Part shown: positions 1-41,579 of the stretch, piece by piece
How positions within the stretch are numbered: position 1 is the first letter of the stretch
Layout of the letters: each line of letters begins with the position of its first letter
IMG/VR virus record: IMGVR_UViG_2545824709_000014
Direction: 5' to 3' (one strand)
Length of the DNA: 41,579 bases
Source: a virus
Lineage: Duplodnaviria; Heunggongvirae; Uroviricota; Caudoviricetes
The notes under the pieces: model-generated
The model's database searches: none
Told to the model about the DNA's origin: nothing
The model's input: the letters and a program-made list of their open reading frames with translations, nothing else
Position numbers and translations under genes: made by a program

Positions 1-39
1 ATGGCGCTCATAAATCTGGTATACTTACCTTTACACATT

Positions 40-402
40 GGGGCTGATTCTGGATTCGACGGGATTTGCGAAACCCAAGGTGCATGCCGAGGGGCGGTTG
101 GCCTCGTAAAAAGCCGCAAAAAATAGTCGCAAACGACGAAAACTACGCTTTAGCAGCTTAATAACCTGCTTAGAGCCCTCTCTCCCTAGCCTCCGCTCTT
201 AGGACGGGGATCAAGAGAGGTCAAACCCAAAAGAGATCGCGTGGAAGCCCTGCCTGGGGTTGAAGCGTTAAAACTTAATCAGGCTAGTTTGTTAGTGGCG
301 TGTCCGTCCGCAGCTGGCAAGCGAATGTAAAGACTGACTAAGCATGTAGTACCGAGGATGTAGGAATTTCGGACGCGGGTTCAACTCCCGCCAGCTCCAC
401 CA
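40..402 (+). ncRNA. ssrA: tmRNA (SsrA), 363 nt, ending in CCA
   Basis: Begins GGGGCTGATTCTGGATTCGACGGG and ends ...GTTCAACTCCCGCCAGCTCCACCA; contains the tag-reading-frame region; matches the E. coli tmRNA as I recall it. Confidence 0.93.
358..402. repeat. att core, left copy (3' end of ssrA)
   Basis: 45 bp ATGTAGGAATTTCGGACGCGGGTTCAACTCCCGCCAGCTCCACCA, identical to 35367-35411. Confidence 0.85.
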
Positions 403-412
403 AATAAAACAA

Positions 413-444
413 GGGGTTACGTGAAAACGTAGCCCCTTTTTCTT
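413..444 (+). terminator. Rho-independent terminator after ssrA
   Basis: Hairpin GGGGTTACG-tgaaaa-CGTAGCCCC followed by TTTTTCTTT. Confidence 0.7.
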
Positions 445-447
445 TGG

Positions 448-470
448 TAGTGGCGGCAAAATGGCGATAG
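448..470. repeat. GGCGGCAA / ATGGCG motifs about 50 bp inside the left att core (possible Int arm-type sites)
   Basis: tagtGGCGGCAAaATGGCGatag; related ATGGCGGCAAC motifs recur at 35226-35276 inside the right end. Confidence 0.3.
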
Positions 471-575
471 CTATGGACTAGGGTTGGGTCCACCCACATT
501 GCCCTCTATCCTTATGAGTGATCGCACACACGCCTCTACTTTCAAGCTATATTCTAATCTCAATATGAGGCTACT

Positions 576-1289
576 ATGGACTTCAACCTGAACAAAAAAA
601 TGCCAGTTAATAGATATCTTGTGATAATAGTTTTTGTCCTTTTCATCTTAGCCTGTATGCAGTTTATTTATCTTTGCCTTCGTTCATTAAGCATTGCCCC
701 AAACTATACGGGAACTGTAAGTGACATTATAATAGCTACAACAAATATTATTTTAGCTACCTACGCCGTTCGTGCATTCAAAAACTTATTTAAAGATAAA
801 CTATCCGATAATGCCATTAGTAAAATAGATACAGCATTGATGTCTCTCGATGATTGCATAGATAGTTTTTCAAGCTTATTTTTAAATATGACACTTATTA
901 AGATTTATAAAAACACTAATAACCCCAAGGACCCTCAGTTAGTTAAACAGCTCGATGAAGCAGCAAAAAACATTGAAAAAGCAACAAGTTCAGCCTACAA
1001 GGCAAGATCTATAATTGACTCATTAACTCGTTGGAATATAAGCTTAAACACAGAAAAAGGAATAAGACTAAACCAACTTACCGCTGATGTTTTTGAGTTA
1101 GGCATGCAGGCAACAAATATGTATATCGCACTAATAAATGAAATAAACCCTAACTCCCCATACAACTCTTTAACTCATAGACCATTTGATGAGTTATTTA
1201 ACGAATTTAATGAAGAAAGGATCAGAGTTGAAGACGAAAGCAATGAATTAAAAGAGTTCTCTATTCATGAAATATTTAAAATCAAATAA
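576..1289 (+). CDS. Hypothetical membrane-anchored protein (two N-terminal hydrophobic helices plus a soluble domain of about 170 aa); AT-rich cargo gene
   Basis: 237 aa ORF with GAGG 6-9 nt upstream of ATG; hydrophobic segments LVIIVFVLFILACMQFIYLCL and IIIATTNIILATYAV; AT-rich codon usage unlike the flanking phage genes; no family recognised. Confidence 0.6.
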   Translation: MDFNLNKKMPVNRYLVIIVFVLFILACMQFIYLCLRSLSIAPNYTGTVSDIIIATTNIILATYAVRAFKNLFKDKLSDNAISKIDTALMSLDDCIDSFSSLFLNMTLIKIYKNTNNPKDPQLVKQLDEAAKNIEKATSSAYKARSIIDSLTRWNISLNTEKGIRLNQLTADVFELGMQATNMYIALINEINPNSPYNSLTHRPFDELFNEFNEERIRVEDESNELKEFSIHEIFKIK

Positions 1290-1364
1290 GTTATTATAGA
1301 ATAATTTTAAAAAATCATTTGCATTCTTCTTGTGTCAAAAATCAAATAACTGTCTCGATATTAT

Positions 1365-1387
1365 TCAAAACCCGCCAGCGGCGGGTT
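1365..1387 (-). terminator. Hairpin terminator downstream of ogr
   Basis: CCCGCC-agc-GGCGGG stem; on the minus strand it is followed by TTTTGAATAAT. Confidence 0.5.
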
Positions 1388-1391
1388 AGTA

Positions 1392-1607
1392 TCAGTAAAC
1401 TAATTGCTCCTGCATCCCTTTGGGATGCGGTGGGGCGGCACTGATTTTCTCGGGACGACAAACAGAACGAACAAAGGTTTCATGCGTTACAAATGTATGC
1501 CCACACTCAATATTAGTGCACTGATTGTAACGCTCTTTGGTTTGAGAGGAGACTTGAAAACTACTGCGAGTATGTGCGGCCTGACCACACAACGGACAAT
1601 TCATCAT
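1392..1607 (-). CDS. ogr: Late-gene transcription activator Ogr (C4 zinc finger)
   Basis: 71 aa; CPLCG...CTNIECGHTF matches P2 Ogr (CPLC...C..C); position next to D and the att end as in P2. Confidence 0.85.
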   Translation of the reverse strand: MMNCPLCGQAAHTRSSFQVSSQTKERYNQCTNIECGHTFVTHETFVRSVCRPEKISAAPPHPKGMQEQLVY

Positions 1608-1675
1608 TTATCAACTCTCCTCATCTTTGCTATATTTACAATAATGATACACCATTATTCAATATTGAGAACCAT

Positions 1676-2776
1676 TTATTCCATCTCAAGATCACCAATC
1701 CTCACTTCAAGCTCAAGACTGGTCGTAAAACCGTTATCCGGGCTGACGGTATGTGTCAGAGTCGTAATGGTCCATTCCGCATCATCTATCGGCTGTTTAA
1801 AGCCACTGACTTTCACTGGCATTTCCGTGTAGAGATCTGCCCGCCCTTCTGCCAGTTGTAGCGAGAATGACGCAACGCCGCGTTGCAGGCGTTCCCACTG
1901 CATTGTCGCCGCTCGTTCGGCGTTGCTCCGGTTGGCATAAGTGCGATTAAGTACCAGAACGTTTTCATCCGTACCCACCAGGTAATCGCCCTGCTTCGCT
2001 TCTGGCTCTTTCTTCTGCTTCTTAGTTCTGCGCTTACGCTTCACCGTGGTGCTTTCTTTCTTCGCAGGTTCGCGGGTATGCAACCAGCTGGCAATTACGC
2101 CCGTGTAGGCTCCGCGATCTGCCAGGGTAAAGCGGTGACTGTCGCCGTCCTTGCGTGTGATAGTGATCACTGGCAGTGGTTTACCAGTGGCGCTTTTGCC
2201 CTGCCCCTGCCGGATGAATAGCAGATTGCCATTTTTCACCGACGCGATGGCACCGTACTGTCGCGCCAGCCGCATCAGAAAACTGCCGTCACTCTCATTA
2301 GTCTGGTCTATATGTTCCACGGGCTTATCCGACAGGTCTTTACCCAGCGCCATCTTCAGCTTGTGACGCGCGGCTATTTCCTTCACCACTTCCCCAACTG
2401 TGGTCTTGTGCCACGATTTTTCACGGCGGGGATTCAGGGTTTCCCGAAAATCAGCACTTCGCGCCCGGATAGTCAGGCGGTCCGGTGCGCCAGTGTGTTC
2501 AATCTCATCCACCGTGAATGCCCCTTTCGGGAAAAGCGGCTGCCCCTTCCAGCCCAGCGCCAGCGTAATGACCGCACCACGGCGCGGCAGCACGATTTTT
2601 CCGTCAGCGTCGTCCAGCTCCAGATCAAGCTGGTCCGCTTCAAAGCCCCGGTTATCCGTCAGCGTAAGCCCCATCAGGCGGTTGTCCAGCACAGTGGTTA
2701 TATCCCTGCCTTCAATACTGATGCTGAATGCCGGAGTTTTGTTGCCTTTGTTAAGCAGTTCAGAGCTGAAATTCAC
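1676..2776 (-). CDS. D: Tail protein D
   Basis: 366 aa; position and size as P2 gpD; overlaps the U stop. Confidence 0.8.
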   Translation of the reverse strand: MNFSSELLNKGNKTPAFSISIEGRDITTVLDNRLMGLTLTDNRGFEADQLDLELDDADGKIVLPRRGAVITLALGWKGQPLFPKGAFTVDEIEHTGAPDRLTIRARSADFRETLNPRREKSWHKTTVGEVVKEIAARHKLKMALGKDLSDKPVEHIDQTNESDGSFLMRLARQYGAIASVKNGNLLFIRQGQGKSATGKPLPVITITRKDGDSHRFTLADRGAYTGVIASWLHTREPAKKESTTVKRKRRTKKQKKEPEAKQGDYLVGTDENVLVLNRTYANRSNAERAATMQWERLQRGVASFSLQLAEGRADLYTEMPVKVSGFKQPIDDAEWTITTLTHTVSPDNGFTTSLELEVRIGDLEME

Positions 2777-3258
2777 GACAGCAGCCCTCCCACCGTTTTA
2801 CTGATATCGCTTAAGGCAGACGTTGCCGTGTCCTGCAGATTATTCAGTTGAGTACTGAGATCACCGAACATATCGGACAGGGATTCATCCACCCGTTTTA
2901 GCGACAGGGTGAACTCAATCCTGCGCGGCATACCGTCGCGGAAAAACTCCGTTTTAGTCTGATTCAGTCCCTCAATCACATACATGCCGTAAATCGTGCC
3001 GCTACCTTCAATCAGGGGCCATGCTTTCCCCTGTTCTGCCATCTGCTCCAGTGCCAGCAACGACAGCCTGCCGCCTGTTATCTCCGGCATAAGAACACCG
3101 GAAAGCGTCAGCATGTCGTTGTCCGGTCCCAGAAACTGCGTGGACGGACGACGGTTTACCCGGCTGTTTGCCGCATGTCGCCAGCTGCGTTGATACTGCA
3201 GTTCCTGATACGGCACAGTGCGAAGCATAAACACGTACAATCCCAGCACCATCATCAT
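2773..3258 (-). CDS. U: Tail protein U
   Basis: 161 aa; synteny T-U-D; size as P2 gpU. Confidence 0.75.
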   Translation of the reverse strand: MMMVLGLYVFMLRTVPYQELQYQRSWRHAANSRVNRRPSTQFLGPDNDMLTLSGVLMPEITGGRLSLLALEQMAEQGKAWPLIEGSGTIYGMYVIEGLNQTKTEFFRDGMPRRIEFTLSLKRVDESLSDMFGDLSTQLNNLQDTATSALSDISKTVGGLLS

Positions 3259-6200
3259 GCGTCGTATCCCCCCTGATCGCTGTAGTTACTCCTGGCCTTT
3301 GCCTTCAGCCTGCGTTCACGTTCATCAAGCTGGCGGGCCACCTCCCGCGCAATATCCTGCGCACTTTGTCCTGGCTGCGTCTGGATGATGATCTGCGTCG
3401 GTGCCTCAATCCTGTAAACGGGTGGCACAGTGGCTGCGCGACTCACAATTGCTTCTCCACCTTTCGCGGGAAGTGCCAAAGGGTGCAACGGTGGAAGCTC
3501 TGCTGGCGCGGCAGCAACTCCCATCATTCCGGTAACAACGGCAGCCAGTGCAGCTGTATTTCTCCGGCTGGTCACATTTGCCGGGCCGTTAACAATTTCC
3601 GGCCCGTTTTCACCGACGATGCCAAACTGCCCGCGCGGGATATAGCCGCCGCTGTCATACATCCCCGCAAAGCCATATCCCCATGACGGAAAACCACCCG
3701 ATGGCATCATCACTTTACCGTCAGCATTCACCGTCGCAGGTTGCTGGCGCGTCACGCTTTCCGGCAGTTTTGCCTTTGCGACCTCTTTACTGACAATGCC
3801 GAGCTTCTCCAGCAACCAGGAAACGCCGGATTTCAGGGAGTCCAGCGGATGCATGACCATATTCAGCCCTTCCGCCAGTGCCTCCCCGAATCGTCGCCCC
3901 ATTGCCGCTGCACTCTGCAGTTCGACAGAGGTCGACTTAACGGGCGTCAGCAGATCAGTAAACCAGCCCCACAGCGCCTGTACTTTGTCGCCAATCCACT
4001 GGAACACGGGCTTAAGCGGTTCGAATGCTTCACTGACGGGACCTGCCGCCGCTTTGAATCCCTCCACCACGCCACCAAGAAATGCGGTGATGGGTTGCCA
4101 GTATTTCCAGACAACCAGCGCCACGCCCGCCAGTGCAGTAACCACAAGACCTATCGGACTGAGCAGAGCACCTAACAGACCAGATACGGCATACAGGGCA
4201 ACGCGCAGCATCGCCAGTGGACCAGATGCCAGTACTCGCAGCACCGTGCCTGCGGCGGCCAGTCCACCGCGCAGTACCGCCAGAGGATTCATAAACATCA
4301 CAGCAACAGCACGTAAACCGGATAATCCAGACCGCAAAAGTGCAATCGGCGCACCTGCTACAGTTTTCAGGACATTTCCCGTCAGTAATGCCGTGCGGCG
4401 CAAAGACGACAACGGCGCAGTAAGTAAACCTGCGGCGTTGCCCGATGAAGCAAGCCCGCGTCGCAGCAGTGCCAGTGGTGCGCCAGCCAGCCAGGACAAC
4501 GCGCTGCTGGTTCGGGTTACTGCTGCCGTAACGGAAGGTAACGTTTTGATACCCAGCACAGAGAATCCCAGACGAATCACTGCCAGCGGCCCCAGCACTG
4601 CAGCCAGTGCCACCGCTAAGGTTCCGAGGCCTACGGTAACCGCAGCCACCACAGCGGCTACTTTCATCAGTGTGCCTGTCAGTTCCGGGTTAGCTTCCAC
4701 CCAGCGGCGCAACGCCCCCGTGATGCTTTTCACCGTGTACAGAATATCCATCAGCGGCTGGCGCAGCGTTTCGCCCAGGCTGCTGAAGGTGTTCTGCGCT
4801 CCGGTTTTGACCAGCAACCACTGCGCAGAAAGTGAGTCCTTGTTAATGTCGGATTCTTTCTGCATGGAGCCGAGCGCATCATTGCCCGCTGTCAGTTTTA
4901 GCTGGCGCTGCAGTTCCGGCAGGTTGTTTGCCAGTTTCGCCGCGTCATCGCCAAACTCTTTACCAAACAACATGGTCATGGCAGACAGACGTTTATCCTG
5001 CGGCAGTGCGTTCACCTTCTCCAGTACGCGCTGGATAGTTCCCATCGCATCCTTCGTCATCTGCTTTTCAATCACTTCAGGATTGAGTTTCAGCAGATTC
5101 ATCCCTTCAAAGAAACTCTTGCTTTGCATGGTGGCAATGGACAATTCACGCACCATCGCGTTTGCTGCACTGGCTGCAACCTCTGGCGCAGCGCCCAGTG
5201 TCAGAAAGGTGGAACCCAGCGCCGCCGCTTTACGATAATCCAGACGATCAGCCACACCGCCCAGGCGTTGCATGACATCAATGATGTCTGCCCCTTTCGA
5301 CATGGCGTTATCATCCAGATAGTTCAGCGCATCACCGAGCTGTTCAATATTGCGGGTAGGAATTTTGTAGAGCTGGGCGATTTTCCCCAGACTTTCTGAC
5401 AGTTCATCCGCTGGCAGCTCAAAGGCTGTTGCCGCCTTTGCTGCCGTACTGGCGAAGGCCAGCAGGTCACGTTTCTGGTCCTCCCAGCTGTCGTCAGGGT
5501 TTGCGACGTTCATGCGCGCCCCACCTTCAACCAGTGCAGCGAAATCCACCGCACCGTTTTCCATCGGCAACTGTTCGCTGGCAGCCTTGATGGCATCCTG
5601 CATTTCATAAAAACGTGCAGTGCGGTTGCCATTATCGTCACGCAGACCATTGACCTGCTTTGCCACACCTTTCATGGCATCTTCCATGCTGGTATAGCTT
5701 TTTACTGCCGCCATCACTGGTGCGCCCATTGCCAGCCCTGCAGCCGTGGTGGTGGCTCCGGCACCTGCAATACGATCGCGCACCTCCAGCGAACGGGCAT
5801 AACTGGCACGCGCTGCATTCATCCTGCGCTGAGCTTCCCCCAGTCGCTTCAGCCGCGCCTCCTGTTTCGAAAGTTCCTGGTTATAACGTGATGTTTCACG
5901 GGCTAAACGGGCAGTTGCTCCCGCATCATCTTTCGCAGAAATTCCCGCCCGGTACAGTTCAGCACGCACAAGCGCCGTTTGCTTCTGCAAATATTTTTGT
6001 TGTTCTTCCAGGCGTTGGACTGCCAGCGTTTGCCGACCTAAAGCCACAAGATGCCTTTGTGATGGTTGCTCCATCGCCTCCAGCTCAGAGCTAAGCAAAT
6101 TAGCCTTCTGTCTGGCATAGTTCAGCCTGTCGCCTAACTTCTTGTTATCAGCCTGCAGCTTGCGAAATTTTTCCAGGCTGTTACCCACCTGATTGAGTTG

Positions 6201-6332
6201 CTTTAATGCGTCACGGGAGTTTCTGATTGCGCCAGCCAGCTCTTTCGAACTGGCCTGTGCAGCACGGAATGGGCGGGTGAGTTTGTCAACCGCATTAAGA
6301 ATGACCTGCAGGCGCAGGTTGTTATCACTCAT
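3255..6332 (-). CDS. T: Tail tape measure protein T
   Basis: 1025 aa; Ala/Gly-rich with coiled-coil N-terminus and hydrophobic repeat segments; immediately downstream of E/E'. Confidence 0.85.
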   Translation of the reverse strand: MSDNNLRLQVILNAVDKLTRPFRAAQASSKELAGAIRNSRDALKQLNQVGNSLEKFRKLQADNKKLGDRLNYARQKANLLSSELEAMEQPSQRHLVALGRQTLAVQRLEEQQKYLQKQTALVRAELYRAGISAKDDAGATARLARETSRYNQELSKQEARLKRLGEAQRRMNAARASYARSLEVRDRIAGAGATTTAAGLAMGAPVMAAVKSYTSMEDAMKGVAKQVNGLRDDNGNRTARFYEMQDAIKAASEQLPMENGAVDFAALVEGGARMNVANPDDSWEDQKRDLLAFASTAAKAATAFELPADELSESLGKIAQLYKIPTRNIEQLGDALNYLDDNAMSKGADIIDVMQRLGGVADRLDYRKAAALGSTFLTLGAAPEVAASAANAMVRELSIATMQSKSFFEGMNLLKLNPEVIEKQMTKDAMGTIQRVLEKVNALPQDKRLSAMTMLFGKEFGDDAAKLANNLPELQRQLKLTAGNDALGSMQKESDINKDSLSAQWLLVKTGAQNTFSSLGETLRQPLMDILYTVKSITGALRRWVEANPELTGTLMKVAAVVAAVTVGLGTLAVALAAVLGPLAVIRLGFSVLGIKTLPSVTAAVTRTSSALSWLAGAPLALLRRGLASSGNAAGLLTAPLSSLRRTALLTGNVLKTVAGAPIALLRSGLSGLRAVAVMFMNPLAVLRGGLAAAGTVLRVLASGPLAMLRVALYAVSGLLGALLSPIGLVVTALAGVALVVWKYWQPITAFLGGVVEGFKAAAGPVSEAFEPLKPVFQWIGDKVQALWGWFTDLLTPVKSTSVELQSAAAMGRRFGEALAEGLNMVMHPLDSLKSGVSWLLEKLGIVSKEVAKAKLPESVTRQQPATVNADGKVMMPSGGFPSWGYGFAGMYDSGGYIPRGQFGIVGENGPEIVNGPANVTSRRNTAALAAVVTGMMGVAAAPAELPPLHPLALPAKGGEAIVSRAATVPPVYRIEAPTQIIIQTQPGQSAQDIAREVARQLDERERRLKAKARSNYSDQGGYDA

Positions 6333-6761
6333 CGTTGGCCCCGCATCTCTGAATCGCTTTATACCGCCATTCCAGCACTTCGGTCAGCGGCATAACGTCA
6401 GTAACGGATGGCGGCCAGTGAAAAATGGTGGCGATATCTGCCACCAGATCGTCAACCGTCAGGCTGTCGGTAAACCGGCAAGCACCGACTTCTTCAACAA
6501 AAAAGTGACAACCTCAACCGACATGGCTGTGAGATCTGCCGGGTCCATCTCTGCGATTTCCTGTGCAGTCAGTGCCGGACTGGAGATGCGGGGGATCACG
6601 GTCATCATCGCGTTCACATCCATATCCATAATGGCCTGCAGGCGTGTGCCGCGCAGCGCACCAGACTGCGGTTTACGCAACACAATTTCGGTAATTTCTG
6701 TTTTACCGCGCATGATGGGGGTATCCAGTTGAATGGTCTTTTCAGTCTGTTTATCGCTCAT
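6325..6761 (-). CDS. E+E': E+E' (-1 programmed frameshift product)
   Basis: Hand translation of the -1 frame from the slip site stays open to a TGA at about 6325-6327, overlapping the T start; same arrangement as P2 E/E+E'. Confidence 0.6.
6459..6761 (-). CDS. E: Tail assembly chaperone E
   Basis: 100 aa ORF between FII and T; contains slippery heptamer T_TTT_TTG near its 3' end. Confidence 0.75.
   Translation of the reverse strand: MSDKQTEKTIQLDTPIMRGKTEITEIVLRKPQSGALRGTRLQAIMDMDVNAMMTVIPRISSPALTAQEIAEMDPADLTAMSVEVVTFLLKKSVLAGLPTA
6498..6504 (-). other. Programmed -1 ribosomal frameshift site (T_TTT_TTG)
   Basis: Minus-strand heptamer TTTTTTG in E frame ACT TTT TTG; canonical P2-family E/E' slippery site. 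Confidence 0.65.
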
Positions 6762-6815
6762 TTTGTTGTCCTGTAAATTAGGTTCTGGCGCGGCATTCCG
6801 CGCCGTTCAGATACA

Positions 6816-7331
6816 TCAAAGGCCGAGGGCGTTGCGGTGCGCTTCCATCAGGTCCACACCGTCCACAATTTCCACCATGTTGATAAGGTCCACTTCATAG
6901 AGCACCTCACCATTGATGGTCAGCTTCGCGTAGCTGTTGGTACTGGTCACTTTGGTGGTGTTGCTTTCGCCCGTCTTCCACTCGCCGGAATCCACTTCTT
7001 TGTGACGTCCACGCACGACAAGCTCCACGGCCTGCACTTCCCCGGTATCGTCACGCTGGATAGAGCCGGTAAAGCGCAGCTGGATGCCATCCACCGTGGA
7101 TTTGCCCATCTGCTTAAACAGCAGCAGTTCAGTACCACCAATGGAAAATTCTGTATCCAGTGCACTGTCATCCAGTCCCAGATCCACATCCACCGCCCCC
7201 GGCATACCGCCGCCGCGATACTTCTCATATTTGCGGGTGAATTTCGGCAGCGTCAGCGACTCAACGATCCCCTGCCAGTTGTTCCCGTCGTTAAACAAGT
7301 TCAGATGTTTTAATTTACGTGGTAAAGCCAT
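6816..7331 (-). CDS. FII: Tail tube protein FII
   Basis: 171 aa; synteny FI-FII-E; size as P2 gpFII. Confidence 0.8.
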   Translation of the reverse strand: MALPRKLKHLNLFNDGNNWQGIVESLTLPKFTRKYEKYRGGGMPGAVDVDLGLDDSALDTEFSIGGTELLLFKQMGKSTVDGIQLRFTGSIQRDDTGEVQAVELVVRGRHKEVDSGEWKTGESNTTKVTSTNSYAKLTINGEVLYEVDLINMVEIVDGVDLMEAHRNALGL

Positions 7332-7340
7332 GTTGTCCCC

Positions 7341-8513
7341 TTACGCGCTGACCTGGCTGGCGAAATTCACCAGGTACTGATCGGTGATGCGCTGGCGCAG
7401 CATCAGATTTTCAAGTGGCGGCACTGGCGTGTAGTCGTAGTCGATGGTGAGTTTTCCGGCTTTAAGCGTGTCTTTGTCGTTCACCGACTCGTCCAGCCAG
7501 CAATCACCACCAATGAGATAGCCCTGACTGACCAGGTTGCGCATTTTGGCGCGGATACCTTCGATAATATCGCGGGCCAGCGACGGGTTAAGCGGTTTAT
7601 CCACCGCCCACATGTGTGCTTCTGCCATCGTGTCCATCAGCACCTGCGCCGTGCGGGTGTAGTTTTCGAAGACAAAGAGCGGGTCATCACTCAGGCAGCG
7701 GGAACCCCAGAAGCGGAAACCGTCTTTACGCACAAGCGTGGTGACGTCGTTCTGGTTAAGCAGTCCCGCATCAGTTGCCGGGTCCTGCAGATCCCAGAAC
7801 ACATCAGCAGAAATTCCGGTGACACCGTTCACGCCCACGTTGGACAGGCTTTTGTGCCATCCGGTCTGCTCATCAATTTTGGCGCGCAGACCGAGCGCAC
7901 GGGCGGTGGCATAAGCCGTTGCTTCGGCATTCAGCACCGTGTCCCAGCCAGTAAAGTCGGGCCAGATCAGCATTCCTTCACGCTGACTGAAGTTTTTACG
8001 GTAAGTGATTGCTTCCTGCACCGTCTTGCAACCATACGCTGACAGGTAAGCAAACCCACGCAGGCTTTGCGCCACGCTCAGCAACTCAGTAGCTACCGCC
8101 TTCGTGTCGTGACCTGGCACGCCGAGAATGCGCGGTTTAACGCCGAGCTGTGACTGGGCAGATAACAGGGCTTTCATGCCTGTTTTTTTACCTTCAGCAG
8201 TCACTGCGCCGATGATATTGGTCGTGGTTTCTTCTTCCGTTTCACCCTGCGGCACACGCACAACAACGGTCACGGGTTTTGCCTGGTCAGCGATGGCGTC
8301 CAGCGAACGGGCCAGCGTACCGGACTCACCCGCTTTACCGCTGGCAGTCAGCACATCAGTGATCAGCACGGGTTTATTAAGAGGAAACATTTTTGCATCG
8401 GCATCATCGCCCGTGCAGACCATACCCACGATGGCGGTGCTCACCGTGGTAATGGATCGGGTGCCTTCGTTGACTTCAACAACGCGCACCCCGTGGTGGT
8501 AATCCTGAGCCAT
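7341..8513 (-). CDS. FI: Contractile tail sheath protein FI
   Basis: 390 aa; position and size as P2 gpFI. Confidence 0.85.
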
Positions 8514-8589
8514 AGTGGCGAACCTCCTGATTGGATTAGGCTTCGCCCTATGTTGAAGTGATTGTGTCTGACAAGCAGCTAAGCGCAGT

Positions 8590-8607
8590 TGTACCGTTAT
8601 TCACACA
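8590..8607. promoter_or_regulatory. TGT-N12-ACA dyad (Ogr-type late promoter box) upstream of the FI operon
   Basis: TGTACCGTTATTCACACA between G and FI. Confidence 0.5.
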
Positions 8608-8619
8608 AAATGACGGTAT

Positions 8620-9033
8620 TTATCTGCTTGCAGGGAAAACAGGCCAAATAATATCAGGTGCGGTGCTGGTATCTGTTGCCGTCACAGCCTCGATATAATC
8701 CAGCACAACGTTAAGTCGGGTAGTTTCTTCTTGCGTCAGTTTGCGCCCGGCCTGCAGCTTTAACTGAATCACGCTGATATTGACCATTGCTGCGTCTAAC
8801 AGCGACTGTTTTTTCTGTTCAGCGTCAGCTACCAGTTCATCATGAGAACGTTCCGGAGTGGGTGGCGCAGTAAATCCCCCGTCTGAATACACCCAGCCGA
8901 TTCCGGGCTGCTCACTGATATCAGAAATATTAATGAGCTGCTGATTATCCGGCACTGTGAATTCAGCCTCGCCATCCCAGACAATGACATTCACAACCAT
9001 CCCATTTTCAATAACTGCATATGACGCATTCAT
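8620..9033 (-). CDS. G: Tail fiber assembly protein G
   Basis: Downstream of H; start placed at the internal ATG that overlaps the H stop (TAATG); ORF track alternative start is 9057. Confidence 0.65.
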   Translation of the reverse strand: MNASYAVIENGMVVNVIVWDGEAEFTVPDNQQLINISDISEQPGIGWVYSDGGFTAPPTPERSHDELVADAEQKKQSLLDAAMVNISVIQLKLQAGRKLTQEETTRLNVVLDYIEAVTATDTSTAPDIIWPVFPASR

Positions 9034-10952
9034 TATGCAAGCTCCTCGATAATACAAATTCCAGCAGCACCTTTCCCGCCCGTCATATTAGTTCCGCTAT
9101 AACCGGCATCGTATGCACCACCGCCACCTGAACCATATGCCTTACCGCTAACACCACCGCCAGCGCCTGCGCGTCCACCGCCTCCCCAGTACGATGCACC
9201 GCCTTTACCGCTGACGCCGATATTCCCGGACTGACCGTCGCCTCCATCTCCACCAGTGATGCGGGTATCGCCAATATTCGGTACGCCTCCGTAACCACCG
9301 TTTGTGTTTGTGATTCCTGGTTTTCCGGCACCTTCACCTCCTGGAGCAATTAACGATGAGAACGAGCTATCACCTCCCTTGTAACCCACTGACGCACCGA
9401 CACCGCCTCCACCGCCTGCACCGATAACGACAGGATAACTATTCTCTGTCAGGGTCATTGTTGAAATAATTGTTCCACCTGCTCCACCGCCTGCACCAAA
9501 AAACGTTTCGTTACTGGATGCTGCTTTGCATCCGCCCCCTCCGCCACCGCCGCCCGTTATTGTGACCCTGATCCGTTTTGTTCCTGGTGTCGGGGTGTAC
9601 GTACCTGATGACGTGAAAACCCGGGTATTCACCAAGCGTCCCACGTATCCGTTTGTAGCTCCCAAACCAAGATAATGAATAACCTCCTGTTTGCTTGTTT
9701 TAGCCAGAATATCCCGTCCAACATTAGTCAGGGTTGTCAGGCTGGCTGTATCATTCCCCGTAAAATACGGTAGTTTGTCTGCCGCAGTGGCAAGGCCTGC
9801 CAGTGCGGTCAGTGTGGCGTCGGCAGGTTGTTTTCCATTGGCAAGGTCATATACAGCCTTCACGGCTTTTGGTGTGGCAGCCTGCGTTTCTGACGTGCTG
9901 TTAGTGGCGCTGCTGAGTTGCACGGTGCCTTTTACCGTCAGTGAAGCTGCAGGCACATCCGTTATCTGGCTCCATGGGTGCGTGTGACTGACAGGTGCCT
10001 TACCTGCTGCAAGGTCATATGCCGCCTTCACTGCCTTTGGAGTGGCAGCCTGCGTTTCTGACGTGCTGTTAGTGGCGCTGCTGAGTTGCACGGTGCCTTT
10101 TACCGTCAGTGAAGCTGCAGGCACATCCGTTATCTGATTCCACGGGTGTGTGTGACTGACAGGAGCCTTACCTGCTGCAAGGTCATATGCCGCCTTCACT
10201 GCCTTTGGAGTGGCAGCCTGCGTTTCTGATGTGCTGTTAGTGGCGCTGCTGAGTTGCACAGTGCCTTTTACCGTCAGCGAGGCTGCAGGTACACCTGTTA
10301 TCTGATTCCACGGGTGTGTGTGACTGGCGGATGCTTTACCTGCTGCAAGATCATATGCAGCCTTTACAGCCTTCGGTGTTGCGGCCAGTATTTCGGATTC
10401 ACTGTTGGTCGCACTGCTTAACTGAGTAAAACCTTTTGCGGTCAGCGAGGCGTCCGGGTGACGTCGTGACTGTTCGTGCTCTGATATTTTGTCATCCACA
10501 TACTTGCGGGTTGCCAGCACTACGGCAGGGTCAATTTTCAGGGTGATATTGTCCATACTGCTGGTAATCAGCACCATGCGCACGGTCTGGGTGCGCCCGC
10601 TGCCTTCAGCCAGTTGCGGCTTATAGCTTTCCGGGCAGTTGCCCACGGCAATTAGTGCCCCGGATTCATCAAACAGGCCCACTTCACGTATCCACCAACC
10701 GCCCTCGTTTTCAGGGATCACCTGTTCAGCAATAATCTGGCTGCTGTTTTGCGGGTCGATATAGAGCATATTCAGCGCAGCCCGGCGTTTCTCATTTACC
10801 AGTGCCGTCTGCTTTGCGTCCGGCGTTGGCAATACTCCGCCGCCATCGCCCACCGCCATATGGGTAATTTTTAGCGGCACACCGAGCGCGGCGGCGCTGG
10901 CAAGTTTCGCCGCGCCAATATCCGTCAGCAGGGTATAAAATTTTGTGCTCAT
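9033..10952 (-). CDS. H: Tail fiber protein H with internal 56-aa tandem repeats and a glycine-rich C-terminal module
   Basis: 639 aa; conserved N-terminus MSTKFYTLLTDIGAAKLA...; repeats of AATPKAVKAAYDLAAGKAPVSHTHPWNQITDVPAASLTVKGTVQLSSATNSTSETQ; C-terminus with poly-Gly motifs. Confidence 0.85.
   Translation of the reverse strand: MSTKFYTLLTDIGAAKLASAAALGVPLKITHMAVGDGGGVLPTPDAKQTALVNEKRRAALNMLYIDPQNSSQIIAEQVIPENEGGWWIREVGLFDESGALIAVGNCPESYKPQLAEGSGRTQTVRMVLITSSMDNITLKIDPAVVLATRKYVDDKISEHEQSRRHPDASLTAKGFTQLSSATNSESEILAATPKAVKAAYDLAAGKASASHTHPWNQITGVPAASLTVKGTVQLSSATNSTSETQAATPKAVKAAYDLAAGKAPVSHTHPWNQITDVPAASLTVKGTVQLSSATNSTSETQAATPKAVKAAYDLAAGKAPVSHTHPWSQITDVPAASLTVKGTVQLSSATNSTSETQAATPKAVKAVYDLANGKQPADATLTALAGLATAADKLPYFTGNDTASLTTLTNVGRDILAKTSKQEVIHYLGLGATNGYVGRLVNTRVFTSSGTYTPTPGTKRIRVTITGGGGGGGGCKAASSNETFFGAGGGAGGTIISTMTLTENSYPVVIGAGGGGGVGASVGYKGGDSSFSSLIAPGGEGAGKPGITNTNGGYGGVPNIGDTRITGGDGGDGQSGNIGVSGKGGASYWGGGGRAGAGGGVSGKAYGSGGGGAYDAGYSGTNMTGGKGAAGICIIEELA
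9830..10440. repeat. Tandem 168-bp repeats (about 3.6 copies) inside H
   Basis: Near-identical units starting at about 9830, 9998, 10166 and 10334; the two middle copies are almost identical. Confidence 0.8.
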
Positions 10953-11554
10953 GGATTCACTCTCATTGTGTCAATAACATGGACCGCCCCGCCTTCATGC
11001 GCGGTGCCACCGGAAATAATCGTTTCGTTGATATACGGATAGATGGTGATTTCTTCGCCAAGATAGCTGGCGGCTCCCACCCAATACGGGCCGCTGGTCT
11101 GCAGATTGATGGACATGCCGATCATGTGGCGGCTACATGGTTTGGCATCGCTTATCAGTCGCTCAAGTTCCAGATAGGTATCTTCAGTGATGCCCTGGTC
11201 CTGCACGCCGATATCCAGGCGAAACGTGCCCGGTGCCTCTCCGGTTTGCCACCACTCAATAATGCGGATCAGAAAGCCGAACGGCTCCACCACCCGCCGC
11301 ACGGCACTGGTGGTCCCTTTATGCTGATGAATATAAAAAGCATCCTTCACCACCTGGCGCTTGACGCTTTCTGTCCAGCCTTCGTCCCAGCGATCCACAG
11401 AGAACGCCCAGGCGAGATAAGGCAGGAAGTTGACCGGGCAGGTAGCCGGATTCCACAAGTCACGCAGCGGCACCTGCAGATCAGAAATCCCGCTGCACGT
11501 TTGCGCCAGTCGGCGCTCCAGTGAAGTTGACCCCGATGGCAGCAGACTATTCAT
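10949..11554 (-). CDS. I: Baseplate assembly protein I
   Basis: 201 aa; synteny J-I-H; start overlaps the J stop. Confidence 0.75.
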   Translation of the reverse strand: MNSLLPSGSTSLERRLAQTCSGISDLQVPLRDLWNPATCPVNFLPYLAWAFSVDRWDEGWTESVKRQVVKDAFYIHQHKGTTSAVRRVVEPFGFLIRIIEWWQTGEAPGTFRLDIGVQDQGITEDTYLELERLISDAKPCSRHMIGMSINLQTSGPYWVGAASYLGEEITIYPYINETIISGGTAHEGGAVHVIDTMRVNP

Positions 11555-12455
11555 CCGTTCCCCCGTTGGTCACGCTCCACTCCGTACATGATGCCGCCTG
11601 CGTTTTGTTCAAAACCACATCCGCCAGCGGCGAAGCCAGCTCCACACGCTGCACACCCTCAACATGCAGGGCGGCAAAGATGGCGCTACGGCGAATATCC
11701 CGACCAAGCCGCGTCTGACTGGCGATGTATTTCTGCAGGCTGGCTTTTGCCGCTGCCATTACCGGCTCTGCTTCCGGCCCCGGATAGAGAAAAATGGTGG
11801 CTTCCACGCGATACGGGATGATTTCTGCGCTGCGAACCGTCAGACGGTCAGCCACCGGGCGAACGTTCTCACTGTTCAGAGCTTTTTCCACCACGTCCAG
11901 CAGGTCTTTTTCTGCTGTTCCGTCGCCTTCACGGCTTAGGACCGTTAGCACCACCTCTGCAGGTGCCGGGCTGGTTGCACTGGCATCCGCCACCCGACCG
12001 TCGGCGCTTCGGGCATGAAATTCATAAGCTGCGGTTGGCCCCGCAACCGAAAGCCCTTCAAAAGCCGCAGGCACACGCAGGCGTAACGCTTCATCGCTTT
12101 CCATCACAGCCGCAACGGGTGGCACAGCGTCATTATCAGCAGGCGTCACCGTCAGGCGTTTCACGTTGTAGTTGGCAGCGAGCTGGTCAAGATCGCCGCC
12201 CATCGCGTAAGCCACCATCACAGCATGCGCGGCTTCGTTAATGCGCTGGCGCAGAAGCAACTCACGGTAAGCGTTCTCCTGAAGCAATTTGGTGACGGGT
12301 TCAGATTCCAGTTCCAGCGTGCGGATCACTGCTTCCTGCTCATCTTTCGGATGAAGCGCAACAAATTCGGCCTTGCGTTCGGCAAGCAGCGTCTCAAAGT
12401 CCGGCACATCCACAATCTGCGGCGCAGGCAACTGCGAAAGGTCAATCACTGCCAT
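11547..12455 (-). CDS. J: Baseplate protein J
   Basis: Start placed at internal Met (MAVIDLSQLPAP...), a typical gpJ N-terminus; ORF track start is 12494. Confidence 0.75.
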   Translation of the reverse strand: MAVIDLSQLPAPQIVDVPDFETLLAERKAEFVALHPKDEQEAVIRTLELESEPVTKLLQENAYRELLLRQRINEAAHAVMVAYAMGGDLDQLAANYNVKRLTVTPADNDAVPPVAAVMESDEALRLRVPAAFEGLSVAGPTAAYEFHARSADGRVADASATSPAPAEVVLTVLSREGDGTAEKDLLDVVEKALNSENVRPVADRLTVRSAEIIPYRVEATIFLYPGPEAEPVMAAAKASLQKYIASQTRLGRDIRRSAIFAALHVEGVQRVELASPLADVVLNKTQAASCTEWSVTNGGTDE

Positions 12456-12801
12456 TCTCTGCTCCTGTTGATACGGAAAGGGAAACAGGCACACCGTTAT
12501 TACGCCGCCCGGTCAGCTCCACCACCATTGAACCGTCAAAATTGCTGTTAAGGGTGATGGAATCCAGCGTCAGTCGTGGCTCCCAGCGACTCAGCGCCAC
12601 ATACACTGCCGACATGACCTGCAGGCGTAATGCCGGATTTTGTGGCTGATCTATTAAAACCGACAGGAGGGAACCATATTCCCGGCGGGCAATGCGGCTA
12701 CCCTGCGGTGTCAGCAGAATGTCCCGCACCGACTGGCGCAGATGATCAATATCAGTAATGACTTTGCCGCTGGTATTGTTCATCCCGCTATAAAGCGTCA
12801 T
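12442..12801 (-). CDS. W: Baseplate wedge protein W
   Basis: 119 aa; synteny V-W-J. Confidence 0.75.
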   Translation of the reverse strand: MTLYSGMNNTSGKVITDIDHLRQSVRDILLTPQGSRIARREYGSLLSVLIDQPQNPALRLQVMSAVYVALSRWEPRLTLDSITLNSNFDGSMVVELTGRRNNGVPVSLSVSTGAENGSD

Positions 12802-13376
12802 ACCGGGCCTCCGGTTGTATCGCCGCCTTTCAGGACGCCAGTATGCTGATGCGCATCAACCACAATCCCGTTAGAACTCATCGCACCGCCGCCCTGGGTA
12901 ACGCCACCATTGATCACCACTTCGCTGTTAATACGCGTGCGGTCAGCCTCCAGTACAAACTCACTGGTTTTCAGGGTGATATTGTCGGCGGCCTCAATGA
13001 CCATTGATTTGATGCCCCTGACATACCAGCGCCCAGTGGCTGGTTCGTATTCAAACCAGCCACCGTCAGGATGTTCTGTCACGCAGGCGTCCGCCGACGT
13101 CGACGGTGGCGCGAACTGATTCGAATAGATGGCGGGTAACGCAAAGGCGGTTTCCAGATTGCCGCCCAGACTCAGCAGCACCACCTGCTCACCTTCTGAT
13201 GGTCGCCACCATGTGCGGGCATTCCCGGCACGCAGCGTCAGCCAGCTGATCCAGTTGGTTTCAAGCTCGCCCGTTTTCACCCGGCAAAGCCAGTTTTCCC
13301 TGTCCACTTCGGTGACTACCCCTGTGCGGATCAGGTTGGTGATAAGGCGCATGATTTCGGTTAATTGTGCGTTCAT
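12798..13376 (-). CDS. V: Baseplate spike protein V
   Basis: 192 aa; first gene of the V-W-J-I-H-G operon. Confidence 0.75.
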   Translation of the reverse strand: MNAQLTEIMRLITNLIRTGVVTEVDRENWLCRVKTGELETNWISWLTLRAGNARTWWRPSEGEQVVLLSLGGNLETAFALPAIYSNQFAPPSTSADACVTEHPDGGWFEYEPATGRWYVRGIKSMVIEAADNITLKTSEFVLEADRTRINSEVVINGGVTQGGGAMSSNGIVVDAHQHTGVLKGGDTTGGPV

Positions 13377-13422
13377 AGGGAAAGGTTGCCATCAGGGGAA
13401 GAAAGGCGGCAGTGCTGCAACT

Positions 13423-13440
13423 TGTATCAGTGCTGATACA
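13423..13440. promoter_or_regulatory. TGT-N12-ACA dyad (Ogr-type late promoter box) upstream of V
   Basis: TGTATCAGTGCTGATACA in the S-V intergenic region. Confidence 0.5.
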
Positions 13441-13444
13441 AAGA

Positions 13445-13891
13445 TCACCCCGCCAGCCATTGCAGAATCATGTCGCGAGTCATTGCCTCAACATCATCAT
13501 TTACACCCAGCAGGCGGCGCTCTGCGTAACGGACCTCCGGTCCTTTGCGACTGACGCGATCACGCAGGCCGTAATGGTGAACACGGGCAATACGCTGCAC
13601 CTTGCTTTCAAACTGTACGCTGGCAGAGTCGGCGCTGGCGGCAGTTTTCAGGTATTTTGTGGTGCGCAGCTTTGCAAACATCTGACGTTTGATGCGCCCC
13701 TTCTTGCTGCGTGCTGTTACCCTGCGCGGTTCATAACTGCTGCCATCTGGATTGCGCTGCATCCTGATATTCTGCTGCTGTGTCCGGCGCAGTTCCTGCG
13801 CCAGCTGGCGCATCATGCGGCTTCTTGCGACTGGTTCCAGATTCGCCAGTAAGGCACTAAGCCAGTCGTCCACCTTCTGCAGTTCAGCCAC
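13445..13891 (-). CDS. S: Tail completion protein S
   Basis: 148 aa; synteny R-S-V. Confidence 0.7.
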   Translation of the reverse strand: MAELQKVDDWLSALLANLEPVARSRMMRQLAQELRRTQQQNIRMQRNPDGSSYEPRRVTARSKKGRIKRQMFAKLRTTKYLKTAASADSASVQFESKVQRIARVHHYGLRDRVSRKGPEVRYAERRLLGVNDDVEAMTRDMILQWLAG

Positions 13892-14336
13892 GTTTCACCG
13901 TCCACATTTCTTCAGGTTCATCGGGTTCTGCTACAGCTTCAACGCTCGACACACTGCCGTCAGTGCTGACCAGCACACGTTCCGTCAGTTGCAGGTTAAG
14001 GCTGATATCACAGACATCGTTGCGCAGAATATCCACCTCAAAGGTAAATAGTTTTTCCCGTAACGCCGGGTTATTGATGGCATCGGGCTGGTTATCCCGC
14101 AGCCACAGCAAAACCGGGGCCATCAGCAGATTCTGGTCGCCGCTGAAATCCTCAATCACCGCGTTCAGGGTGTAACGGTACTCCCATGACATGGAGCTGG
14201 CCCCCGTGGCAACCAGCGAACCGTTATCCACAAACAGATGCAGTTTGTCCGGGTTATTGCGGACATAAGGCACCGCTTTATTGAGGGCGTGGCGCAGGGA
14301 TTGTGGTTTGTTCACTGTTTCGCTCCTGACACGCAA
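13884..14336 (-). CDS. R: Tail completion protein R
   Basis: 150 aa; synteny lysis cassette-R-S. Confidence 0.7.
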   Translation of the reverse strand: MRVRSETVNKPQSLRHALNKAVPYVRNNPDKLHLFVDNGSLVATGASSMSWEYRYTLNAVIEDFSGDQNLLMAPVLLWLRDNQPDAINNPALREKLFTFEVDILRNDVCDISLNLQLTERVLVSTDGSVSSVEAVAEPDEPEEMWTVKRG

Positions 14337-14568
14337 TAATCATGTCCACTTTGTCTGCACAGACCGCCCAGGCGGCCTCCGTTTCATCCAGCAACGCGTT
14401 CAGATCACCGTTAGTGCGCGGCGTTGCCTGATCCAGCCGACACGGCGTCACTCGCGGACAACCACTGACGGTAAGCTGTACCTCCGGTGAGTGCCGGACG
14501 TTCCCGCAGCCGGATAATGTCAGCAGGCAAAGGAGTATCAGCCCAGCGGCGTAAATCCTCGTTCTCAC
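14278..14568 (-). CDS. lysC: Outer-membrane lipoprotein spanin (LysC / Rz1-like), embedded in the lysB 3' region in another frame
   Basis: 96 aa; lipoprotein signal MRTRIYAAGLILLCLLTLSGC with lipobox LSGC; overlaps lysB. Confidence 0.7.
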   Translation of the reverse strand: MRTRIYAAGLILLCLLTLSGCGNVRHSPEVQLTVSGCPRVTPCRLDQATPRTNGDLNALLDETEAAWAVCADKVDMIIACQERNSEQTTIPAPRPQ

Positions 14569-14839
14569 GTTTCAGTTCCTCGATCCGGTGTTGTCGTTGT
14601 CTCAGCAGTGCGCTGGTCTGTTCTGCTTCGGCATAGAGCCGCGCCTGCTCCCGGTTATTGGTTTCAGTCAGAATGGACAGGCTGATAAGCTGGCTGTTGC
14701 TCTTTGCCAGTGCCTGGCTTTTGCTCTGCAGCTCGTCTGCCTGCGTGCTGATGGTCTGGCTGGCATCAGCCAGCCGCCACGTCTGCCAGCCCAGCGCCGC
14801 CAGTAATAACGCCAGCACAACCAGCAGCAACCTGTTCAT
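14411..14839 (-). CDS. lysB: Inner-membrane spanin (LysB / Rz-like)
   Basis: 142 aa; N-terminal TM segment LLLVVLALLLAALGW followed by coiled-coil region. Confidence 0.7.
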   Translation of the reverse strand: MNRLLLVVLALLLAALGWQTWRLADASQTISTQADELQSKSQALAKSNSQLISLSILTETNNREQARLYAEAEQTSALLRQRQHRIEELKRENEDLRRWADTPLPADIIRLRERPALTGGTAYRQWLSASDAVSAGSGNAAH

Positions 14840-15213
14840 GCTGCTACCTGTTGCGCCATCTGATTACGGGTGATCCAGAAGGCAATAACGGTCAGTAGAT
14901 AAAAGACCAGGGTAATAGCCCACCCCGTCCAGGCGAGACTTACGACAATCAGCAATCGCATCACCCAGCTGATAAATACGTTTTCTTTTCGGGTAATGGT
15001 CTTCAGCAAAGATGCCCTCAACTCCTGCCAGAGCGGGCCATTCTTAATTAACGCAGCCAGTGCTACCGGAATTACCGCCCATGTCAGCAGACAGGCTACC
15101 CAAACGCCGGACGCTGCCAGTACCGGAAAAATCCCCTGCGGATACACCATTGCTTCGATTAACAGCGCCATCCATAACATCAGAAACAGCCCGCTGATTA
15201 ATTTCTTTTTCAT
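14836..15213 (-). CDS. lysA: Lysis regulatory membrane protein LysA
   Basis: Polytopic membrane protein; start placed at internal Met (MKKKLISG...) abutting the K stop; ORF track start is 15285. Confidence 0.6.
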   Translation of the reverse strand: MKKKLISGLFLMLWMALLIEAMVYPQGIFPVLAASGVWVACLLTWAVIPVALAALIKNGPLWQELRASLLKTITRKENVFISWVMRLLIVVSLAWTGWAITLVFYLLTVIAFWITRNQMAQQVAA

Positions 15214-15214
15214 T

Positions 15215-15727
15215 TCAGTTTGCTCCCTGTAAGCACCAGGCCATCTCCCGCGCACGGCGGTTATCCAGCCCCTGATTAAAAACACCTTTCACATAAACCC
15301 AGCGCGGCAACTGTCGGCACGCATCCGCCCAGCGCCGCTGATTGAGCAATTTCACCAGCGTGGAACTGCAGGCATTGCCCGTTCCCACGTTGAAGGCAAA
15401 CGACACCACCGCGTCATACACCTTCTGCGGCGGCTGTTGCTTCACACACCTTTCCAGCGCCCGCTCCACACGCAGCACGTTGGAGATCAGCCCTTCCGCT
15501 GCCTGTCGTTCCGTAATGGTTTTGCCGGGAATGACGCCCGACGTATTACCAATGCCGTCAGTCCATACACCCGCACTACACTGATACGGCTGTAGACGAC
15601 AGCCTTCGTAATCGGCAATCAGTTTCAGCCCCTCCACGGAGGTGTGAAGCTGCTGAAAACCCGGCAGCGAGGCAGCAATAGCCAGCACGGTCCCGACAAG
15701 GCAGCGTTTAACGATTGATGGATTCAT
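15215..15727 (-). CDS. K: Endolysin K (lysozyme family, probable signal-anchor-release type)
   Basis: 170 aa; N-terminal hydrophobic segment LVGTVLAIAASLPG then LIADYEGCRLQPY...GVWTDGIG, a lysozyme-type motif. Confidence 0.75.
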   Translation of the reverse strand: MNPSIVKRCLVGTVLAIAASLPGFQQLHTSVEGLKLIADYEGCRLQPYQCSAGVWTDGIGNTSGVIPGKTITERQAAEGLISNVLRVERALERCVKQQPPQKVYDAVVSFAFNVGTGNACSSTLVKLLNQRRWADACRQLPRWVYVKGVFNQGLDNRRAREMAWCLQGAN

Positions 15728-15923
15728 AGTCCTCCCGCGAGATCTGCCCGTCGCGCAGAAGCTGGTAGGCTTTGTGTTTGTAGTACCAGTTGATAGCCAG
15801 CATCAGCACACCAATCATCAGGCCGCCCAGCGTTGAGGCATCCTTGATGGACAAATCGCCCAGCCAGGCCAGCACGACGGCGATGCAATACGTGATAAAA
15901 GCGCTGATTCGCTCAAGCGTCAT
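15708..15923 (-). CDS. Y: Holin Y
   Basis: 71 aa small membrane protein directly upstream of the endolysin. Confidence 0.65.
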   Translation of the reverse strand: MTLERISAFITYCIAVVLAWLGDLSIKDASTLGGLMIGVLMLAINWYYKHKAYQLLRDGQISREDYESINR

Positions 15924-15926
15924 AAT

Positions 15927-16130
15927 TCAGTCCCATAGCTGGACGGTCTGCACGGTGGTGGTTGTCGGTATGTCCGGCAGCTCCACCTGCAGCCCGTGAG
16001 GTAAAAAGGGGCCGTATTCGGCAAGCCCCGGATTTGCCTTCAGTACCTGCTCCGTGACACCCTGCGTGCGCCCGTAATGACGCCAGCAAAGTGCGTCCAC
16101 CGTGTCATACTGATGCGCACGCACTTTCAT
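15927..16130 (-). CDS. X: Tail protein X
   Basis: 67 aa; position between L and Y as in P2. Confidence 0.7.
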   Translation of the reverse strand: MKVRAHQYDTVDALCWRHYGRTQGVTEQVLKANPGLAEYGPFLPHGLQVELPDIPTTTTVQTVQLWD

Positions 16131-16657
16131 CAGATAAGCTCCACTGTGCAGTGCGGCGCATCCTGTACCCGGCTGATGGCCCAGCGGGCATCACGCCACA
16201 AATCACCGCTTGCTTCCGCCAGTTCCTCGCCCCGCTTCACACCGGATGCCGTAGCGTCATAGTCCTGATAACGCTCGTTGAGCATGGCGCGTGCCCAGCA
16301 GTAAACCGCGTTGAAATAGTGATGAATGCGCTCACTTTTGCCCTCCAGCTGTTCCGCCGGAACCTCTGCCAGCGAGGCATATCCCAGCATCTGCTGACGT
16401 CTGCGAAACTCATACAGCTCTGCGTTGACCTCCGAAATTGCCGACAGCGCAACCTGCTTTAAACGCGGCTGCGTCACTGTGCCGTCAGTGCGCATGACAC
16501 TGCGAAACTCCGACAGGTCCACATCAGGCCAGAACGGCGTATTTCTGATGATTTCCGCCTGTTCCGGTGCCTGTTCTGGCGCAACAAACTTCATGCTGCT
16601 TTCTCCTGAAATAAAGGGCGGTGGACGGGGTTTTGATGTGGCAGTGCCTTTCGCCAC
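16130..16657 (-). CDS. L: Head completion protein L
   Basis: Synteny M-L-X; the true start may be the internal Met near 16594. Confidence 0.7.
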   Translation of the reverse strand: MAKGTATSKPRPPPFISGESSMKFVAPEQAPEQAEIIRNTPFWPDVDLSEFRSVMRTDGTVTQPRLKQVALSAISEVNAELYEFRRRQQMLGYASLAEVPAEQLEGKSERIHHYFNAVYCWARAMLNERYQDYDATASGVKRGEELAEASGDLWRDARWAISRVQDAPHCTVELI

Positions 16658-16689
16658 CCCGTGCCGCCCGTGCGCGGGGGCACGTTCTG

Positions 16690-17340
16690 TCAGCGGCTGT
16701 CATTGCGCAGTCTGCGCTCCAGCTGCTGTTTGTCTTTTTTCACGCCACAGCGGGGATCGAGCTGTAACGCATGGTTGAGATGATTAAGGGCGGAAGCCGG
16801 ATTGCTTTCACTCAGGACAGCGCCAATCGCTTTATGCAGACGCGCCCGTGACTGGTCCGGCATATCCAGACCGTCTGTCAGCTCCAGCGTCTGCAGCAAC
16901 AGATCGGCATCAAAGCCGGTGGCGGCAAGCATTGCGCTCTGCGCTGCATCTGCCATTTCCTCTGCCAGCACGGTCTGCACGTTGCGGTTACCCAGCGGCA
17001 TCACCCAGCCATGACGCAGGGCATGACGCCCTATCTCCAGCGCCCCGGCATAATCTCCGGCATCAATGCGCCACAGCATCACGTACATCAGCACGTCATC
17101 CTGTTGAGCGCCTCCGGCAGCCAGGACGCCCTCCGCCCAGGCGGCATATTTCGGCAGCAGCTCCACCTTTATTTCCGCTTTTTTCACCGTGGACTGAACG
17201 CCCTTGAGACGGCGGCGGTCTTCCGCCAGCTGCAGCAGCATCAGGTCATAGCCCGACGCGTGGCGAACACTGCCGCCCTCACGGGCGGCCTGTTCAGCCT
17301 GAACGCGCAGGCGATGCTGCCGTGCGGGACTCAGGCTCAT
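16690..17340 (-). CDS. M: Terminase endonuclease (small) subunit M
   Basis: 216 aa; synteny N-M-L. Confidence 0.7.
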   Translation of the reverse strand: MSLSPARQHRLRVQAEQAAREGGSVRHASGYDLMLLQLAEDRRRLKGVQSTVKKAEIKVELLPKYAAWAEGVLAAGGAQQDDVLMYVMLWRIDAGDYAGALEIGRHALRHGWVMPLGNRNVQTVLAEEMADAAQSAMLAATGFDADLLLQTLELTDGLDMPDQSRARLHKAIGAVLSESNPASALNHLNHALQLDPRCGVKKDKQQLERRLRNDSR

Positions 17341-17343
17341 GGT

Positions 17344-18402
17344 TTACGCTCCGGCTTCTGCTGCGGCGGCGCTGAAATCACCAATCTGGATGTTTTCCAC
17401 CAGTGCGGCGCAGCGGTAGTCCTCAACCACATAGGCTTCATTAACGGATTCAAAGTTTTCAATCCGGTCACGTTTCGGGTTGTCGATAACTGAACGGCGG
17501 CGGGTGTCTTCCTGCCAGTAGATGGACAAGTTATCCAGACGGGTGATCAGCAGTGCATTCGGCGGGAAGAACGGCGCACGCACGGCCTGCAGGCCACCCA
17601 TGCGTTTCTGACTGATGATCATATCGGCAGCGAGTTTTTCACTGTTTTCCTGCTCTTTGTTGACCAGTGGGAAATACTTGTCAGACAACAGTTCACGACC
17701 GCAAATCACCACCAGATCGTCATCGTCCTGGTAGACCACGTCGATAAGCTCATTGACGGCATCCATCACCACGGCGTCCAGGTTGGCATATTCGCCACCT
17801 TTACCGACTTTCACCGCGCCCGGTGTGGTTTCACCGCCTGTGGTGGTGCTGCCCATGACGTGATCCGGTGCATCCTCACGGATTTTCTGCAGCCAGCCTT
17901 TGTTCACATCCTGCAGCAGCGGGTTTTCACTACGGTTGGAGGTTTTCGCACGCTTCACGCCGTTAAAGCCGATCATGATGCGGTCCAGTGCCTGACGTTT
18001 CACGATGGCGTCACGGATACGCACCTGGAAATCCTGAAATTTCGCCCACAGGTCCAGCTTCGCGTAGGTCAGCACCGTGTCAAAGTTGGTCTGCTCGCAT
18101 TTGTATTCCACATCGACCATCAGCGTCGGATCGACAGGTTCACGCTCTTTCGCGGTGGTATCAGTGGTTCCGGCAATGGTGCTGCCAACACCCAACCCCA
18201 GCAGCTGACCGGACTGCTCAGTCACTGGCGTGACGTTAATCAGCGTCAGGAAAGCGGCGGACTGCTGGATCTGGTCTTCCAGCGTCTGCTGTACAGACGG
18301 CTCCACGGTGAACTTGCTGGACAGTTCTTCAACTGCCACACCGTTCAGACGCGCCAGCTGCTGCAGGTAAGCGTTAAAAGCAAAGCGGGTATTCTTCTTC
18401 AT
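17344..18402 (-). CDS. N: Major capsid protein N
   Basis: 352 aa; synteny O-N-M; size as P2 gpN. Confidence 0.8.
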   Translation of the reverse strand: MKKNTRFAFNAYLQQLARLNGVAVEELSSKFTVEPSVQQTLEDQIQQSAAFLTLINVTPVTEQSGQLLGLGVGSTIAGTTDTTAKEREPVDPTLMVDVEYKCEQTNFDTVLTYAKLDLWAKFQDFQVRIRDAIVKRQALDRIMIGFNGVKRAKTSNRSENPLLQDVNKGWLQKIREDAPDHVMGSTTTGGETTPGAVKVGKGGEYANLDAVVMDAVNELIDVVYQDDDDLVVICGRELLSDKYFPLVNKEQENSEKLAADMIISQKRMGGLQAVRAPFFPPNALLITRLDNLSIYWQEDTRRRSVIDNPKRDRIENFESVNEAYVVEDYRCAALVENIQIGDFSAAAAEAGA

Positions 18403-18418
18403 CAGGTTTTGTGCTCCA

Positions 18419-19252
18419 TCAGCAATTGGTCAGAGTGTCAGCGGGGGCGTTACCGCCCGTTGCACGCTGGCGGTAGTCCTGGCGGCTGTCTTCATGGCTC
18501 AGCTTGTCCACCAGTTCGTTAAAGGCGGCCTGTTGTGCCTGCAGAACTGTCTCCAGCTCAGACAGACGTTCTTCCTGCTCAGAAAGGGATTTTTCGGTGC
18601 GCGCACTCAGGTTTTGCTGCTCAGTGGCGACCAGTTCCACGGCCTTATGCACATCAGAAAACCGGGCATCGTCGGACTGCTCTTTTTTTGTAAACAGCGC
18701 CGTGACACGGGCAAACAGGGACGGTTTGTCATCCTGGATTTCTTCCAGTTCGATCACCGTTTCCTCTGCGGCGGTAAAGAGATTGGCGGGATTCTGCTTG
18801 CGGTTTGCCAGCGGGTTATGGGCTGCGCTGGCGCTGAATGTCAGCATTTCCGTACCCAGACTGGCTGGATCATCAGTGGCAGCCAGGCCGACCAGGTAGG
18901 CTTTGCCCGTATCAGCAAACTTCGGGCTGACTTCCATAGAGGTGAATAATTTCTGGCCTTTTTTCACCAGTTCCACCAGGGACTCCGTTGGCTCAACGTC
19001 GGCATACAGTGCCATCTTGCCCGCCAGCGGACCCTCCGTGATTTCTTCAGCAAACAGCGCCGTCACCTTGCCGTAGCGGTTAAAGGTGCTGTCCGGCAGA
19101 TAAGACTTGATGTGCTCAAGGTTAATCAGCGCGGTATACACCGCCGGGTTGTAGCTGGCTGCCATCTGTTCCAGCCATTCACGCTGGATTTCGCGTCCGT
19201 CGGTGGTGGCACCTTCCACCCCGATGCGAAAACGCTTTGCTTTCACTGTCAT
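18419..19252 (-). CDS. O: Capsid scaffolding protein O
   Basis: 277 aa; first gene of the O-N-M-L operon, divergent from P. Confidence 0.8.
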   Translation of the reverse strand: MTVKAKRFRIGVEGATTDGREIQREWLEQMAASYNPAVYTALINLEHIKSYLPDSTFNRYGKVTALFAEEITEGPLAGKMALYADVEPTESLVELVKKGQKLFTSMEVSPKFADTGKAYLVGLAATDDPASLGTEMLTFSASAAHNPLANRKQNPANLFTAAEETVIELEEIQDDKPSLFARVTALFTKKEQSDDARFSDVHKAVELVATEQQNLSARTEKSLSEQEERLSELETVLQAQQAAFNELVDKLSHEDSRQDYRQRATGGNAPADTLTNC

Positions 19253-19330
19253 GAGCCGTGCTCCGTTAGAAATAACTTACTGGAGCCTTATGGTTGCGGT
19301 GATGGGGGCAGTGAAACAATGCGCGGTATT

Positions 19331-19348
19331 TGTACCGACAACCACACA
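19331..19348. promoter_or_regulatory. TGT-N12-ACA dyad (Ogr-type late promoter box) in the divergent O/P promoter region
   Basis: TGTACCGACAACCACACA in the 142-bp O-P intergenic region. Confidence 0.5.
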
Positions 19349-19394
19349 AACCGCAGGCGGGGAAAGCCTTCATTCAAGGCTGTAGGTTTGTGCC

Positions 19395-21161
19395 ATGAAC
19401 ACCACACTGACACCCGCAGATCTCGATCCCCGTCGGCAGGCCATGCTGCTGTACTTTCAGGGATACCGCGTAGCCCGCATTGCTGAAATGCTGGGCGAGA
19501 AAGTTGCAACCGTTCACAGCTGGAAAAAACGCGACAAGTGGGGTGACTATGGGCCGCTGGATCAGATGCAGCTCACCACCGCCGCACGCTACTGCCAGCT
19601 CATCATGAAGGAGCACAAAGAAGGGAAAGATTTCAAAGAGATTGACCTGCTGGCGCGCCAGTCTGAGCGCCACGCGCGGATCGGCAAGTTTAACAATGGC
19701 GGCAACGAAGCCGACTTAAACCCTAACGTCGCCAACCGCAACAAAGGCCCGCGCCGTCAGCCGGAAAAGAATGTCTTCACCGATGAACAGATTGAGAAGC
19801 TGGAAGAAATCTTCCATTCCTCCATGTTCAACTACCAGCGCCACTGGTGGGAAGCCGGAAAAACCAACCGCATCCGCAACCTGCTGAAGTCACGCCAGAT
19901 CGGCGCGACCTTTTACTTTGCCCGTGAAGCCCTGATTGACGCCCTGCTTACCGGACGTAACCAGATTTTCCTTTCCGCCAGTAAAGCACAGGCCCACGTC
20001 TTTAAGCAGTACATCATCGACTTCGCCAAAGAAGTCGAGGTGGAGCTGAAAGGCGATCCGATGGTGCTTCCTAACGGGGCCACGCTTTACTTCCTCGGCA
20101 CCAATGCCCGCACGGCCCAGAGTTACCACGGCAACCTGTATCTGGATGAATATTTCTGGATACCGAAATTCCAGGAGCTGCGCAAAGTGGCTTCCGGTAT
20201 GGCTATTCACAAAAAATGGCGACAAACCTATTTTTCCACGCCATCCAGCCTGACACACAGTGCTTATCCGTTCTGGTCCGGTGCGCTGTTTAACCGTGGG
20301 CGCAACAAAGCCGATAAGGTGGACATCGACCTGTCCCACAACAATCTGGCCCCCGGCTTGCTTTGCGCAGACGGGCAATACCGCCAGATAGTCACCGTGG
20401 AAGATGCGGTGCGCGGCGGCTGTAACCTGTTCGACCTCGACCAGCTACGCATGGAGTACAGCCCGGACGAATATCAGAACCTGCTGATGTGCGAGTTCGT
20501 GGACGATCTCGCGTCCGTGTTTCCGCTCAGCGAGCTGCAGGCGTGCATGGTGGACAGTTGGGAAGTCTGGACCGACTTTCATGCACTGGCCCTGCGCCCG
20601 TTTGGCTGGCGCGAAGTGTGGATCGGTTATGACCCGGCAAAAGGTACACAGAACGGCGACAGTGCCGGATGCGTGGTGGTGGCTCCGCCAGCCGTGCCGG
20701 GCGGCAAGTTCCGCATTCTTGAGCGTCACCAGTGGCGCGGAATGGACTTTCGCGCCCAGGCTGACGCCATCAAAAAACTGACCGAACAGTATAACGTGAC
20801 CTATATCGGCATCGACTCGACCGGCGTCGGTCACGGGGTTTACGAGAACGTGAAAGCGTTTTTTCCTGCCGTCCGGGAGTTTGTCTACAACCCCAACGTT
20901 AAAAACGCCCTGGTACTCAAGGCCTACGACATTATCAGCCACCGCCGTCTGGAGTTTGACGCCGGGCACACCGACATTGCGCAGTCATTCATGGCAATCC
21001 GTCGCGCCACAACCGCCAGCGGCAACCGCCCGACCTATGAAGCCAGCCGCAGCGAAGAAGCCAGCCACGCCGATCTGGCCTGGGCAACGATGCACGCACT
21101 GTTTAACGAACCGCTGCAGGGCGAATCCGCCAATATCAGCAATATTGTGGAGATTTTTTGA
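19395..21161 (+). CDS. P: Terminase ATPase (large) subunit P
   Basis: 588 aa; divergent from O, overlaps the Q start; size as P2 gpP. Confidence 0.85.
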   Translation: MNTTLTPADLDPRRQAMLLYFQGYRVARIAEMLGEKVATVHSWKKRDKWGDYGPLDQMQLTTAARYCQLIMKEHKEGKDFKEIDLLARQSERHARIGKFNNGGNEADLNPNVANRNKGPRRQPEKNVFTDEQIEKLEEIFHSSMFNYQRHWWEAGKTNRIRNLLKSRQIGATFYFAREALIDALLTGRNQIFLSASKAQAHVFKQYIIDFAKEVEVELKGDPMVLPNGATLYFLGTNARTAQSYHGNLYLDEYFWIPKFQELRKVASGMAIHKKWRQTYFSTPSSLTHSAYPFWSGALFNRGRNKADKVDIDLSHNNLAPGLLCADGQYRQIVTVEDAVRGGCNLFDLDQLRMEYSPDEYQNLLMCEFVDDLASVFPLSELQACMVDSWEVWTDFHALALRPFGWREVWIGYDPAKGTQNGDSAGCVVVAPPAVPGGKFRILERHQWRGMDFRAQADAIKKLTEQYNVTYIGIDSTGVGHGVYENVKAFFPAVREFVYNPNVKNALVLKAYDIISHRRLEFDAGHTDIAQSFMAIRRATTASGNRPTYEASRSEEASHADLAWATMHALFNEPLQGESANISNIVEIF

Positions 21162-22210
21162 TGGGAAAGAGTAAGAAAAACCGCGCTGCGGCGACGAATC
21201 AGCTCAAGCATAAAAGCCAAACTTCAGCCGAAGCATTCAGCTTCGGTGATCCCATTCCAGTACTTGACCGCCGCGAACTGCTGGACTATGTGGAATGCGT
21301 ACAGACAGATCGCTGGTATGAGCCGCCAGTAAGCTTTGACGGACTGGCGCGCACCTTCCGCGCTGCCGTGCATCACAGTTCACCAATTGCGGTGAAATGC
21401 AACATTCTGACCAGTACCTACATCCCTCACCCGCTGCTCAGCCAGCAGGCTTTTTCACGTTTTGTGCAGGACTATCTGGTATTTGGTAACGCCTACCTGG
21501 AGAAACGCACGAACCGCTTCGGTGAAGTTATCGCCCTTGAGCCTGCTATGGCAAAATACACCCGACGCGGGTTAGACCTGGATACCTACTGGTTTGTGCA
21601 ATACGGTATGACAACCCAGCCGTATCAGTTCACGAAAGGCAGCATTTTTCATCTGATGGAACCGGATATTAATCAGGAGATCTACGGCCTGCCCGGCTAT
21701 CTTTCTGCCATTCCATCCGCCCTGCTCAACGAATCCGCCACGCTGTTCCGCCGTAAGTATTACATCAACGGTAGTCATGCAGGCTTCATCATGTACATGA
21801 CCGACGCCGCGCAGAATCAGGAGGATGTGAACAACCTCCGCAACGCGATGAAAAGCGCCAAAGGTCCAGGCAACTTCCGCAATCTGTTTATGTACTCGCC
21901 TAACGGCAAAAAGGACGGACTTCAGATTATCCCATTGTCAGAAGTCGCGGCGAAGGATGAATTTCTTAATATCAAGAACGTGAGTCGGGATGACATGATG
22001 GCAGCGCACCGCGTGCCGCCTCAGATGATGGGGATTATGCCTAATAATGTTGGGGGGTTTGGGGATGTGGAGAAGGCGAGTCGAGTGTTTGTTCGAAATG
22101 AATTAATGCCTTTACAAAAACGATTACAGGAATTTAATGAATGGTTAGGAATTAATATTATCCATTTTGAAAAATATAACTTAATAAACGATGACCCACA
22201 ATCAACATAG
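21158..22210 (+). CDS. Q: Portal protein Q
   Basis: 350 aa; translationally coupled to P; the last ~40 codons are AT-rich, unlike the rest of the gene. Confidence 0.8.
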   Translation: MMGKSKKNRAAATNQLKHKSQTSAEAFSFGDPIPVLDRRELLDYVECVQTDRWYEPPVSFDGLARTFRAAVHHSSPIAVKCNILTSTYIPHPLLSQQAFSRFVQDYLVFGNAYLEKRTNRFGEVIALEPAMAKYTRRGLDLDTYWFVQYGMTTQPYQFTKGSIFHLMEPDINQEIYGLPGYLSAIPSALLNESATLFRRKYYINGSHAGFIMYMTDAAQNQEDVNNLRNAMKSAKGPGNFRNLFMYSPNGKKDGLQIIPLSEVAAKDEFLNIKNVSRDDMMAAHRVPPQMMGIMPNNVGGFGDVEKASRVFVRNELMPLQKRLQEFNEWLGINIIHFEKYNLINDDPQST

Positions 22211-22225
22211 ATAAAGCTTAATAAA

Positions 22226-22242
22226 GGAGGGGGAACCCCTCC
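22226..22242. terminator. Stem-loop between convergent Q and the S8 peptidase gene
   Basis: GGAGGGG-gaa-CCCCTCC perfect inverted repeat; T-rich flank on the minus strand. Confidence 0.5.
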
Positions 22243-22248
22243 ACATTG

Positions 22249-24456
22249 TTAAGTACGTAACATAATTTGCTGTTGAACTTGGATAGGCTGTAAGGTTTGA
22301 TATTTCTGCCTAATTAGGTTATATAAATCCGGCATTTCTTCAGCAGATAAAGTCACGACAAGAACATATGGTAGTTCTTCTAACTCGTCAACATCAATAG
22401 GCATACCACAGTCTCTACCATAGTAGATAATATCAAAGCATGGGTTTGTCAGCTCATTCGGTTTAAATTTGTGTTCACTTCTTAACGTAGTCTCCCATTT
22501 ATGTGCATCAACACGTTGCTCATTTTCATCTGCATAAACATTTTTTAGATTAAAAAGAGGAAACGTTAACCCGGAACTATCTGAAACACCTTTTCTCATG
22601 GTTACTTCTAGACCGCTTCTTGTATAATTCAAAGGATGTTCCGCATCTACAGGACTGGAAAAGCAGAATGTCGCTCTTAAATTTACACATCCACGCATAG
22701 GTACATCTGGAAACGGAATAGGTGCTCGCATGTGTTGTGATGGTTTTAAAGTACCTTGATATATAACTTTAACTTCATCATCATCACAAAATATTACTTC
22801 ACTAAGATCATGAGGAAATCGTCCCCAACCAACTTCAGCACGATTGATATTATTGCTCTCCGCATGATGTATAAGCAGAGCTTTAGCCGTAAGTGGTGTA
22901 ATGTTGTAATTTAGAGAAGCACTTAACGCGATTGCTTGCCTCAGGACTAATGGAGCTGAAAAGCTAGTCCCCGCAGTGCGGGCAAGACCATTAACCATAG
23001 GGCTGTATACCTGGAATGGCTCATCAGAATGTCCTCCAAATGCAACTCCATCAGGCTTCACAAAGCCAGGGCTTCGTCCAGGACCAATACAACTGTAAGA
23101 ACATCTTTCCCAACTATCAGATAAAGAGGTTGCTGCACCTACTGACAGACCATTAACTAAATCAGCAGGTGGTTGAATTCGATTTAACTTGGCAGGCAGC
23201 TGACCATCATTTCCAACCGCGACAGTACAAAGTGTTTCTCCTGATGCAAGTATCTCCTCAAGAGTTGAGGTCCACACATGCACGTCATCGTCATCAACAG
23301 GTAATCTAGGTCCTAAGCTCAGATTGATATAATCATATTTTTTTTGTTCTAATACACTTTTAATACGGATCAGAACGTCAAAAAGATCGACATCTGAGTT
23401 ATTAACATTGGAATCCAGTACACGATAATGGTCAATATTACAATAAGGAACACTTAATTTTTCCGTTTCAGAGCCAAGAACACCAAATAACACAGTAGAG
23501 GTGACATCCTGTCCATGAGAAAGAAGTTTTGCATTAGTACTAGCATTACCGTTGAAAGTGTACTCTGTTACCCAAGGATTGAAATCATCGATCCCCAATC
23601 CACCATCGAATATGGCAACCTTTATATGTGGGTTTACCGCTCCTTCAGATGGTAAACTAAGGTTAGATGTTTGAATCACAGAACGTGATATAACAGGCTC
23701 ACTTAGCCTTAATTCAGGAAGTTCTCTCAAAGTCCTGAGAAATGAAAACTCTGCAACTTTTAAAGCTACATCTTTACTAGCCTTAATAGGCATAAAGGTT
23801 AGCCCCTTAACCTTTATACTTCTTGCCTTATCTATAACAGCACCATTTTGCGAAGCAAAAACTTCAAAACTATCGACAATAGAGGAACTTGTATCAGGAG
23901 TATGTAAGGCGACCTCAATACTCATAACTTCATTGCTATTAATCGTTTTTACTTTATCTGAAACTTCCAGTATTGAAATATTTTCTAAGGTGACAAAATC
24001 ATTTTGCTGCCCTTTCGTTAGGGTATCTTGATTTACAGAGTCTAAGAATGATTGAAAACTTTCTTTTTTGCCAGAAACATAAATACACGCTGTAGTGTAT
24101 TCCTCTTTTCGCCCTCTTTTTTTAATATCTTTTCTAGGTTTTACTTTTACAGCCTTACTGCCTATGCTTTCTAGGGAAAATCGCTCAAAAAGACTTACTG
24201 GAAAATAACTTTTTGCTAAGAATGCCGGATGCAAAACAAATTTTGCTACAGCCTTACCTTCAGGCATTGCTAACAATGGAAGGGTATTAATTTCCTCAAT
24301 CAACTCTTCCAGTTGAGCAGATATCACTGGTTTATTTTCTGAATAAGAGTAAGGTTTATTCTTTTCACCTCCACCTCTGTTAAGTTTAACAGGGTTAGTT
24401 AGTGTTTCACCATAGCCAAGAAGCATATTTTTATCATTCATTGTCTTCATCCTCAA
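22249..24456 (-). CDS. Subtilisin-like (S8) serine peptidase with long N-terminal extension; candidate IetS-like defence protease
   Basis: 735 aa; S8 triad motifs VAIFDGGLG (Asp), SHGQDVTS (His), GTSFSAPLV (Ser); AT-rich; coupled to the upstream ATPase gene. Confidence 0.7.
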   Translation of the reverse strand: MRMKTMNDKNMLLGYGETLTNPVKLNRGGGEKNKPYSYSENKPVISAQLEELIEEINTLPLLAMPEGKAVAKFVLHPAFLAKSYFPVSLFERFSLESIGSKAVKVKPRKDIKKRGRKEEYTTACIYVSGKKESFQSFLDSVNQDTLTKGQQNDFVTLENISILEVSDKVKTINSNEVMSIEVALHTPDTSSSIVDSFEVFASQNGAVIDKARSIKVKGLTFMPIKASKDVALKVAEFSFLRTLRELPELRLSEPVISRSVIQTSNLSLPSEGAVNPHIKVAIFDGGLGIDDFNPWVTEYTFNGNASTNAKLLSHGQDVTSTVLFGVLGSETEKLSVPYCNIDHYRVLDSNVNNSDVDLFDVLIRIKSVLEQKKYDYINLSLGPRLPVDDDDVHVWTSTLEEILASGETLCTVAVGNDGQLPAKLNRIQPPADLVNGLSVGAATSLSDSWERCSYSCIGPGRSPGFVKPDGVAFGGHSDEPFQVYSPMVNGLARTAGTSFSAPLVLRQAIALSASLNYNITPLTAKALLIHHAESNNINRAEVGWGRFPHDLSEVIFCDDDEVKVIYQGTLKPSQHMRAPIPFPDVPMRGCVNLRATFCFSSPVDAEHPLNYTRSGLEVTMRKGVSDSSGLTFPLFNLKNVYADENEQRVDAHKWETTLRSEHKFKPNELTNPCFDIIYYGRDCGMPIDVDELEELPYVLVVTLSAEEMPDLYNLIRQKYQTLQPIQVQQQIMLRT

Positions 24457-25516
24457 CCGTCAAAACCTTACGTACTTGTGACCTTGAAATCCCCAAATCT
24501 AAAGCGATTTTTCTTTGTGATACATTGTTGTTTGACATGTTTTTTATAACATCATCAAGTGACACGCCATCTAACAACTCATCAATTAAAGCTGAACTTA
24601 AAGGAATATCTTCTATAATGGCATTTCTTTTAGCTTGATTTATAGCTCTCTCAAGAACTGCATATGAAACTTTTTCGAGTTTTGTAGCAATATAGTACGA
24701 TAAGCTATCTCCAATATTTTTAGAACAGAGATATCTTCTCATTAGGTCTTGTGTTGGATATTCAAAATCAATAACTCGATCGAATCTTCTCCATGCAGCA
24801 GGATCAAGCAGCTCCGCATGGTTAGTTGCTGCTATAAGAACAGACGTATTTGGCCATTCATCAATTGCTTGCAATAATACTGTAACTAATCTTTTTAGTT
24901 CTCCAACATCTGTTGCATCATCCCTTTTTTTAGCAATCGCATCAAATTCGTCAAGAAGCAGTACACAAGGGAATGACGAAGCATAATTGAGGACTGCCTT
25001 AATATTATTACCCGTTTTCCCCAAGTAGCTACTCATTACACTTGCGAGATCTAATGTTAACAATGGCATATCGAGTTTAAAAGCGAGCCACTTTGCAGCC
25101 AAAGTCTTCCCCACACCGGGTGGTCCTCCCATAAGAAGAGATTTGGACGGATGCAACCCTTCTTTATAAAGGCGTTCTTTCATTTCCCACTCAGCCACAA
25201 ATCGATTCAGTTGAACATCAGTTTTTGTTGGCCAAACAGGTTCAACATCAATGACCACAGGATATGTTTCAACTAGCAGCTTTTGTCTTGTATCCGCATC
25301 AACAGGTGTTATTTTAGGAACAACTGGATTAGCCCTTTCGACTGCAATTGCGCCACCTGTATTAATAAGTAAATCTTCTAATTTACCCGCTAATTCAGGA
25401 GATTCTTTTTTTAGTTTTTTTGCCATAATCCGCAACCGCATGAGGAGACTTTCCCTCTTCCCGGTAAGAGCATCACTGACAACATCAATGAGCATTTCGT
25501 TTGTAACGTTTATCAT
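24434..25516 (-). CDS. AAA+ ATPase with C-terminal HTH-like tail; candidate IetA-like defence ATPase
   Basis: 360 aa; Walker A GGPPGVGKT, Walker B VLLLDEFD; C-terminal QRKIALDLGISRSQVRKVL; AAGGGTGG SD upstream. Confidence 0.7.
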   Translation of the reverse strand: MINVTNEMLIDVVSDALTGKRESLLMRLRIMAKKLKKESPELAGKLEDLLINTGGAIAVERANPVVPKITPVDADTRQKLLVETYPVVIDVEPVWPTKTDVQLNRFVAEWEMKERLYKEGLHPSKSLLMGGPPGVGKTLAAKWLAFKLDMPLLTLDLASVMSSYLGKTGNNIKAVLNYASSFPCVLLLDEFDAIAKKRDDATDVGELKRLVTVLLQAIDEWPNTSVLIAATNHAELLDPAAWRRFDRVIDFEYPTQDLMRRYLCSKNIGDSLSYYIATKLEKVSYAVLERAINQAKRNAIIEDIPLSSALIDELLDGVSLDDVIKNMSNNNVSQRKIALDLGISRSQVRKVLTVEDEDNE

Positions 25517-25707
25517 CTAACCACCCTTATGGCAAAACCGAACCACTTTTCAAACAATCATACACCAAAAAAACCTTTTTAAGGTAATTTTGAACCAAAA
25601 AAAATATTTTTAGCACCACAAATGCTCATAACAAAACCAGTGACACTTTTGTATAACAACTAAAACTACCTATCGACAAAAATTTAGCTAAACCTTTTCA
25701 GCGCGCG

Positions 25708-25726
25708 CTCGTATCCCCGCCACGCC
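25708..25726 (-). other. Candidate cos (cohesive end) site
   Basis: Minus strand reads GGCGTGGCGGGGATACGAG; the first 13 nt match the GGCG(A/T)GGCGGGGA start of the P2/186 cohesive ends as I recall them. Confidence 0.35.
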
Positions 25727-25930
25727 TACCCGCTTTATGTAGTGGTTTTCATGCACCTGCATGATCTACGCAAAAGCCCACCAGTTCTGGCGGGCCTTAG
25801 CAAAAACGATCCTCAAACGATCATGCGATCTCATGCGGCATAGACATGCACTACAGAGCTAACGCCTCGCAAGGGCTCGTTGTTCAACCTTGCTGACGCC
25901 AGAAGCAAGTTCAGACGCCAGCAACGTTTC

Positions 25931-26164
25931 TTAATGCAACCAGCTGTCGTCTTCCCACACTTTCTGCATAATTTTCATCACTTGTTTTCTTTCTTCGTCC
26001 AGTTGCAGTCCGGTAAGTTCCACACCGTTAGAGCTACCTTTGCGGATACGAATTACCGTTTTTGGATATAGGGGGTGCAGGTTGCGGTAAAGCTCGGACT
26101 CCAGAGCGTCCAGGGTAGACTGGCTAATCTTCTGCTCTTTATCGATCATTATTTCAATGCGCAT
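25931..26164 (-). CDS. DinI-like protein
   Basis: From the internal Met: MRIEIMIDKEQKIS...VWEDDSWLH resembles DinI (MRIEVTIAK...WESADDW); GAGGTGA SD upstream of that ATG; ORF track start is 26236. Confidence 0.65.
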   Translation of the reverse strand: MRIEIMIDKEQKISQSTLDALESELYRNLHPLYPKTVIRIRKGSSNGVELTGLQLDEERKQVMKIMQKVWEDDSWLH

Positions 26165-26174
26165 AAAAGTCACC

Positions 26175-26363
26175 TCAGCTGATGACATCCATTGAGCGGT
26201 TGTATTCGTGGGTTCTGATTTTTGCCATGAGTTCATCTGTTAGTTCAGAAACCCACTGCAAAGCCAGCCCCTTCTCTTCATCACTACACTCACTAGCCGC
26301 TACAAGCTTAAGAAAAAAATCAATGCGCTGGAGCTTCAAAGACTCCAAAAAATAATCCTGCAT
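26175..26363 (-). CDS. Small hypothetical protein, first gene of the putative SOS-controlled operon
   Basis: 62 aa ORF immediately downstream of the LexA-box-like dyad and upstream of the DinI-like gene. Confidence 0.45.
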   Translation of the reverse strand: MQDYFLESLKLQRIDFFLKLVAASECSDEEKGLALQWVSELTDELMAKIRTHEYNRSMDVIS

Positions 26364-26405
26364 CTTTCCTCCTATGACACCAAAGCAATACTGTATACAT
26401 AACCA

Positions 26406-26421
26406 CTGTTTATATTTACAG
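26406..26421. promoter_or_regulatory. LexA (SOS) box-like dyad CTGT-N8-ACAG
   Basis: caCTGTttatatttACAGta, with a second TACTGTATAC half-site just upstream; sits before the 62-aa/DinI-like operon. Confidence 0.55.
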
Positions 26422-26515
26422 TATATAATAATCTTACTGATGTAAAACGTTTTTTTACGTTCATCAGCCTGATATGCCTGGTATTATTAAGAGCACGAAT
26501 TGTTAACCCGCGTAA

Positions 26516-28930
26516 TTAATACAGATCCCGCCACTTATCATCTTCCTGCAAACGCTGGTTCCGATAGAAGATACGCAGGCCTGCTCCTGACGGAATACTG
26601 CCGCCGCGAAGGAGTAAATCGACCTCTTTCTCGCTACCATCAAATCCTCTGGACTTCAGCTCATAGACGAGCTGCTGTCGCTGATGGTCTGTAATTCGCT
26701 GTTTGTAGTCTTTACGACGTTTCGGTTTCACCAGGCGTAACCTTGCAGCCAGTTCCCGGCGCTCTTTTTTGCTCATACTGTGCAGGTAATCGTGCAACTC
26801 CTTGTCATCCATGCGGGTAATGTCCGTTCTGGTATCCCCATCAGCTGATTTGTCTTTCCCTTGTTGGTTCAAATTTTCAGCAAGGGGACAGTTATTGCCA
26901 CGAGTCCAAGGGGCGCAAGCGCCCTGGTCGGCTGCCGCCTCCTGAACGTCAACGGCTTTACGAACCATTTTCCACTTCACTGCATGAGTGCAGATCTTGC
27001 CCTCTGCAATGGGTGACCAGATGCCATAAATACGAATACCGTGATCGCCATAGGCGGTCGGCTCTTCGTTGATTTCATAAGCGGTTCTGATGAGGTGATA
27101 TTTACGGGGAACCAGTACGCCGCCCTGCTTCATGATGTAGGTAGCAAAACAACCAGCATCAGCAGCAGCCAGAATGGCATCAAGACGCGGGTTATCCAGT
27201 ACTGGCGCACCTGCTTTTTTGTCACCCTGTTGCCTTGCCACCTGACCAGCCAGCAAGCGAAGTTCACGGTAAGCCTGACGTCCCGGAATACCAAAGAAGC
27301 GGAATTGCTGTACACGATGCAGAGACGCCCAGGCATTAACGTATTCAGCGTTATCACACAAGGATTTACCCGTTTCCTTACTGATCTCGCCAGCCAGACC
27401 ACGCCCGTCAATGTTCTTACTGATGTATTTCGCGATGTAGCTTGTCGGCGTTCCTTTGCGCGGGTTTATCAGCTCAGACTTAAAGCGTGGCTCCGTGTTA
27501 TTGCCCAGCTCCTCGCGGTCTTCACGGATGGCAAACTTACGCAGTAATGCAGTGATGGCGCGGCGGTCTTTTTTGCGCATGAAACACAATAGGTGCCAGT
27601 GAACGGTGCCGTCATGATGAGGCTCAGCCACCCGCACGCCATACCAGCGCAACCCGGCTTTATGCATAGCCTTACGAAATGCAGCAAACATGCCGACCAG
27701 ATAATCGCTGCTTTGTCTTACCGTCGCATTTGTCCAGGTCGGGTTGGGCCTGCCGTTATTTAGCGTGGAATGGAAACGTGACGGACAGGTGATGGTGTAG
27801 AAAACGGCGCAGTCACCGCGCATTTCCGCGATAAGCTCCAGACCTTTAACACAGGCCATCATCTCATTGCGGCGATGCGCAGGATTGCTGCTGCTGGCGT
27901 TTACCACATCCTCCATGTCCAGCGTGTCGCCGTCTTCGTTCACCAGTTCATGAGAACGGAAAAACTCTAGTGACTTGCGGCGCTGCTCACGTTTATGCAT
28001 CACGGCTTCATAGCTAACATAGGGAGATGCTTTTTTGCTGACCAGGCAGACAGCACGCAACTGCTCTTCCCGCCATTCGCAACGCATCTTCCATAATTTC
28101 CGATACCACCAGTCGGCGCACAACATACGCGCCAGCGAACCCGGAATGAGTTCATAGGGCACGGGTTTGCGGCGGTTTCTTTTCCGACGAAGTTGCTCAA
28201 ACGCAGGCGGTATGACATCCAGTCGCAGGGTTTCCGCTGCTACCTTTTCCCATGTCTTGCGGATTTCTTCTGGCTTAACATCATCGGTGGCATACAAATC
28301 GCCACAAGCTGCATCAAGGCACATGCTCATATGCGCAGCTACCAGGGTGGACAGGCGTTTTACCTGATCCTGACTCATTTCAGGCAGAATCAGCAGGCCG
28401 TCCAGCCCTTCATGGCTTGCCATAAAGCGAAAAGAAGTGGATAGCTGACTGTCGCGTACATGCTCCAGCCGTTCCAGACATGGCTTAATCGTCTTACGCA
28501 AATAGCGGGAATAAGCCTTTGGCCTGCCCAGGCTGCTGAAGTATTCAATACGTTGCATCAGCGGCTTGCTGATATGGGAAGGCTGGGCGTTAACGTCCGC
28601 CAGAATGACCATGTCTGGATTAAAACGCTGCTGCTCATGCGCCAGCTTTGCCCGGCTAATGAGCTTATCCTGCTCCATTTCGCGTTGGACAGGATCACGG
28701 GATTCATTAAAGAAATAACGCTCCCAGACCTGATCACTCAGTGCCTCGCGGCGCAGCTGTTCCTGCTCGTTATCGGTAGCGTACAGAGTGATCAGGTTTG
28801 AAAGCGCAGAAACCGGCGCAACTTCCGCCGGGTCCAGATAAGGGTTAATAACCTTTTTCGGGCTGTTCCATGAGAATGCTGCGGCGACCTCGTTAACGCC
28901 GCTGCAATTGTTCATATCGGCATGACTCAT
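26516..28930 (-). CDS. A: Replication initiation (rolling-circle nicking) protein A
   Basis: 804 aa; [12 protein letters not shown] active-site tyrosine motif typical of the P2 gpA family. Confidence 0.8.
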
Positions 28931-29784
28931 GCACGTACTCCGTACACGGCAGAACTATCCACGCCACGCGAATAATCAAATCCCACCCAGCAGCGCGGCC
29001 CGGAAACAGCAATGATTTCTGTTGCTGATTTACCCTCGCCAGCTGCCACACCGATGCTGCGTTTTACCTTGATATAGTGGTGAGTAAAATTGCGATACAG
29101 CGAACGGATCAGGGATGTGTCACTGTTAGAAACAATGACCGGATGTCCTTCTGATGACCGATGTTCAAGAACGGATGCAAGGTGATACTGGTCATCTTCT
29201 GTGAAACCGTCAGTGTGATAACCGGAAAACGTACCGTCATACGGCGGATCGCAATACACCACATCCCCCGCCTTCAACATCGCCAGCGTTTCATCAAAGC
29301 TGGCGCAGATAAACGTTGCCCGCTGGGCTTTTTCTGCAAATGCGCGAATTTCTTTTTCAGGGAAATACGGATTTTTATAATTACCGTAGGGAATGTTGAA
29401 ATGCCCGCTCTTGTTATAGCGACATAAACCACGGTAACCGTGACGATTGAGATACAGGAAATATACCGCTTTCATGAAATCAGTAATTTCAGTTGAGTAA
29501 TTAAACTCCTGCCTTATGTTGTAATAAGCCACCTCCCTGTTTGCGATCTCAAATAAAACTCTGGCGCGAGATATAAACGATTCACAATCAGCAGCAACCT
29601 TTTTATAGAGGTTGATTAAATCAGGATTAATATCCGCAACAAGATAGCTGGGGTACTCCGTCTCCATCATCACTGCACAGGAACCCGCGAAAGGTTCAAC
29701 CAGTCGCGGGCCAGCAGGAAGGTGTTTTTTCAGTTCGGACATAATTGCGGTTTTATTTCCCGCCCATTTCAGGATGGTGCTCAT
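28927..29784 (-). CDS. dam: DNA N6-adenine methyltransferase (Dam-like)
   Basis: N-terminal LKWAGNK, catalytic DPPY and FAGSCAV SAM-binding-like motifs; start placed at the internal Met overlapping the upstream stop (ATGA); ORF track start is 29844. Confidence 0.75.
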
Positions 29785-30008
29785 ACAGCACCTCCGTTGT
29801 AATGTTTGCCTTTCAGCTCTGCGATTTCCTGACAGGTAATGCAAAGCTGCACTCCAGGAATGGCGCGGCGGCGTGCTGGCGGAATTGGCACTTCACATTC
29901 AATGCAAAGCACGCGAGACACGCCCGGTGTTTTGACACGGGCAGCACGAATATGGCGCTGGCGTTCTTCTTCAACGCGCTGCTGTACGAGATCCATTGCA
30001 TCAGCCAT
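29781..30008 (-). CDS. TraR/DksA-family C4 zinc-finger protein
   Basis: 75 aa; CIECEVPIP...CITCQ four-Cys motif; common in P2-like early regions. Confidence 0.65.
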   Translation of the reverse strand: MADAMDLVQQRVEEERQRHIRAARVKTPGVSRVLCIECEVPIPPARRRAIPGVQLCITCQEIAELKGKHYNGGAV

Positions 30009-30247
30009 TAGTGGATCTCCTGCGCTTCGTTCTGGATTGCTTCAGCGGTCACACGCAGCAGTTCTGCCGCTTCGACGTGGTTTAGCTGGTGGGATGTGAT
30101 ATGACACGCAAGACTATCAAGGCGGGCAGCCATTGCTTCAGCCCTTGCCCGGCGTTCTTCCAGACGAGCCTCTGTCAGTAAAATATTTAGCCCTACGTCA
30201 TCCGGTCCGGTTTTAGTCGTGAGGGTTTCAATATTACGCATAATCAA
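30008..30247 (-). CDS. Hypothetical phage early protein
   Basis: 79 aa ORF in the early operon; no family recognised. Confidence 0.4.
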   Translation of the reverse strand: MIMRNIETLTTKTGPDDVGLNILLTEARLEERRARAEAMAARLDSLACHITSHQLNHVEAAELLRVTAEAIQNEAQEIH

Positions 30248-30308
30248 TTCTCCTGAATTTAGATAAAGGGATGCCCGGCGGGTTTACGCCATTAATTTCA
30301 TTAGTTGG

Positions 30309-30650
30309 TTAATTCGGCATGGTTAGCCGTCTGGGAAATAAGCTCACCACTGCACGAAAATGATTCATTGCTTTAATCAACTCCCGCTTTTCGTCAGTGG
30401 TCAGCTCATTAATGCTGATGCTATGACGTTCAGCTGGAATTTTTGCCATAAAGAATATGGCAGCCAGTGCCCGTTTATTTTGTTCGCTATTAATATCCCG
30501 TGGATCACGCATATCTTTAATAAACCGTTCAAGCTCTGACTCAATATTAAGACCAAAAACTTTCGCCCTTAACTCCGCAATATGATTAAGTCCATTCAGG
30601 CGTTCACCGGGGCTTAATGGAACAGTCGCCGCAGCGCCTTCAATAGCCAT
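30309..30650 (-). CDS. Hypothetical phage early protein
   Basis: 113 aa ORF downstream of cII; no family recognised. Confidence 0.4.
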   Translation of the reverse strand: MAIEGAAATVPLSPGERLNGLNHIAELRAKVFGLNIESELERFIKDMRDPRDINSEQNKRALAAIFFMAKIPAERHSISINELTTDEKRELIKAMNHFRAVVSLFPRRLTMPN

Positions 30651-30844
30651 TTGTTCCCCCGTTTTTTCGTAGATAGTTCTGCCAGCAATTCATCTTGTGA
30701 ACGGCACGGATGCCAGCGTTTACCATCCTCACCCATGATCCAGCCGTGACCGTAGTGCATTGCCGGGCTTTGTTTAACCAGCAGCGATGCAAATGATGGT
30801 TCTTTCGTAAGCATAAGCACCTCACAGCAAACCGAATGAAGCAC
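30614..30844 (-). CDS. Hypothetical phage early protein (position of 186 fil)
   Basis: 76 aa ORF overlapping the cII stop; competes with the alternative frame 30640-30825. Confidence 0.3.
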   Translation of the reverse strand: MLHSVCCEVLMLTKEPSFASLLVKQSPAMHYGHGWIMGEDGKRWHPCRSQDELLAELSTKKRGNKWLLKALRRLFH

Positions 30845-31331
30845 CGAGGCCAGTCACGGTATCAACTGCACTCGCCATCGCAGGGTTAGCCTGTAAACGG
30901 GCCTGCAGTGAAACAGCAGCCAGCGCCATCAGTCGTGTTACAGAGTTAATGCTGCTGATAGCATCACGACGACCTGCACTGGTTTTTACATCGCCAGATA
31001 CCGCACCTGCAGCAACACGCCCGATCTCTGCGGTTGCACTCATAACGTAATGCGGCAGTTTCTCTTTTGCTACCTCATTAATCGGTACACATGGCAGGCA
31101 GTGAATCTGTGCCAGAAAACCATCTATCAGCGTTGAATCTTCAGTCAGATCGGTAAGCAGCCAGATTTCTGGCGCATTGAGCTGATGCGGTTGATCTGGG
31201 TTGAGTTTGTTTCGCAGAGTCTGGACATTCATTCCTGCACGTTCTGCCAACTTCGCCATATTGTGACGAAGTGCAAAAGCTCTACAGGCTTCATCAAAAT
31301 GCGGGTGTTTGGAAATCTTATAATCAAACAT
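30822..31331 (-). CDS. cII: CII-like lysogeny establishment regulator (186 type)
   Basis: 169 aa, same length and position as 186 CII; HTH-like N-terminal region. Confidence 0.65.
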   Translation of the reverse strand: MFDYKISKHPHFDEACRAFALRHNMAKLAERAGMNVQTLRNKLNPDQPHQLNAPEIWLLTDLTEDSTLIDGFLAQIHCLPCVPINEVAKEKLPHYVMSATAEIGRVAAGAVSGDVKTSAGRRDAISSINSVTRLMALAAVSLQARLQANPAMASAVDTVTGLGASFGLL

Positions 31332-31363
31332 GCTACCCCCTTAGAAAGTTCTCATAATTGAAC

Positions 31364-31606
31364 TCACTTACCAACAATGACGCGGAAGTTGGAATGACCG
31401 AGGGATTCACGGACCTGATCGGTTTTGTACATTAAATAACGCAGACTTACGCGGCCTTTGTTTTTTTCTTTCTTGACCATGTATTTAGCAAGCTGACCAT
31501 GGTGAATTTTTTGATACACGGAGCCGCGGGAGATACCTTCCCATTCCGCGAACTCTGCAGGCGTAGCCATCTCTTTTGGTACACGAATTGAAATATCAGT
31601 GCTCAT
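31364..31606 (-). CDS. apl: Apl/Cox-like excisionase / transcriptional repressor
   Basis: 80 aa HTH protein divergent from cI, first gene of the lytic operon. Confidence 0.65.
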   Translation of the reverse strand: MSTDISIRVPKEMATPAEFAEWEGISRGSVYQKIHHGQLAKYMVKKEKNKGRVSLRYLMYKTDQVRESLGHSNFRVIVGK

Positions 31607-31640
31607 AGTGCAGTATCTCCCGATTAAGGTTTGGTTAACG

Positions 31641-31708
31641 TCGTTTTATCTCGTTTTACTTGATTCAATATTTGATACATCGAGATACTACGATCCAATA
31701 TTTGATAC
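31641..31708. promoter_or_regulatory. Direct repeats in the cI-apl switch region (candidate CI operators)
   Basis: (T/C)CAATATTTGATAC twice, 30 bp apart (31665-31678, 31695-31708), plus TCGTTTTA(T/C)(C/T) twice (31641-31660). Confidence 0.4.
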
Positions 31709-31725
31709 GTCAACAGGATTAAAAA

Positions 31726-32358
31726 ATGATACAGGTAAAGGCTGGAGAGAATACAGGGGGAAGAGAGGCTATCCATAGACTAATGGCAGCCTATGATTTC
31801 AAGTCCAGACAGCAACTTTGCGATCACTTAGGCGCATCAAAAAGCACCATGGCAAACAGATACTTAAGAGATAGTTTTCCTGCAGAGTGGGTGATTCAGT
31901 GCGCCTTGGAAACAGGAGTTTCTTTACTGTGGCTAACCACCGGACAGGGAGAGCCAGGTCCAAACATTGAACCTAAAAAAAATATCAATTCCGTGAACTC
32001 CAGCAAGGTTGTACCTCTTTCTGAACTAGTATCTCCTGAAATTGACAAGGCGACTCTCAACGGTGGTTTATTGGTCGATGCTGGAAAAGCAATCATTGAT
32101 AGCAGCATACTCCCCTCAGACTCAAGCAACCTACTGCTGGTGACTACTTCTGGTGATTCTTATTTAATAGATCGCAACCAAACACCACCAGTAAATGGTA
32201 TGTGGTTAGTCGATATCGACGGGATAAAAAGCATTGTTAAATTGACTCGGCTCCCGGGAAACAAATTAGTAGTGCATCAGGATGATTCATCGTTTGAGTG
32301 CGGTCTGGATGACATTGAGGTAGTAGGCCGCGCACTGAAAATCATTAAGAGCCTTTGA
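31726..32358 (+). CDS. cI: CI immunity repressor (186 type)
   Basis: 210 aa; N-terminal HTH region resembles 186 CI; immediately followed by int. Confidence 0.7.
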   Translation: MIQVKAGENTGGREAIHRLMAAYDFKSRQQLCDHLGASKSTMANRYLRDSFPAEWVIQCALETGVSLLWLTTGQGEPGPNIEPKKNINSVNSSKVVPLSELVSPEIDKATLNGGLLVDAGKAIIDSSILPSDSSNLLLVTTSGDSYLIDRNQTPPVNGMWLVDIDGIKSIVKLTRLPGNKLVVHQDDSSFECGLDDIEVVGRALKIIKSL

Positions 32359-32359
32359 T

Positions 32360-33373
32360 ATGACCATCAGAAAACAGCCGAACGGAAAATGGTTGTGTGA
32401 GTGCTATCCCAATGGACGCAATGGCAAGCGCGTGCGTAAGCAATTTGCTACGAAAGGCGAAGCCATTGCGTTTGAAAGCTTCACAATGGAAGAAGTGAAT
32501 AAAAAACCGTGGTTGGGTGAAAAGGATGATCGGCGACGCCTATCAGAATTAATTGAGCTTTGGTATTCCCTGTATGGTCAAACACTCGCAGACCCCAAGC
32601 GCCTCATGGCGAAACTTAGAATTATCTGTAATGGTCTAGGCGATCCCATCGCCTCAGAACTGACAGCTGGTGACTTTACAAAATACCGCGAAGCACGGTT
32701 AAAAGGTGAAATACGAAATGAAGATGGCACGCTTATGTCGCCCGTAAAGCCCCGCACGGTAAACCTTGAACAGCGCAATCTATCATCTGTGTTCGGTACA
32801 TTAAAAAAACTAGGACACTGGTCAGCACCAAACCCGCTGGCAGGACTTCCGACCTTCAAAATTGCCGAAGGTGAGCTGGCTTTTCTTTCCACGGACGAAA
32901 TCAAGCGCCTGTTGGCGGCATGTGCTGAATCTCAAAACCCTAGCTTACTAATGATTGCAAAAATATGCCTAGCTACTGGCGCACGGTGGAGTGAAGCCGA
33001 AAATCTGCAGGGCCACCAAATATCGAAATACCGAATTACTTATACAAAAACAAAAGGCAAGAAAAACAGAACAGTACCCATATCACAGGAGCTGTATGAC
33101 GAACTCCCAAAGAACAGAGGGAAGTTATTCTCACCATGTAGAAAAGCCTTTGAACGAGCAGTAAAACGGGCAGGTATAGATCTACCGGATGGCCAATGCA
33201 CCCACGTGCTGCGACATACGTTTGCTAGCCACTTTATGATGAATGGCGGGAACATACTTGTGCTAAGGGATATTTTGGGACATTCGGATATCAAGATGAC
33301 CATGGTTTACTCACATTTCTCACCAGATCATCTTGAAGATGCCGTTACTAAGAACCCATTAAACTTGATATAA
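32360..33373 (+). CDS. int: Tyrosine integrase (P2/186 family)
   Basis: 337 aa; C-terminal HVLRHTFASHFMMNGG...LGHSDIKMTMVYSHF with catalytic R, H-x-x-R and Y. Confidence 0.85.
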   Translation: MTIRKQPNGKWLCECYPNGRNGKRVRKQFATKGEAIAFESFTMEEVNKKPWLGEKDDRRRLSELIELWYSLYGQTLADPKRLMAKLRIICNGLGDPIASELTAGDFTKYREARLKGEIRNEDGTLMSPVKPRTVNLEQRNLSSVFGTLKKLGHWSAPNPLAGLPTFKIAEGELAFLSTDEIKRLLAACAESQNPSLLMIAKICLATGARWSEAENLQGHQISKYRITYTKTKGKKNRTVPISQELYDELPKNRGKLFSPCRKAFERAVKRAGIDLPDGQCTHVLRHTFASHFMMNGGNILVLRDILGHSDIKMTMVYSHFSPDHLEDAVTKNPLNLI

Positions 33374-33386
33374 AACAGCCAAAATT

Positions 33387-35144
33387 CTATTTCATCAAGT
33401 AATCCAATTCATCCTTCATAGGTATAACTTGCTCATAAAGTCTATGGTAGGATTTTCCAATTGCACCCCTAAATTGAATAAGTTTAGGGGAAAAGCTACC
33501 GATATTAATAATATGTTCTTGCGCTATACCAGGATATGGATCGATAAAAATAATCTCTGTCATACCTAACTGATAAGCTTTTTTAGCACAAAGTTCACAA
33601 GGGCTAGCTGTAGTATATAGTTTCCCTCCATTAATACCGACCCCACCATATTTGGCCAATTGCAAAAAAGCATTCTCCTCTGCGTGCAATGCACGGGTAT
33701 GCACTTGATTCCCTTTCTTTTCATCATCAAGGCTGTTGTGAATATCTTTAAAACAATATGGCAAATTAAGTCCTTTAAAAACAGTAGAACTTGAATCACT
33801 CGCCCTTATTTTTATTAAATTTTCTTTAACTTTACTCCTAAATTTTGTATTACTTCGTTCGTACAGGCTATATGTTCCCTCATCAAAATCATGCAATAAC
33901 CCATCAAATGACCTCATAGAACAAGGAACTTGACCTTTTGCTACATCGTTCCAACCAACTGACTTGATAGAGTTATCATTATCTGTCACAACCGCCCCTA
34001 CTTGCCTAGATATACATCCAGAATTTAGTTTTACAGTATATGCAACTTGCATAACCCTTTCCATGGCGGTAGGAGATATTAATCCAGGGTGTTGCATTAA
34101 TGATACATACCACGCAATTTGTGCTTTGAGAAAATTATTATTATCAAATTCTTTTTTAGGGTTAAAAAAATGTATATCTGAAATTTCAATGCATTTTTTT
34201 ACATTAGGATTAGTAAGATGATTATACTCGCCATCTCCTTTACCAGATTCTTCATCATTAATTTTTTTTATCTGTTCCTCTGAGAACTTATGTAATTTCT
34301 TTAAATATCTGGTTCGATGTTCATCTGGTGCATTTATAGAAACCAGATGGAATGCAGCATATCTATCTTTGAAGAATTTAGCTTCATACGGGTTACGTAT
34401 CGCATCAATGACTATATACGCTTTATTATTCTTTACTTTTCTAATTATTTTAATAACACGATTAATTGTTTCAGGTAAATGAAAAACAGCCTTTGGAATA
34501 AAGTCTTGATTTTCATAATCTACATCAACCTTCCCTATTCTTCTAATTGACTTTCCTGCTGACTGATATAGCTCAATATATAAACCTGGCTCTAGTTCAT
34601 TTAATTCCCTTTTAAAATCCCGTGTAAATTTTCGAGTAAGAGTTAATATCCTAATAAAGGTATCTTTCCCCCTGCCTTTAAAGTCAATCTCATCATCATG
34701 ATTAAGAAGATTTTTTATCACCTCAAGATATTTTATCTTCAACAAACTTTTAGCGAACACACCATTAACAACCAGTTTCTTGGCTGCCTTAAAGGAAATC
34801 GAATTTTCTTTTTTATCGGGGATTTTACTTGCAGAAAACTGAATGAATTTAGCTAAGGCCGATGGAGATAAAAGGAGCAAATATATTGAAATGAGATCAC
34901 TGACCTTTATCGAATAGAAGTTCTTCCAATGAGTCTCTGCAAAATTTTTTACTATTTCATAACGCCGCAAATCCAATCCTTTATAATACTCAGCCAAGAC
35001 GTTACTATCTGGAAAAGATATTTCTTTTTGTTCTAAAATATTTGCTGCAGTAGTACATCCTGAGCCAGTTCTCCCAGTTAAACCAATAAGAATAAATTGA
35101 CTATTTTCTAAAAAAAGCTCACTAATAAATTTGTGTTCTCTCAT
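33387..35144 (-). CDS. P-loop kinase-like domain fused to CMP/dCMP-type deaminase domain; candidate AvcD / defensive dCTP deaminase
   Basis: 585 aa; N-terminal P-loop GLTGRTGSGCTT; C-terminal zinc-deaminase signature HAEENA...SPCELC; AT-rich; lies between int and attR. Confidence 0.65.
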   Translation of the reverse strand: MREHKFISELFLENSQFILIGLTGRTGSGCTTAANILEQKEISFPDSNVLAEYYKGLDLRRYEIVKNFAETHWKNFYSIKVSDLISIYLLLLSPSALAKFIQFSASKIPDKKENSISFKAAKKLVVNGVFAKSLLKIKYLEVIKNLLNHDDEIDFKGRGKDTFIRILTLTRKFTRDFKRELNELEPGLYIELYQSAGKSIRRIGKVDVDYENQDFIPKAVFHLPETINRVIKIIRKVKNNKAYIVIDAIRNPYEAKFFKDRYAAFHLVSINAPDEHRTRYLKKLHKFSEEQIKKINDEESGKGDGEYNHLTNPNVKKCIEISDIHFFNPKKEFDNNNFLKAQIAWYVSLMQHPGLISPTAMERVMQVAYTVKLNSGCISRQVGAVVTDNDNSIKSVGWNDVAKGQVPCSMRSFDGLLHDFDEGTYSLYERSNTKFRSKVKENLIKIRASDSSSTVFKGLNLPYCFKDIHNSLDDEKKGNQVHTRALHAEENAFLQLAKYGGVGINGGKLYTTASPCELCAKKAYQLGMTEIIFIDPYPGIAQEHIINIGSFSPKLIQFRGAIGKSYHRLYEQVIPMKDELDYLMK

Positions 35145-35225
35145 TTCGCACCTGTTACGTTATAACACAAGTCTCTTCCATGTTGTATTTATTAGTATTT
35201 ATTAAAAAACAAGAAATTGCAACAT

Positions 35226-35276
35226 AGCGGCAACAATACACACACCAAGAAAATGGCGGCAACTTGGCGGCAGAGC
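35226..35276. repeat. Three GGCGGCA(A/G) motifs upstream of the deaminase gene and inside attR
   Basis: AGCGGCAAC, ATGGCGGCAAC and TTGGCGGCAGAG within 50 bp; related motifs occur at 448-470. Confidence 0.3.
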
Positions 35277-35366
35277 TTTAAAAACGTATAAAACGGATAA
35301 ACACAAAACAATACCAACCAACTGTTTTTGAAAACAAATTATTGTTTTCATTATAATATAAATGGT

Positions 35367-35411
35367 ATGTAGGAATTTCGGACGCGGGTTCAACTCCCGC
35401 CAGCTCCACCA
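35367..35411. repeat. att core, right copy (duplicated 3' end of ssrA)
   Basis: 45 bp identical to 358-402; followed by its own hairpin and T-run, then a P4-type integrase. Confidence 0.85.
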
Positions 35412-35576
35412 CTTTTTAGTTGTTTGAAGTTCAATGAAGTCTACTAAGCCCACACAGCACAAGCTCTGCGGGCTTTTTTACGTCTATTGTCGTCCAGTGA
35501 GAATTGCTGAGAACTACGAGTTATGGCACCCTGAATGGGACCCATTAAGAAGGGTCCAAAAACCGAGGGTCCCAAA

Positions 35577-36806
35577 ATGGCAAAAATCGCTAAGAAGCTC
35601 ACTGACACTGAAATCAAAAGCACCAAGCCAGCCGATAAAGAAATCAACTTGTTTGACGGTGATGGTCTGATTCTACGAATCGCTCCTTTGGCGAAAGGAG
35701 GCAAGAAAAATTGGTATTTCAGGTATGCAGTACCAGTGAGCAAGAAAAGAACCAAAATGAGCCTTGGGACATATCCTCACCTTACCCTTGCAAGAGCCAG
35801 AGCCTTACGTGATGAATATCTCTCCTTTCTGGCAAATGGTGTTGATCCCCAAATCCATAACAACGATAAGGCGAAGGCATTAAAGAGTGCTACTGAGCAC
35901 ACTCTCCAAGCCGTAGCGCGGAAATGGTTAGATGAGAAGGTAAAGACATCAGGTATCTCACAAGACCATGCAGCAGACATCTGGCGCAGCTTAGAGAGAA
36001 ATGTCTTTCCCGGTCTGGGTAATGTCCCTATCAATGAGATCCGACCTAAGCTCTTAAAACAACACCTTGATCCTATTGAGCAACGAGGCGTATTGGAAAC
36101 TCTACGCCGTATCATTTCACGTCTGAATGAAATCTTCCGGTGGGCAGCTACTGAAGAACTTATTGAGTTCAACCCGGCTGACAACCTTGGTCAAAGATTC
36201 AGTAAACCAAAAAAGCAAAATATGCCTGCCCTTCCCCCAAGCGAATTGCCAAGGTTTATGGAATCTTTGACGAATGCGTCAATCCGGTTGGAAACACGTA
36301 TGCTAATTGAATGGCAATTGTTGACATGGGTTCGTCCGGGTGAAGCCGTTCGCGCAAGGTGGTCTGATATTGATACAACCAACAGCATTTGGAACATTCC
36401 TGCTGATTTCATGAAAATGAAAAAGCTTCACAAAGTTCCTTTGAGTAAAGAAGCTTTGCGCATCCTTGAATTAATGAAATCAATAAGTGGGCATAGAGAA
36501 TGGGTTTTCCCCAGCATAAAAGCGCCTCTTAATCATATGCATGAACAAACAGCCAACGCAGCTATCATCCGAATGGGGTTCGGAGGCGAGCTTGTAGCTC
36601 ACGGTATGCGTTCTATTGCACGAACAGCGGCAGAGGAGTCTGGTAAATTCAGAGCTGAAGTTCTTGAGGCAGCGCTTGCCCACTCGAAAAAAGATGAAAT
36701 TATCGCAGCATACAATCGTGCAGAATATCTGATAGAGCGACAGAGTTTGATGCAATGGTGGAGTGATTACGTTCAAGCTCAAAGATCAAATGCTCTGGTA
36801 GCCTAA
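35577..36806 (+). CDS. Tyrosine integrase, P4 family
   Basis: Start placed at MAKIAKKLTDTEIKSTKPADKE (GAGG 8 nt upstream), a typical P4-Int N-terminal arm-binding region; C-terminal HGMRSIARTAA...AYNRAEYLIERQSLMQWWSDY; ORF track start is 35535. Confidence 0.85.
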   Translation: MAKIAKKLTDTEIKSTKPADKEINLFDGDGLILRIAPLAKGGKKNWYFRYAVPVSKKRTKMSLGTYPHLTLARARALRDEYLSFLANGVDPQIHNNDKAKALKSATEHTLQAVARKWLDEKVKTSGISQDHAADIWRSLERNVFPGLGNVPINEIRPKLLKQHLDPIEQRGVLETLRRIISRLNEIFRWAATEELIEFNPADNLGQRFSKPKKQNMPALPPSELPRFMESLTNASIRLETRMLIEWQLLTWVRPGEAVRARWSDIDTTNSIWNIPADFMKMKKLHKVPLSKEALRILELMKSISGHREWVFPSIKAPLNHMHEQTANAAIIRMGFGGELVAHGMRSIARTAAEESGKFRAEVLEAALAHSKKDEIIAAYNRAEYLIERQSLMQWWSDYVQAQRSNALVA

Positions 36807-36844
36807 GTATCAGAATAGCTAATATAATCCTGAAGGTAAAGAAA

Positions 36845-37261
36845 ATGGAAACCCTATTCAAAGTTTTTGAAAAATTTAGTTCCAGACCACTTTTTTTTAT
36901 TTTTTTCGGACTCTCACTTTGTGAATTTTTTCAGAAACAATCTGTTCTGATGAATCCATCAGCAGATAACATCGCGAAATTATTCGCAGCCATGATATTA
37001 GTTGTTTTTTTTACTTGGGGATTTGAATGGCTAATCTTCAAGTTCAATGTAAACCTTGAACCTCATGATCAAGGCGATATTGGACCAACAATTGGAACGG
37101 CTACTTTAGCTGTATACTTAGTTTATGCCTTTCACTTTCTCAGTGAAAATCCTGAAGCATTAAATTTAAAGTTATTAACTAACTCTGGCTTTATATACAG
37201 CACAACTCTATTATTATTCTCATTAGAATGCATGAAGCTTAGAAGACTTAAACAAAAATAA
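36845..37261 (+). CDS. Small hypothetical membrane protein (about four predicted TM helices)
   Basis: 138 aa; AT-rich; hydrophobic segments LFFIFFGLSL, AAMILVVFFTWGFEWLIF, IGTATLAVYLVYAF, IYSTTLLLFSL. Confidence 0.5.
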   Translation: METLFKVFEKFSSRPLFFIFFGLSLCEFFQKQSVLMNPSADNIAKLFAAMILVVFFTWGFEWLIFKFNVNLEPHDQGDIGPTIGTATLAVYLVYAFHFLSENPEALNLKLLTNSGFIYSTTLLLFSLECMKLRRLKQK

Positions 37262-37291
37262 ACAACATCATTGTGATGATAAATATAAAAT

Positions 37292-37320
37292 AGGCATGGC
37301 GAAAAAAAATCACCACGCCT
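37292..37320. terminator. Hairpin between the convergent 4-TM gene and the receiver-domain gene
   Basis: AGGCATGG ... CCACGCCT imperfect inverted repeat around an A-rich loop. Confidence 0.3.
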
Positions 37321-37332
37321 AAAATATAATAA

Positions 37333-39099
37333 TTATGGTAGCATCATTGATACATAATCCACACCAATCCTTGAGCTATACTGAGACGCTATAGCCTGAT
37401 ATCTTTCTGCATAACCAGTTCTCAGTTGAGATTTAAGTTTGAGTCGGACAGGAACATTTTGCACGTTGCCATCCATATTACTTAAAAACACGGCAGAAAT
37501 AATATTTTTTTCTTCGCCATCAACTGTTGTTCCATGATTCAACACCACCATATAATCAACAACAGGAAGCGTTTTATCCCCTTCGAAAATAGAGAGATAT
37601 TTTCTTTGATTTTTATGCATTACATATATATATTTCGAATGTTCAGCAAATGGCAATGCTTTACTCTGACTGGCGTTAAAAAGCTCCAGAACTTTAATGA
37701 GCCTGTGCGGACTTAATCTTACATGGTGAGGGTCGTTACCCTGAGTAGGAACCAAATCACATGCCGCAGATACACATAAATACCATTTGTTCGACTCTGT
37801 ATCAAAGAAAATAGTGCCAGTAGAAATATGACCATCTTCAAAATTCTTTGAAGACAAATTCATATTTAAAGCATGATACATTTCGTGATAAGTATCATTA
37901 TTTGATGGCAGATCCATTTTTGAAGAGCAATATTGGAGCAATGCAGCAACTCCGCTGTTAGCGTATTCATTTGAATAGCTATCAAAAACACTTTTGATAA
38001 ATTCATCCAGCGTATTATTATTTTTAAGTCTTTGATAAAGCTCTTCTGATAAATTACCAAATACAAAGTCAATATTTCTACATCTAATATCAGGCGAGTC
38101 TGATTTTAATATCTCATTTAACCACGCAGCTTGACCGTAATGATCGTTAGCCAAATGATTTACAAAAGATAAAACCTCAGCTTCGATTGCATTCTGAATT
38201 TCAGATTTTATTAACTGATAATAAGATGGTTTCCATTCAATGAGAGAATCATTGAGAGTTTGCCAAATCCTATCTCCATCGTTTTCATGATCATCTTGAA
38301 CCTTATGAAATAGGGAGACAAAGATATTACCACATTGAATCCATTTTACTCCGCTTTCATCACCCCGAATGACATTGCCAGATGTGTTGCTAGAAATAAT
38401 TGCATTTCTAGACACAGCATATTCTGCAATCATTTTTGCAATGAAGTTTTTATCCTTTTGATCCTCCAACACAGCATCATCATGTATTAATCTTTTAATT
38501 CTTCTACAAGGCTTACTGTCTTTAATATAGGCTATTGTTTCATCTCTTGTGAGAGCTTTATTACCATTATCATTTAAGTTCGGTAATACAACGTCTTCCC
38601 AATAACTTTGGACATCTTCATTATCGTAGTCAATGATCAAGCTGTTGATATCCAGAGCACCTTTGAGAGTCGATGATATCTGCATCCAAACCGTTTCTAA
38701 ATTCTCTCTAGTATATATTACAATCATATTTAAATGATCGGAGTCTTTCAAATCTTGTAATAGTTTAAGTGTTTTATCAGGTGCATTATTATCAAGATGA
38801 TAATCTACAATAATAAGATCTGATTTTCTAATCCGATCCACATCGAAATTAACAGAACCATTGTCAACATCACAAATCATATTTTTAGATTGAAAAAAGC
38901 TCTCAAGAGTAGCGGCTCGTTTAGATGAGTCAATTTTGTTGTAGTCTAAATCAACTTCGTTATTCAACGCCCTGATTGATTCAGAATACGTCAGAAAATC
39001 GTCATCAATCATGACAACGGAACGAATTGCATTTTCGCAGAAAGTTTTCTGGACAAGAGAATTATAATTTGCCACTGTCATATTAGAACTCCACTCCAT
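37333..39099 (-). CDS. Receiver (REC)-like N-terminal domain fused to a ~450-aa domain of unknown function
   Basis: 588 aa; VVMIDDD acidic pocket, LIIVDYHLD candidate phospho-acceptor Asp, MIVIYT; start overlaps the upstream kinase-like gene by 17 nt; AT-rich. Confidence 0.6.
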   Translation of the reverse strand: MEWSSNMTVANYNSLVQKTFCENAIRSVVMIDDDFLTYSESIRALNNEVDLDYNKIDSSKRAATLESFFQSKNMICDVDNGSVNFDVDRIRKSDLIIVDYHLDNNAPDKTLKLLQDLKDSDHLNMIVIYTRENLETVWMQISSTLKGALDINSLIIDYDNEDVQSYWEDVVLPNLNDNGNKALTRDETIAYIKDSKPCRRIKRLIHDDAVLEDQKDKNFIAKMIAEYAVSRNAIISSNTSGNVIRGDESGVKWIQCGNIFVSLFHKVQDDHENDGDRIWQTLNDSLIEWKPSYYQLIKSEIQNAIEAEVLSFVNHLANDHYGQAAWLNEILKSDSPDIRCRNIDFVFGNLSEELYQRLKNNNTLDEFIKSVFDSYSNEYANSGVAALLQYCSSKMDLPSNNDTYHEMYHALNMNLSSKNFEDGHISTGTIFFDTESNKWYLCVSAACDLVPTQGNDPHHVRLSPHRLIKVLELFNASQSKALPFAEHSKYIYVMHKNQRKYLSIFEGDKTLPVVDYMVVLNHGTTVDGEEKNIISAVFLSNMDGNVQNVPVRLKLKSQLRTGYAERYQAIASQYSSRIGVDYVSMMLP

Positions 39100-40801
39100 T
39101 GAACTGGATCACAAAATTAGCGCCATCTTTTATTAAATAGTTATCGCCTTCATCAGGTTCTGAATACCATATTTTATGATGTGCAACAGCAAGGTTTTCT
39201 CGACATAGATACAGACCTACCCCATGTCCATTTGCTCTTTTGCTATAAAATAGTTCAAATAGTCGCGGGATATCATCGGTATCAATTGCCGGACCAGAAT
39301 TTGCTATGATAACCAAAGAATTCACAAAACCAATCTTTATGAGCCTATTATTTGACAGACTGACCCAATACATTGCATTGTTGATAATATTAGTAAAAAC
39401 AGGATAGATCCTTGATGGTATATCTGTTATTGCGATTTGCTTAAACTCTTCACTAAATTCAATAGTTATTCGTTGCCGTTCGAAACGCTCCCCAAAGAAC
39501 TTCAGGACATAATCCATGATATTTTTTCCAGTTATTCTCTGCCTGGATTGATAACCTGATATTTTCAAAGGTGATAAGAAACGTATTTGTTGAGTAAGCG
39601 ATCTGTGAGCATTTAACGCCAATGAAAAACCAGGGTGTTCTTTTACAGAAGTAGGAAGAGAGTTTAGTCCTCTGGTTACCATAGAATCCATTTCTTCAAG
39701 TTCATGAGATATTATCTCAACACTAATACCTAACTGTGCAAGCGCGTTTAAACTTTTAGCTTTTTCTTCAAAATATGAGCGTTCTTCTTCAGATAATGAG
39801 AATGCTGAATCTAAGTTTATACCTTCAAATAATCTATCGAGACCTTTTATTATTGATTGATATTTGAAAGTTAGGGTATCAACTGACTCAACATATAAAC
39901 TATCGAGCAAATTAAACACATTTTCAATTTGTGAATCATTATCTATTGAATCAACAACTGATATAGTTTTAGCATAATAATCACTTCGATCAACCTTTAT
40001 TTCATCGGCCCATTTTTTTAAAAGAGAATGTATCTTCTCCTCTATCGTGTTATTAAACTTAGTTAGTTTAGAATTAATAATACCTTGATTTTTTTCAAGG
40101 TGATTTTTCGCTGACAATGAAGGCTCAAGTTTATTTAATTCAGAATCAAGTTTATTAATTGCTAACTTCATTTGTAGAATATACGCAGAGAACTCATTAA
40201 ATTTATCTCTGTAGTCTCTATATTTCTCTTCATACATTCCAAGTTTTGGAGGTTTGATAGGCGTTTTAATTTCACTGCGCAACGCATCTAAGTTTGTAAG
40301 ATCACTGTCTATAATTTTAAGATAGTTTAAATCTAACGAACCATCAGTTTTATCAAGCTTAGTTTTCAGCCTTTTAACAGCCTCCAAGGAAGCATCAAGA
40401 ACTGGTGTCTGATTCTTCAAAGCTTCTGAAAAACTTTTTTGTGTTGATTTTCGAGCTTGTTGTTGAGCAGATTTTCTTAACTCTTTTTCACGCTTAACTT
40501 GTTCTAAAAGCTCTTTACGGTCATCAGAACGTGAACCAAAAAATCTATCAGCAAGTTCAGTTAACAAATTAGATATAATAGTTTTCAGTTCTCTTGCAGC
40601 CTGGTTTCTTATGAATCCCTCTCTCCCCGACTTATCTTTCAGCTCTTTATTACTGGATTGAGTAATTCCAATATAACCAAAAATCCTTCTATTAGACCAA
40701 TAATATCGCCCTGCATTCCATGAACGTCTTTCTTCTATCTGGAAGAAATCATTATCTACTCGACCATAAGGTAATACTCTCAAGCTATCCCTAAAAATCA
40801 T
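39083..40801 (-). CDS. Histidine-kinase-like protein (coiled-coil N-terminus, H-box, C-terminal GHKL ATPase); possibly 5'-truncated
   Basis: 572 aa; H-box-like ISHELEEMD; N-box FTNIINNAMYW; G-box-like ANSGPAID and GHGVGLYL; reading frame stays open upstream of the first ATG into the IS3 end. Confidence 0.6.
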   Translation of the reverse strand: MIFRDSLRVLPYGRVDNDFFQIEERRSWNAGRYYWSNRRIFGYIGITQSSNKELKDKSGREGFIRNQAARELKTIISNLLTELADRFFGSRSDDRKELLEQVKREKELRKSAQQQARKSTQKSFSEALKNQTPVLDASLEAVKRLKTKLDKTDGSLDLNYLKIIDSDLTNLDALRSEIKTPIKPPKLGMYEEKYRDYRDKFNEFSAYILQMKLAINKLDSELNKLEPSLSAKNHLEKNQGIINSKLTKFNNTIEEKIHSLLKKWADEIKVDRSDYYAKTISVVDSIDNDSQIENVFNLLDSLYVESVDTLTFKYQSIIKGLDRLFEGINLDSAFSLSEEERSYFEEKAKSLNALAQLGISVEIISHELEEMDSMVTRGLNSLPTSVKEHPGFSLALNAHRSLTQQIRFLSPLKISGYQSRQRITGKNIMDYVLKFFGERFERQRITIEFSEEFKQIAITDIPSRIYPVFTNIINNAMYWVSLSNNRLIKIGFVNSLVIIANSGPAIDTDDIPRLFELFYSKRANGHGVGLYLCRENLAVAHHKIWYSEPDEGDNYLIKDGANFVIQFNGVEF

Positions 40802-40922
40802 TAGTCCTGCATACTTTTTGGCCTTAAGATCAAAGTGGGAATGTTCACGTTCAGTATGTGATGTATTTTGTGAAAGGAATTCAAACGTTCCTATCTGAAG
40901 CTCAAATGGGCCGACCCCTGCG

Positions 40923-41579
40923 TGATCCTACCCACGTAATATGGACACAGGCCTAAGCGAGGTTCTTGTTTTCAAATTGTTCCGGACTGAGGCCGCCACA
41001 CCAACTGTGCCGCCGCCACCGATTGTAATCACATTCGATATAATTAAACACCGTTGCCCGCATTATTTCCCGGCTGATAAAGTGTTCTCCATGGATACAT
41101 TCCACTTTCAGCGAATGAAAGAAGCTTTCCACGCAGGCATTATCGTAGCAGCAACCTTTTGCGCTCATACTTCCACGCAGATTATGCCGCTTCAGTTGCG
41201 CCTGATAATCTGCTGAACAGTACTGGCCTCCACGGTCCGTGTGAACGATAACGTTCCGGGGCCTCGTACGCCGCCACAGCGCCATCTGCAGGGCATCGCA
41301 GGCCAGTTGCGCCGTCATGCGTGGCGACATTGACCAGCCAATAACGGCACGTGACCACAGGTCAATGACCACTGCCAGATACAGCCAGCCTTCATCTGTA
41401 CGTAAGTACGTGATGTCTCCTGCCCACTTCTGGTTCGGGCCACTGGCGTAAAAATCCTGCTCCAACAGATTTTCTGATACAGGCAGGCCGTGTGCGCGGT
41501 AGCTGACCGGGCTGAACTTCCGGGAGGCCTTTGCCCTCAGTCCCTGACGGCGCAGGCTTGCCGCCACGGTTTTTACGTT
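40923..41579 (-). mobile_element. IS3, right end (partial, continues beyond the window)
   Basis: Terminal inverted repeat TGATCCTACCCACGTAATATGGACAC...; encodes the IS3 orfB transposase. Confidence 0.8.
40953..41579 (-). CDS. insF: IS3 transposase OrfB (InsF), partial
   Basis: ...[22 protein letters not shown]...[11 protein letters not shown]...[22 protein letters not shown] matches IS3 InsF as I recall it; DDE motif region present. Confidence 0.8.

Follow-up and report, generated by a model that had tools for sequence, protein, structure and literature searches.

Elements at the tmRNA gene (ssrA) are reportedly the subject of Williams's 'Traffic at the tmRNA gene' of 2003, a title found in the reference list of the Islander study. 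In the Islander catalogue itself, which records 125 tandem arrays, no other integration target is as enriched as the tmRNA gene (PMC4383910). The locus described here, in a window of 41,579 nt (the whole stretch of DNA that was analysed), shares the organization of those arrays, in that the target gene is intact, its displaced 3' fragment keeps the orientation of the gene, and each element has one integrase. It differs in that the Islander rule gives each array member a fragment of its own, whereas the right-hand element here, a truncated stump, has lost its fragment; the prophage to its left is therefore the only formally delimitable island. A prophage beside an island stump is an ordinary, already documented kind of tandem array.

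Both elements have described counterparts. The prophage has the same P2-type order of virion and lysis genes and the same ogr/B activator as Felsduovirus and other 186-like Peduoviridae (RE2010, Escherichia phage Cartapus, the Klebsiella prophages Kp48xx-2, and 186), and shares with phage 186 the CI/Apl/CII/Fil/Tum switch with its LexA box. P2 and 186 themselves have structural proteins only 36-70% identical to those of the prophage, and 186 attaches at ileY whereas the prophage attaches at ssrA. P4 and P4-like satellites (PMC8628076) resemble the stump in having an integrase of the same broad family with the same three domains and low-GC cargo beside it, but the stump's intact relatives differ from them in carrying a relaxase. 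CP4-57 of E. coli K-12 occupies the same position immediately after ssrA and has an IntA-type integrase, yet K-12 IntA is only 48% identical to that of the stump, DNA similarity does not extend beyond ssrA, and CP4-57 keeps its right end and ypjA, both of which are deleted at the stump. Next to the Stx prophage CP-1639 (AJ304858) there is a 92%-identical, IS629-disrupted intA, annotated as a 'remnant integrative element'. The two-component-like, paraMORC-related Response_reg_2 / HEF_HK modules of putative function linked to C5 methylases (PMC8011034) have the same adjacent receiver and kinase-like genes; the window differs in that the MORC-type domain and the methylase are missing.

We consider it highly probable that the window holds two independent neighbours of different age at a crowded ssrA site, a complete prophage and an IS3-truncated stump of a mobilizable island, and not a helper-satellite pair. 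The first-pass annotation had placed a potential helper phage and a satellite side by side at this locus. Two integrase-bearing elements do lie in tandem at ssrA, but the right-hand one is not of satellite type.

The ssrA target and its attachment cores

The ssrA gene (40-402, plus strand) is intact: ARAGORN finds one tmRNA gene, with the tag ANDENYALAA, and ssrA is annotated at the same place in strain 127 and in PSJ-16. The last 45 nt of the gene constitute the attL core (358-402, plus strand), which a repeat finder recovered as an exact direct repeat at 35367-35411 (plus strand), the attR core, where the displaced 3' fragment of ssrA forms the junction with the stump. Identity between the two copies ends sharply at both edges, and the 26-nt 3' part of the core had 0 matches in dinucleotide-preserving shuffles of the window; the repeat is real, and chance is excluded. 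Directly 3' of the rebuilt ssrA lies a prophage-supplied, intrinsic-terminator-like hairpin and T-run (411-438, plus strand; a 12-pair stem with 6 GC pairs, then TTTCTTT), and an ssrA-adjacent terminator-like hairpin also follows the attR core (35461-35475).

When the prophage and one core copy are removed in silico, the remaining sequence aligns to a prophage-free E. coli locus over 6,570 nt at 99.89% identity without gaps. This match to the unoccupied ssrA junction of other E. coli implies precise insertion. By the Islander criteria, which call for an integrase gene lying between an intact target gene and a displaced 3' fragment of like orientation (PMC4383910), the prophage qualifies as an island; the stump, which has no ssrA fragment of its own within 26 kb, falls outside that definition. 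A search for a third att copy in the 26 kb downstream of this position in EC5502, the closest complete genome, with a 45-mer allowing 3 mismatches and an 18-mer allowing 2, returned the known copy only. Of what was first proposed for these repeats, the flanking of a P2/186-type prophage by an exact 45-bp ssrA 3' core holds, the interval being P2-like; the use of the right copy as left att of a P4-type element holds only in that this copy abuts an element with a P4-family integrase, since that element is not a P4 satellite.

A complete P2/186-class prophage

The interval between the cores is a P2-like prophage of 35 kb, 77% of which aligns to deposited records of P2-like phages at 96% identity. 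In tblastn, P2 and 186 proteins match its late region (1676-22210, mixed strands) over nearly their whole length, at 36-70% identity. The minus strand encodes D, U, tape measure, E, tube, sheath, tail fibre and its assembly, baseplate, tail completion, lysis, head completion, small terminase, capsid and scaffold functions, and the plus strand the large terminase and portal; portal, terminases, scaffold, capsid, sheath, tube, tape measure, baseplate, D and U are collinear, as in the P2/186-class late set, and are joined by an Ogr/B activator. The capsid protein is 59-60% identical to P2 gpN and its 186 counterpart. The activator, an ogr/B-type zinc-finger protein (1392-1607, minus strand), matches 186 B at 52%, P2 Ogr at 42% and P4 delta at 44% by tblastn, and its gene is annotated as ogr/Delta-like in strain 127. 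That strain carries a copy of the prophage which matches the window at 99.4-99.9% identity, falling to ~96% across the tail-fibre region (6332-10250), and to which PGAP assigned zero pseudogene flags.

The holin, endolysin and tail-fibre assembly genes had no tblastn match to their P2 or 186 versions, as might be expected of a defective prophage that is merely bracketed by repeats and so offers no potential helper. Against this, genes of other families supply the same functions: the annotation of the strain 127 copy lists an HP1-family holin, a lysozyme, LysB/LysC and a tail fibre assembly protein. The remaining essential P2/186 genes are matched near full length, and close relatives have been deposited as phages; we regard a defective prophage as unlikely. 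Judged by its genes, the left element is a complete P2/186-class prophage, a Felsduovirus-like member of the Peduoviridae, and the original assignment to the P2/186 type is borne out by the full late gene set, the 186-type switch and the near-identical, unbroken copy in strain 127.

Towards the right end of the prophage, a 186-type CI repressor gene (31726-32358, plus strand; Pfam Phage_CI_repr and Phage_CI_C) precedes the integrase gene (32360-33373, plus strand; Pfam Int_N and Phage_integrase), whose product shares 95% identity with Int of the Felsduovirus Salmonella phage RE2010, 55% with that of 186 and 39% with that of P2. The early lytic operon (26516-31606, minus strand) encodes replication endonuclease A, a Dam methylase, small ORFs, Fil, CII and Apl, with tblastn identities to 186 of 35% (A), 70% (CII), 82% (Fil) and 30% (Apl), the methyltransferase being recognized by PHROG. 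A Tum/DinI-like antirepressor operon follows (25931-26423, minus strand), with 41% identity to 186 Tum and DinI assigned by NCBIfam and PHROG. Upstream of it there is a LexA box, TACTGTAAATATAAACAGTG (26404-26423); the count of such boxes in the window is not significant alone, and it is the position upstream of the tum operon that fits. Homologues of CI, Apl, CII, Fil and Tum are all present, and P2 C and Cox are absent; from these genes we infer a lysis-lysogeny switch of the 186 type, with LexA-controlled Tum. A putative cos site, GGCGTGGCGGGGATACGAG (25708-25726, minus strand), has the same first 13 nt as 186 cos and gives a 26-nt match to the 186 cos region (92%, E=1e-4), and differs from P2/P4 cos at 6 of 19 positions. 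This site, the Ogr/B homologue and the capsid protein are the features that bear on a putative ability of the prophage to serve a P4-type satellite as helper. DNA damage would be expected to lift LexA repression of Tum, which would inactivate CI, whereupon Apl and Int would excise the prophage across the 45-bp cores and restore the ssrA-stump junction of prophage-free strains.

Cargo of the prophage

Two recognized defence systems are supplied to the host by the prophage, in agreement with the earlier claim of an own integrase and own defence cargo for this element. The first, at 22249-25516 (minus strand), consists of overlapping genes on one strand for IetS, an S8 peptidase (PADLOC 1.8e-48; Pfam Peptidase_S8), and IetA, an AAA ATPase (PADLOC 6.7e-84; Pfam AAA); this IetAS defence system has a GC content of 0.38 and lies in the cos-proximal gpA-gpQ hotspot of P2 phages (defined in PMC9122126). 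The second is an anti-phage dCTP deaminase (33387-35144, minus strand) identified by the NCBIfam equivalog NF041025 (420.5 bits, cut-off 400) and PADLOC dCTPase (2e-146), whose gene (GC 0.33) occupies the int-att cargo slot described in PMC13586616. A third gene, of 237 aa, in the attL-ogr slot (576-1289, plus strand), has no match in Pfam, NCBIfam, PHROGs or PADLOC and is present also in strain 127; it is probably acquired cargo because of its low GC content (0.32).

IetAS, the dCTP deaminase and the 237-aa gene adjoining the stump were not found together in any complete RefSeq E. coli genome, and from position 21500 onward the window is covered to at most 82% in every one of them. The nearest complete genomes are strain 127, which has the same prophage and no stump, and EC5502, which has the stump and other hotspot cargo.

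The right-hand element is a stump

The right core copy lies 165 bp upstream of a gene for a 409-aa, IntA-like integrase of the P4 integrase family (35577-36806, plus strand), with the three Pfam domains Arm-DNA-bind_3, Phage_int_M and Phage_integrase and an NCBIfam PRK09692 score of 440.6 bits (cut-off 434), so that the right element has an integrase of its own, as had been stated. It is followed by a 138-aa gene of unknown function (36845-37261, plus strand; phrog_6556), which partners the integrase in every stump and intact element sampled, and then by two cargo genes on the minus strand. One encodes a 582-aa Response_reg_2 receiver protein (37333-39081), whose reading frame is open here and whose ~400-residue C-terminal part has no match to any solved fold. 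The other (39083-40924) comprises the 3' 613 of 988 codons of a MORC/histidine-kinase-like gene; the annotated 572-aa ORF (39083-40801) begins at an internal Met of it, and residues 376-988 of the 988-aa homologue P0146 match window positions 40924-39086 at 99% by tblastn. The gene is cut by an IS3 copy (40923-41579, minus strand), itself truncated by the window end, at a junction where EC5502 is annotated with an IS3 family transposase; the IS3 terminal repeat begins at 40923, exactly where the kinase gene breaks (codon 376).

The first 375 codons of the kinase gene are missing, and the upstream methylase and promoter region are also gone. Both C-terminal signatures of the Response_reg_2 / HEF_HK module are present, and the HATPase_c_3 domain that full-length homologues carry at the N terminus is not; on these signatures the stump kinase is a fragment of a module member and not an intact one. 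PADLOC gave no match for the kinase and only 0.0028 for the receiver, and NCBIfam returned generic kinase matches only, far under their cut-offs. The proposal that this element bears its own defence cargo can be kept to the extent that a low-GC receiver/kinase pair exists, but the pair is absent from PADLOC and uncharacterised, the kinase is cut at codon 376 and the methylase is lost.

Beyond IS3 in EC5502, collinearity with K-12 resumes inside ygaQ, and hence ypjA to ileY has been deleted. This loss of the right part of the island is read from other genomes with the identical junction, the window itself ending inside IS3.

Intact relatives and the search for satellite genes

The stump is 99.0% identical to, and collinear with, the int-proximal 5.56 kb of elements found at ssrA in Salmonella-derived and other assemblies, which extend further into genes for a methylase, a relaxase (PF03432) and two additional recombinases. 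In these relatives the methylase, MORC-kinase and receiver genes form an operon in which the kinase has the HATPase_c_3 + HEF_HK + HATPase_c architecture typical of such modules and overlaps the C5 methylase gene. E. coli PSJ-16 has a complete family member, ~23 kb long and flanked by ssrA and ypjA; its integrase is 96.6% identical to that of the stump, and it too encodes a PF03432 relaxase. A search for the far att site of this element found no ssrA-derived repeat of 14 nt or more. Strain WGI31CT (H47) was considered as an IS3-free version of the island and rejected, its region being rearranged, with an integrated plasmid and IS1 sequences.

P4-like satellites are defined by seven core components, of which types A, B and C have 7, 6 and 5 (PMC8628076). 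A tblastn search with all 14 P4 proteins found Int alone (34%) in the right-hand element and had no match in the 26 kb that lie downstream in EC5502; it recovered every P4 gene at 90-100% in our positive control, a real P4 at ssrA. Neither psu nor sid had a match (E<=1e-3) in the window, downstream in EC5502 or in the intact relatives, whereas both were recovered at 97-98% in the control. The sole match to delta in the window was the prophage's own ogr/B (1392-1607), inside the left element, and the alpha primase-helicase, epsilon (Ash) and alpA/vis had none in the window or in locus L001. A Vis-like HTH protein (41%) occurs only at the far end of the complete PSJ-16 relative, a part missing from the stump, and psu, sid, delta, alpha and epsilon were not found in that element. 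The window lacks six of these seven components, and the one that it has, the integrase, is matched at family level only, a match common to many non-satellite islands.

The P4-type satellite of the first-pass annotation is therefore withdrawn: the right-hand element has no psu, sid, delta, alpha, epsilon or vis of its own, and intact relatives 99% identical to it carry a relaxase and no P4 genes. That annotation had expected P4 genes and a third att to the right of the window, neither of which was found in the 26 kb downstream in EC5502, and had named a lack of satellite genes, with only an integrase remnant left, as the observation that would speak against it, which is essentially what we find. 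One might still suppose that a P4-type satellite has decayed here, the IS3 deletion having taken psu-delta-sid, epsilon and alpha and spared the integrase and the int-proximal defence hotspot. An integrase of the P4 family followed by low-GC cargo does resemble the int-psu hotspot of P4-like satellites (PMC9122126, PMC8628076), and true P4 satellites occupy ssrA in some E. coli. But elements 99% identical over the whole stump lead into a methylase, a relaxase and tyrosine recombinases, with the 34% Int match as their only P4 content; the complete PSJ-16 member likewise lacks the satellite genes; and a real P4 at ssrA has another integrase (398 aa) and another, shorter ssrA remnant. We consider decay from P4 extremely improbable. 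The right-hand element is better described as a likely 5.5-kb remnant of an integrative mobilizable element, a class read from the genes of its relatives, as the window holds the integrase end only; the relaxase in those relatives points to conjugative rather than capsid-mediated mobilisation.

It might also be asked whether the stump still works, either as a small defence island of receiver and shortened kinase, perhaps expressed from IS3, or through an integrase kept for the ssrA att sites of its neighbours. No copy examined has a damaged integrase or 138-aa gene, the window keeps both cargo ORFs open, and the domain pair is genomically associated with restriction-modification genes (PMC8011034). 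Set against these are a kinase lacking the MORC-type ATPase domain present in 83% of family members, the missing methylase and promoter region, the lack of a PADLOC match, further frameshift or nonsense mutations in the two cargo genes in 6 of 13 other stumps, and the absence of a right-end att site for the integrase to use, which together make a working stump very improbable. Slightly less so, though still quite improbable, is the speculation that the methylase/MORC-kinase/receiver operon is an uncharacterised restriction-like anti-phage or anti-plasmid system, and that the stump has been kept for being partly useful, for example through an integrase acting on ssrA phages or satellites, or a receiver without its kinase. 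The preservation of the integrase and 138-aa gene in all copies could reflect recent common descent or some retained use.

Distribution and order of events

The stump occurs in ~553 complete genomes, about 10% of complete E. coli, with an identical stump-IS3 junction in all 10 sampled contexts. What lies to its left varies: some genomes have no element there, and others have a P2-like phage, a true P4, or a lambdoid or Stx phage; this prophage type and the stump stand in tandem in at least 35 of 5,426 genomes, and strain 127 has the same prophage without the stump. The ssrA 3' end is shared by at least four kinds of element, which use nested segments of it (45, ~31 and ~20 bp).

From this distribution, a plausible order of events can be proposed. 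An integrative mobilizable element would first have entered the 3' end of ssrA by means of its P4-family (IntA-like) tyrosine integrase. A later IS3-associated deletion would have removed all beyond codon 376 of the MORC/kinase-like gene, taking with it the C5 methylase, the relaxase, the extra recombinases, any right-end att, and ypjA to the 5' part of ygaQ. What remained would be an immobile 5.5-kb stump of integrase, 138-aa gene, receiver gene and kinase fragment, presumably passed on vertically in what are now hundreds of strains. In a second event, a complete Felsduovirus-like phage of the P2/186 class would have used its own integrase to enter ssrA, which was still intact. The phage attP would have borne a 45-bp copy of the ssrA 3' end, so that ssrA would have been rebuilt with a phage-supplied terminator, and the original 3' fragment moved 35 kb to the right, where it abuts the stump.

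Since integrases of the P4 family are common to many islands, finding one beside a P2-like prophage does not count as evidence of a satellite, and the main value of this analysis lies in that correction. The locus is also a clear worked example of element accumulation at ssrA, and for pipelines that annotate prophages and satellites the stump is a cause of recurring false boundaries. The deposited phi467 record, which includes the stump, shows how an old, IS3-truncated remnant can be taken for part of the adjoining phage.

The ssrA target and the prophage insertion

A single tmRNA gene (ssrA, 40-402, plus strand) was detected in the window by ARAGORN, and a repeat finder located its last 45 nt (358-402) again, as an exact copy in the same orientation, at 35367-35411. 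Shuffled window sequence contained no match to the 26-nt 3' part of this core, and identity is lost sharply at both borders of the repeat. The first-pass annotation had placed a 45-bp ssrA 3' core on both sides of the prophage at these positions, and is confirmed by the combination of tmRNA gene, exact repeat, null shuffles and sharp edges. Between the repeats lies a prophage of 34,964 bp (403-35366). When window 1-402 is joined to 35412-41579, the resulting 6,570 nt align without gaps and at 99.89% identity to a prophage-free ssrA locus of E. coli (L005), so the prophage is a clean insertion with a 45-bp duplication. A strong terminator-like hairpin supplied by the prophage (411-438) lies directly 3' of the rebuilt ssrA. 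Fragments of ssrA left by elements at this site are nested, at 45, ~31 and ~20 bp, the last imperfect.

A prophage with a 186-type switch

The prophage matches deposited P2-like phage records at 96% identity over 77% of its length. In a tblastn search of the window with the complete annotated protein sets of P2 and 186, all late genes from D through to the portal gene have near-full-length counterparts at 36-70% identity to both phages, along with an Ogr/B homologue (1392-1607). The control region is 186-like, with CI (containing Phage_CI_repr and Phage_CI_C domains), Apl, CII (70% identity), Fil (82%) and Tum (41%), and the same search recovered no homologue of P2 C, Cox, Tin, Old or Fun(Z) in the window. 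The integrase is 55% identical to 186 Int and 95% identical to Int of Salmonella phage RE2010 (Felsduovirus). A near-perfect LexA box (26404-26423) lies upstream of the small-ORF/Tum operon, matching the placement of the box carried by p95 of 186, even though the count of LexA boxes in the window is not significant by itself.

E. coli strain 127 contains a copy of this prophage at 99.4-99.9% identity, falling to ~96% over 6332-10250 in the tail-fibre region, and its PGAP annotation carries no pseudogene flag. The same annotation identifies the lysis genes that lack a P2/186 match as an HP1-family holin, lysozyme and LysB/LysC. The tail-fibre gene (9033-10952, minus strand) includes three tandem 168-nt units at 9841-10418, with 84-95% identity over a 242-nt register, and the ~96% stretch (against >99% elsewhere) covers most of this gene together with the repeats. 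The repeats and this regional divergence from strain 127 suggest host-range variation.

Three low-GC loci (0.32-0.38) break up a backbone whose structural genes have a GC content of 0.55. IetS/IetA (22249-25516; PADLOC 1.8e-48 and 6.7e-84, respectively) occupy the gpA-gpQ hotspot near cos that was described by Rousset et al. (PMC9122126). A cos-like site at 25708-25726, the first 13 nt of which are those of 186 cos, falls between IetA and tum, and the IetAS cargo is therefore located between the portal gene and cos, whereas the old/tin cargo of P2 and orf97 of 186 are on the opposite side of cos. An anti-phage dCTP deaminase (33387-35144; above the cut-off of its NCBIfam equivalog, PADLOC 2e-146) occupies the int-att slot, a minor hotspot accounting for ~3% of P2 systems (PMC13586616). 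A gene of 237 aa (576-1289, plus strand, GC 0.32), which strain 127 also has, fills a third cargo slot close to att, between attL and ogr/B; searches of Pfam, NCBIfam, PHROGs and PADLOC gave it no match.

The architecture of the locus rests on sequence and comparisons, from which we infer every activity. The phage tyrosine integrase would recombine attP, containing the 45-bp ssrA 3' end, with attB, regenerating ssrA and displacing the old 3' fragment. By analogy with phage 186, cleavage of LexA would allow expression of Tum and inactivation of CI, after which Apl and Int would excise the prophage across the cores. Phage 186 can serve P4 as a helper, yet P4 is not known to derepress 186 prophages; if it does not, even a real satellite would meet this 186-type switch differently from that of P2.

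The right element is not a satellite

The right element encodes an integrase of 409 aa (35577-36806) whose three domains, Arm-DNA-bind_3, Phage_int_M and Phage_integrase, are those of the P4 integrase family. Its identity reaches only 34% with P4 Int and 48% with the CP4-57 IntA of K-12. The locus had been proposed to pair a helper-class prophage with a P4-type satellite, each with its own integrase and defence cargo. Two elements with integrases are indeed present, the left of them a P2/186-class prophage that carries defence cargo; the satellite half of the proposal fails for want of P4 genes. In tblastn searches of the window with all 14 P4 proteins, the integrase was the only match in the right element, and the match to delta was the prophage ogr/B. 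The same queries found no P4 genes in the 26 kb after the stump in EC5502, the closest complete genome. Psu, delta, sid and alpha are thus missing from both regions, which refutes the helper-satellite idea on the criterion that had been proposed along with it. As a positive control, a locus with a genuine P4 at ssrA (L004) yielded alpha, sid, delta, psu, epsilon, vis and the rest at 90-100%.

The layout is also fixed and truncated. In 10/10 distinct contexts of an identical integrase, the order is integrase, a 138-aa gene, a Response_reg_2 (receiver) gene, a kinase-like ORF, IS3, a truncated amylase pseudogene and then csiD/glaH, and EC5502 shares this whole order. Past IS3, K-12 sequence resumes in EC5502 inside ygaQ, such that ypjA, ypjB/C, ileY, the 5' part of ygaQ and any right end of the island are missing; no further ssrA fragment occurs in the 26 kb downstream. 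Homologues of the kinase-like ORF at 99% identity have 988 aa, including an additional HATPase_c_3 domain at the N terminus, and homology to one of them covers residues 376-988, ending at window 40924, the start of the IS3 terminal repeat. The ORF is thus a gene fragment, and together with the fixed, truncated layout and the lack of satellite genes it shows that the element is not a satellite.

Contigs with full-length 988-aa proteins, from Salmonella enterica, Serratia liquefaciens and Klebsiella assemblies, have the same integrase, 138-aa gene and receiver gene beside smpB/ssrA. Beyond the receiver these intact relatives encode the 988-aa protein and, in a gene overlapping that one, a C5 DNA methylase; several small genes, a PF03432 relaxase and two more tyrosine recombinases follow, and the only P4 gene in them is the 34% Int match. 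Window 35367-40923 is collinear with their integrase-proximal 5.56 kb at 99.0% identity, which argues that the right element is the stump of an integrative mobilizable element. E. coli PSJ-16 has a complete family member of ~23 kb (L027 15500-38995) inserted between ssrA and ypjA; its integrase is 96.6% identical, its cargo differs, and it encodes a relaxase, recombinases and, at its far end, a Vis-like HTH. Next to its integrase are a His-Xaa-Ser (Hxs) radical-SAM system, a DUF6119 protein and a three-component ABC-like system; the integrase-proximal region of these mobilizable elements is therefore a variable cargo hotspot.

Distribution and probable order of insertion

The stump is carried by ~553 of 5,426 complete E. 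coli genomes, and a chimeric query requiring both the prophage integrase and the stump recovered the tandem in at least 35 genomes. Many of the best complete-genome matches to the window have the tandem with other hotspot cargo. In other genomes, either no element separates ssrA from the stump or the intervening position is taken by a lambdoid prophage (L011), a Shiga-toxin phage or a true P4. Strain 127, in turn, lacks the stump but carries the same prophage. A stump with varied or no left neighbour, and a prophage that occurs without it, make earlier arrival of the stump and later, independent insertion of the prophage the simplest history. The locus is of an ordinary, recurrent and already described kind: Islander catalogues tDNA tandem arrays and the exceptional extent to which elements target the tmRNA gene (PMC4383910), ssrA is a listed Stx-phage site (PMC8065619), and a 92%-identical, IS-disrupted intA in the CP-1639 record is already annotated as a remnant integrative element.

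The genuine P4 (L004 1-9700, GCA_053102765.1; alpha 99%, sid 97%, delta 97%, psu 98%) lies directly left of the same stump. It carries a 398-aa non-P4 integrase and AAA_21+HNH cargo, and its ssrA remnant is an imperfect ~20 bp (CAAACTCCGCCAGCCCACCA). Such an integrase on a P4 at ssrA indicates that integrase modules have been exchanged on P4 backbones, redirecting them to this gene.

The record of the Stx-converting lambdoid Escherichia phage phi467 (LN997803.1) overruns the prophage end into the stump (L029 33002-38226), taking in intA, the 138-aa gene, the receiver gene and a truncated kinase annotated 'sasA'. The end of this record is a boundary error, and the stump probably causes similar errors in other prophage calls.

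Cargo of the stump and its decay

The receiver and kinase pair belongs to a predicted two-component-like, paraMORC-related module tied to C5 methylases (PMC8011034), and has no PADLOC model. In two intact relatives (L018 8812-14717, L021 8833-14717) the C5 methylase overlaps the start of the 988-aa MORC/kinase gene, and the receiver follows, forming a three-gene operon that is a candidate for an uncharacterised restriction-like system. The C-terminal ~400 residues of the receiver give a confident structural model that matches no solved fold. The same receiver frameshift (stop at codon 533) occurs in 4 of 13 other stumps (L001 22034-23784, L007, L011 and L012), and two more (L010, L013) have independent nonsense or frameshift mutations in the kinase remnant. 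All 13 copies retain an intact integrase gene and an intact 138-aa gene.

What the first reader, a model, noticed from the sequence alone, without database searches (positions are those of the whole stretch)
576..1289. AT-rich membrane-anchored orphan gene between attL and ogr
A 237-aa protein with two N-terminal TM helices and a soluble domain of about 170 aa, in markedly AT-rich DNA, with its own SD and a downstream hairpin. It lies between the ssrA terminator and ogr, where P2 itself has no gene. Prophage-end morons of this kind are frequently superinfection-exclusion or abortive-infection factors; I recognise no family.
Basis: partly seen in the sequence, partly recalled or inferred. Interest (0 to 1): 0.5.

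Follow-up and report, generated by a model that had tools for sequence, protein, structure and literature searches.

The report
Orphan membrane-protein cargo gene beside prophage attachment site
A real, conserved but uncharacterised accessory gene of P2/186-like prophages encodes a small inner-membrane protein with a four-helix bundle; it is a reasonable untested candidate for a single-gene phage-exclusion factor.

Summary
The ORF at 576..1289 (+) is real: 237 aa, GAGG Shine-Dalgarno, GC 0.32 against 0.52 for the prophage, and dN/dS about 0.2. It is the first gene inside a 35-kb P2/186-like prophage integrated at ssrA (att core 358-402 = 35367-35411). It sits in an ~895-bp AT-rich cassette between the phage att arm and the ogr terminator. 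P2 and a related prophage (EC96) have no gene there.

The protein is predicted to have one strong and one marginal polar TM helix, then a probably cytoplasmic four-helix bundle. No Pfam, PHROG, PADLOC, NCBIfam or PDB family matches. An exhaustive profile search of 1.84 billion representatives found four clusters.

All ~17 known clusters are in Enterobacterales and every context examined was a prophage or ssrA-adjacent island. They occupy at least four cargo slots: att-ogr, int-att, the P2 S-V (orf30) slot, and the end of a lambdoid prophage next to EcoRII. The gene is usually alone, so it appears autonomous.

Function is untested. I favour a lysogen-expressed membrane factor acting against competing phages (about 0.5), either abortive-infection-like or entry-blocking. 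The "downstream hairpin" is the ogr terminator. Interest is moderate.

The parts
358..402 (+). attL core: the 45-nt 3' end of ssrA, repeated exactly at 35367-35411 (attR). It defines the integrated element.
   Evidence: family D4, 100% identity; tmRNA 40..402
403..470 (+). Phage-supplied att arm: a replacement ssrA terminator hairpin (411-438) plus the motif GTGGCGGCAAAATGGCG, a putative Int arm-type site. It is conserved in all att-ogr-slot loci.
   Evidence: hairpin -20.1 kcal/mol, z -4.9; alignment A3; 96.5% identity to TUM12355; related GGCGGCAA repeats on the int side. The Int-binding role is inferred by analogy with the P2 annotation.
471..575 (+). 5' part of the AT-rich cassette: a leader that is divergent between alleles, with the Shine-Dalgarno GAGG at 567-570. 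No convincing sigma-70 promoter.
   Evidence: only 52.6% identity to TUM12355, while the flanks are 94-96% identical
576..1289 (+). The gene: 237 aa. N-terminal basic tail, TM1 (about 14-35), short conserved loop APNYTGT, polar TM2 (about 47-68), then a four-helix bundle (78-112, 120-153, 160-190, 204-225) closed by a small two-stranded sheet (154-155 with 234-235).
1290..1369 (+). 3' part of the cassette: AT-rich, non-coding, and not conserved between alleles.
   Evidence: 50.4% identity over 1290-1391 to TUM12355
1370..1386 (-). GC-rich hairpin CCCGCC-AGC-GGCGGG with a U-run on the minus strand. It is the ogr terminator and may act in both directions.
   Evidence: -16.7 / -13.8 kcal/mol; present in the empty-slot prophage EC96; P2 annotates a terminator at this position
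1392..1607 (-). ogr, the late-gene activator: the conserved phage gene that bounds the slot.
   Evidence: Ogr_Delta 4.8e-22
33387..35144 (-). Anti-phage dCTP deaminase gene between int (32360..33373) and attR. In the circular phage it is the divergent neighbour of the ORF across attP. It is independent cargo in the same int-attP-ogr interval.
   Evidence: PADLOC dCTPase 2.1e-146; (only 2 of the 12 ORF-bearing genomes share it)
35367..35411 (+). attR core.

Best explanation
SHOWN (about 0.9).
The ORF is the coding part of an autonomous accessory cassette ('moron') of about 895 bp. The cassette is carried by a P2/186-like temperate phage integrated at ssrA. It is inserted between the attP arm and the ogr terminator, so it lies in the int-attP-ogr interval.

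Its product belongs to a tiny family restricted to Enterobacterales. Every context examined (a sample of the clusters) was a prophage or an ssrA-adjacent island. Members sit in at least four different cargo slots. The family is under purifying selection.

The predicted architecture has four parts:
- a basic N-terminus facing the cytoplasm;
- a TM hairpin with a short, highly conserved periplasmic loop;
- a polar second TM helix that runs on into the first helix of the bundle;
- a cytoplasmic four-helix bundle.

INFERRED.
The protein is made in the lysogen and sits in the inner membrane, where it acts against competing phages (about 0.5).

The mechanism I commit to (about 0.3) is abortive-infection-like. 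The cytoplasmic bundle acts as the sensor or oligomerisation module, with its tip loops being the variable part. A change in the bundle is passed through the continuous TM2-bundle helix to the conserved polar hairpin (T45, T47, S49, D50, N57). The hairpin then perturbs or permeabilises the membrane, or a membrane partner, and stops phage development.
For: Real gene:
- The ORF is far longer than chance allows.
- dN/dS is 0.22-0.25 for unsaturated pairs.

Inside the prophage and dispensable:
- The att repeats bracket the element.
- P2 and the EC96 prophage have an empty slot.
- The cassette is only 50-70% identical between two prophages whose flanks are 94-96% identical.

Mobile among cargo slots:
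- att-ogr (window; L002, L003-6, L011, L018).
- int-att of another ssrA-integrating phage (L013).
- P2 S-V/orf30 slot (L014-17, L029).
- Distal end of a lambdoid prophage next to Dcm/EcoRII (L024-28).

Autonomous:
- The gene is usually solitary.
- The two same-strand neighbours are unrelated to each other. One is a RES-like moron that occurs alone in RE-2010, SopEPhi and Cartapus.
- It is independent of the dCTP deaminase and of the other slots.

Defence neighbourhood:
- dCTP deaminase and IetAS are in the same prophage.
- EcoRII lies beside P0017.

Architecture:
- Two AF2 models were made, of the window protein and of a homologue 28% identical to it: pLDDT 78 and 85.
- In the second model TM2 and bundle helix 1 form one continuous helix, residues 38-110.
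- The basic residues (positive-inside rule) support an N-in/C-in topology.

Conservation pattern:
- TM2, the loop and the linker have mean pairwise identity 0.61-0.68. The bundle helices have 0.44-0.52 and the distal loops 0.29-0.30.
- pN/pS is 0.10-0.30 for the hairpin and 0.28-0.45 for the bundle.
- Invariant polar residues lie in and next to TM2.
Against: - No defence, Abi or Sie HMM matches, and there are no experimental data.
- Fold matches are only generic four-helix bundles: de novo designs and chemoreceptor ligand-binding domains, at 6-16% identity.
- No sign of positive selection on the bundle.
- TM2 hydrophobicity is marginal and its hydrophobic moment is low, 0.18, so there is no clear pore-lining face. 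The C-terminal domain could still be periplasmic.
- No promoter stands out above background, so expression in the lysogen is assumed.
- In this phage lineage only two slot states were seen, the family gene or empty. The slot is therefore not shown to have the high cargo turnover of a classic defence hotspot.
- The gene is rare (13 of 5426 complete E. coli genomes) and is sometimes truncated (a 127-aa allele in TUM1887).
Confidence: 0.4

Rival explanations
1. Superinfection-exclusion protein that blocks genome entry. The TM hairpin and its conserved periplasm-facing motif (APNYTGT, D50, and often an acidic residue in TM1) would bind either the incoming phage's ejection or tape-measure machinery, or the host inner-membrane protein that phage uses. 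DNA would then not reach the cytoplasm and the cell would survive. The cytoplasmic bundle would only stabilise or oligomerise the protein.
For: - The loop and the outer end of TM2 are the most conserved part of the protein.
- It is a single autonomous gene, AT-rich, and at a prophage end.
- From general knowledge, not tested here: the characterised exclusion proteins of temperate and virulent coliphages (P22 SieA, T4 Imm, HK97 gp15) are small inner-membrane proteins encoded by solitary genes.
Against: - Only about 10 residues would face the periplasm, while about 160 conserved residues are cytoplasmic.
- There is no sequence or fold match to any annotated exclusion protein in PHROGs, Pfam or BFVD.
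Confidence: 0.2
2. Lysogenic-conversion factor unrelated to phages. The membrane protein would alter host physiology, for example envelope stress, transport, signalling, colonisation or competition, to the benefit of the lysogen.
For: - P2-like moron slots are known to carry non-defence cargo. Examples are the neaT acyltransferase in the G-FI slot (PMC3573123), and partition systems and cytolethal distending toxin in the cos-adjacent hotspot (PMC9122126).
- There is no match to any defence model.
- The four-helix bundle resembles ligand-binding or sensor bundles in shape.
Against: - The family was found only in phage-linked contexts and is rare and patchy.
- It has no enzymatic or signalling output domain.
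- Its neighbours are defence genes rather than virulence genes.
Confidence: 0.2
3. Accessory function in the phage's own life cycle, for example modulating lysis timing, membrane-associated replication or assembly, or the lysis-lysogeny decision or excision. This would follow from its place beside attP and ogr.
For: - It is adjacent to attP and to the late activator ogr.
- It is a membrane protein, as holins and antiholins are.
Against: - It is absent from P2, from the related EC96 prophage, and from all 50,697 deposited phage genomes.
- It occurs in unrelated slots, and in a lambdoid phage with a different lysis and regulatory system.
- It is oriented against the flanking late operons.
- It lies outside the lysis cassette.
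Confidence: 0.07
4. Functionless hitch-hiking ORF, or a decaying remnant with no current role.
For: - It is rare.
- One allele is truncated to 127 aa.
- It survives in degraded prophage remnants (L003-6, L007).
Against: - The frame stays intact down to 29% identity across several genera.
- dN/dS is about 0.2, with stronger constraint on the hairpin.
- 23 positions are invariant across the 15-sequence alignment.
- An open frame of 237 codons at 32% GC has P about 1e-8.
Confidence: 0.03

Closest known systems
P2 accessory genes in the classical moron regions: old/tin (A-Q), orf30 (S-V), Z/fun (G-FI)
   Same: It is a dispensable, AT-rich, foreign-looking gene between conserved P2-type genes. Distant family members sit exactly in the S-V (orf30) slot. 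According to the literature, old, tin and fun exclude other phages.
   Different: There is no sequence similarity to anything in P2 or any deposited phage. The window copy sits in a fourth place, between attP and ogr. That place is not among the three regions listed in the literature read here (PMC6823313 and PMC3573123) and is empty in P2.
Inner-membrane superinfection-exclusion proteins (P22 SieA, T4 Imm, HK97 gp15)
   Same: It is a small, solitary, phage-encoded predicted inner-membrane protein, plausibly acting from the lysogen.
   Different: No homology is detectable. Most of this protein is a cytoplasmic helical bundle, which those proteins lack as far as I know (from memory, not tested).
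Two-TM abortive-infection effectors (SLATT-type and other 2TM effectors of CBASS, retrons and Pycsar; lambda RexB)
   Same: It has an N-terminal TM hairpin joined to a cytoplasmic domain, and the hairpin is the most conserved part.
   Different: There is no Pfam or PADLOC match. There is no partner gene making a signal; the gene is solitary. The cytoplasmic domain is a plain four-helix bundle, not a nucleotide-binding domain.
Four-helix-bundle ligand-binding domains of chemoreceptors and sensor kinases (Tar, Tsr, PcaY, TorS)
   Different: Identity is 6-15% and the match scores no better than de novo designed bundles do. The bundle follows TM2 instead of lying between TM1 and TM2. There is no HAMP, kinase or methyl-accepting output domain and no Pfam hit. 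The resemblance is therefore fold-level only.
Uncharacterised proteins A0A8S5QRM6 and A0A8S5QRD7 of Myoviridae sp. ctoNH1 (BFVD)
   Same: These were the only viral structure matches below E 1e-3 (2.3e-5 and 9.8e-5; TM-score 0.57 and 0.43), and they are of similar size.
   Different: Identity is 13-18% and no function is known. Their sequences could not be retrieved, so homology is untested.

Membership tests
Prophage moron (autonomous accessory cassette) | Lies inside the prophage boundaries between conserved phage genes | tested here: met
   The att core repeats at 358-402 and 35367-35411 bracket it. ogr/D lie on one side and the conserved att arm on the other.
Prophage moron (autonomous accessory cassette) | Absent from closely related phages (dispensable) | tested here: met
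   The slot is empty in P2 and in the EC96 prophage, which has the same att arm and ogr. There is no hit in 50,697 phage records.
Prophage moron (autonomous accessory cassette) | Base composition unlike the phage backbone | tested here: met
   GC is 0.32 against 0.52. All family members have GC 0.28-0.34.
Prophage moron (autonomous accessory cassette) | Own promoter and terminator; expressed from the repressed prophage | tested here: inconclusive
   A Shine-Dalgarno sequence is present. No promoter-like site upstream of the ORF stands out above shuffles. The only hairpin is ogr's terminator. Expression was not measurable with these tools.
Known anti-phage defence systems (PADLOC-DB 2.0) | Match to a defence-protein HMM | tested here: not met
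   0 families at E up to 10 for the window protein. 0 families at E up to 0.1 for P0013, P0014 and P0015.
Inner-membrane superinfection-exclusion proteins (SieA / Imm / gp15 type) | Sequence or fold homology to a characterised exclusion protein | tested here: not met
   PHROGs gave only two sub-threshold, function-unknown hits. Pfam gave none. BFVD gave only uncharacterised proteins.
Inner-membrane superinfection-exclusion proteins (SieA / Imm / gp15 type) | Blocks genome entry of a superinfecting phage while adsorption is normal | not testable with these tools
   Needs phage challenge, adsorption and DNA-entry assays.
Two-TM abortive-infection effectors (SLATT and relatives) | Pfam SLATT or other 2TM-effector domain match | tested here: not met
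   There was no such hit at E up to 1 or in PADLOC.
Two-TM abortive-infection effectors (SLATT and relatives) | Encoded in an operon with a sensor or signal-generating partner | tested here: not met
   It is solitary in the window and in L017, L029 and L024. The two same-strand neighbours are unrelated and independent.
Two-TM abortive-infection effectors (SLATT and relatives) | N-terminal TM hairpin | tested here: inconclusive
   TM1 is clear. TM2 is marginal by hydropathy (1.48) but helical, paired with TM1 in two AF2 models, and followed by a basic cluster.
Chemoreceptor-type four-helix-bundle sensor domain (4HB_MCP/TarH) | Sequence-family match, position between two TM helices, and a downstream signalling output domain | tested here: not met
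   There is no Pfam hit. The bundle follows both TM helices and the protein ends at residue 237. The fold similarity is generic.
Lipoprotein exclusion factors (Cor / Llp / Ltp type) | Conserved lipobox cysteine after a signal peptide | tested here: not met
   C27 of the window protein is replaced by T, S, A, V or F in its homologues (alignments).

The most novel reading that the evidence does not exclude
The family is a new single-protein anti-phage system with its own mechanism. A cytoplasmic four-helix-bundle sensor would be rigidly coupled, through a continuous helix, to a conserved polar two-TM hairpin, which is the membrane-acting effector. The system would be carried as a self-sufficient cassette that hops between cargo slots of P2-like and lambdoid prophages. 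As a corollary, the int-attP-ogr interval of ssrA-integrating P2/186-like phages would be a further defence-cargo site beside the three classical moron regions. Here that interval holds this gene on one side of attP and a dCTP deaminase on the other.
Probability: 0.25. Interest if true: 0.6.

Novelty: new member of a known kind. Interest (0 to 1): 0.4.

Why it matters
If it protects against phages, it would add a compact (about 0.9 kb) single-gene membrane-based defence with no relatives among catalogued systems. It would also point to the attP-flanking interval of P2/186-like prophages as a place to mine for more. In this window that interval already holds a validated type of defence gene, the dCTP deaminase.

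If it does not, it is simply one more uncharacterised prophage membrane protein. The family is small, rare and limited to Enterobacterales, so the wider impact is modest. The gene is easy to test.

Tried and rejected
Searches that found no family:
- Pfam, PHROGs, PADLOC and NCBIfam scans of the protein, of distant members and of neighbouring genes gave nothing significant.
- A PDB sequence-profile search gave only spurious coiled-coil hits, with E of 0.13 or more.
- The AFDB library was unavailable.
- tblastn against phage genomes (three family members) and against plasmids found no match.

Hypotheses rejected:
- Two-gene system with the dCTP deaminase across attP. Only 2 of the 12 ORF-bearing genomes carry that deaminase allele, and PEC1011 has a different gene in that slot.
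- Two-gene system with the upstream neighbours in L013 and L014. They are unrelated to each other and to the family, and the RES-like one occurs alone in other phages. The 246-aa neighbour has no phage hit.
- The convergent TM-plus-helical neighbours in L007 (203 aa) and L024 (191 aa) as paralogues or a shared partner. They show no similarity.
- Lipoprotein or lipobox. The cysteine is not conserved.
- Amphipathic, pore-lining TM2. The hydrophobic moment is low, 0.18.
- Positive selection on the bundle or its loops. pN/pS is below 0.6 everywhere.

Inconclusive or empty:
- Promoter search upstream of four family members was not above background.
- Rfam found only tmRNA in the window.
- Literature searches found no paper on this protein or accession.

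Full report
**1.
The plus strand carries an ATG-initiated ORF at 576..1289 (237 aa). GAGG lies at 567-570, five bases before the ATG.

The 895-bp stretch around the ORF has a composition of A 0.36, T 0.31, G 0.14 and C 0.18. At that composition a stop codon is expected every 14 codons. The chance of 237 open codons is about 1.5e-8. None of 5000 shuffles gave an open run above 153 codons, against 243 observed.

The ORF has GC 0.32 (GC3 0.30), against 0.52 for the prophage body.

ARAGORN and Rfam place tmRNA at 40..402. A strong hairpin with a U-run follows at 411-438. The gene at 1392..1607 (-) is ogr (Pfam Ogr_Delta, 4.8e-22), followed by gene D.

**2. Where the gene sits.**
A perfect 45-nt direct repeat (358-402 and 35367-35411) marks the ends of the integrated element. 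The ORF is therefore the first gene inside a 35-kb prophage at ssrA. The prophage is P2-like and has a CI-type repressor and an integrase at 31726-33373.

In P2 itself the ogr-int interval holds only the ogr terminator, Int and IHF sites and the attP core. A related E. coli prophage (EC96) has the same att arm and a similar ogr but an empty slot. It reads: core, terminator, GTGGCGGCAAAATGGCG, 28 nt containing a second GTGGCGGCAAAA, then the ogr terminator. This delimits the insertion in the window to about 471-1365.

Compared with the TUM12355 prophage, the flanks are 94-96.5% identical. The leader, gene and trailer are only 52.6, 69.7 and 50.4% identical. The cassette is therefore an old, exchangeable allele set in a young backbone.

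It abuts the ogr stop codon and exists in the empty-slot prophage. It matches P2's annotated ogr/F-operon terminator.

**3. A real but tiny family.**
The word-indexed search of 5.8 billion proteins returned 12 clusters. An exhaustive HMMER profile search of 1.84 billion representatives returned four. A second profile search added two more, for about 17 clusters at 29-97% identity. Every source calls the protein 'hypothetical'.

Named hosts are E. coli, Citrobacter, Enterobacter, Salmonella and an unclassified enterobacterium.

Among complete E. coli genomes, 12 of 5426 carry the window type and one carries the P0017 type. No copy is found in 50,697 deposited phage genomes or 72,556 plasmids.

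Nei-Gojobori dN/dS is 0.25, 0.23 and 0.22 for the three least saturated pairs. 28 positions are invariant across the 13-sequence alignment, and 23 across the 15-sequence alignment.

**4. Contexts of the homologues.**
- *Same att-ogr slot.* This is the arrangement in TUM12355, in a metagenomic P2-like contig and in Enterobacteriaceae bacterium G50. It is also seen in degraded P2-like remnants that follow a CbtA/CbeA island.
- *Next to ssrA without phage genes.* In one enterobacterial contig the gene and the ogr-terminator hairpin remain beside ssrA, but the phage genes are gone.
- *On the int side of the core.* P0013 lies in another ssrA-integrating phage, in the order int, RES-like gene, P0013, arm sites, core.
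- *P2 S-V slot.* P0014, P0015 and P0016 lie between baseplate gene V and tail gene S. The literature names this as the orf30 moron region (PMC6823313).
- *Lambdoid prophage.* P0017 lies after the tail-fibre genes of a lambdoid prophage. A Dcm/EcoRII restriction system and ssrA follow it.

The gene is usually alone. The two same-strand upstream genes (397 aa and 246 aa) are unrelated to each other and to the family. The 397-aa protein is a RES-like moron that stands alone next to int in RE-2010, SopEPhi and Cartapus.

In the circular phage of the window, the ORF's divergent neighbour across attP is an anti-phage dCTP deaminase (PADLOC 2.1e-146). That allele is present in only 6 genomes, and only 2 of these also have the ORF. 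PEC1011 keeps the ORF but carries other cargo in the int-att slot and the cos-adjacent slot.

The gene therefore behaves as a self-contained unit.

**5. The protein.**
Hydropathy gives one strong TM segment (about 14-35, maximum 2.93). It also gives a marginal second one (47-68, maximum 1.48). Basic residues cluster before TM1 and after TM2, and the loop between them is about 10 residues long. This favours both termini facing the cytoplasm.

AlphaFold2 gives the same architecture for the window protein and for a homologue 28% identical to it:
- Window protein: pLDDT 78, pTM 0.61.
- P0017: pLDDT 85, pTM 0.67.

Each model shows two N-terminal helices at lower confidence. These are followed by a confident four-helix bundle, closed by a two-stranded sheet between the H4-H5 loop and the C-terminus. 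In the P0017 model TM2 and the first bundle helix form one uninterrupted helix (residues 38-110).

Conservation is highest in the loop, TM2 and linker (mean pairwise identity 0.61-0.68). It is lower in the bundle helices (0.44-0.52) and lowest in the two loops at the far tip of the bundle (0.29-0.30). pN/pS follows the same order, and there is no sign of positive selection.

Invariant polar residues lie in and beside TM2: P42, T45, T47, S49, D50 and N57. Others lie at the membrane-near end of the bundle: K83, D85, R152 and W153.

**6. No known family.**
Pfam, PHROGs, PADLOC and NCBIfam give nothing significant. The PDB sequence profile gives nothing.

The only viral structure hits are two uncharacterised proteins of one uncultured myovirus.

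**7. Interpretation.**
What is shown: this is an autonomous accessory cassette of temperate enterobacterial phages. It encodes a probable inner-membrane protein that is conserved under purifying selection and moves between cargo slots.

What is inferred: it works in the lysogen against competing phages (about 0.5). The grounds are:
- its mobility between moron slots;
- its composition;
- defence genes around it (dCTP deaminase and IetAS here; EcoRII beside P0017);
- the precedent that P2 cargo sites are reservoirs of anti-phage genes (PMC9122126).

Within that reading I favour a sensor-effector design (about 0.3). The cytoplasmic bundle would sense or oligomerise, and the conserved polar hairpin would act on the membrane. 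The reasons are that most of the protein is cytoplasmic, the hairpin is the most constrained part, and TM2 runs into the bundle.

The other readings are:
- an entry-blocking exclusion protein, about 0.2;
- a conversion factor unrelated to phages, about 0.2;
- a role in the phage's own cycle, about 0.07;
- a functionless ORF, about 0.03.

**8. Weak points.**
- There is no experiment.
- No defence model matches.
- No promoter was found.
- TM2 is marginal, so the topology is not settled.
- In this phage lineage only two states of the slot were seen: the family gene in 12 genomes and an empty slot in 2. The search also would have missed larger inserts or more divergent ogr alleles. The att-ogr site is therefore not yet shown to be a high-turnover hotspot.

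**9. Verdict.**
The gene is a new member of a known kind, prophage accessory membrane proteins. It is moderately interesting and cheap to test.

Noticed in passing
window 33387-35144 (-): A 585-aa anti-phage dCTP deaminase (PADLOC dCTPase 2.1e-146; Pfam dCMP_cyt_deam_1) sits between the integrase gene and attR. Both sides of attP therefore carry AT-rich cargo (GC 0.33). This allele is in only 6 of 5426 complete E. coli genomes.
   Followed up: partly
window 22249-25516 (-): An IetA (AAA ATPase, 360 aa) and IetS (subtilase, 735 aa) defence pair lies in the region between the replication genes and the portal gene. This matches the P2 cos-adjacent hotspot of Rousset et al. GC is 0.38.
   Followed up: partly
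window 35535-40801: Directly after attR lies a second integrase (423 aa). It is followed by a 138-aa ORF and a convergent pair: a Response_reg_2 protein (588 aa) and a HEF_HK/HATPase_c protein (572 aa). This looks like a separate island in tandem at ssrA. There is no PADLOC match (same arrangement in PEC1011).
   Followed up: partly
window 449-470 and 35225-35275; L033 349-400; L013 6813-6830: Repeated GGCGGCAA-type motifs (GTGGCGGCAAAATGGCG and variants) flank the att core on both arms. They are probably the Int arm-type binding sites of this ssrA-integrating phage group. The empty-slot prophage has two copies on the ogr side; the window has one clear copy.
   Followed up: no
window 9841-10418: Three tandem copies of a 168-nt unit (84-95% identical) lie inside the 639-aa ORF 9033..10952 (-), probably the tail-fibre gene.
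   Followed up: no
L018 about 5860-5960: In Enterobacteriaceae bacterium G50 the leader between the att arm and the homologous gene is filled by a run of CAGGCAGT-like octamer repeats (alignment).
   Followed up: no
L007 7018-7629 (-) and L024 7052-7627 (-): In two unrelated contexts the gene convergent with the family member encodes a small protein (203 and 191 aa) with an N-terminal TM helix. The rest of each protein was not analysed structurally. The two show no sequence similarity to each other, and the 203-aa one none to the family.
   Followed up: partly
NZ_CP128963.1 (E. coli TUM1887), hits H3/H28: This genome has the locus at 99.8-99.9% nucleotide identity, but the database lists a 127-aa product for it. 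This suggests a frame-disrupting mutation in one lineage.
   Followed up: no
L003-L006: Degraded P2-like remnants keep ogr, the family gene, the immunity region, a split integrase and the dCTP deaminase, but have lost most structural genes. They lie directly after a CbtA/CbeA-RadC-antirestriction island. One such contig is labelled Acinetobacter sp. MAG, probably a binning error.
   Followed up: no
window 25931-26236 (-): A DinI-like gene (Pfam DinI, 4.8e-23) lies next to the IetAS cargo, as in the PEC1011 prophage.
   Followed up: no

Follow-up and report, generated by a model that had tools for sequence, protein, structure and literature searches.

The window that we analysed, the whole 41,579-nucleotide stretch of the Caudoviricetes record IMGVR_UViG_2545824709_000014, carries two adjacent, co-oriented genes, ietA and ietS, with the ATPase gene first. 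The original prediction had placed two coupled, AT-rich genes at 22249-25516; both open reading frames are present there on the minus strand, and the GC content of the cassette, computed directly, is 0.381 vs 0.556 for the late-gene backbone (56% for the prophage). In a scan of the window, GC stayed at 0.35-0.42 over ietA and ietS and at ~0.55 over the late genes. The ietS start is almost certainly ATG 24441 (MNDKNML...): this is the RefSeq call, and the same start is found in 31/31 aligned homologs. The upstream TTG at 24456 was dropped as a start on these grounds. The genes therefore overlap by 8 nt (ATGAATGA), with the ietS ATG overlapping the ietA stop and a GAGGA ribosome-binding site upstream, and not by 23 nt; the coupling itself was borne out. 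This 360-aa plus 730-aa geometry is identical in Yersinia and Serratia loci.

Together with its promoter region, the pair forms a cassette of ~3.35 kb that lies between Q and cos; no ietH-type helicase gene adjoins it. In the region upstream of ietA, which travels with the cassette, we verified a -10-like hexamer at 25557-25562, and alignment revealed that TAnnAT is kept in Yersinia and Serratia. A consensus scan of the minus strand upstream of ietA found no sigma-70 promoter, and a repeat search for an operator across 25480-25760 returned only short, weak repeats, none convincing. At the other end, a GC-rich hairpin lies between the convergent stops of Q (22210) and ietS (22249) and falls outside the cassette portion held in common with Yersinia. 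An Rfam scan of the window found tmRNA as the sole RNA family.

Table 1 Features of the ietAS cassette and its surroundings (positions in the window; residues are those of the named protein).
Feature	Position	Strand	Description	Basis
Portal gene Q	21158-22210			
Q 3' end	22119-22210	+	AT-rich (26% GC); left junction of variable region	
Hairpin GGAGGGGGAACCCCTCC	22226-22242	-	GC-rich; terminator-like for ietS	Terminator scan
ietS	22249-24441	-	730 aa; S8 subtilase; ATG start	RefSeq start
IetS C-terminal beta-sandwich/jelly-roll, ~residues 555-725	22267-22779	-	No Pfam family	Model
IetS S8 catalytic core, ~residues 270-550	22792-23634	-	Coordinates verified	Subtilisin E alignment
IetS S493	22963-22965	-	Catalytic residue	
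IetS N411	23209-23211	-	Oxyanion hole	
IetS H309	23515-23517	-	Catalytic residue	
IetS D279	23605-23607	-	Catalytic residue	
IetS prodomain-like module, ~residues 173-245	23707-23925	-	Beta-alpha-beta-beta-alpha-beta; directly precedes catalytic domain	Predicted
ietA	24434-25516	-	360 aa; classical-clade AAA+ ATPase	ORF list
IetA HTH-like unit, residues 320-358 (...SQRKIALDLGISRSQVRKVL...)	24443-24559	-	C-terminal	Model and homologs
IetA WRRFD, residues 242-246	24779-24793	-	Second-region-of-homology arginine fingers; W242, R243, R244, F245 invariant	
IetA ATNH	24818-24829	-	Sensor 1; T231, N232, H233 invariant	
IetA LLLDEFD, residues 186-192	24941-24961	-	Walker B; D189 and E190 invariant; coordinates verified	
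IetA SSYLGKTG, residues 162-169	25010-25033	-	Pore-loop-1 region	Homolog alignment
IetA GPPGVGKT, residues 131-138	25103-25126	-	Walker A; invariant in 30 homologs; coordinates verified	
IetA PVDxD[TS]R, residues 71-77	25286-25306	-	End of low-confidence linker	Homolog alignment
IetA domains			Three-helix bundle 6-53; low-confidence linker 54-75; AAA+ core/lid ~97-302; HTH-like unit 320-358	
Upstream region	25517-25601	-	Travels with cassette; TATGAT -10-like and GGTGG ribosome-binding site	
cos	25708-25726	.	19-nt cohesive-end site of P2-like prophage	Match to P2 cos and flanks
Replication gene A	26516-28930			

By its sequence and predicted structure, IetA is a classical-clade AAA+ protein with a C-terminal HTH. 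The Walker A and Walker B motifs quoted in the original prediction are present, as are the S8 Asp, His and Ser motifs that it quoted for IetS. IetA also has pore loop 1, sensor 1, arginine fingers and an FtsH/Cdc48/Vps4-like fold, the features of an AAA+ unfoldase or remodeller, and the ATPase residues K137, T138, D189, E190, N232, R243 and R244 are all invariant. In pore loop 1, S162, S163, L165, G166, T168 and G169 are invariant and the aromatic position is Y, F or L. The IetA model superposes on FtsH/VAT/Vps4/spastin and on bacterial Trip13, and PADLOC TRIP13 models also match the protein, but IetA is nearer FtsH/VAT/Vps4 than Trip13. Residues 54-75 are modelled at pLDDT < 50, and the motif in which this linker ends (P71, D73 and D75 invariant, V72 and R77 nearly so) is possibly a docking or pseudo-substrate site.

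The HTH-like tail that the original prediction had seen in IetA was upheld by three lines of evidence. Pfam HTH families match many IetA homologs; 18 HTH families give concordant, sub-threshold matches on residues 328-352; and the C-terminus is modelled confidently as three helices (320-329, 334-341 and 345-358, pLDDT ~88). For the IetA of the present pair itself, every HTH match falls under the Pfam threshold. I337 is invariant and S333 and R335 nearly invariant in the homolog alignment, and the entry for IetA in Rousset et al. 2022 reads 'AAA/HTH_50'.

IetS matches Pfam Peptidase_S8 (E=3e-17), and D279, H309, N411 and S493 are invariant in 32 sequences. We found more than 1000 homologs, and the best 120 of these are nearly all full-length. 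The predicted N-terminal extension is present; it is ~270 aa long rather than ~250 aa and has structure. Pfam searches at E<=10 returned nothing for the N- or C-terminal regions, a PDB sequence search with IetS recovered only subtilisin E (E=0.003) and no IetS-like solved structure, and a PDB sequence search with just the N-terminal 270 aa had no meaningful match (best E=0.32). The AF2 model (pLDDT 82.2, pTM 0.85) superposes best on subtilase pro-forms and isolated I9-type prodomains, and we placed this fold match on residues 173-245 from the order of secondary-structure elements. According to the model, a second prodomain-like module may lie at ~residues 63-157. The best structural matches are subtilases that keep their prodomains as regulators, namely pro-subtilisin, PCSK9, clostridial CspA/B/C and Tk-SP. 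IetS differs from these in its ~170 extra N-terminal residues, its C-terminal beta-sandwich, its AAA+ ATPase partner and its location, which, given the start of the protein and the cytoplasmic nature of its partner, we infer to be cytoplasmic.

The proposed ietAS identity held up in profile searches. IetA matches PADLOC IetA model PDLC02196 (E=6.7e-84; residues 7-355 on profile positions 5-371 of 374), and IetS matches PADLOC IetS model PDLC02197 (E=1.8e-48; residues 29-622 of the 735-aa open reading frame) and 5 more IetS models. Sequence evidence, in the form of these matches and the intact catalytic motifs, thus supports an ietAS-type defence cassette. The sole specific NCBIfam matches are also the anti-phage families IteA and IteS, but at 247.7 bits for IteA_antiphage (NF042959; equivalog cut-off 510) and 122.8 bits for IteS_antiphage (NF042956; equivalog cut-off 900) both proteins score under the cut-offs and are therefore homologous to the NCBIfam reference, not equivalog-level. 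The ietAS variant common at the E. coli P2 hotspot agrees with the present pair in protein lengths and in its best IetA model; its IetA is 46-47% identical to ours and likewise misses the IteA cut-off (252 bits). The pair at this hotspot is already known. Rousset et al. 2022 catalogued a Peptidase_S8 plus AAA pair there, labelled ietAS, with 400 occurrences, and the raw accession list of their P2 cos hotspot table names the exact pair, WP_001513123 and WP_001513122. These accessions are not mentioned in searchable literature text.

The ietAS anti-phage system was reportedly described by Gao et al. in 2020. It first appeared as a plasmid-stabilising toxin-antitoxin on Agrobacterium pTiC58 (Yamamoto et al. 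2009, as cited in PMC13069673). In that founding pair, which we located through its annotation, the AAA ATPase gene also lies directly upstream of the S8 peptidase gene. The AAA+ cores of the two IetA proteins are 40% identical over 162 aa (BLASTP, E=4e-43), and PDLC02196 is the best model for both. However, pTiC58 IetA has 328 aa and no C-terminal HTH, pTiC58 IetS has 836 aa and falls in a different profile clade (PDLC02198/04233), and the founding genes do not overlap and are plasmid-borne, not phage-borne. The two IetS proteins have no significant pairwise similarity (BLASTP E=0.043), and a tblastn search of IetS against plasmids at E<=1e-10 did not recover pTiC58; they are linked only via shared profiles (PDLC02197, E=1.8e-48 here and 3.8e-12 for pTiC58).

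The cassette sits in a known hotspot. The reverse complement of 25708-25726, GGCGTGGCGGGGATACGAG, matches P2 cos (GGCGAGGCGGGGAAAGCAC) with flanks kept on both sides, which bears out the cos assignment of the original prediction. Similarity to relatives with other cargo stops at 22119-22169, within the Q 3' end (GC 0.261 vs 0.513 in the remaining Q), and picks up again at 25698-25701, such that the cassette starts 7-10 nt off cos on the portal side. The order is Q, cassette (22249-25601), cos and gene A, and thus lies within the P2 hotspot, defined as gpA to gpQ and spanning both cos sides (PMC9122126). Related phages keep 91-97% identity in the flanks and carry Hypoth_Ymh, AIPR or retron RT genes between them. 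Portal-side cargo of at least 400 nt was found in 49/55 phages with the present cos core, with ~45 distinct portal-side gap lengths among the 55 loci; portal-side placement is therefore normal for this lineage. In P2 and 186, the gap between cos and the portal gene is only ~170-180 nt and holds just a terminator. P2 old/tin and 186 orf97 are likewise non-essential phage-exclusion genes adjoining cos in the interval from gene A to the portal gene, but these are found on the A side whereas the ietAS cassette lies on the portal side. The Q-side placement given in the original prediction is correct relative to P2 and 186, but it is not unusual. The cassette is exchangeable cargo: the P2/186-like prophage, which is integrated at ssrA, carries it in its cos-proximal hotspot.

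The pair is rare, being present in only 10/5426 complete E. coli genomes; E. coli strain 127 carries the same accessions. Outside phages, a cassette 79% identical at the DNA level lies in a Yersinia island that also encodes an integrase and a Prim-Pol/DUF927 primase; similarity to this island begins at 25601 or 25590, and tblastn recovered full-length IetS homologs on many plasmids. From its sequence composition, its rarity, the varied cargo in relatives and the Yersinia island, we conclude that the cassette is accessory and mobile. These comparisons also bear on whether the pair could be a protease-chaperone module for housekeeping or phage morphogenesis, such as a head-maturation protease, as its position beside portal gene Q and the known partnering of AAA+ proteins with proteases might suggest. 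Close phage relatives lack the pair and carry unrelated cargo instead, the site holds just a terminator in P2 and 186, the composition is foreign, few complete E. coli genomes have the pair, the cassette also occurs outside phages, and the profile matches are specific to defence models. We rejected this reading, which the original prediction had named as an alternative that could overturn its own, on comparative genomics and consider it exceedingly improbable.

We think it likely that the pair is an ietAS-type defence cassette with a toxin-antitoxin-like, abortive-infection mechanism. The roles proposed below draw on homologs and the literature. Among homologs, the protease is the toxin and the ATPase the antitoxin, ietA mutants could not be cloned, and defence needs protease activity (PMC13069673). 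In the B. cereus system, infection is abortive and a single phage protein, SPbeta YosG, acts as the trigger (10.1101/2022.08.27.505566). The ietHAS system (Liu-DS4; Nucleic Acids Res 2026) contains an ietAS core whose ietA is antitoxin-like and whose protease must be active for defence (PMC13069673), but it also has ietH, an essential third gene that encodes an SNF2-family helicase and is missing here. A functional analogy exists with type III CBASS, although here there is no HORMA or cyclase and the partner is a protease. CBASS Trip13 keeps HORMA switched off. We propose that a promoter between cos and ietA would drive a joint transcript of the two translationally coupled genes, and that the protease activity of IetS would be the toxic effector, by analogy with homologs. 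Its predicted I9-type prodomain-like module suggests that IetS is probably synthesised as a pro-enzyme that inhibits itself. In uninfected lysogens, IetA would spend ATP to hold IetS inactive, presumably acting as a hexameric unfoldase or remodeller and much as Trip13 acts on HORMA, and the C-terminal HTH of IetA would probably autoregulate the operon, as in type II antitoxins. When a competing phage infects, a phage protein or process would disturb this restraint, and freed IetS would cleave cellular and/or phage proteins such that infection aborts, protecting the lysogen population and the resident prophage. Given that no significant pairwise similarity links the present IetS to the pTiC58 toxin, the toxin-antitoxin behaviour is extrapolated across clades.

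Alternatively, the pair may serve mainly in addiction (post-segregational killing), stabilising the prophage or another mobile carrier; loss of the element would then end the IetA supply and free the IetS toxin. The founding description of ietAS as plasmid-stabilising, the many plasmids with full-length IetS homologs, the presence of the cassette in an integrative island and the limited protection conferred by E. coli ietAS by itself (from ECOR52) are all consistent with this. However, other cargo at the hotspot is overwhelmingly defence genes, experiments with ietAS homologs have shown anti-phage activity and abortive infection, and the lack of significant pairwise similarity between this IetS and the pTiC58 toxin also counts against it. 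We therefore regard a mainly stabilising role as unlikely; addiction and defence are nonetheless compatible roles for ietAS and not mutually exclusive. It is also conceivable that IetA is an activator that senses infection and, as an unfoldase, strips an inhibitory prodomain to switch on a silent IetS zymogen. The prodomain-like module of the IetS model, the membership of IetA in a substrate-threading AAA clade with its pore loop kept, and the tight co-translation of the two genes would fit such a role, but plasmids of homologs with mutated ietA could not be made, and the founding study, as reported in PMC13069673, identified the ATPase as the antitoxin. These observations favour restraint over activation, although the homologs concerned may belong to other clades, and we consider activation quite unlikely.

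We tentatively suggest that ietAS in this clade could be an AAA+-gated zymogen, a proposal that we hold with low confidence. IetS would be a self-inhibited pro-subtilase with one or two I9-like modules and a beta-sandwich for binding a trigger or substrate. IetA would be an unfoldase that binds DNA through its HTH, represses the operon and continually resets IetS, perhaps via PVDxD[TS]R, until a phage factor breaks the cycle and licenses autoprocessing.

The discovery value of the pair is small, as standard defence-finder profiles recognise it and its exact proteins are already tabulated. What we add is the predicted domain anatomy of IetS, an IetA HTH absent from the pTiC58 founder, and an IetS without a significant pairwise match to the founding IetS. 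In practical terms, the locus offers a compact E. coli cassette with a native promoter region and sharp boundaries, and its domain anatomy (the prodomain-like module and beta-sandwich of IetS, and the HTH and linker motif of IetA) guides mutants and assays. Across this cos lineage, cargo sits mainly on the portal side and not on the old/tin side known from P2; the hotspot definition, 'gpA to gpQ', does not tell the two sides apart (PMC9122126). Finally, the ietAS mechanism, called unresolved in the original prediction, is still described so in the 2026 literature (PMC13069673). If true, an AAA+-gated zymogen would be the first concrete, testable mechanism for ietAS and would make this clade mechanistically distinct from the HTH-less pTiC58 founder.

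Two minus-strand ORFs lie where the original prediction placed them, encoding a 360-aa ATPase (IetA) and an S8-type protease (IetS), and all of the ATPase and S8 motifs quoted for them are found in the sequence. The start of ietS had been called wrongly: the RefSeq annotation and all aligned homologs place it at the ATG at 24441, giving a protein of 730 aa. This ATG overlaps the ietA stop codon within ATGAATGA and has a GAGGA ribosome-binding site upstream; ietA and ietS are therefore translationally coupled. Direct computation revealed that the cassette is AT-rich as claimed, with a GC content of 0.381 versus 0.556 for the late-gene backbone; sliding windows across both ORFs gave 0.35-0.42, versus about 0.55 in phage late genes.

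We ran the profile check that had been proposed for the ietAS assignment, and PADLOC models matched both proteins. IetA matched the IetA model PDLC02196 over its full length (E=6.7e-84), while the protease matched the IetS model PDLC02197 (E=1.8e-48) and five other IetS models. The only Pfam matches were AAA and Peptidase_S8, and the sole specific NCBIfam matches were the anti-phage IteA and IteS models, at scores far below the equivalog cut-offs (248 versus 510 bits for IteA; 123 versus 900 bits for IteS). IetS has more than 1000 homologs. Nearly all of the best 120 have the full length (about 730 aa); they are mainly proteobacterial, with one Leptospira and one Sulfurovum member. In a 32-sequence alignment, D279, H309, N411 and S493 of IetS were invariant, and its N- and C-terminal regions were also conserved. 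A 30-sequence alignment of IetA revealed that Walker A (GPPGVGKT), pore-loop 1 (SS[YFL]LGKTG), Walker B (LLLDEFD), sensor 1 (ATNH), the WRRFD arginine fingers and a C-terminal SQRKIA..LG.SR segment are invariant or nearly so. A further motif, PVDxD[TS]R, ends a low-confidence linker joining the N-terminal helical bundle to the AAA+ core and is kept across the IetA family at 45-87% overall identity; it could serve as a contact point for IetS or as a pseudo-substrate.

The name ietAS covers a heterogeneous group. We located the founding pair on the Agrobacterium plasmid pTiC58, which consists of a 328-aa ATPase and an 836-aa S8 peptidase. The pTiC58 IetA is clearly homologous to the window IetA (40% identity, E=4e-43) but lacks its helix-turn-helix (HTH) tail. 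The pTiC58 IetS, by contrast, showed no significant pairwise similarity to the window IetS (E=0.043) and falls in other PADLOC clades (PDLC02198/04233). To carry toxin-antitoxin behaviour over from pTiC58 to the window clade is therefore a reasonable but tentative step. Full-length homologs of the window IetS, 35-43% identical, are carried by non-Ti plasmids of Agrobacterium, Rhizobium, Xanthomonas, Streptomyces, Vibrio and Acinetobacter.

The prophage is P2/186-like and integrated at ssrA. Exact 45-nt direct repeats of the ssrA 3' end, ATGTAGGAATTTCGGACGCGGGTTCAACTCCCGCCAGCTCCACCA, flank roughly 35 kb of P2-like prophage and a further island lies past attR, so two elements stand in tandem at ssrA. 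The cos assignment held: read as its reverse complement, GGCGTGGCGGGGATACGAG, the site lines up with cos of P2, as do the conserved flanks. The cargo also lies on the portal side: about 3.5 kb separates cos from Q, whereas in P2 and 186 this interval spans about 170-180 nt with a terminator only, with the accessory genes of these phages, old and tin in P2 and tum and orf97 in 186, placed on the A side. By comparing three relatives with the same flanks and different cargo, we set the left junction within the final 40-90 nt of Q, which are AT-rich, and the right junction 7-10 nt off cos. The last roughly 90 nt of Q (22119-22210) have 26% GC and vary between phages with different cargo, and cargo exchange thus rewrites the C-terminal tail of the portal protein. 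Judged by sequence similarity, the mobile unit is smaller than the whole region between the junctions. The window cassette is 79% identical to Yersinia island DNA, with similarity that starts at 25601 in one Yersinia locus and at 25590 in the second, and that stops exactly at the ietS stop codon (22249). The Yersinia island is probably a P4-like satellite, and its cassette fits exchange between P2 and P4 hotspots. In a Serratia P2-like remnant, the gene order is A - cos - ietA - ietS - extra ORF - Q remnant.

Coordinates of the ietAS cassette, its flanks and other cargo (window positions unless a locus is named)
Feature	Position	Strand	Remarks
tmRNA (ssrA)	40-402		
ssrA 3' direct repeats	358-402; 35367-35411		
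AT-rich 237-aa ORF	576-1289	+	between attL (ssrA 3' end) and ogr (1392-1607)
Left junction	22119-22169		
GC-rich hairpin	22226-22242		3' of ietS
ietS	22249-24441	-	
ietA	24434-25516	-	
PVDxD[TS]R motif	25286-25306		IetA residues 71-77; invariant or nearly so (30-sequence alignment)
-10-like TAnnAT element	25557-25562		upstream of ietA; kept, like the ribosome-binding site, in three genera (cross-genus comparison)
Right junction	25698-25701		
cos	25708-25726		
Perfect LexA-box pattern CTGTTTATATTTACAG	26406-26421		A side of cos; upstream of ORFs 26175-26363 (-) and 25931-26236 (-)
Anti-phage dCTP deaminase gene	33387-35144	-	PADLOC dCTPase, E=2e-146; RefSeq 'anti-phage dCTP deaminase'
Integrase, second ssrA-type island	35535-36806	+	beyond attR
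Overlapping AT-rich gene pair, second ssrA-type island	37333-39099; 39083-40801	-	
Yersinia ietAS cassette with promoter region	L006/L007 4842-8193		island with integrase and Prim-Pol/PriCT_2/DUF927 primase
AIPR gene	L003 2749-4491		Klebsiella phage ST11-VIM1phi8.4; portal side
225-aa ORF	L003 4767-5444		same phage; A side

To place this arrangement among relatives, we located Q and A in at least 80 viral contigs with the window cos core, a set that is not dereplicated and whose figures are indicative only. The portal-side position does differ from P2 and 186, as predicted, but it is common rather than unusual among the matches listed. There, a short P2-like cos-Q gap occurred in 6 of 55 Q-containing loci, a gap of 400-1500 nt in 15 and one of at least 1.5 kb in 34, with a median of 1678 nt versus 3497 nt in the window. 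On the A side, half of the loci listed hold just a dinI module of roughly 790 nt. The window ietA was found in 1 of the 80 loci listed (L084). In Klebsiella phage ST11-VIM1phi8.4, both sides of cos are occupied by cargo, so the gpA-gpQ hotspot in fact comprises two insertion sites, one to each side of cos. Behind the window LexA box come an ORF of 62 aa and a gene of the DinI family, an arrangement that mirrors the p95-tum operon of phage 186, which is under LexA control; no orf97-like gene follows in the window.

Other cargo is present in the window. The dCTP deaminase gene is a second recognised defence gene of the same prophage. The second-island pair encodes a 588-aa protein matching Pfam Response_reg_2 (PF19192, E=4e-31) and a 572-aa one matching HEF_HK (PF19191) and HATPase_c, and looks like a two-component-style conflict system; it had no match in PADLOC v2, making it a candidate defence system outside that library. 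The 237-aa ORF, which had no match in Pfam or PADLOC, may be an additional piece of cargo, at the end of the prophage.

Gene structure, family assignment, motifs and mobility are directly supported here, and the folds at model level; from homologs and protein anatomy, we infer how the pair may act. In the best-supported model, IetS would be a cytoplasmic pro-subtilase effector, probably self-inhibited. In CBASS, Trip13 is a remodeller that restrains its partner, and IetA would analogously be an ATP-driven remodeller holding IetS off, with its HTH probably autoregulating the operon. A phage factor would lift this restraint, leading to proteolysis and aborted infection. Published homologs provide context: the Bacillus cereus system causes abortive infection, and expression of the SPbeta protein YosG makes it toxic (10.1101/2022.08.27.505566); ietAS of E. 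coli ECOR52 alone gave only weak protection, in a study that also notes ietAS as prophage-borne (10.1101/2022.08.21.504612).

According to PMC13069673, ietAS first came to light as a toxin-antitoxin pair that stabilises plasmids, in which the protease is the toxin and the ATPase its antitoxin. A pure addiction module is thus a possible reading, and an addiction role is compatible with defence, neither shutting out the other. The same paper reports that defence by a homolog requires protease activity, that ietA mutant plasmids proved impossible to build, and that the anti-phage mechanism 'remains unknown'. Genetics in homologs disfavours an activator role for IetA relative to restraint, and in the window clade such a role is improbable but conceivable. 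Comparative genomics excluded a housekeeping or morphogenetic role for the pair.

The feature is real and its interpretation as ietAS correct, and it was already known. In Rousset et al. 2022 (PMC9122126), the P2 hotspot is the stretch near cos that runs from gpA to gpQ; a 2026 preprint describes it again. The P2 hotspot table of Rousset et al. lists WP_001513123 and WP_001513122, the accessions that RefSeq gives to the same locus of E. coli strain 127, identical to that of the window, and the window pair is therefore already catalogued. Within their summary table, 'Peptidase_S8 | AAA' ranks seventh with 400 occurrences under the label 'ietAS (Gao et al, 2020)', and the representative IetA of that entry is 46-47% identical to the window IetA; their P4 table has 'AAA | Peptidase_S8, similar to ietAS'. 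A search of 5426 complete E. coli genomes turned up the identical pair in 10 of them, and we found no experiment on this variant in the searchable literature. Our additions are modest: a protease clade without detectable pairwise similarity to the founding IetS, together with exact cassette boundaries, statistics on portal-side cargo and the domain anatomy of IetA and IetS.

Follow-up and report, generated by a model that had tools for sequence, protein, structure and literature searches.

The prophage and its ends

The window, by which is meant the whole stretch of 41,579 nt analysed here (record IMGVR_UViG_2545824709_000014), opens with a complete ssrA (tmRNA) gene at 40-402, identified by ARAGORN and by Rfam (tmRNA, 295.8 bits). 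The 3' end of this intact gene (358-402, plus strand) is repeated exactly, over 45 bp and in direct orientation, at 35367-35411, where it is recognised as a tmRNA fragment. The repeat marks the ends of a prophage, the first copy being its left att core and the second its right att core. What lies between belongs to the P2 family and, with genes for CI, CII, Fil, Apl/Rha-like and TraR/DksA proteins, to the 186 subtype. Late genes occupy approximately 1.4-21 kb, a low-GC hotspot 21.5-26 kb, and there is a replication endonuclease gene; further genes encode a DNA adenine methylase, TraR/DksA, DUF2732 and DUF5347 proteins, Fil, CII, an Apl/Rha-like protein and CI (31726-32358). A tyrosine integrase gene of 186/P2 type (int, 32360-33373, plus strand) follows; RefSeq names its product a site-specific integrase, and the Citrobacter orthologue has Int_N and Phage_integrase domains.

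Between int and the right core is the gene of interest here, a predicted anti-phage dCTP deaminase gene of the DCD/AvcD family at 33387-35144 (stop codon included) on the minus strand, with an ATG start and an ORF of 585 aa. It is convergent with int, the spacer being 13 bp, and 222 bp separate its start codon from the right att core, so that the location between prophage integrase and att core given in the preliminary description is borne out. The AT-richness remarked on there is equally evident, GC content being 33.2% in the gene versus 55.6% in the prophage late genes (1500-21000) and 45.7% in int. Upstream of the gene come a cassette-specific leader of about 105 nt (35145-35250, minus strand) and then the attP P-arm (35251-35366), in which the motifs ATGGCGGCAA and TTGGCGGCAG are repeated at 35253-35273 as presumed Int arm-type sites. 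Motifs related to those of the arm are also present beyond the left core, at 437-466. Within the arm there is a sigma-70-like sequence, TTGAAA-18-TATAAT (11 of 12 positions; 35328-35357, plus strand), directed toward the att core; sigma-70-like sites are no more numerous in this region than in shuffles of it, and this one is not conserved in other prophages.

The other end of the prophage and its interior have features of their own. Between the left core at the ssrA 3' end and an ogr-like zinc-finger ORF (1392-1607, minus strand) is an AT-rich ORF of 237 aa with a hydrophobic N-terminus (576-1289, plus strand). It gave no match in Pfam or PADLOC, and is a second att-adjacent cargo gene, at the opposite prophage end. 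The low-GC hotspot, flanked by the replication and portal genes, is the classic one of P2 and is occupied by an IetAS pair at 36-40% GC (22249-25516, minus strand), comprising IetS (735 aa, with a subtilase domain; PADLOC 1.8e-48) and IetA (360 aa, an AAA ATPase; PADLOC 6.7e-84). Counting the dCTP deaminase at the int-att edge, the prophage thus has two separate defence systems.

Directly after the right core a P4-type integrase gene (35535-36806, plus strand) starts an unrelated island, and two integrative elements are therefore in tandem at ssrA. Just past the core, within 35412-35530, a terminator-like hairpin at 35461-35475 (plus strand) matches the start of Rfam IsrM at 53 bits, the gathering score being 376. 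Further into the island, at 37333-40801 on the minus strand, two overlapping low-GC genes encode a 588-aa protein with a Response_reg_2 receiver (PF19192) and a 572-aa protein with HEF_HK (PF19191) and HATPase_c domains. Neither protein had a PADLOC match, and the pair looks like a candidate two-gene conflict system. At the right edge of the window GC content rises again, with an IS3-family transposase ORF (204 aa, rve-like) at 40953-41567 on the minus strand.

Domains, motifs and family assignment

The preliminary description had reported a 585-aa ORF with an N-terminal P-loop and a C-terminal deaminase signature, and all of the motifs that it quoted can be placed by residue. The N-terminal domain, approximately residues 1-355 (34080-35144, minus strand), is P-loop-kinase-like on the combined indication of sub-threshold Pfam matches, PHROG and weak Foldseek similarity. 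It contains a degenerate Walker A, GLTGRTGSGCTT, at residues 21-32 (35049-35084, minus strand), which agrees with the variant form typical of the family, GxxGxGSGC/S-T. The C-terminal domain, approximately residues 356-585 (33390-34079, minus strand), is that of a zinc-dependent dCMP/dCTP deaminase according to PF00383, sequence matches to PDB entries and Foldseek. Its catalytic HAE at residues 487-489 (33678-33686, minus strand), the beginning of HAEENA at 487-492, provides His487 as zinc ligand and Glu489 as proton shuttle, and the zinc-binding PCELC at residues 515-519 (33588-33602, minus strand) provides Cys516 and Cys519.

A profile search for a dCMP_cyt_deam domain together with a P-loop kinase had been proposed as a check. 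It returned PF00383 (dCMP_cyt_deam_1) at 4.8e-15 over residues 361-533 and, for the N-terminal domain, only matches under threshold (AAA_18, CoaE and Cytidylate_kin2), with PHROG 139 (dNMP kinase) at 2.6e-4. The full-length assignment comes from the NCBIfam equivalog NF041025, 'anti-phage dCTP deaminase', which scores 420.5 bits, above its curated cut-off of 400 bits, with residues 17-577 aligned to the whole profile (1-437 of 437). The PADLOC dCTPase model PDLC02373 matches at E 2.1e-146. Together with the RefSeq name of the protein and its 75% identity to the characterised enzyme of Escherichia coli AW1.7, these matches support membership of the anti-phage dCTP deaminase (DCD/AvcD) family, as the architecture had suggested at the outset.

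The gene is already known. PGAP, PADLOC and DefenseFinder-type models name it, and an identical protein, WP_001513130.1 (present for instance in E. coli strain 127), is called 'anti-phage dCTP deaminase' in RefSeq; the exact sequence occurs under that name in 178 public contigs. By megablast, 6 of 5,426 complete E. coli genomes contain the gene (99.7-100% identity), all six with the same annotation. The PHROGs entry containing the protein, phrog_8118, is listed as of unknown function. The family itself is large (at least 4,391 proteins of the database searched reach E <= 1e-10), and 399 of its loci are found among species-representative genomes of several phyla.

How far does the term 'kinase' apply to the N-terminal half? 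The P-loop of the preliminary description stands. The Walker A, however, is degenerate, GxxxxGC[T], with Cys30 replacing the kinase lysine, and the domain is for this reason probably a nucleotide-binding or regulatory module instead of a true kinase. 'Kinase' is here a description of fold, kinase activity being only putative.

Conservation, predicted structure and selection

In an alignment of 30 homologues reaching down to 57% identity, the stretch from G21 to T31 is invariant, as are G29, C30, C377, C408, HAE and PCELC. The HAE aligns with that of the T4 and S-TIM5 dCMP deaminases, and PCELC with the PCxxC of solved dCMP deaminases. Sequence matches in the PDB are to single-domain dCMP deaminases (T4 Cd, S-TIM5, PBCV-1 bi-DCD, Streptococcus mutans and human), with both halves of the catalytic domain aligned. 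No structure with the two-domain arrangement of the family was found in the PDB by sequence search, with which Foldseek agrees; the matches are to single-domain dCMP deaminases only.

An AlphaFold2 model made with the 30-sequence alignment has a mean pLDDT of 76 and a pTM of 0.73. Its C-terminal domain resembles dCMP and bifunctional dCMP/dCTP deaminases (Foldseek, target-normalised TM 0.61-0.79), and a deaminase fold, on the prediction of which the original proposal had been made to depend, is thus present in the model. In the N-terminal domain strands and helices alternate; similarity of this half to dephospho-CoA kinases is weak (target-normalised TM 0.39-0.50, the highest being 0.50 for 4zo4; E 0.07-0.12), and the model suggests its fold only weakly.

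Comparison of the deaminase gene with its counterpart in a Citrobacter prophage gives a dN/dS of 0.107. At synonymous sites the deaminase gene (dS 0.93) and int (dS 0.90) have diverged to the same extent between the E. coli and Citrobacter prophages. It follows from these values that purifying selection acts on the gene and that it has diverged along with the prophage, not arrived recently. That the gene might be a pseudogene was considered and rejected, with the ORF intact, the catalytic residues invariant and dN/dS at the value given.

Characterised relatives and other alleles

The closest comparison with a tested enzyme, of the sort that had been called for, is with that of E. coli AW1.7 (WP_045268677.1), which is identical to the window protein at 437 of 586 positions (75%) from end to end and has the same two-domain architecture. 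The GRTGSGCTT P-loop, HAE and PCELC are identical in the two proteins; G29 and C30 have the same positions in both, and C370 and C401 of AW1.7 correspond to C377 and C408. The window protein has 585 aa versus 576 aa, with insertions of eight residues at about 106-113 and of two at about 475. The AW1.7 dCTP deaminase defends against phages and depletes dCTP in T7 infection (Tal et al. 2022, 10.1101/2021.04.26.441389), and its mutation at G29/C30 or at C370/C401 abolishes both dCTP depletion and defence (10.1101/2021.04.26.441389). At 75% identity the phage range of AW1.7 is not transferable to the window allele. The two genes also differ in setting. That of AW1.7 is in a tRNA-Phe island beside a P4-type integrase and a DUF927 primase-like gene, whereas the window gene is in a P2/186 prophage. 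The AW1.7 island (1-7559 of that locus) also encodes an Arm-DNA-binding protein, is satellite-like in layout and is present in Citrobacter freundii genomes.

The AvcID system of Vibrio cholerae VSP-1 (DcdV-DifV) is the other point of reference. AvcD has P-loop-kinase-like and dCMP-deaminase domains like those of the window protein, both of which it needs; it is of 532 aa in place of 585 and is paired with the RNA AvcI. AvcID becomes active after transcription shut-off, with deamination of both dCTP and dCMP (Hsueh et al. 2022/2023). At the position of window Cys30 Vibrio AvcD has a serine, whose replacement by lysine inactivates it (Hsueh et al. 2022). A tested AvcD of ETEC H10407 (WP_096882215.1), looked for as a possible prophage-slot allele, was not found in the searches made of complete E. 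coli genomes or among the cluster members listed.

Nearer in position are alleles in the same slot of other prophages. These are E. coli NCTC9038 WP_032248869.1 (577 aa, 70% identity; this allele type is in 20 genomes), E. coli E1433 WP_096960926.1 (580 aa, 70%; in 4 genomes) and that of a Citrobacter braakii P0002 prophage (83% protein identity). All three have slot, orientation, attP arm and ssrA core as in the window, but their leader sequences differ, and in NCTC9038 the gene is separated from int by 380 bp instead of 13 bp.

The int-att slot and the limits of the cassette

The limits of the inserted segment can be drawn by comparison with phages that lack it. Salmonella phage SEN8 (Felsduovirus) and Yersinia phage MLG42 match both flanks of the deaminase gene and do not match across it. 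In SEN8 ATGGCGGCAttTTGGCGGCAG begins 3 nt after the int stop and is followed by the 45-bp ssrA core and then by sequence near-identical to window 403-470; relative to SEN8, the window has 1.87 kb inserted between int and the arm sites. The cassette so bounded extends from 33374 to about 35250 and consists of approximately 1.9 kb, the ORF and some 105 nt of private leader. BLAST comparison of prophages with different alleles places the boundary at the same point, -107/-108 from the ATG. The attP arm is conserved in four prophages carrying different deaminase alleles, and in SEN8, where it comes directly after int. The earlier view of the gene as cargo, not a core P2 gene, is confirmed by SEN8, in which int and the attP arm have no such gene between them.

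The int-att slot of P2-like phages is known from published work as a minor defence hotspot, accounting for 3% of P2 defence systems; in an earlier paper Rousset et al. described only the cos-proximal P2 hotspot.

The leader and the matter of an inhibitory RNA

How would such an enzyme be held in check? In Vibrio the minimal functional AvcI is an RNA of 152-174 nt within a transcript of about 300 nt, encoded immediately 5' of AvcD and on the same transcript (Hsueh et al.). The sequences of AvcI RNAs are not conserved between homologues (Hsueh et al. 2022), with the consequence that a homology search cannot show that an AvcI is absent.

The leader of the window gene has a Shine-Dalgarno sequence, AGGTG, and a promoter-like TTGCAA-17-AATACT. 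The latter is the best promoter-like site under lenient scoring, is shared with the Citrobacter copy and would give a leader of about 40 nt, though as a match to consensus it is weak; a standard promoter scan found no sigma-70 site at its threshold on the minus strand upstream of the gene. Predicted folding of the 222 nt that separate the ATG from the att core is no more stable than that of shuffled controls (z = -1.17). A permissive Rfam scan of the region gave nothing on the deaminase strand, the only match, on the opposite strand, being the ssrA fragment. By these means, folding and Rfam, and by alignment of the upstream sequences of the AW1.7-type, Citrobacter, NCTC9038 and E1433 loci, no AvcI-like RNA was identified.

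About 105 nt of private DNA is less than 152-174 nt, and so is too little room for an AvcI of Vibrio size within the cassette; the next 117 nt upstream are the attP arm, common to prophages with different alleles. Private leaders of the alleles in the int-att slot are of 81-107 nt. The AW1.7-type cassette differs in this respect. Some 220 nt of upstream DNA, about twice the amount in the window, travel with the gene across genera and show coding-like divergence, which leaves room there for an AvcI-like RNA. In the window an equivalent of AvcI may overlap the arm, may overlap the ORF or may be lacking. With private leaders as short as those of the int-att slot, the transcript of an inhibitory RNA, if there is one, would have to extend over the attP arm and core, or some other restraint would have to operate. 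The proposition that the dCTP deaminases of this slot work without any cassette-borne AvcI, under AvcI-independent or att-spanning control, seems to us unlikely.

Proposed function and its alternatives

We consider the probability to be about nine in ten that this is a functional, single-protein dCTP deaminase of the DCD/AvcD type, carried as cargo of approximately 1.9 kb in the int-attP arm slot of a 186-like prophage at ssrA, and acting by the mechanism of its relatives. The foundation for this is what has been described above, namely the assignment to the family, the intactness of the catalytic residues, the fold of the model, the signal of purifying selection and the position as cargo; the enzymatic activity, trigger and defence phenotype of the window allele are proposed by analogy, as is the way in which this copy would be kept inactive. 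On such a scheme the lysogen would make the deaminase constitutively and hold the enzyme inactive. A lytic phage that shuts off host transcription would then cause the restraint, which in Vibrio AvcID is the labile RNA AvcI, to be lost. Phages of 186 type themselves depend on host RNA polymerase, which would explain why the system is not triggered by induction of its own prophage. Once released, the C-terminal deaminase (His487/Glu489/Cys516/Cys519) would convert dCTP, and probably dCMP, to deoxyuridine forms. The N-terminal P-loop domain would be required, probably in a nucleotide-binding or regulatory capacity. Collapse of the deoxycytidine pool would leave the invader with stalled replication or misincorporated uracil, to the benefit of the lysogen population and of the resident prophage.

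The behaviour of AvcID as a type III toxin-antitoxin system, with filamentation when AvcD is overproduced without AvcI, raises the issue of whether the deaminase serves first of all as an addiction toxin by which the prophage is stabilised, with loss of the element removing a labile inhibitor, poisoning by deoxycytidine depletion ensuing and defence being secondary. A gene at the extreme edge of a mobile element, beside att and co-diverged with int, is well placed for that. Yet excision would remove toxin and antitoxin together, neither an RNA nor a gene that could be the antitoxin was identified at this locus, and related alleles cloned alone with their native upstream DNA have been published as defending against phages. 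We regard a primarily addictive role as very improbable. Still further from the evidence, and in our opinion having the slimmest of chances, is a role in nucleotide metabolism like that of T4 Cd, supplying dUMP and dTTP for the prophage's own lytic replication. T4 Cd and the S-TIM5 and PBCV-1 bi-DCD enzymes (1vq2, 4p9c and 7fh4) do share the C-terminal fold and the zinc and catalytic motifs of the window protein, and PHROG 174, 'dCMP deaminase', matches it at 9.7e-24. These metabolic enzymes are, however, single-domain proteins of 126-193 aa that lack the P-loop domain. The similarity to them is confined to about 180 residues at 19-30% identity, whereas the full-length architecture and score are those of the defence family. 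The gene is also missing from the close phage relatives SEN8 and MLG42 and, at 33% GC, is opposite in orientation to int, at the prophage edge and outside the replication module.

Might the protein edit nucleic acid, in the manner of APOBEC, MafB19 or DddA, mutating phage DNA or RNA in place of depleting free nucleotides? The thought comes from weak Pfam matches to MafB19-deam (E 0.001), Bd3614-deam, APOBEC_N and NAD1, all of which fall short of the gathering score and are overlain by the far stronger PF00383 match. Sequencing with the AW1.7 enzyme, the relative at 75% identity, revealed no editing of DNA or RNA (10.1101/2021.04.26.441389, legend to Fig. S2), and hardly any weight can be given to this possibility. 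Depletion of free deoxycytidine nucleotides by a defensive deaminase is the reading that we retain.

Significance

The gene is a correctly recognised and ordinary instance of an annotated defence gene in a catalogued minor hotspot, and as such adds little. It has modest value as an example, in that a single 186-like prophage carries two defence systems and, from E. coli to Citrobacter, its deaminase and its integrase have diverged together. Should a restraining RNA extend over the att site, regulation of the enzyme would differ between the integrated and the excised state of the phage. With their short private leaders, the alleles of the int-att slot are convenient for testing how universal RNA control of the AvcI type is.

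Follow-up and report, generated by a model that had tools for sequence, protein, structure and literature searches.

Within the window, by which we mean the whole stretch of 41,579 nucleotides that was analysed, a truncated kinase ORF and a gene for a receiver-domain protein lie between a tyrosine integrase and a partial IS3 element. The features of this region are as follows.

35367-35411, plus strand: last 45 nt (3' end) of ssrA in a second copy, an exact direct repeat of 358-402 (tmRNA at 40-402)
35535-36806, plus strand: P4-type tyrosine integrase of the island (Arm-DNA-bind_3, Phage_int_M, Phage_integrase); the same gene stands beside ssrA in relatives
36845-37261, plus strand: hydrophobic ORF of 138 aa between the integrase and the receiver gene, convergent with the operon; phrog_6556
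37291-37321, minus strand: intrinsic-terminator-like hairpin (12-bp stem and T run) directly after the receiver gene
37333-39081, minus strand: receiver-domain protein gene, 582 aa, RefSeq WP_000214990.1, with a Response_reg_2 match; identically annotated in E. coli genomes
37336-38226, minus strand: family-specific C-terminal output region of the receiver protein, residues 286-582 (helical bundle ~286-410, beta-rich subdomain ~411-567)
38227-39081, minus strand: receiver (REC) domain, residues 1-285, with the acidic pair D26/D27, phospho-acceptor D93, T124 and K260
39083-40801, minus strand: truncated kinase ORF, 572 aa, RefSeq WP_000577254.1, corresponding to residues 417-988 of an intact 988-aa paraMORC-histidine kinase
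39143-39418, minus strand: HATPase_c ATP-binding catalytic domain of the kinase (Pfam PF02518), with N box FTNIINNAMYW, G1-like ANSGPAID and G2 GHGVGLYL
39560-39736, minus strand: HEF_HK DHp (dimerisation/phospho-acceptor) domain of the kinase (Pfam PF19191)
40802-40922, minus strand: kinase-derived in-frame stretch, residues 377-416 of the intact protein, upstream of the first ATG and lacking a start codon
40923-41579, minus strand: partial IS3 element (rve/rve_2/rve_3) that runs past the window edge; annotated at the same position in E. coli as "IS3-like element IS3 family transposase"
40953-41567, minus strand: IS3 transposase orfB, oriented as the kinase remnant

The two genes are AT-rich (34% GC; 0.342 for the pair versus 0.484 for the whole window) and coupled, as the earlier note had described. 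The kinase stop codon TAA (39085-39083) is separated by a single base from the receiver ATG at 39081 (TAA-t-ATG), and this ATG is preceded by GGAG. An alternative ATG at 39099, upstream of 39081, would encode a receiver protein of 588 aa; given the coupling, 39081 is the likely start, and the resulting 582 aa agrees with RefSeq and with the homologs. The 138-aa ORF, which is kept in the intact island of related genomes (L004/L005) and had no match in Pfam, PADLOC or NCBIfam, probably lies outside this operon.

Profile searches against Pfam supported both the kinase-like and the receiver fold well above chance, and all of the motifs quoted in the earlier note were found in the ORFs to which it had assigned them. 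In the kinase ORF, HEF_HK matched residues 356-414 (1.2e-5, 26.1 bits against a cutoff of 24.1) and HATPase_c matched at 1.8e-11 (44.9 bits against 26.4); the latter domain also matches the ThkA/FixL kinases in the PDB. The H-box motif ISHELEEMD occupies ORF residues 364-372. Its histidine (codon 39704-39706) is His366 of the ORF and His782 of the intact kinase, and the His366-Glu367 pair (H782/E783) is invariant in 15 kinases, as are N887, N890 and N891 of the N box and G941, G943 and G945 of the G2 box.

The receiver protein matched Response_reg_2 at 4.1e-31 (108.9 bits against a cutoff of 27) and contains VVMIDDD, LIIVDYHLD and MIVIYT. Its REC domain has a large helical insertion (~141-237) ahead of strand 5, and D26, D27, D93 (codon 38803-38805), T124 and K260 are invariant in an alignment of 66 homologs. 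The same alignment showed N406, G422, C441, L553 and R554 of the output region to be invariant; R571 and G573 were also invariant in a 24-sequence subset. This C-terminal domain occurs only behind Response_reg_2 (660 cluster representatives, the top 150 with the same layout). Searches of Pfam, NCBIfam and PHROGs gave no HTH or other DNA-binding family in the receiver protein, in line with the earlier view that the output domain cannot be assigned. Pfam likewise gave no PNP or nucleosidase domain, and the C-terminal domain had no PNP-like fold match.

These results bear on the suggestion that the pair is a minimal relative of Detocs. PADLOC-DB v2, which includes Detocs models, gave no match to the truncated proteins at E<=0.1 or to the intact ones at E<=0.01. 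Detocs (DtcA/DtcB/DtcC; bioRxiv 10.1101/2023.01.24.525353) consists of a kinase, a buffer receiver and a receiver fused to a PNP-type ATP nucleosidase; it resembles the present locus in using phosphotransfer logic in phage defence and in fusing a receiver domain to a non-DNA-binding output. A cytoplasmic kinase, an output of that kind and a defence-island context are the sole points in favour of kinship. [quoted passage not shown] Membership in Detocs was therefore rejected on the missing buffer receiver, PNP domain and PADLOC match, and we regard even a minimal kinship as highly improbable.

The earlier note had given the kinase a coiled-coil N-terminus. This segment is not an N-terminus: the kinase frame stays open right up to the IS3 end, meets an in-frame TAG stop (40928-40930) within the element, and aligns to residues 376-988 of the 988-aa protein of L004 with 607 of 613 residues identical (99%). 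The intact, 99%-identical allele carries HATPase_c_3 at residues 28-137, with conserved GHKL motif residues E32, N36, D39, D61, G63 and G65. This domain is missing from the window copy because IS3 interrupts the gene at residue 376, a secondary loss rather than the mark of another family. By this alignment, the N-terminal paraMORC GHKL sensor ATPase was evidently removed by IS3.

Related loci showed what else had been lost. We examined L002, L003, L004/L005, L007-L009, the distant L010-L013 and L014, and a C5 DNA methylase, a kinase (~990 aa) and a receiver protein (~580-640 aa) occurred together in 10/10 related loci, which range from Enterobacterales to Acidobacteria. The distant loci have the same three genes at a receiver identity of 26-45%, and the gene junctions often overlap. 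The kinase was intact, with its N-terminal paraMORC ATPase, in nine of the ten; in the Klebsiella locus L014 its N-terminal half is frameshifted while the methylase is still intact. None of the ten carried a nuclease gene in the cassette. Judged by this recurrence, methylase, kinase and receiver form a conserved three-gene unit, and the locus was not correctly described as a two-gene module. In the window the methylase and the N-terminal ATPase are missing because of IS3: no methylase was found from 35.4 kb to the window end or beyond IS3 in the reference genome.

The same IS3-truncated arrangement was present in 560 of 5426 complete E. coli genomes (~11%), and the methylase/N-terminal part of the window allele was present in none of the 5426. 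The pair is kept at at least 99% identity in the 560 genomes, with an identical IS3 junction in every copy. Since one junction is common to all copies, the high identity fits clonal inheritance of a single ancestral event. Among the E. coli copies, H29, H58 and H64 have further IS insertions or deletions.

It could be argued that the two genes of the window are nevertheless a self-sufficient, working two-component-like defence in which infection prompts the kinase core to phosphorylate the receiver, whose C-terminal domain then aborts the infection. Neither ORF is disrupted, the two are coupled and a terminator follows them, the catalytic His and Asp and the ATP-binding motifs are preserved, near-identity extends over hundreds of genomes, and read-through transcription of the remnant is possible because IS3 is co-oriented with it. 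Known defence genes, dCTP deaminase and IetAS, lie close to the pair. In addition, Table S5 of the DefensePredictor study (Science 2026, PMC13092281) gives WP_000214990.1 and WP_000577254.1 as "Predicted novel defense gene", and the log-odds for the window's two proteins are 12.0 and 6.6. However, the kinase ORF is truncated with its whole sensor ATPase gone, the methylase of all ten related loci is absent, a promoter scan returned 17 sites versus 18.8 expected from shuffled sequence and thus no excess, and the identity fits clonal descent. Moreover, an intact paralogous E. coli pair, the 989-aa kinase WP_000236931.1 and the 607-aa receiver WP_000886597.1, was cloned in the same study (TU 2CM2 and 2CMP, pBAD) and is entered as defensive = FALSE; the accessible parts of that source do not report toxicity of the pair. 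These constructs are paralogs of the window pair and span kinase and receiver only; as the cloned pair also lacked the methylase, its failure to protect does not settle the matter. The defence hypothesis of the earlier note is shared by DefensePredictor; the cloning result partly matches an outcome that the note had named as refuting it. A self-sufficient system in the window itself appears quite improbable. The behaviour of the paralogous pair also fits poorly with a simple model in which a restriction side kills unmethylated DNA.

The pair was correctly recognised as mobile-element cargo beside a P4-type integrase. The 45-nt ssrA repeat is the attachment repeat for the upstream prophage and the island alike, and the integrase stands next to this tmRNA site, with the cargo directly after it. 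That part of the proposed P4-like satellite hotspot stands; the satellite itself finds no support, for a relaxase, a NikA-like gene and additional recombinases were seen in the intact island (L004/L005), and in the ~15 kb of it that was read we detected no P4 core genes (primase-helicase alpha, psu/sid/delta, cos) or phage genes. Those of its genes that lack a known function had no PHROG match. The neighbourhoods of homologs recur on mobile DNA of several kinds: the ssrA relaxase/NikA island, a TraI/TraG/TraU ICE, a VirB/Trb element and a Tn7-like element. Full-length 988-aa alleles at 99% identity occur in Salmonella, Klebsiella and Serratia. Damage to the N-terminal half is not confined to the IS3 event: besides the frameshift in L014, kinase ORFs of 572 aa and 715-752 aa are numerous in other genera. 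We give almost no credence to an ordinary E. coli housekeeping two-component system. NCBIfam does relate the ATP-binding domain to AtoS, DcuS, PhoR and others, but the similarity is weak and sub-threshold, every NCBIfam match being far under its cutoff. The low GC content, the integrase-bounded island at ssrA, the restriction of the pair to about a tenth of E. coli genomes and the near-identical homologs on mobile elements across genera all argue against a core function.

The pair is not undescribed, as had been supposed. It is a real feature of an already known family, degenerate in the window. The "TCS-like" pair HEF_HK/Response_reg_2 (Pfam PF19191 and PF19192) was described by Bellieny-Rabelo, Pretorius & Moleleki (Genome Biol Evol 2021, PMC8011034) from 644 loci, E. 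coli members among them, with 91.6% linkage of the two families, HATPase_c in 93.7% of members, N-terminal HATPase_c_3 (paraMORC) in 83%, and C5 methylases nearby. The window pair shares both families, their adjacency and a soluble kinase, and it has the HEF_HK histidine with its acidic residue, HATPase_c and an adjacent Response_reg_2 with the catalytic set. The predominant architecture of the family, HATPase_c_3 with HEF_HK and HATPase_c, is also that of the intact allele. The intact relatives likewise share the family's link to C5 methylases and to mobile DNA. In contrast to typical members, the window copy lacks the N-terminal HATPase_c_3 and a neighbouring C5 methyltransferase or other R-M genes, owing to IS3. 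[quoted passage not shown]

The closest validated relative of the pair is Ambrosia (bioRxiv 10.1101/2025.09.30.679545), a five-gene system (AbrR-AbrA-AbrB-AbrC-AbrD) with validated phage defence. Like the cassette, it combines a methyltransferase with a receiver protein and a kinase of the HATPase_c_3/HATPase_c type; in Ambrosia the receiver Asp is required. Over its first 399 aa, AbrB aligns co-linearly with the N-terminus of the intact kinase (32-33% identity, 6e-11 and 4e-6), and of the two aligned segments the second alone survives in the window kinase. Ambrosia differs in having an XRE regulator, an N6-adenine rather than a C5 methylase and a separate HNH nuclease; neither an N6 methylase nor an HNH gene was found inside the cassette, be it in the window or in the ten related loci. 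AbrB has 747 aa as against 988, and Ambrosia occurs mainly in Pseudomonadales. AbrC, of 209 aa, has a classical Response_reg domain, a different Pfam receiver family from that of the 582-aa protein, and BLASTP showed no similarity between the two (best E 6.8).

The paraMORC/GHKL-ATPase restriction systems (Iyer, Abhiman & Aravind 2008, PMC2292703) resemble the cassette in linking a MORC/paraMORC-type N-terminal GHKL ATPase to a cytosine methylase. The N-terminus of the intact kinase matched NCBIfam NF050001 (BbrUII/HgiDII family restriction enzyme) at 1.5e-13, with 50.2 bits against a cutoff of 550; the match is confined to the intact allele and covers ~125 N-terminal residues (positions 8-128 of 659), short of a full-length match. 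This N-terminal GHKL module is the part of the kinase related to the HgiDII/BbrUII-type ATPase module and to AbrB. Unlike BbrUII/HgiDII enzymes, the kinase has a histidine-kinase module and not a nuclease behind the ATPase, and a receiver protein is added.

One possibility is that the intact pair acts as a conventional transcriptional two-component system and switches the methylase or unlinked restriction genes, with the C-terminal region of the receiver binding DNA. Regulation is proposed in PMC8011034 and is also favoured by the Ambrosia authors, who attribute transcriptional control to the two-component part: the Ambrosia genes are induced on infection, the AbrC D60A substitution abolishes defence, and methylation gave phage no protection (10.1101/2025.09.30.679545). 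The helical bundle at the start of the output region could hide a DNA-binding motif, and an HTH_3 controller-like gene adjoining the methylase in the Acinetobacter locus L013, the sole locus with an HTH gene, shows that regulation matters in such cassettes. We nonetheless consider such a switch unlikely. The receiver protein has no DNA-binding family in the three databases searched, the ten loci offer no nuclease gene to regulate, a GHKL/MutL-type DNA-manipulating sensor akin to restriction-enzyme ATPase modules would be unusual for an expression switch, and AbrC is no homolog of the receiver by BLASTP.

Taking together the observed domain identities, truncation point, three-gene unit, mobile contexts and conserved phosphotransfer residues, we think it likely that the locus is what remains of the right-hand side of a mobile three-gene cassette whose kinase sensor and methylase were lost to IS3. 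The cassette encodes three proteins: a C5 cytosine DNA methyltransferase of ~400 aa; a fusion protein of ~990 aa in which an N-terminal paraMORC-type GHKL ATPase is followed by a long helical linker, HEF_HK and HATPase_c; and a ~580-aa protein with a Response_reg_2 receiver and a family-specific C-terminal domain. It is carried as integrase-proximal cargo of an ssrA-integrating mobilisable island. In the E. coli lineage, the IS3 event would have cost the methyltransferase, the first ~375 kinase codons and the rest of the island, leaving the kinase core from an internal Met and the intact receiver protein. In intact copies, the methylase would mark host DNA and the N-terminal GHKL module would clamp or scan DNA; foreign or unmodified DNA would trigger autophosphorylation of His782, the phosphate would move to Asp93 of the receiver protein, and the C-terminal domain would be switched on as effector.

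[quoted passage not shown] Because sensor and methylase are gone, the remnant in the window is most likely inert, clonally inherited cargo and not a working defence system. On the other hand, both ORFs are intact and near-invariant over hundreds of genomes and the DefensePredictor scores are defensive, so some residual function may persist. If the R-M-like reading is true, the E. coli remnant keeps a kinase core and its effector, and might have residual or constitutive activity.

The tmRNA gene (ssrA) lies at 40-402 of the window, and the 45-nt 3' end of this gene (358-402) recurs as an exact direct repeat at 35367-35411. A complete-looking prophage occupies the space between the repeats and parts ssrA from an older integrase island. 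This island, beyond the second repeat, is small and distinct from the prophage, and it consists of a P4-type integrase, a 138-aa ORF, the kinase/receiver pair and an IS3 element.

Features of the window (coordinates, strand where assigned, description)
403-35366, complete-looking prophage inserted in the ssrA 3' end, flanked by the exact 45-nt repeats 358-402 and 35367-35411
576-1289 and 1404-1832, plus strand, two ORFs of 237 aa and 142 aa directly past ssrA, in the leftmost part of the prophage
22249-25516, minus strand, AT-rich two-gene insert (GC 0.36-0.39) between the prophage portal and replication genes
32360-33373, prophage integrase, 337 aa
33387-35144, minus strand, dCTP-deaminase defence gene, 585 aa, flanked by the prophage integrase and the att repeat
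35535-36806, P4-type integrase, first gene of the island past the second repeat
36845-37261, plus strand, strongly hydrophobic 138-aa ORF separating the integrase from the receiver gene (14788-15204 in the intact island of the related locus L004)
37333-39081 and 39083-40801, minus strand, receiver and kinase genes, between the 138-aa ORF and IS3
beyond the kinase gene, IS3, extending past the window end

The prophage encodes a terminase, portal, major head (capsid) protein, tape measure, tail fibre and gpA-type nicking replication protein, a gene set that looks P2-like to us. Because the AT-rich insert yielded PADLOC matches to both IetS (1.8e-48) and IetA (6.7e-84), we read it as a Gao_Iet defence system carried as prophage cargo. 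The 585-aa protein combines an N-terminal kinase-like P-loop with a C-terminal dCMP/cytidine deaminase domain and matches the PADLOC dCTPase model (2.1e-146). The two left-end ORFs, also cargo, lie in a lower-GC stretch (0.41-0.42) and had no match in PADLOC or PHROGs. Within the tail-fibre ORF (9033-10952, minus strand) there are three overlapping 242-nt copies at 9841-10418, spaced by 168 nt and 84-100% identical, which form an in-frame 56-codon tandem repeat.

In the kinase/receiver pair, the upstream product matched the Pfam models HATPase_c (1.8e-11) and HEF_HK (1.2e-5, above cutoff) and the downstream product matched Response_reg_2 (4.1e-31), which bears out the kinase and receiver folds proposed in the earlier note. 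By sequence match, the DHp+CA region of the kinase resembles the sensor kinase ThkA. The phosphotransfer residues are intact: His782/Glu783 (numbered as in the intact kinase) and the ATP-lid motifs are invariant among 15 kinases, while the receiver catalytic residues D26, D27, D93, T124 and K260 are invariant in an alignment of 66 homologs. The genes are coupled (TAA-t-ATG with GGAG upstream) and AT-rich (GC 34% vs 48% for the window), both as had been claimed, and a strong terminator-like hairpin closes the pair. The observations of the earlier note are thus confirmed, including its ORF coordinates, every motif it quoted and the position beside the P4-type integrase, and its interpretation holds in part only. 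Its P4-like satellite setting found no support: in the ~15 kb read of the intact island there are a relaxase and a NikA-like gene, and P4 or phage genes were not detected. The hydrophobic 138-aa ORF is conserved whether the island is truncated or intact, and its sole match was phrog_6556, of unknown function.

The kinase gene is a fragment. Its frame is open upstream of the first ATG as far as the IS3 terminal repeat, and its 614 codons match residues 376-988 of a 988-aa protein at 99% identity; residues 28-137 of that protein form a HATPase_c_3 (paraMORC) ATPase. Salmonella, Klebsiella and Serratia have full-length 988-aa alleles at 99% identity. The stretch described as a coiled-coil N-terminus is thus the linker within a far longer protein that has lost its sensor half. 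The truncated arrangement is found at an identity of at least 99% in 560 of 5426 complete E. coli genomes, a few of which carry extra IS insertions or deletions. Neither the methylase nor the N-terminal kinase part belonging to the window allele was found in any complete E. coli genome, and the search of these genomes for an intact copy of the allele returned no more than an ICE-borne paralog with 72% identity. There is no methylase in the window and none beyond IS3 in the reference genome, where only an amylase pseudogene and glaH follow.

Ten related loci, in mobile contexts, were examined for the intact arrangement.

Related loci
L002, related enterobacterial ssrA island
L003, Pantoea
L004 and L005, 99%-identical allele in the ssrA island with relaxase and NikA-like gene
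L007-L009, E. coli ICE, 72%-identical paralog
L010, acidobacterial conjugative element
L011 and L012, two metagenomic or draft contigs
L013, Acinetobacter junii Tn7-like element
L014, Klebsiella pneumoniae CP141543.1, kinase frameshifted

At all ten, a C5 DNA methyltransferase adjoins a kinase of ~970-993 aa (frameshifted in L014) and a receiver protein of ~580-644 aa, with gene junctions that frequently overlap; a nuclease gene was present at none of the ten. The conserved unit is therefore methylase, kinase and receiver, and not the two-gene module of the earlier note. In L004, positions 8098-14717 take in a 207-aa gene besides methylase, kinase and receiver. In the distant cassette of the A. 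junii element (8777-10104), the C5 methylase is on the opposite strand past the receiver gene, accompanied by an HTH_3 protein of 71 aa that is similar to R-M controller (C) proteins.

In the K. pneumoniae locus (6734-9719) a frameshift interrupts the kinase gene near residue 304, whereas the C5 methylase and receiver genes are intact. The kinase gene now reads as an ATPase ORF of 314 aa and an ORF of 572 aa whose first codon is the same internal Met as that of the E. coli remnant. Kinase fragments of 572 aa and 715-752 aa are numerous in other genera, which suggests that the sensor half has been inactivated repeatedly; loss of the N-terminal half as in this locus probably explains the many 572-aa ORFs there. 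In PHROGs, the truncated E. coli kinase ORF corresponds exactly in extent to a 572-position family (phrog_8137), and the receiver protein has a family of 532 positions (phrog_7659). Evidently, sets of “prophage” proteins have taken in the remnant, presumably because of its position beside prophages at ssrA. As sensor and methylase were lost in one IS3-associated event, the window locus is most likely an inert, clonally inherited remnant; residual activity is a possible, unsupported, alternative.

For residues 286-582 of the receiver protein, the structure model is confident (pLDDT 87.5) and shows a helical bundle with a beta-rich subdomain. Foldseek of this C-terminal domain against the PDB returned nothing, PDB sequence searches with phmmer and hmmsearch were empty, and hhalign against a MazF/Kid alignment gave 0.14%. 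For a nuclease or HTH assignment, Pfam, NCBIfam, PHROGs and the two PDB searches offered nothing informative. When a profile of the domain was searched against 1.84 billion cluster representatives, 660 matches were obtained; the best 150 of these all had the receiver plus C-terminal layout, and the matches of atypical length that were checked had Response_reg_2 as their sole domain or were fragments. The domain is real and exclusive to the HEF_HK/Response_reg_2 family. N406, G422, C441, L553 and R554 are invariant, as are R571 and G573 in a smaller alignment, and positions 442 and 575 are D/E. We know of no nameable motif that these residues fit.

The earlier note called the pair undescribed. 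In fact, Bellieny-Rabelo et al. 2021 (PMC8011034) had already defined it as the HEF_HK/Response_reg_2 “TCS-like” system; they reported 644 loci with 91.6% linkage, described C5 methylases, Vsr and HNH_2 genes as enriched, and proposed descent from paraMORCs. The paraMORC ATPases were tied to R-M systems in 2008 (PMC2292703). The intact kinase matches the NCBIfam BbrUII/HgiDII restriction enzyme model at its N-terminal ATPase only and far below cutoff. The window proteins are also listed as predicted novel defence genes in DefensePredictor Table S5 (WP_000214990.1 and WP_000577254.1, log-odds 12.0 and 6.6; PMC13092281). An accession-number search found neither protein in the main texts of the papers searched. 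In PADLOC-DB neither the truncated nor the intact proteins matched a system model, and the methylase alone matched MTase_II. Membership of Detocs, of which the pair had been proposed as a possible minimal relative, was rejected on ORF, Pfam and PADLOC evidence. The HATPase/REC system in the DefensePredictor figure, which contains PNP and is Detocs-like, is another system (PMC13092281), and Vibrio cholerae WASA, retrieved by a “paraMORC” text match, is a GHKL-Shedu fusion outside the family.

Of the experimentally validated systems, the nearest is Ambrosia from Pseudomonas (10.1101/2025.09.30.679545), whose five genes encode an XRE regulator, an N6 methylase, a HATPase kinase, a short receiver protein and an HNH nuclease. 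Over its N-terminal half, AbrB is homologous to the intact kinase; AbrC has no detectable similarity to the 582-aa receiver protein.

In intact cassettes, the methylase would mark self DNA and the N-terminal GHKL clamp would sense DNA state; such sensing may drive autophosphorylation of His782 and then transfer to Asp93, which would activate the C-terminal domain as effector. We favor this role for the domain because the cassette encodes no other candidate effector. This R-M-like phosphotransfer mechanism is a tentative reading, which we put a little short of even. That the pair acts as a regulator, the model of the published papers, seems to us unlikely. A simple classical R-M reading is cautioned against by two sets of data. 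In Ambrosia, methylation gave phage no protection and infection induced the genes (10.1101/2025.09.30.679545), and an intact E. coli paralog pair (989-aa kinase and 607-aa receiver; 2CM2 and 2CMP) cloned under pBAD is recorded in DefensePredictor Table S6 as not defensive (PMC13092281). These constructs are listed there as spanning the two genes alone, and the authors note that negatives may stem from wrong system boundaries (PMC13092281). Since the conserved unit includes the methylase, the kinase-receiver constructs that tested negative may have been incomplete.

The feature thus belongs to a known family, had earlier been marked as a defence candidate and is degenerate in the window. As a decayed member of a family that has its own Pfam models and 2021 paper, with a machine-learning defence prediction made for the exact proteins, the window copy carries little weight. 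For cloning, the allele should not be taken from E. coli, as all 560 carriers hold only the IS3-truncated form; for the function of the intact cassette and of its C-terminal domain, an intact three-gene allele of another genus is the better subject.

Follow-up and report, generated by a model that had tools for sequence, protein, structure and literature searches.

The 572-aa open reading frame (ORF) annotated as an 'ATP-binding protein' at 39083-40801 (minus strand) is very probably the 3' remnant of a 988-codon gene, left behind when the methylase/kinase-like/receiver operon of an ssrA-associated island was cut by an IS3-associated deletion. All coordinates refer to the window, i.e. the whole 41,579-nt stretch of DNA analysed here. 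The deletion joined the right end of IS3 to codon 376 of the kinase-like gene and its left end to about nt 1145 of ygaQ. As the truncation of a gene at an IS element, the feature represents an ordinary form of gene decay.

A protein search with the frame extended upstream of the annotated start (613 aa) found 988-991-aa proteins of Salmonella, Klebsiella and Serratia with 99% identity over 100% of the query. The whole 613-residue frame can be aligned gaplessly with P0003, a 988-aa protein, over its residues 376-988 (99% identity), and the same applies to a dozen similar proteins. In the pairwise alignment, query residue 2 corresponds to P0003 residue 377 and the annotated start methionine to Met417; the 572-aa ORF represents residues 417-988 of the intact protein (99% identity to P0003). 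The preliminary description of this locus had proposed aligning uninterrupted homologs to look for an N-terminal extension, and these homologs (988-999 aa) do reach 416 residues further towards the N-terminus. At the DNA level, positions 35367-40923 of the window are 98.97% identical to an intact Salmonella island and the match stops at the IS3 terminus, with an ambiguity of 1 nt. The break lies at codon 376 of the intact homologs, and the 3' 60% of the 988-codon gene (the last 612 codons) survives.

The intact protein consists of HATPase_c_3 (residues 28-137), a long helical region, HEF_HK (772-830) and HATPase_c (878-969). In the window, the 572-aa ORF (39083-40801, minus strand) retains a coiled-coil region which precedes the HEF_HK phospho-acceptor domain (PF19191, about 39560-39736, minus strand; 26.1 bits with a cut-off of 24.1, residues 356-414, ..ISHELEE..) and the HATPase_c catalytic domain (PF02518, about 39143-39418, minus strand; 44.9 bits, residues 462-553). 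The remnant thus carries the conserved His-Glu of HEF_HK followed by a C-terminal HATPase_c. No HATPase_c_3 was found in the window ORF, since the gene is cut at codon 376, whereas the 99%-identical P0003 has this domain at residues 28-137. In P0003, residues 13-138 give a match to the N-terminal part of NCBIfam NF050001 (BbrUII/HgiDII-type restriction enzymes; E=1.5e-13) and to PF13589. An N-terminal 'sensor' domain and the native promoter had been proposed to be removed by the insertion. The loss itself is borne out by the 988-999-aa homologs, but what was lost is another ATPase module of the GHKL type (HATPase_c_3, paraMORC-like, residues 28-137) with about 240 further residues and not a classical sensor. 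The predicted model of the full-length protein, which is of low confidence (pLDDT 60.6), gives a weak hint that residues about 309-462 may form one beta-rich domain spanning the breakpoint, with Met417 in a beta-strand and half of the domain deleted.

GHKL (paraMORC) modules have been described in restriction enzymes of the BbrUII/HgiDII family and in restriction-modification operons (Iyer, Abhiman & Aravind 2008, PMC2292703). The intact homolog resembles these enzymes in its N-terminal module and in the linked Dcm-type methylase. However, the match is only partial (50 bits with a cut-off of 550), and outside the module the protein differs from BbrUII/HgiDII in having a coiled coil and a histidine-kinase core in place of a nuclease. 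The BbrUII/HgiDII-like GHKL module is exactly the part which is deleted in the window.

The reading frame of the remnant stays open upstream of its ATG at 40801 and runs into the IS3 end, as was described previously. The minus-strand translation of this region is ...G*DHAGVGPFELQIGTFEFLSQNTSHTEREHSHFDLKAKKYAGLM..., and the peptide DHAGVGPFELQIGTFEFLSQNTSHTEREHSHFDLKAKKYAGL, which directly precedes the M of the 572-aa ORF, agrees exactly with the one reported before. The ATG is preceded by 42 sense codons (40802-40927) and the frame is closed by a TAG at 40928-40930, within the IS3 inverted repeat; the non-IS3 share of the open stretch amounts to 40 complete codons (40802-40921) and one base. 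No in-frame ATG, GTG or TTG occurs in the open stretch, so that 40801 is the first possible start. The remaining two frames of the stretch contain 6 stops and 1 stop, and the probability of finding 41 stop-free codons by chance is ~0.03 at the base composition of the gene (34% G+C). By itself, the open frame is only suggestive evidence for a coding origin. The evidence that we take to be decisive is that the 40 native residues agree with residues 377-416 of the intact homologs at every position. In an alignment of 15 full-length homologs with identities down to 61%, these upstream 40 residues fall into the conserved columns GVGxF, GTFE and KAxKYAGL. The spacer of 121 nt from IS3 to the ATG (40802-40922, minus strand) corresponds to the last base of codon 376 and codons 377-416, in frame and with no start codon, and the stretch is open because it is original coding sequence that was orphaned by the break.

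The terminus of IS3, TGATCCTACCCACG, has its first base at 40923, which places it at a distance of 122 nt from the start codon of the ORF (A at 40801), and the sequence read in the window from 40923 on, TGATCCTACCCACGTAATATGG, is that of the IS3 terminus. The right-hand 657 nt of the element (40923-41579, minus strand) are contained in the window, comprising the IRR terminus and orfB, and the end of the window cuts the element. This end is the right one (IRR) because orfB, coding for a transposase with rve domains (rve, rve_2 and rve_3), occupies 40953-41567 of the minus strand and continues past the end of the window. Both the terminus and the minus-strand orfB confirm the position given for the right inverted repeat in the preliminary description. 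IS3 is transcribed in the same sense as the kinase-like ORF. In the related E. coli genome L001, which is identical to the window in the junction region over the 240 nt tested and 99.8% identical over 6.2 kb, the element (TGATCC...GGGTAAGATCA) is 1258 nt long, and this length and both terminal inverted repeats (TGATCCTACCC... and ...GGGTAAGATCA) are those of IS3. The element in related E. coli loci is labelled 'IS3-like element IS3 family transposase' in RefSeq; the transposase entry (orfA/orfB DDE transposase) carries the remark 'programmed frameshift', and orfA lies beyond the edge of the window. The internal TAG of the IS3 transposase pseudogene of L001 (L001 7050-7060) is absent from the window copy (41315-41330), and the IS3 of another related locus, L002, has an intact frameshift-type transposase. 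IS3 at the kinase junction is therefore itself polymorphic among the carriers.

The organization of the intact operon can be seen in Salmonella and Klebsiella. In four Salmonella loci, a gene for a 395-402-aa Dcm-type C5 methylase is located upstream and overlaps the start of the kinase gene by 20 nt; in the Klebsiella locus, the methylase gene also lies directly before the kinase gene. Because the methylase and kinase genes overlap, the native promoter must, judging from this arrangement, have been located upstream of the methylase gene. The kinase gene is followed in Salmonella by a gene for a 582-aa Response_reg_2 protein (1 nt later), a 138-aa hypothetical gene, a P4-type integrase gene and ssrA, and the island directly adjoins ssrA there.

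In the window, the intact receiver partner gene (582 aa; 37333-39081, minus strand) begins 1 nt after the kinase stop and encodes an N-terminal Response_reg_2 domain with the conserved acidic pocket. The C-terminal ~400 aa of the receiver protein (37333-38540) gave a confident model with helical and beta-rich parts. This output region, a candidate effector domain, has no Pfam, NCBIfam or PDB match and contains the invariant residues W247, N252, K260, H403/N406, C436, C441-D442, R554, R571 and D575. A 453-aa receiver cluster (P0128, 1,605 members), considered as a common truncation, proved to be a bin of contig-end partial sequences. The 138-aa hypothetical gene (36845-37261, plus strand), for which no family match was found in the domain-profile and PADLOC scans, is found at the corresponding place in Salmonella and Klebsiella and travels with the island. 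The gene of the P4-type tyrosine integrase (35535-36806, plus strand; 409 aa by the RefSeq start; Arm-DNA-bind_3, Phage_int_M and Phage_integrase domains) is collinear with the Salmonella island. The proximal island border is a 45-nt attachment-site repeat (35367-35411, plus strand), which is an exact copy of the 3' end (358-402) of the tmRNA gene ssrA (40-402). Thus, the integrase gene, the 138-aa gene, the receiver gene and the last 612 kinase codons are kept in the window, and the first 375 kinase codons, the methylase gene and at least 11 kb more of island DNA (with a relaxase and tyrosine recombinases in Salmonella) are missing. Upstream of the kinase remnant, the window has IS3 and no C5 methylase gene.

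The other side of IS3 was inspected in E. coli genomes with a junction identical over the 240 nt tested. The far flank consists of ygaQ without its 5' part (an alpha-amylase-like pseudogene) and then glaH-lhgO-gabD, and the breakpoint lies at about nt 1145 of the 2253-nt K-12 ygaQ. No 3-bp target duplication was detected in L001, where the 3-nt flanks are GCG and AGA. The check for this duplication at the other IS3 end, which had been suggested earlier, therefore speaks against the simple insertion that was assumed then; the event was an IS3-associated deletion with which the upstream C5-methylase gene went as well. The missing duplication is a sign of rearrangement at an IS3 copy and no argument against the identity of the element. 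The DNA coding for the methylase and the N-terminal part of the kinase gave no megablast match in 5,426 complete E. coli genomes. The two flanks of IS3 were never contiguous, and their junction bears the mark of IS-mediated adjacent deletion, for which we infer intramolecular transposition of IS3, or else of recombination between two IS3 copies. Further losses in this event would be the promoter of the operon, 11 kb or more of island DNA, and chromosomal DNA up to the middle of ygaQ, including ileY if the ancestor was K-12-like. If the intact operon acts as a restriction-modification system, a cell could survive the loss of the methylase only when the restriction-like arm was knocked out at the same time, which the truncation would do. 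The remnant was found in 560 of the 5,426 complete E. coli genomes, always on the chromosome and with at least 99% identity, and the IS3-kinase junction is intact in 483 genomes. One ancestral deletion which was later inherited is the simplest reading of this distribution.

The right end of IS3 is known as a mobile promoter with the outward promoter P3R (PMC8860574, PMC12095673). Two motif pairs in the window face the remnant: TTTAAT-15-TACAAT (41048-41022, minus strand) exactly matches the published IS3 right-end motif and TTGGTG...CAATTT (41004-40974, minus strand) exactly matches P3R. In a consensus scan of both strands, neither the 121-nt spacer nor the IS3 terminus up to orfB contained a sigma-70-like site, and orfB itself gave only two chance-level sites; the published IS3 promoter motifs are too weak for such a scan to pick up. 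No terminator was found by scanning 40600-41579. The window locus shares the right end, its orientation to the downstream ORF and both unchanged motif pairs with the described mobile promoter. In contrast to the reported cases, the downstream ORF is only putatively IS3-driven here. The wild-type right end of IS3 showed weak reporter activity, which was damped about 1.9-fold by a pause/termination site in the last 50 nt (PMC12095673). As for translation, an AGGA is located 3 nt before the ATG (GCAGGACTAATG). The motif had been noticed before and is real, but it had been placed 5-8 nt upstream, and the actual spacing of only 3 nt makes it a poor Shine-Dalgarno arrangement. If the remnant is still transcribed at all, this would be by read-through from IS3 or from the outward promoters, and translation would start from this poorly placed Shine-Dalgarno sequence. 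Weak IS3-driven expression of the kinase core is possible.

The truncated kinase core together with the intact receiver most likely represents a young, decaying and non-functional relic, as far as can be judged from the sequences. Several observations count against this, among them the following: both the kinase and the receiver ORFs are intact and carry no pseudogene flag in five of the six E. coli loci inspected, and the remnant retains the phospho-acceptor His box and the catalytic domain. They are in favour of an alternative, which we consider unlikely, that the kinase core and the receiver are expressed from P3R and kept by selection as a pair which, with the kinase lacking the paraMORC module, would serve in signalling or defence in an unregulated or re-purposed form. 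This alternative also agrees with the IS3 outward motifs facing the ORF with no terminator found by the scan between them, and with the preservation of the pair in 560 genomes, including lineages without IS3. However, all the copies are at least 99% identical and their youth alone can explain the retention. The dN/dS estimates against Salmonella are below 1 and do not point plainly to neutrality, but they are based on only 9 substitutions in the kinase remnant (5 non-synonymous and 4 synonymous, ratio 0.34) and only 10 in the receiver gene (3 non-synonymous and 7 synonymous, ratio 0.11), which is far too few for a decision. In addition, the start codon would lie inside a predicted beta-strand (low-confidence model) of a half-deleted domain, with a Shine-Dalgarno spacing of 3 nt, the wild-type IS3 right end is weak and further damped by its last 50 nt, the IS3-less strains have lost the source of the promoter, and the remnant has been broken further in at least one genome. 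A shade less likely still is the stronger version, according to which the IS3-promoter-driven kinase core and the receiver would together make up a module for signalling or defence that is independent of methylation and kept by selection in about 10% of E. coli genomes.

PADLOC-DB v2 gave no system match for the remnant or for the full-length P0003 and only a chance-level hit for the receiver protein (E=0.0028). In the literature searched, no experimental or biochemical study of any member of the HEF_HK/Response_reg_2 family was found beyond the description from 2021. The intact relatives in other Enterobacterales, with a methylase, a paraMORC-kinase and a receiver-effector, are candidates for a restriction or defence system. 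Returning to the remnant as a probable relic of the deletion, its structure in E. coli would show which part of such a system can go together with the methylase without killing the host.

IS3 itself is absent in about 75 of the 560 carriers (about 13%). When an evenly spaced sample of 60 of the 560 remnant records was sorted into junction classes, IS3 was present in 51, the remnant was joined directly to ygaQ' without IS3 in 8, and one record showed a larger loss. In strain C3 (L013), which has a larger loss, the remnant is broken into two pseudogene pieces. The IS3-less strains are mostly STEC/O111, several of them being O111 or otherwise bovine isolates. Three IS3-less loci, those of E. coli B1_2 (L009, about 3495-3510), 95JB1 (L010, about 3495-3510) and EL361 (L011, about 3490-3500), have three different junctions. 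Without regard to the order of the strains, these read GCG-TGATC-TCTAAGG, GCG-CGC-ATCTCTAAGG and GACCCCTG-AATGGG. Each of them misses a few flank bases which are kept by the IS3-bearing allele and which are native to the kinase gene (as in Salmonella) or to ygaQ (as in K-12), and one junction retains 2-5 nt of the IS3 terminus, TG(ATC). Because of these missing flank bases and the IS3 end nucleotides kept, the IS3-less junctions are independent imprecise excisions and the IS3-bearing form is ancestral.

The existence of about 75 genomes in which the remnant is joined to ygaQ' without IS3 could also suggest that the kinase-ygaQ junction arose by another route and that IS3 was inserted there later. 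This is very improbable, however, since the 3-bp duplication that IS3 would have created on arriving later is missing, and since the three differing IS3-less junctions, with native flank bases missing and TG(ATC) kept in one of them, have the character of derived excision scars. The 560 genomes offer a natural series in which an IS3-associated deletion was followed by independent excisions, at least three, which left differing scars.

A process of this kind has been described for IS3 as the insertion-deletion-excision (IDE) model (Kanai et al. 2022, PMC8860574), in which the IS-excision enhancer of EHEC promotes the excision. As in this model, IS3 lies without a duplication between non-contiguous DNA segments, and its later loss left scars with short or no homology. 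The E. coli locus illustrates a process shown so far by experiment; in contrast to the published work, the window locus is a natural population snapshot and not an experiment. A further difference from the IDE model is that the joined genes are divergent pseudogene fragments, and therefore no operon was formed.

The idea of a simple IS3 insertion, with the N-terminal half of the gene and the methylase gene lying just past IS3, draws on the fact that the window stops inside IS3 and the far side is invisible there. It is even less probable than a later insertion. The far side is ygaQ' and then glaH in the E. coli genomes with the identical junction (240 nt tested), the 3-bp duplication is absent, and the missing DNA has no megablast match in the 5,426 complete E. 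coli genomes; the idea is refuted for the 483 genomes which share the junction.

Least probable of all, and refuted by the homolog comparison, is a native start at the ATG at 40801 with IS3 having merely landed upstream and replaced the promoter, as the preliminary description offered by way of alternative: the AGGA just upstream of the ATG and the 572-aa calls of RefSeq in E. coli and of annotations in five other genera would fit it, but the upstream 40 codons match residues 377-416 of the 988-aa homologs residue for residue, the methionine lies in a strongly conserved block and is replaced by leucine in some homologs, and the inspected Salmonella and Klebsiella calls are artefacts. The block in question is GL[M/L]xFRDxLRVLPYGRVDNDFF, with leucine in the Acinetobacter homologs. 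The ATG at 40801 therefore encodes the internal Met417, a structural residue, and is not a native start.

The other 572-aa proteins are annotated in Salmonella, Klebsiella, Yersinia, Morganella and Pectobacterium. In Salmonella Bareilly (L007 3984-6983), an uninterrupted 999-codon ORF is annotated as 572 aa, which leaves a 1.25-kb 'gap' after the methylase gene. In Klebsiella pneumoniae (L014 1725-4719), there is a frameshift near codon 310 and proteins of 314 aa and 572 aa are annotated, the latter being the piece behind the frameshift, called from the first ATG there. Both inspected calls outside E. coli are artefacts and not a natural short form. Met417 recurs as a 'start' because no in-frame ATG, GTG or TTG occurs for about 115 codons upstream. 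The 572-aa 'ATP-binding protein', which is annotated as intact in thousands of E. coli assemblies, is a gene fragment, and this abundant truncated protein may seed wrong start calls elsewhere.

The HEF_HK/Response_reg_2 family was defined bioinformatically in 2021 and linked to C5 methylases and paraMORC ATPases (Bellieny-Rabelo, Pretorius & Moleleki, PMC8011034). The window genes share PF19191, PF02518 and PF19192 with this family, in which the kinase-like gene is also a direct neighbour of the receiver gene. In the published classification, 'group 1' has HATPase_c_3 and 'group 2' (HEF_HK and HATPase_c), with 34 of the 222 sequences, is without it (PMC8011034). The intact relatives of the window gene, with the upstream C5 methylase and the N-terminal HATPase_c_3, belong to 'group 1'. 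The window copy would be scored as 'group 2', but it is a product of truncation at IS3 and not an evolved short form. The 572-aa start calls may contribute to the short architecture of 'group 2' and may inflate this group as published (PMC8011034).

A second mobile element is found at ssrA. A P2-like prophage lies at 403-35366, between ssrA and the island repeat, and codes for the tape measure (3255-6332), sheath (7341-8513) and tail fibre proteins (9033-10952), terminase (19395-21161), a gpA-like nickase (26516-28930) and integrase (32360-33373). Since the prophage is bounded by the 45-nt att repeats at 358-402 and 35367-35411, two mobile elements are present in tandem at ssrA. The cargo hotspots of the prophage contain two catalogued defence systems, both on the minus strand. 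The first one (22249-25516) consists of IetA (24434-25516) and IetS (22249-24456), and the second one (33387-35144) is a 585-aa dCTP-deaminase-type protein (PADLOC dCTPase, E=2e-146). Within the tail-fibre gene, three tandem copies with a period of 168 nt were observed at 9841-10418, which are 84-100% identical over 242 nt.
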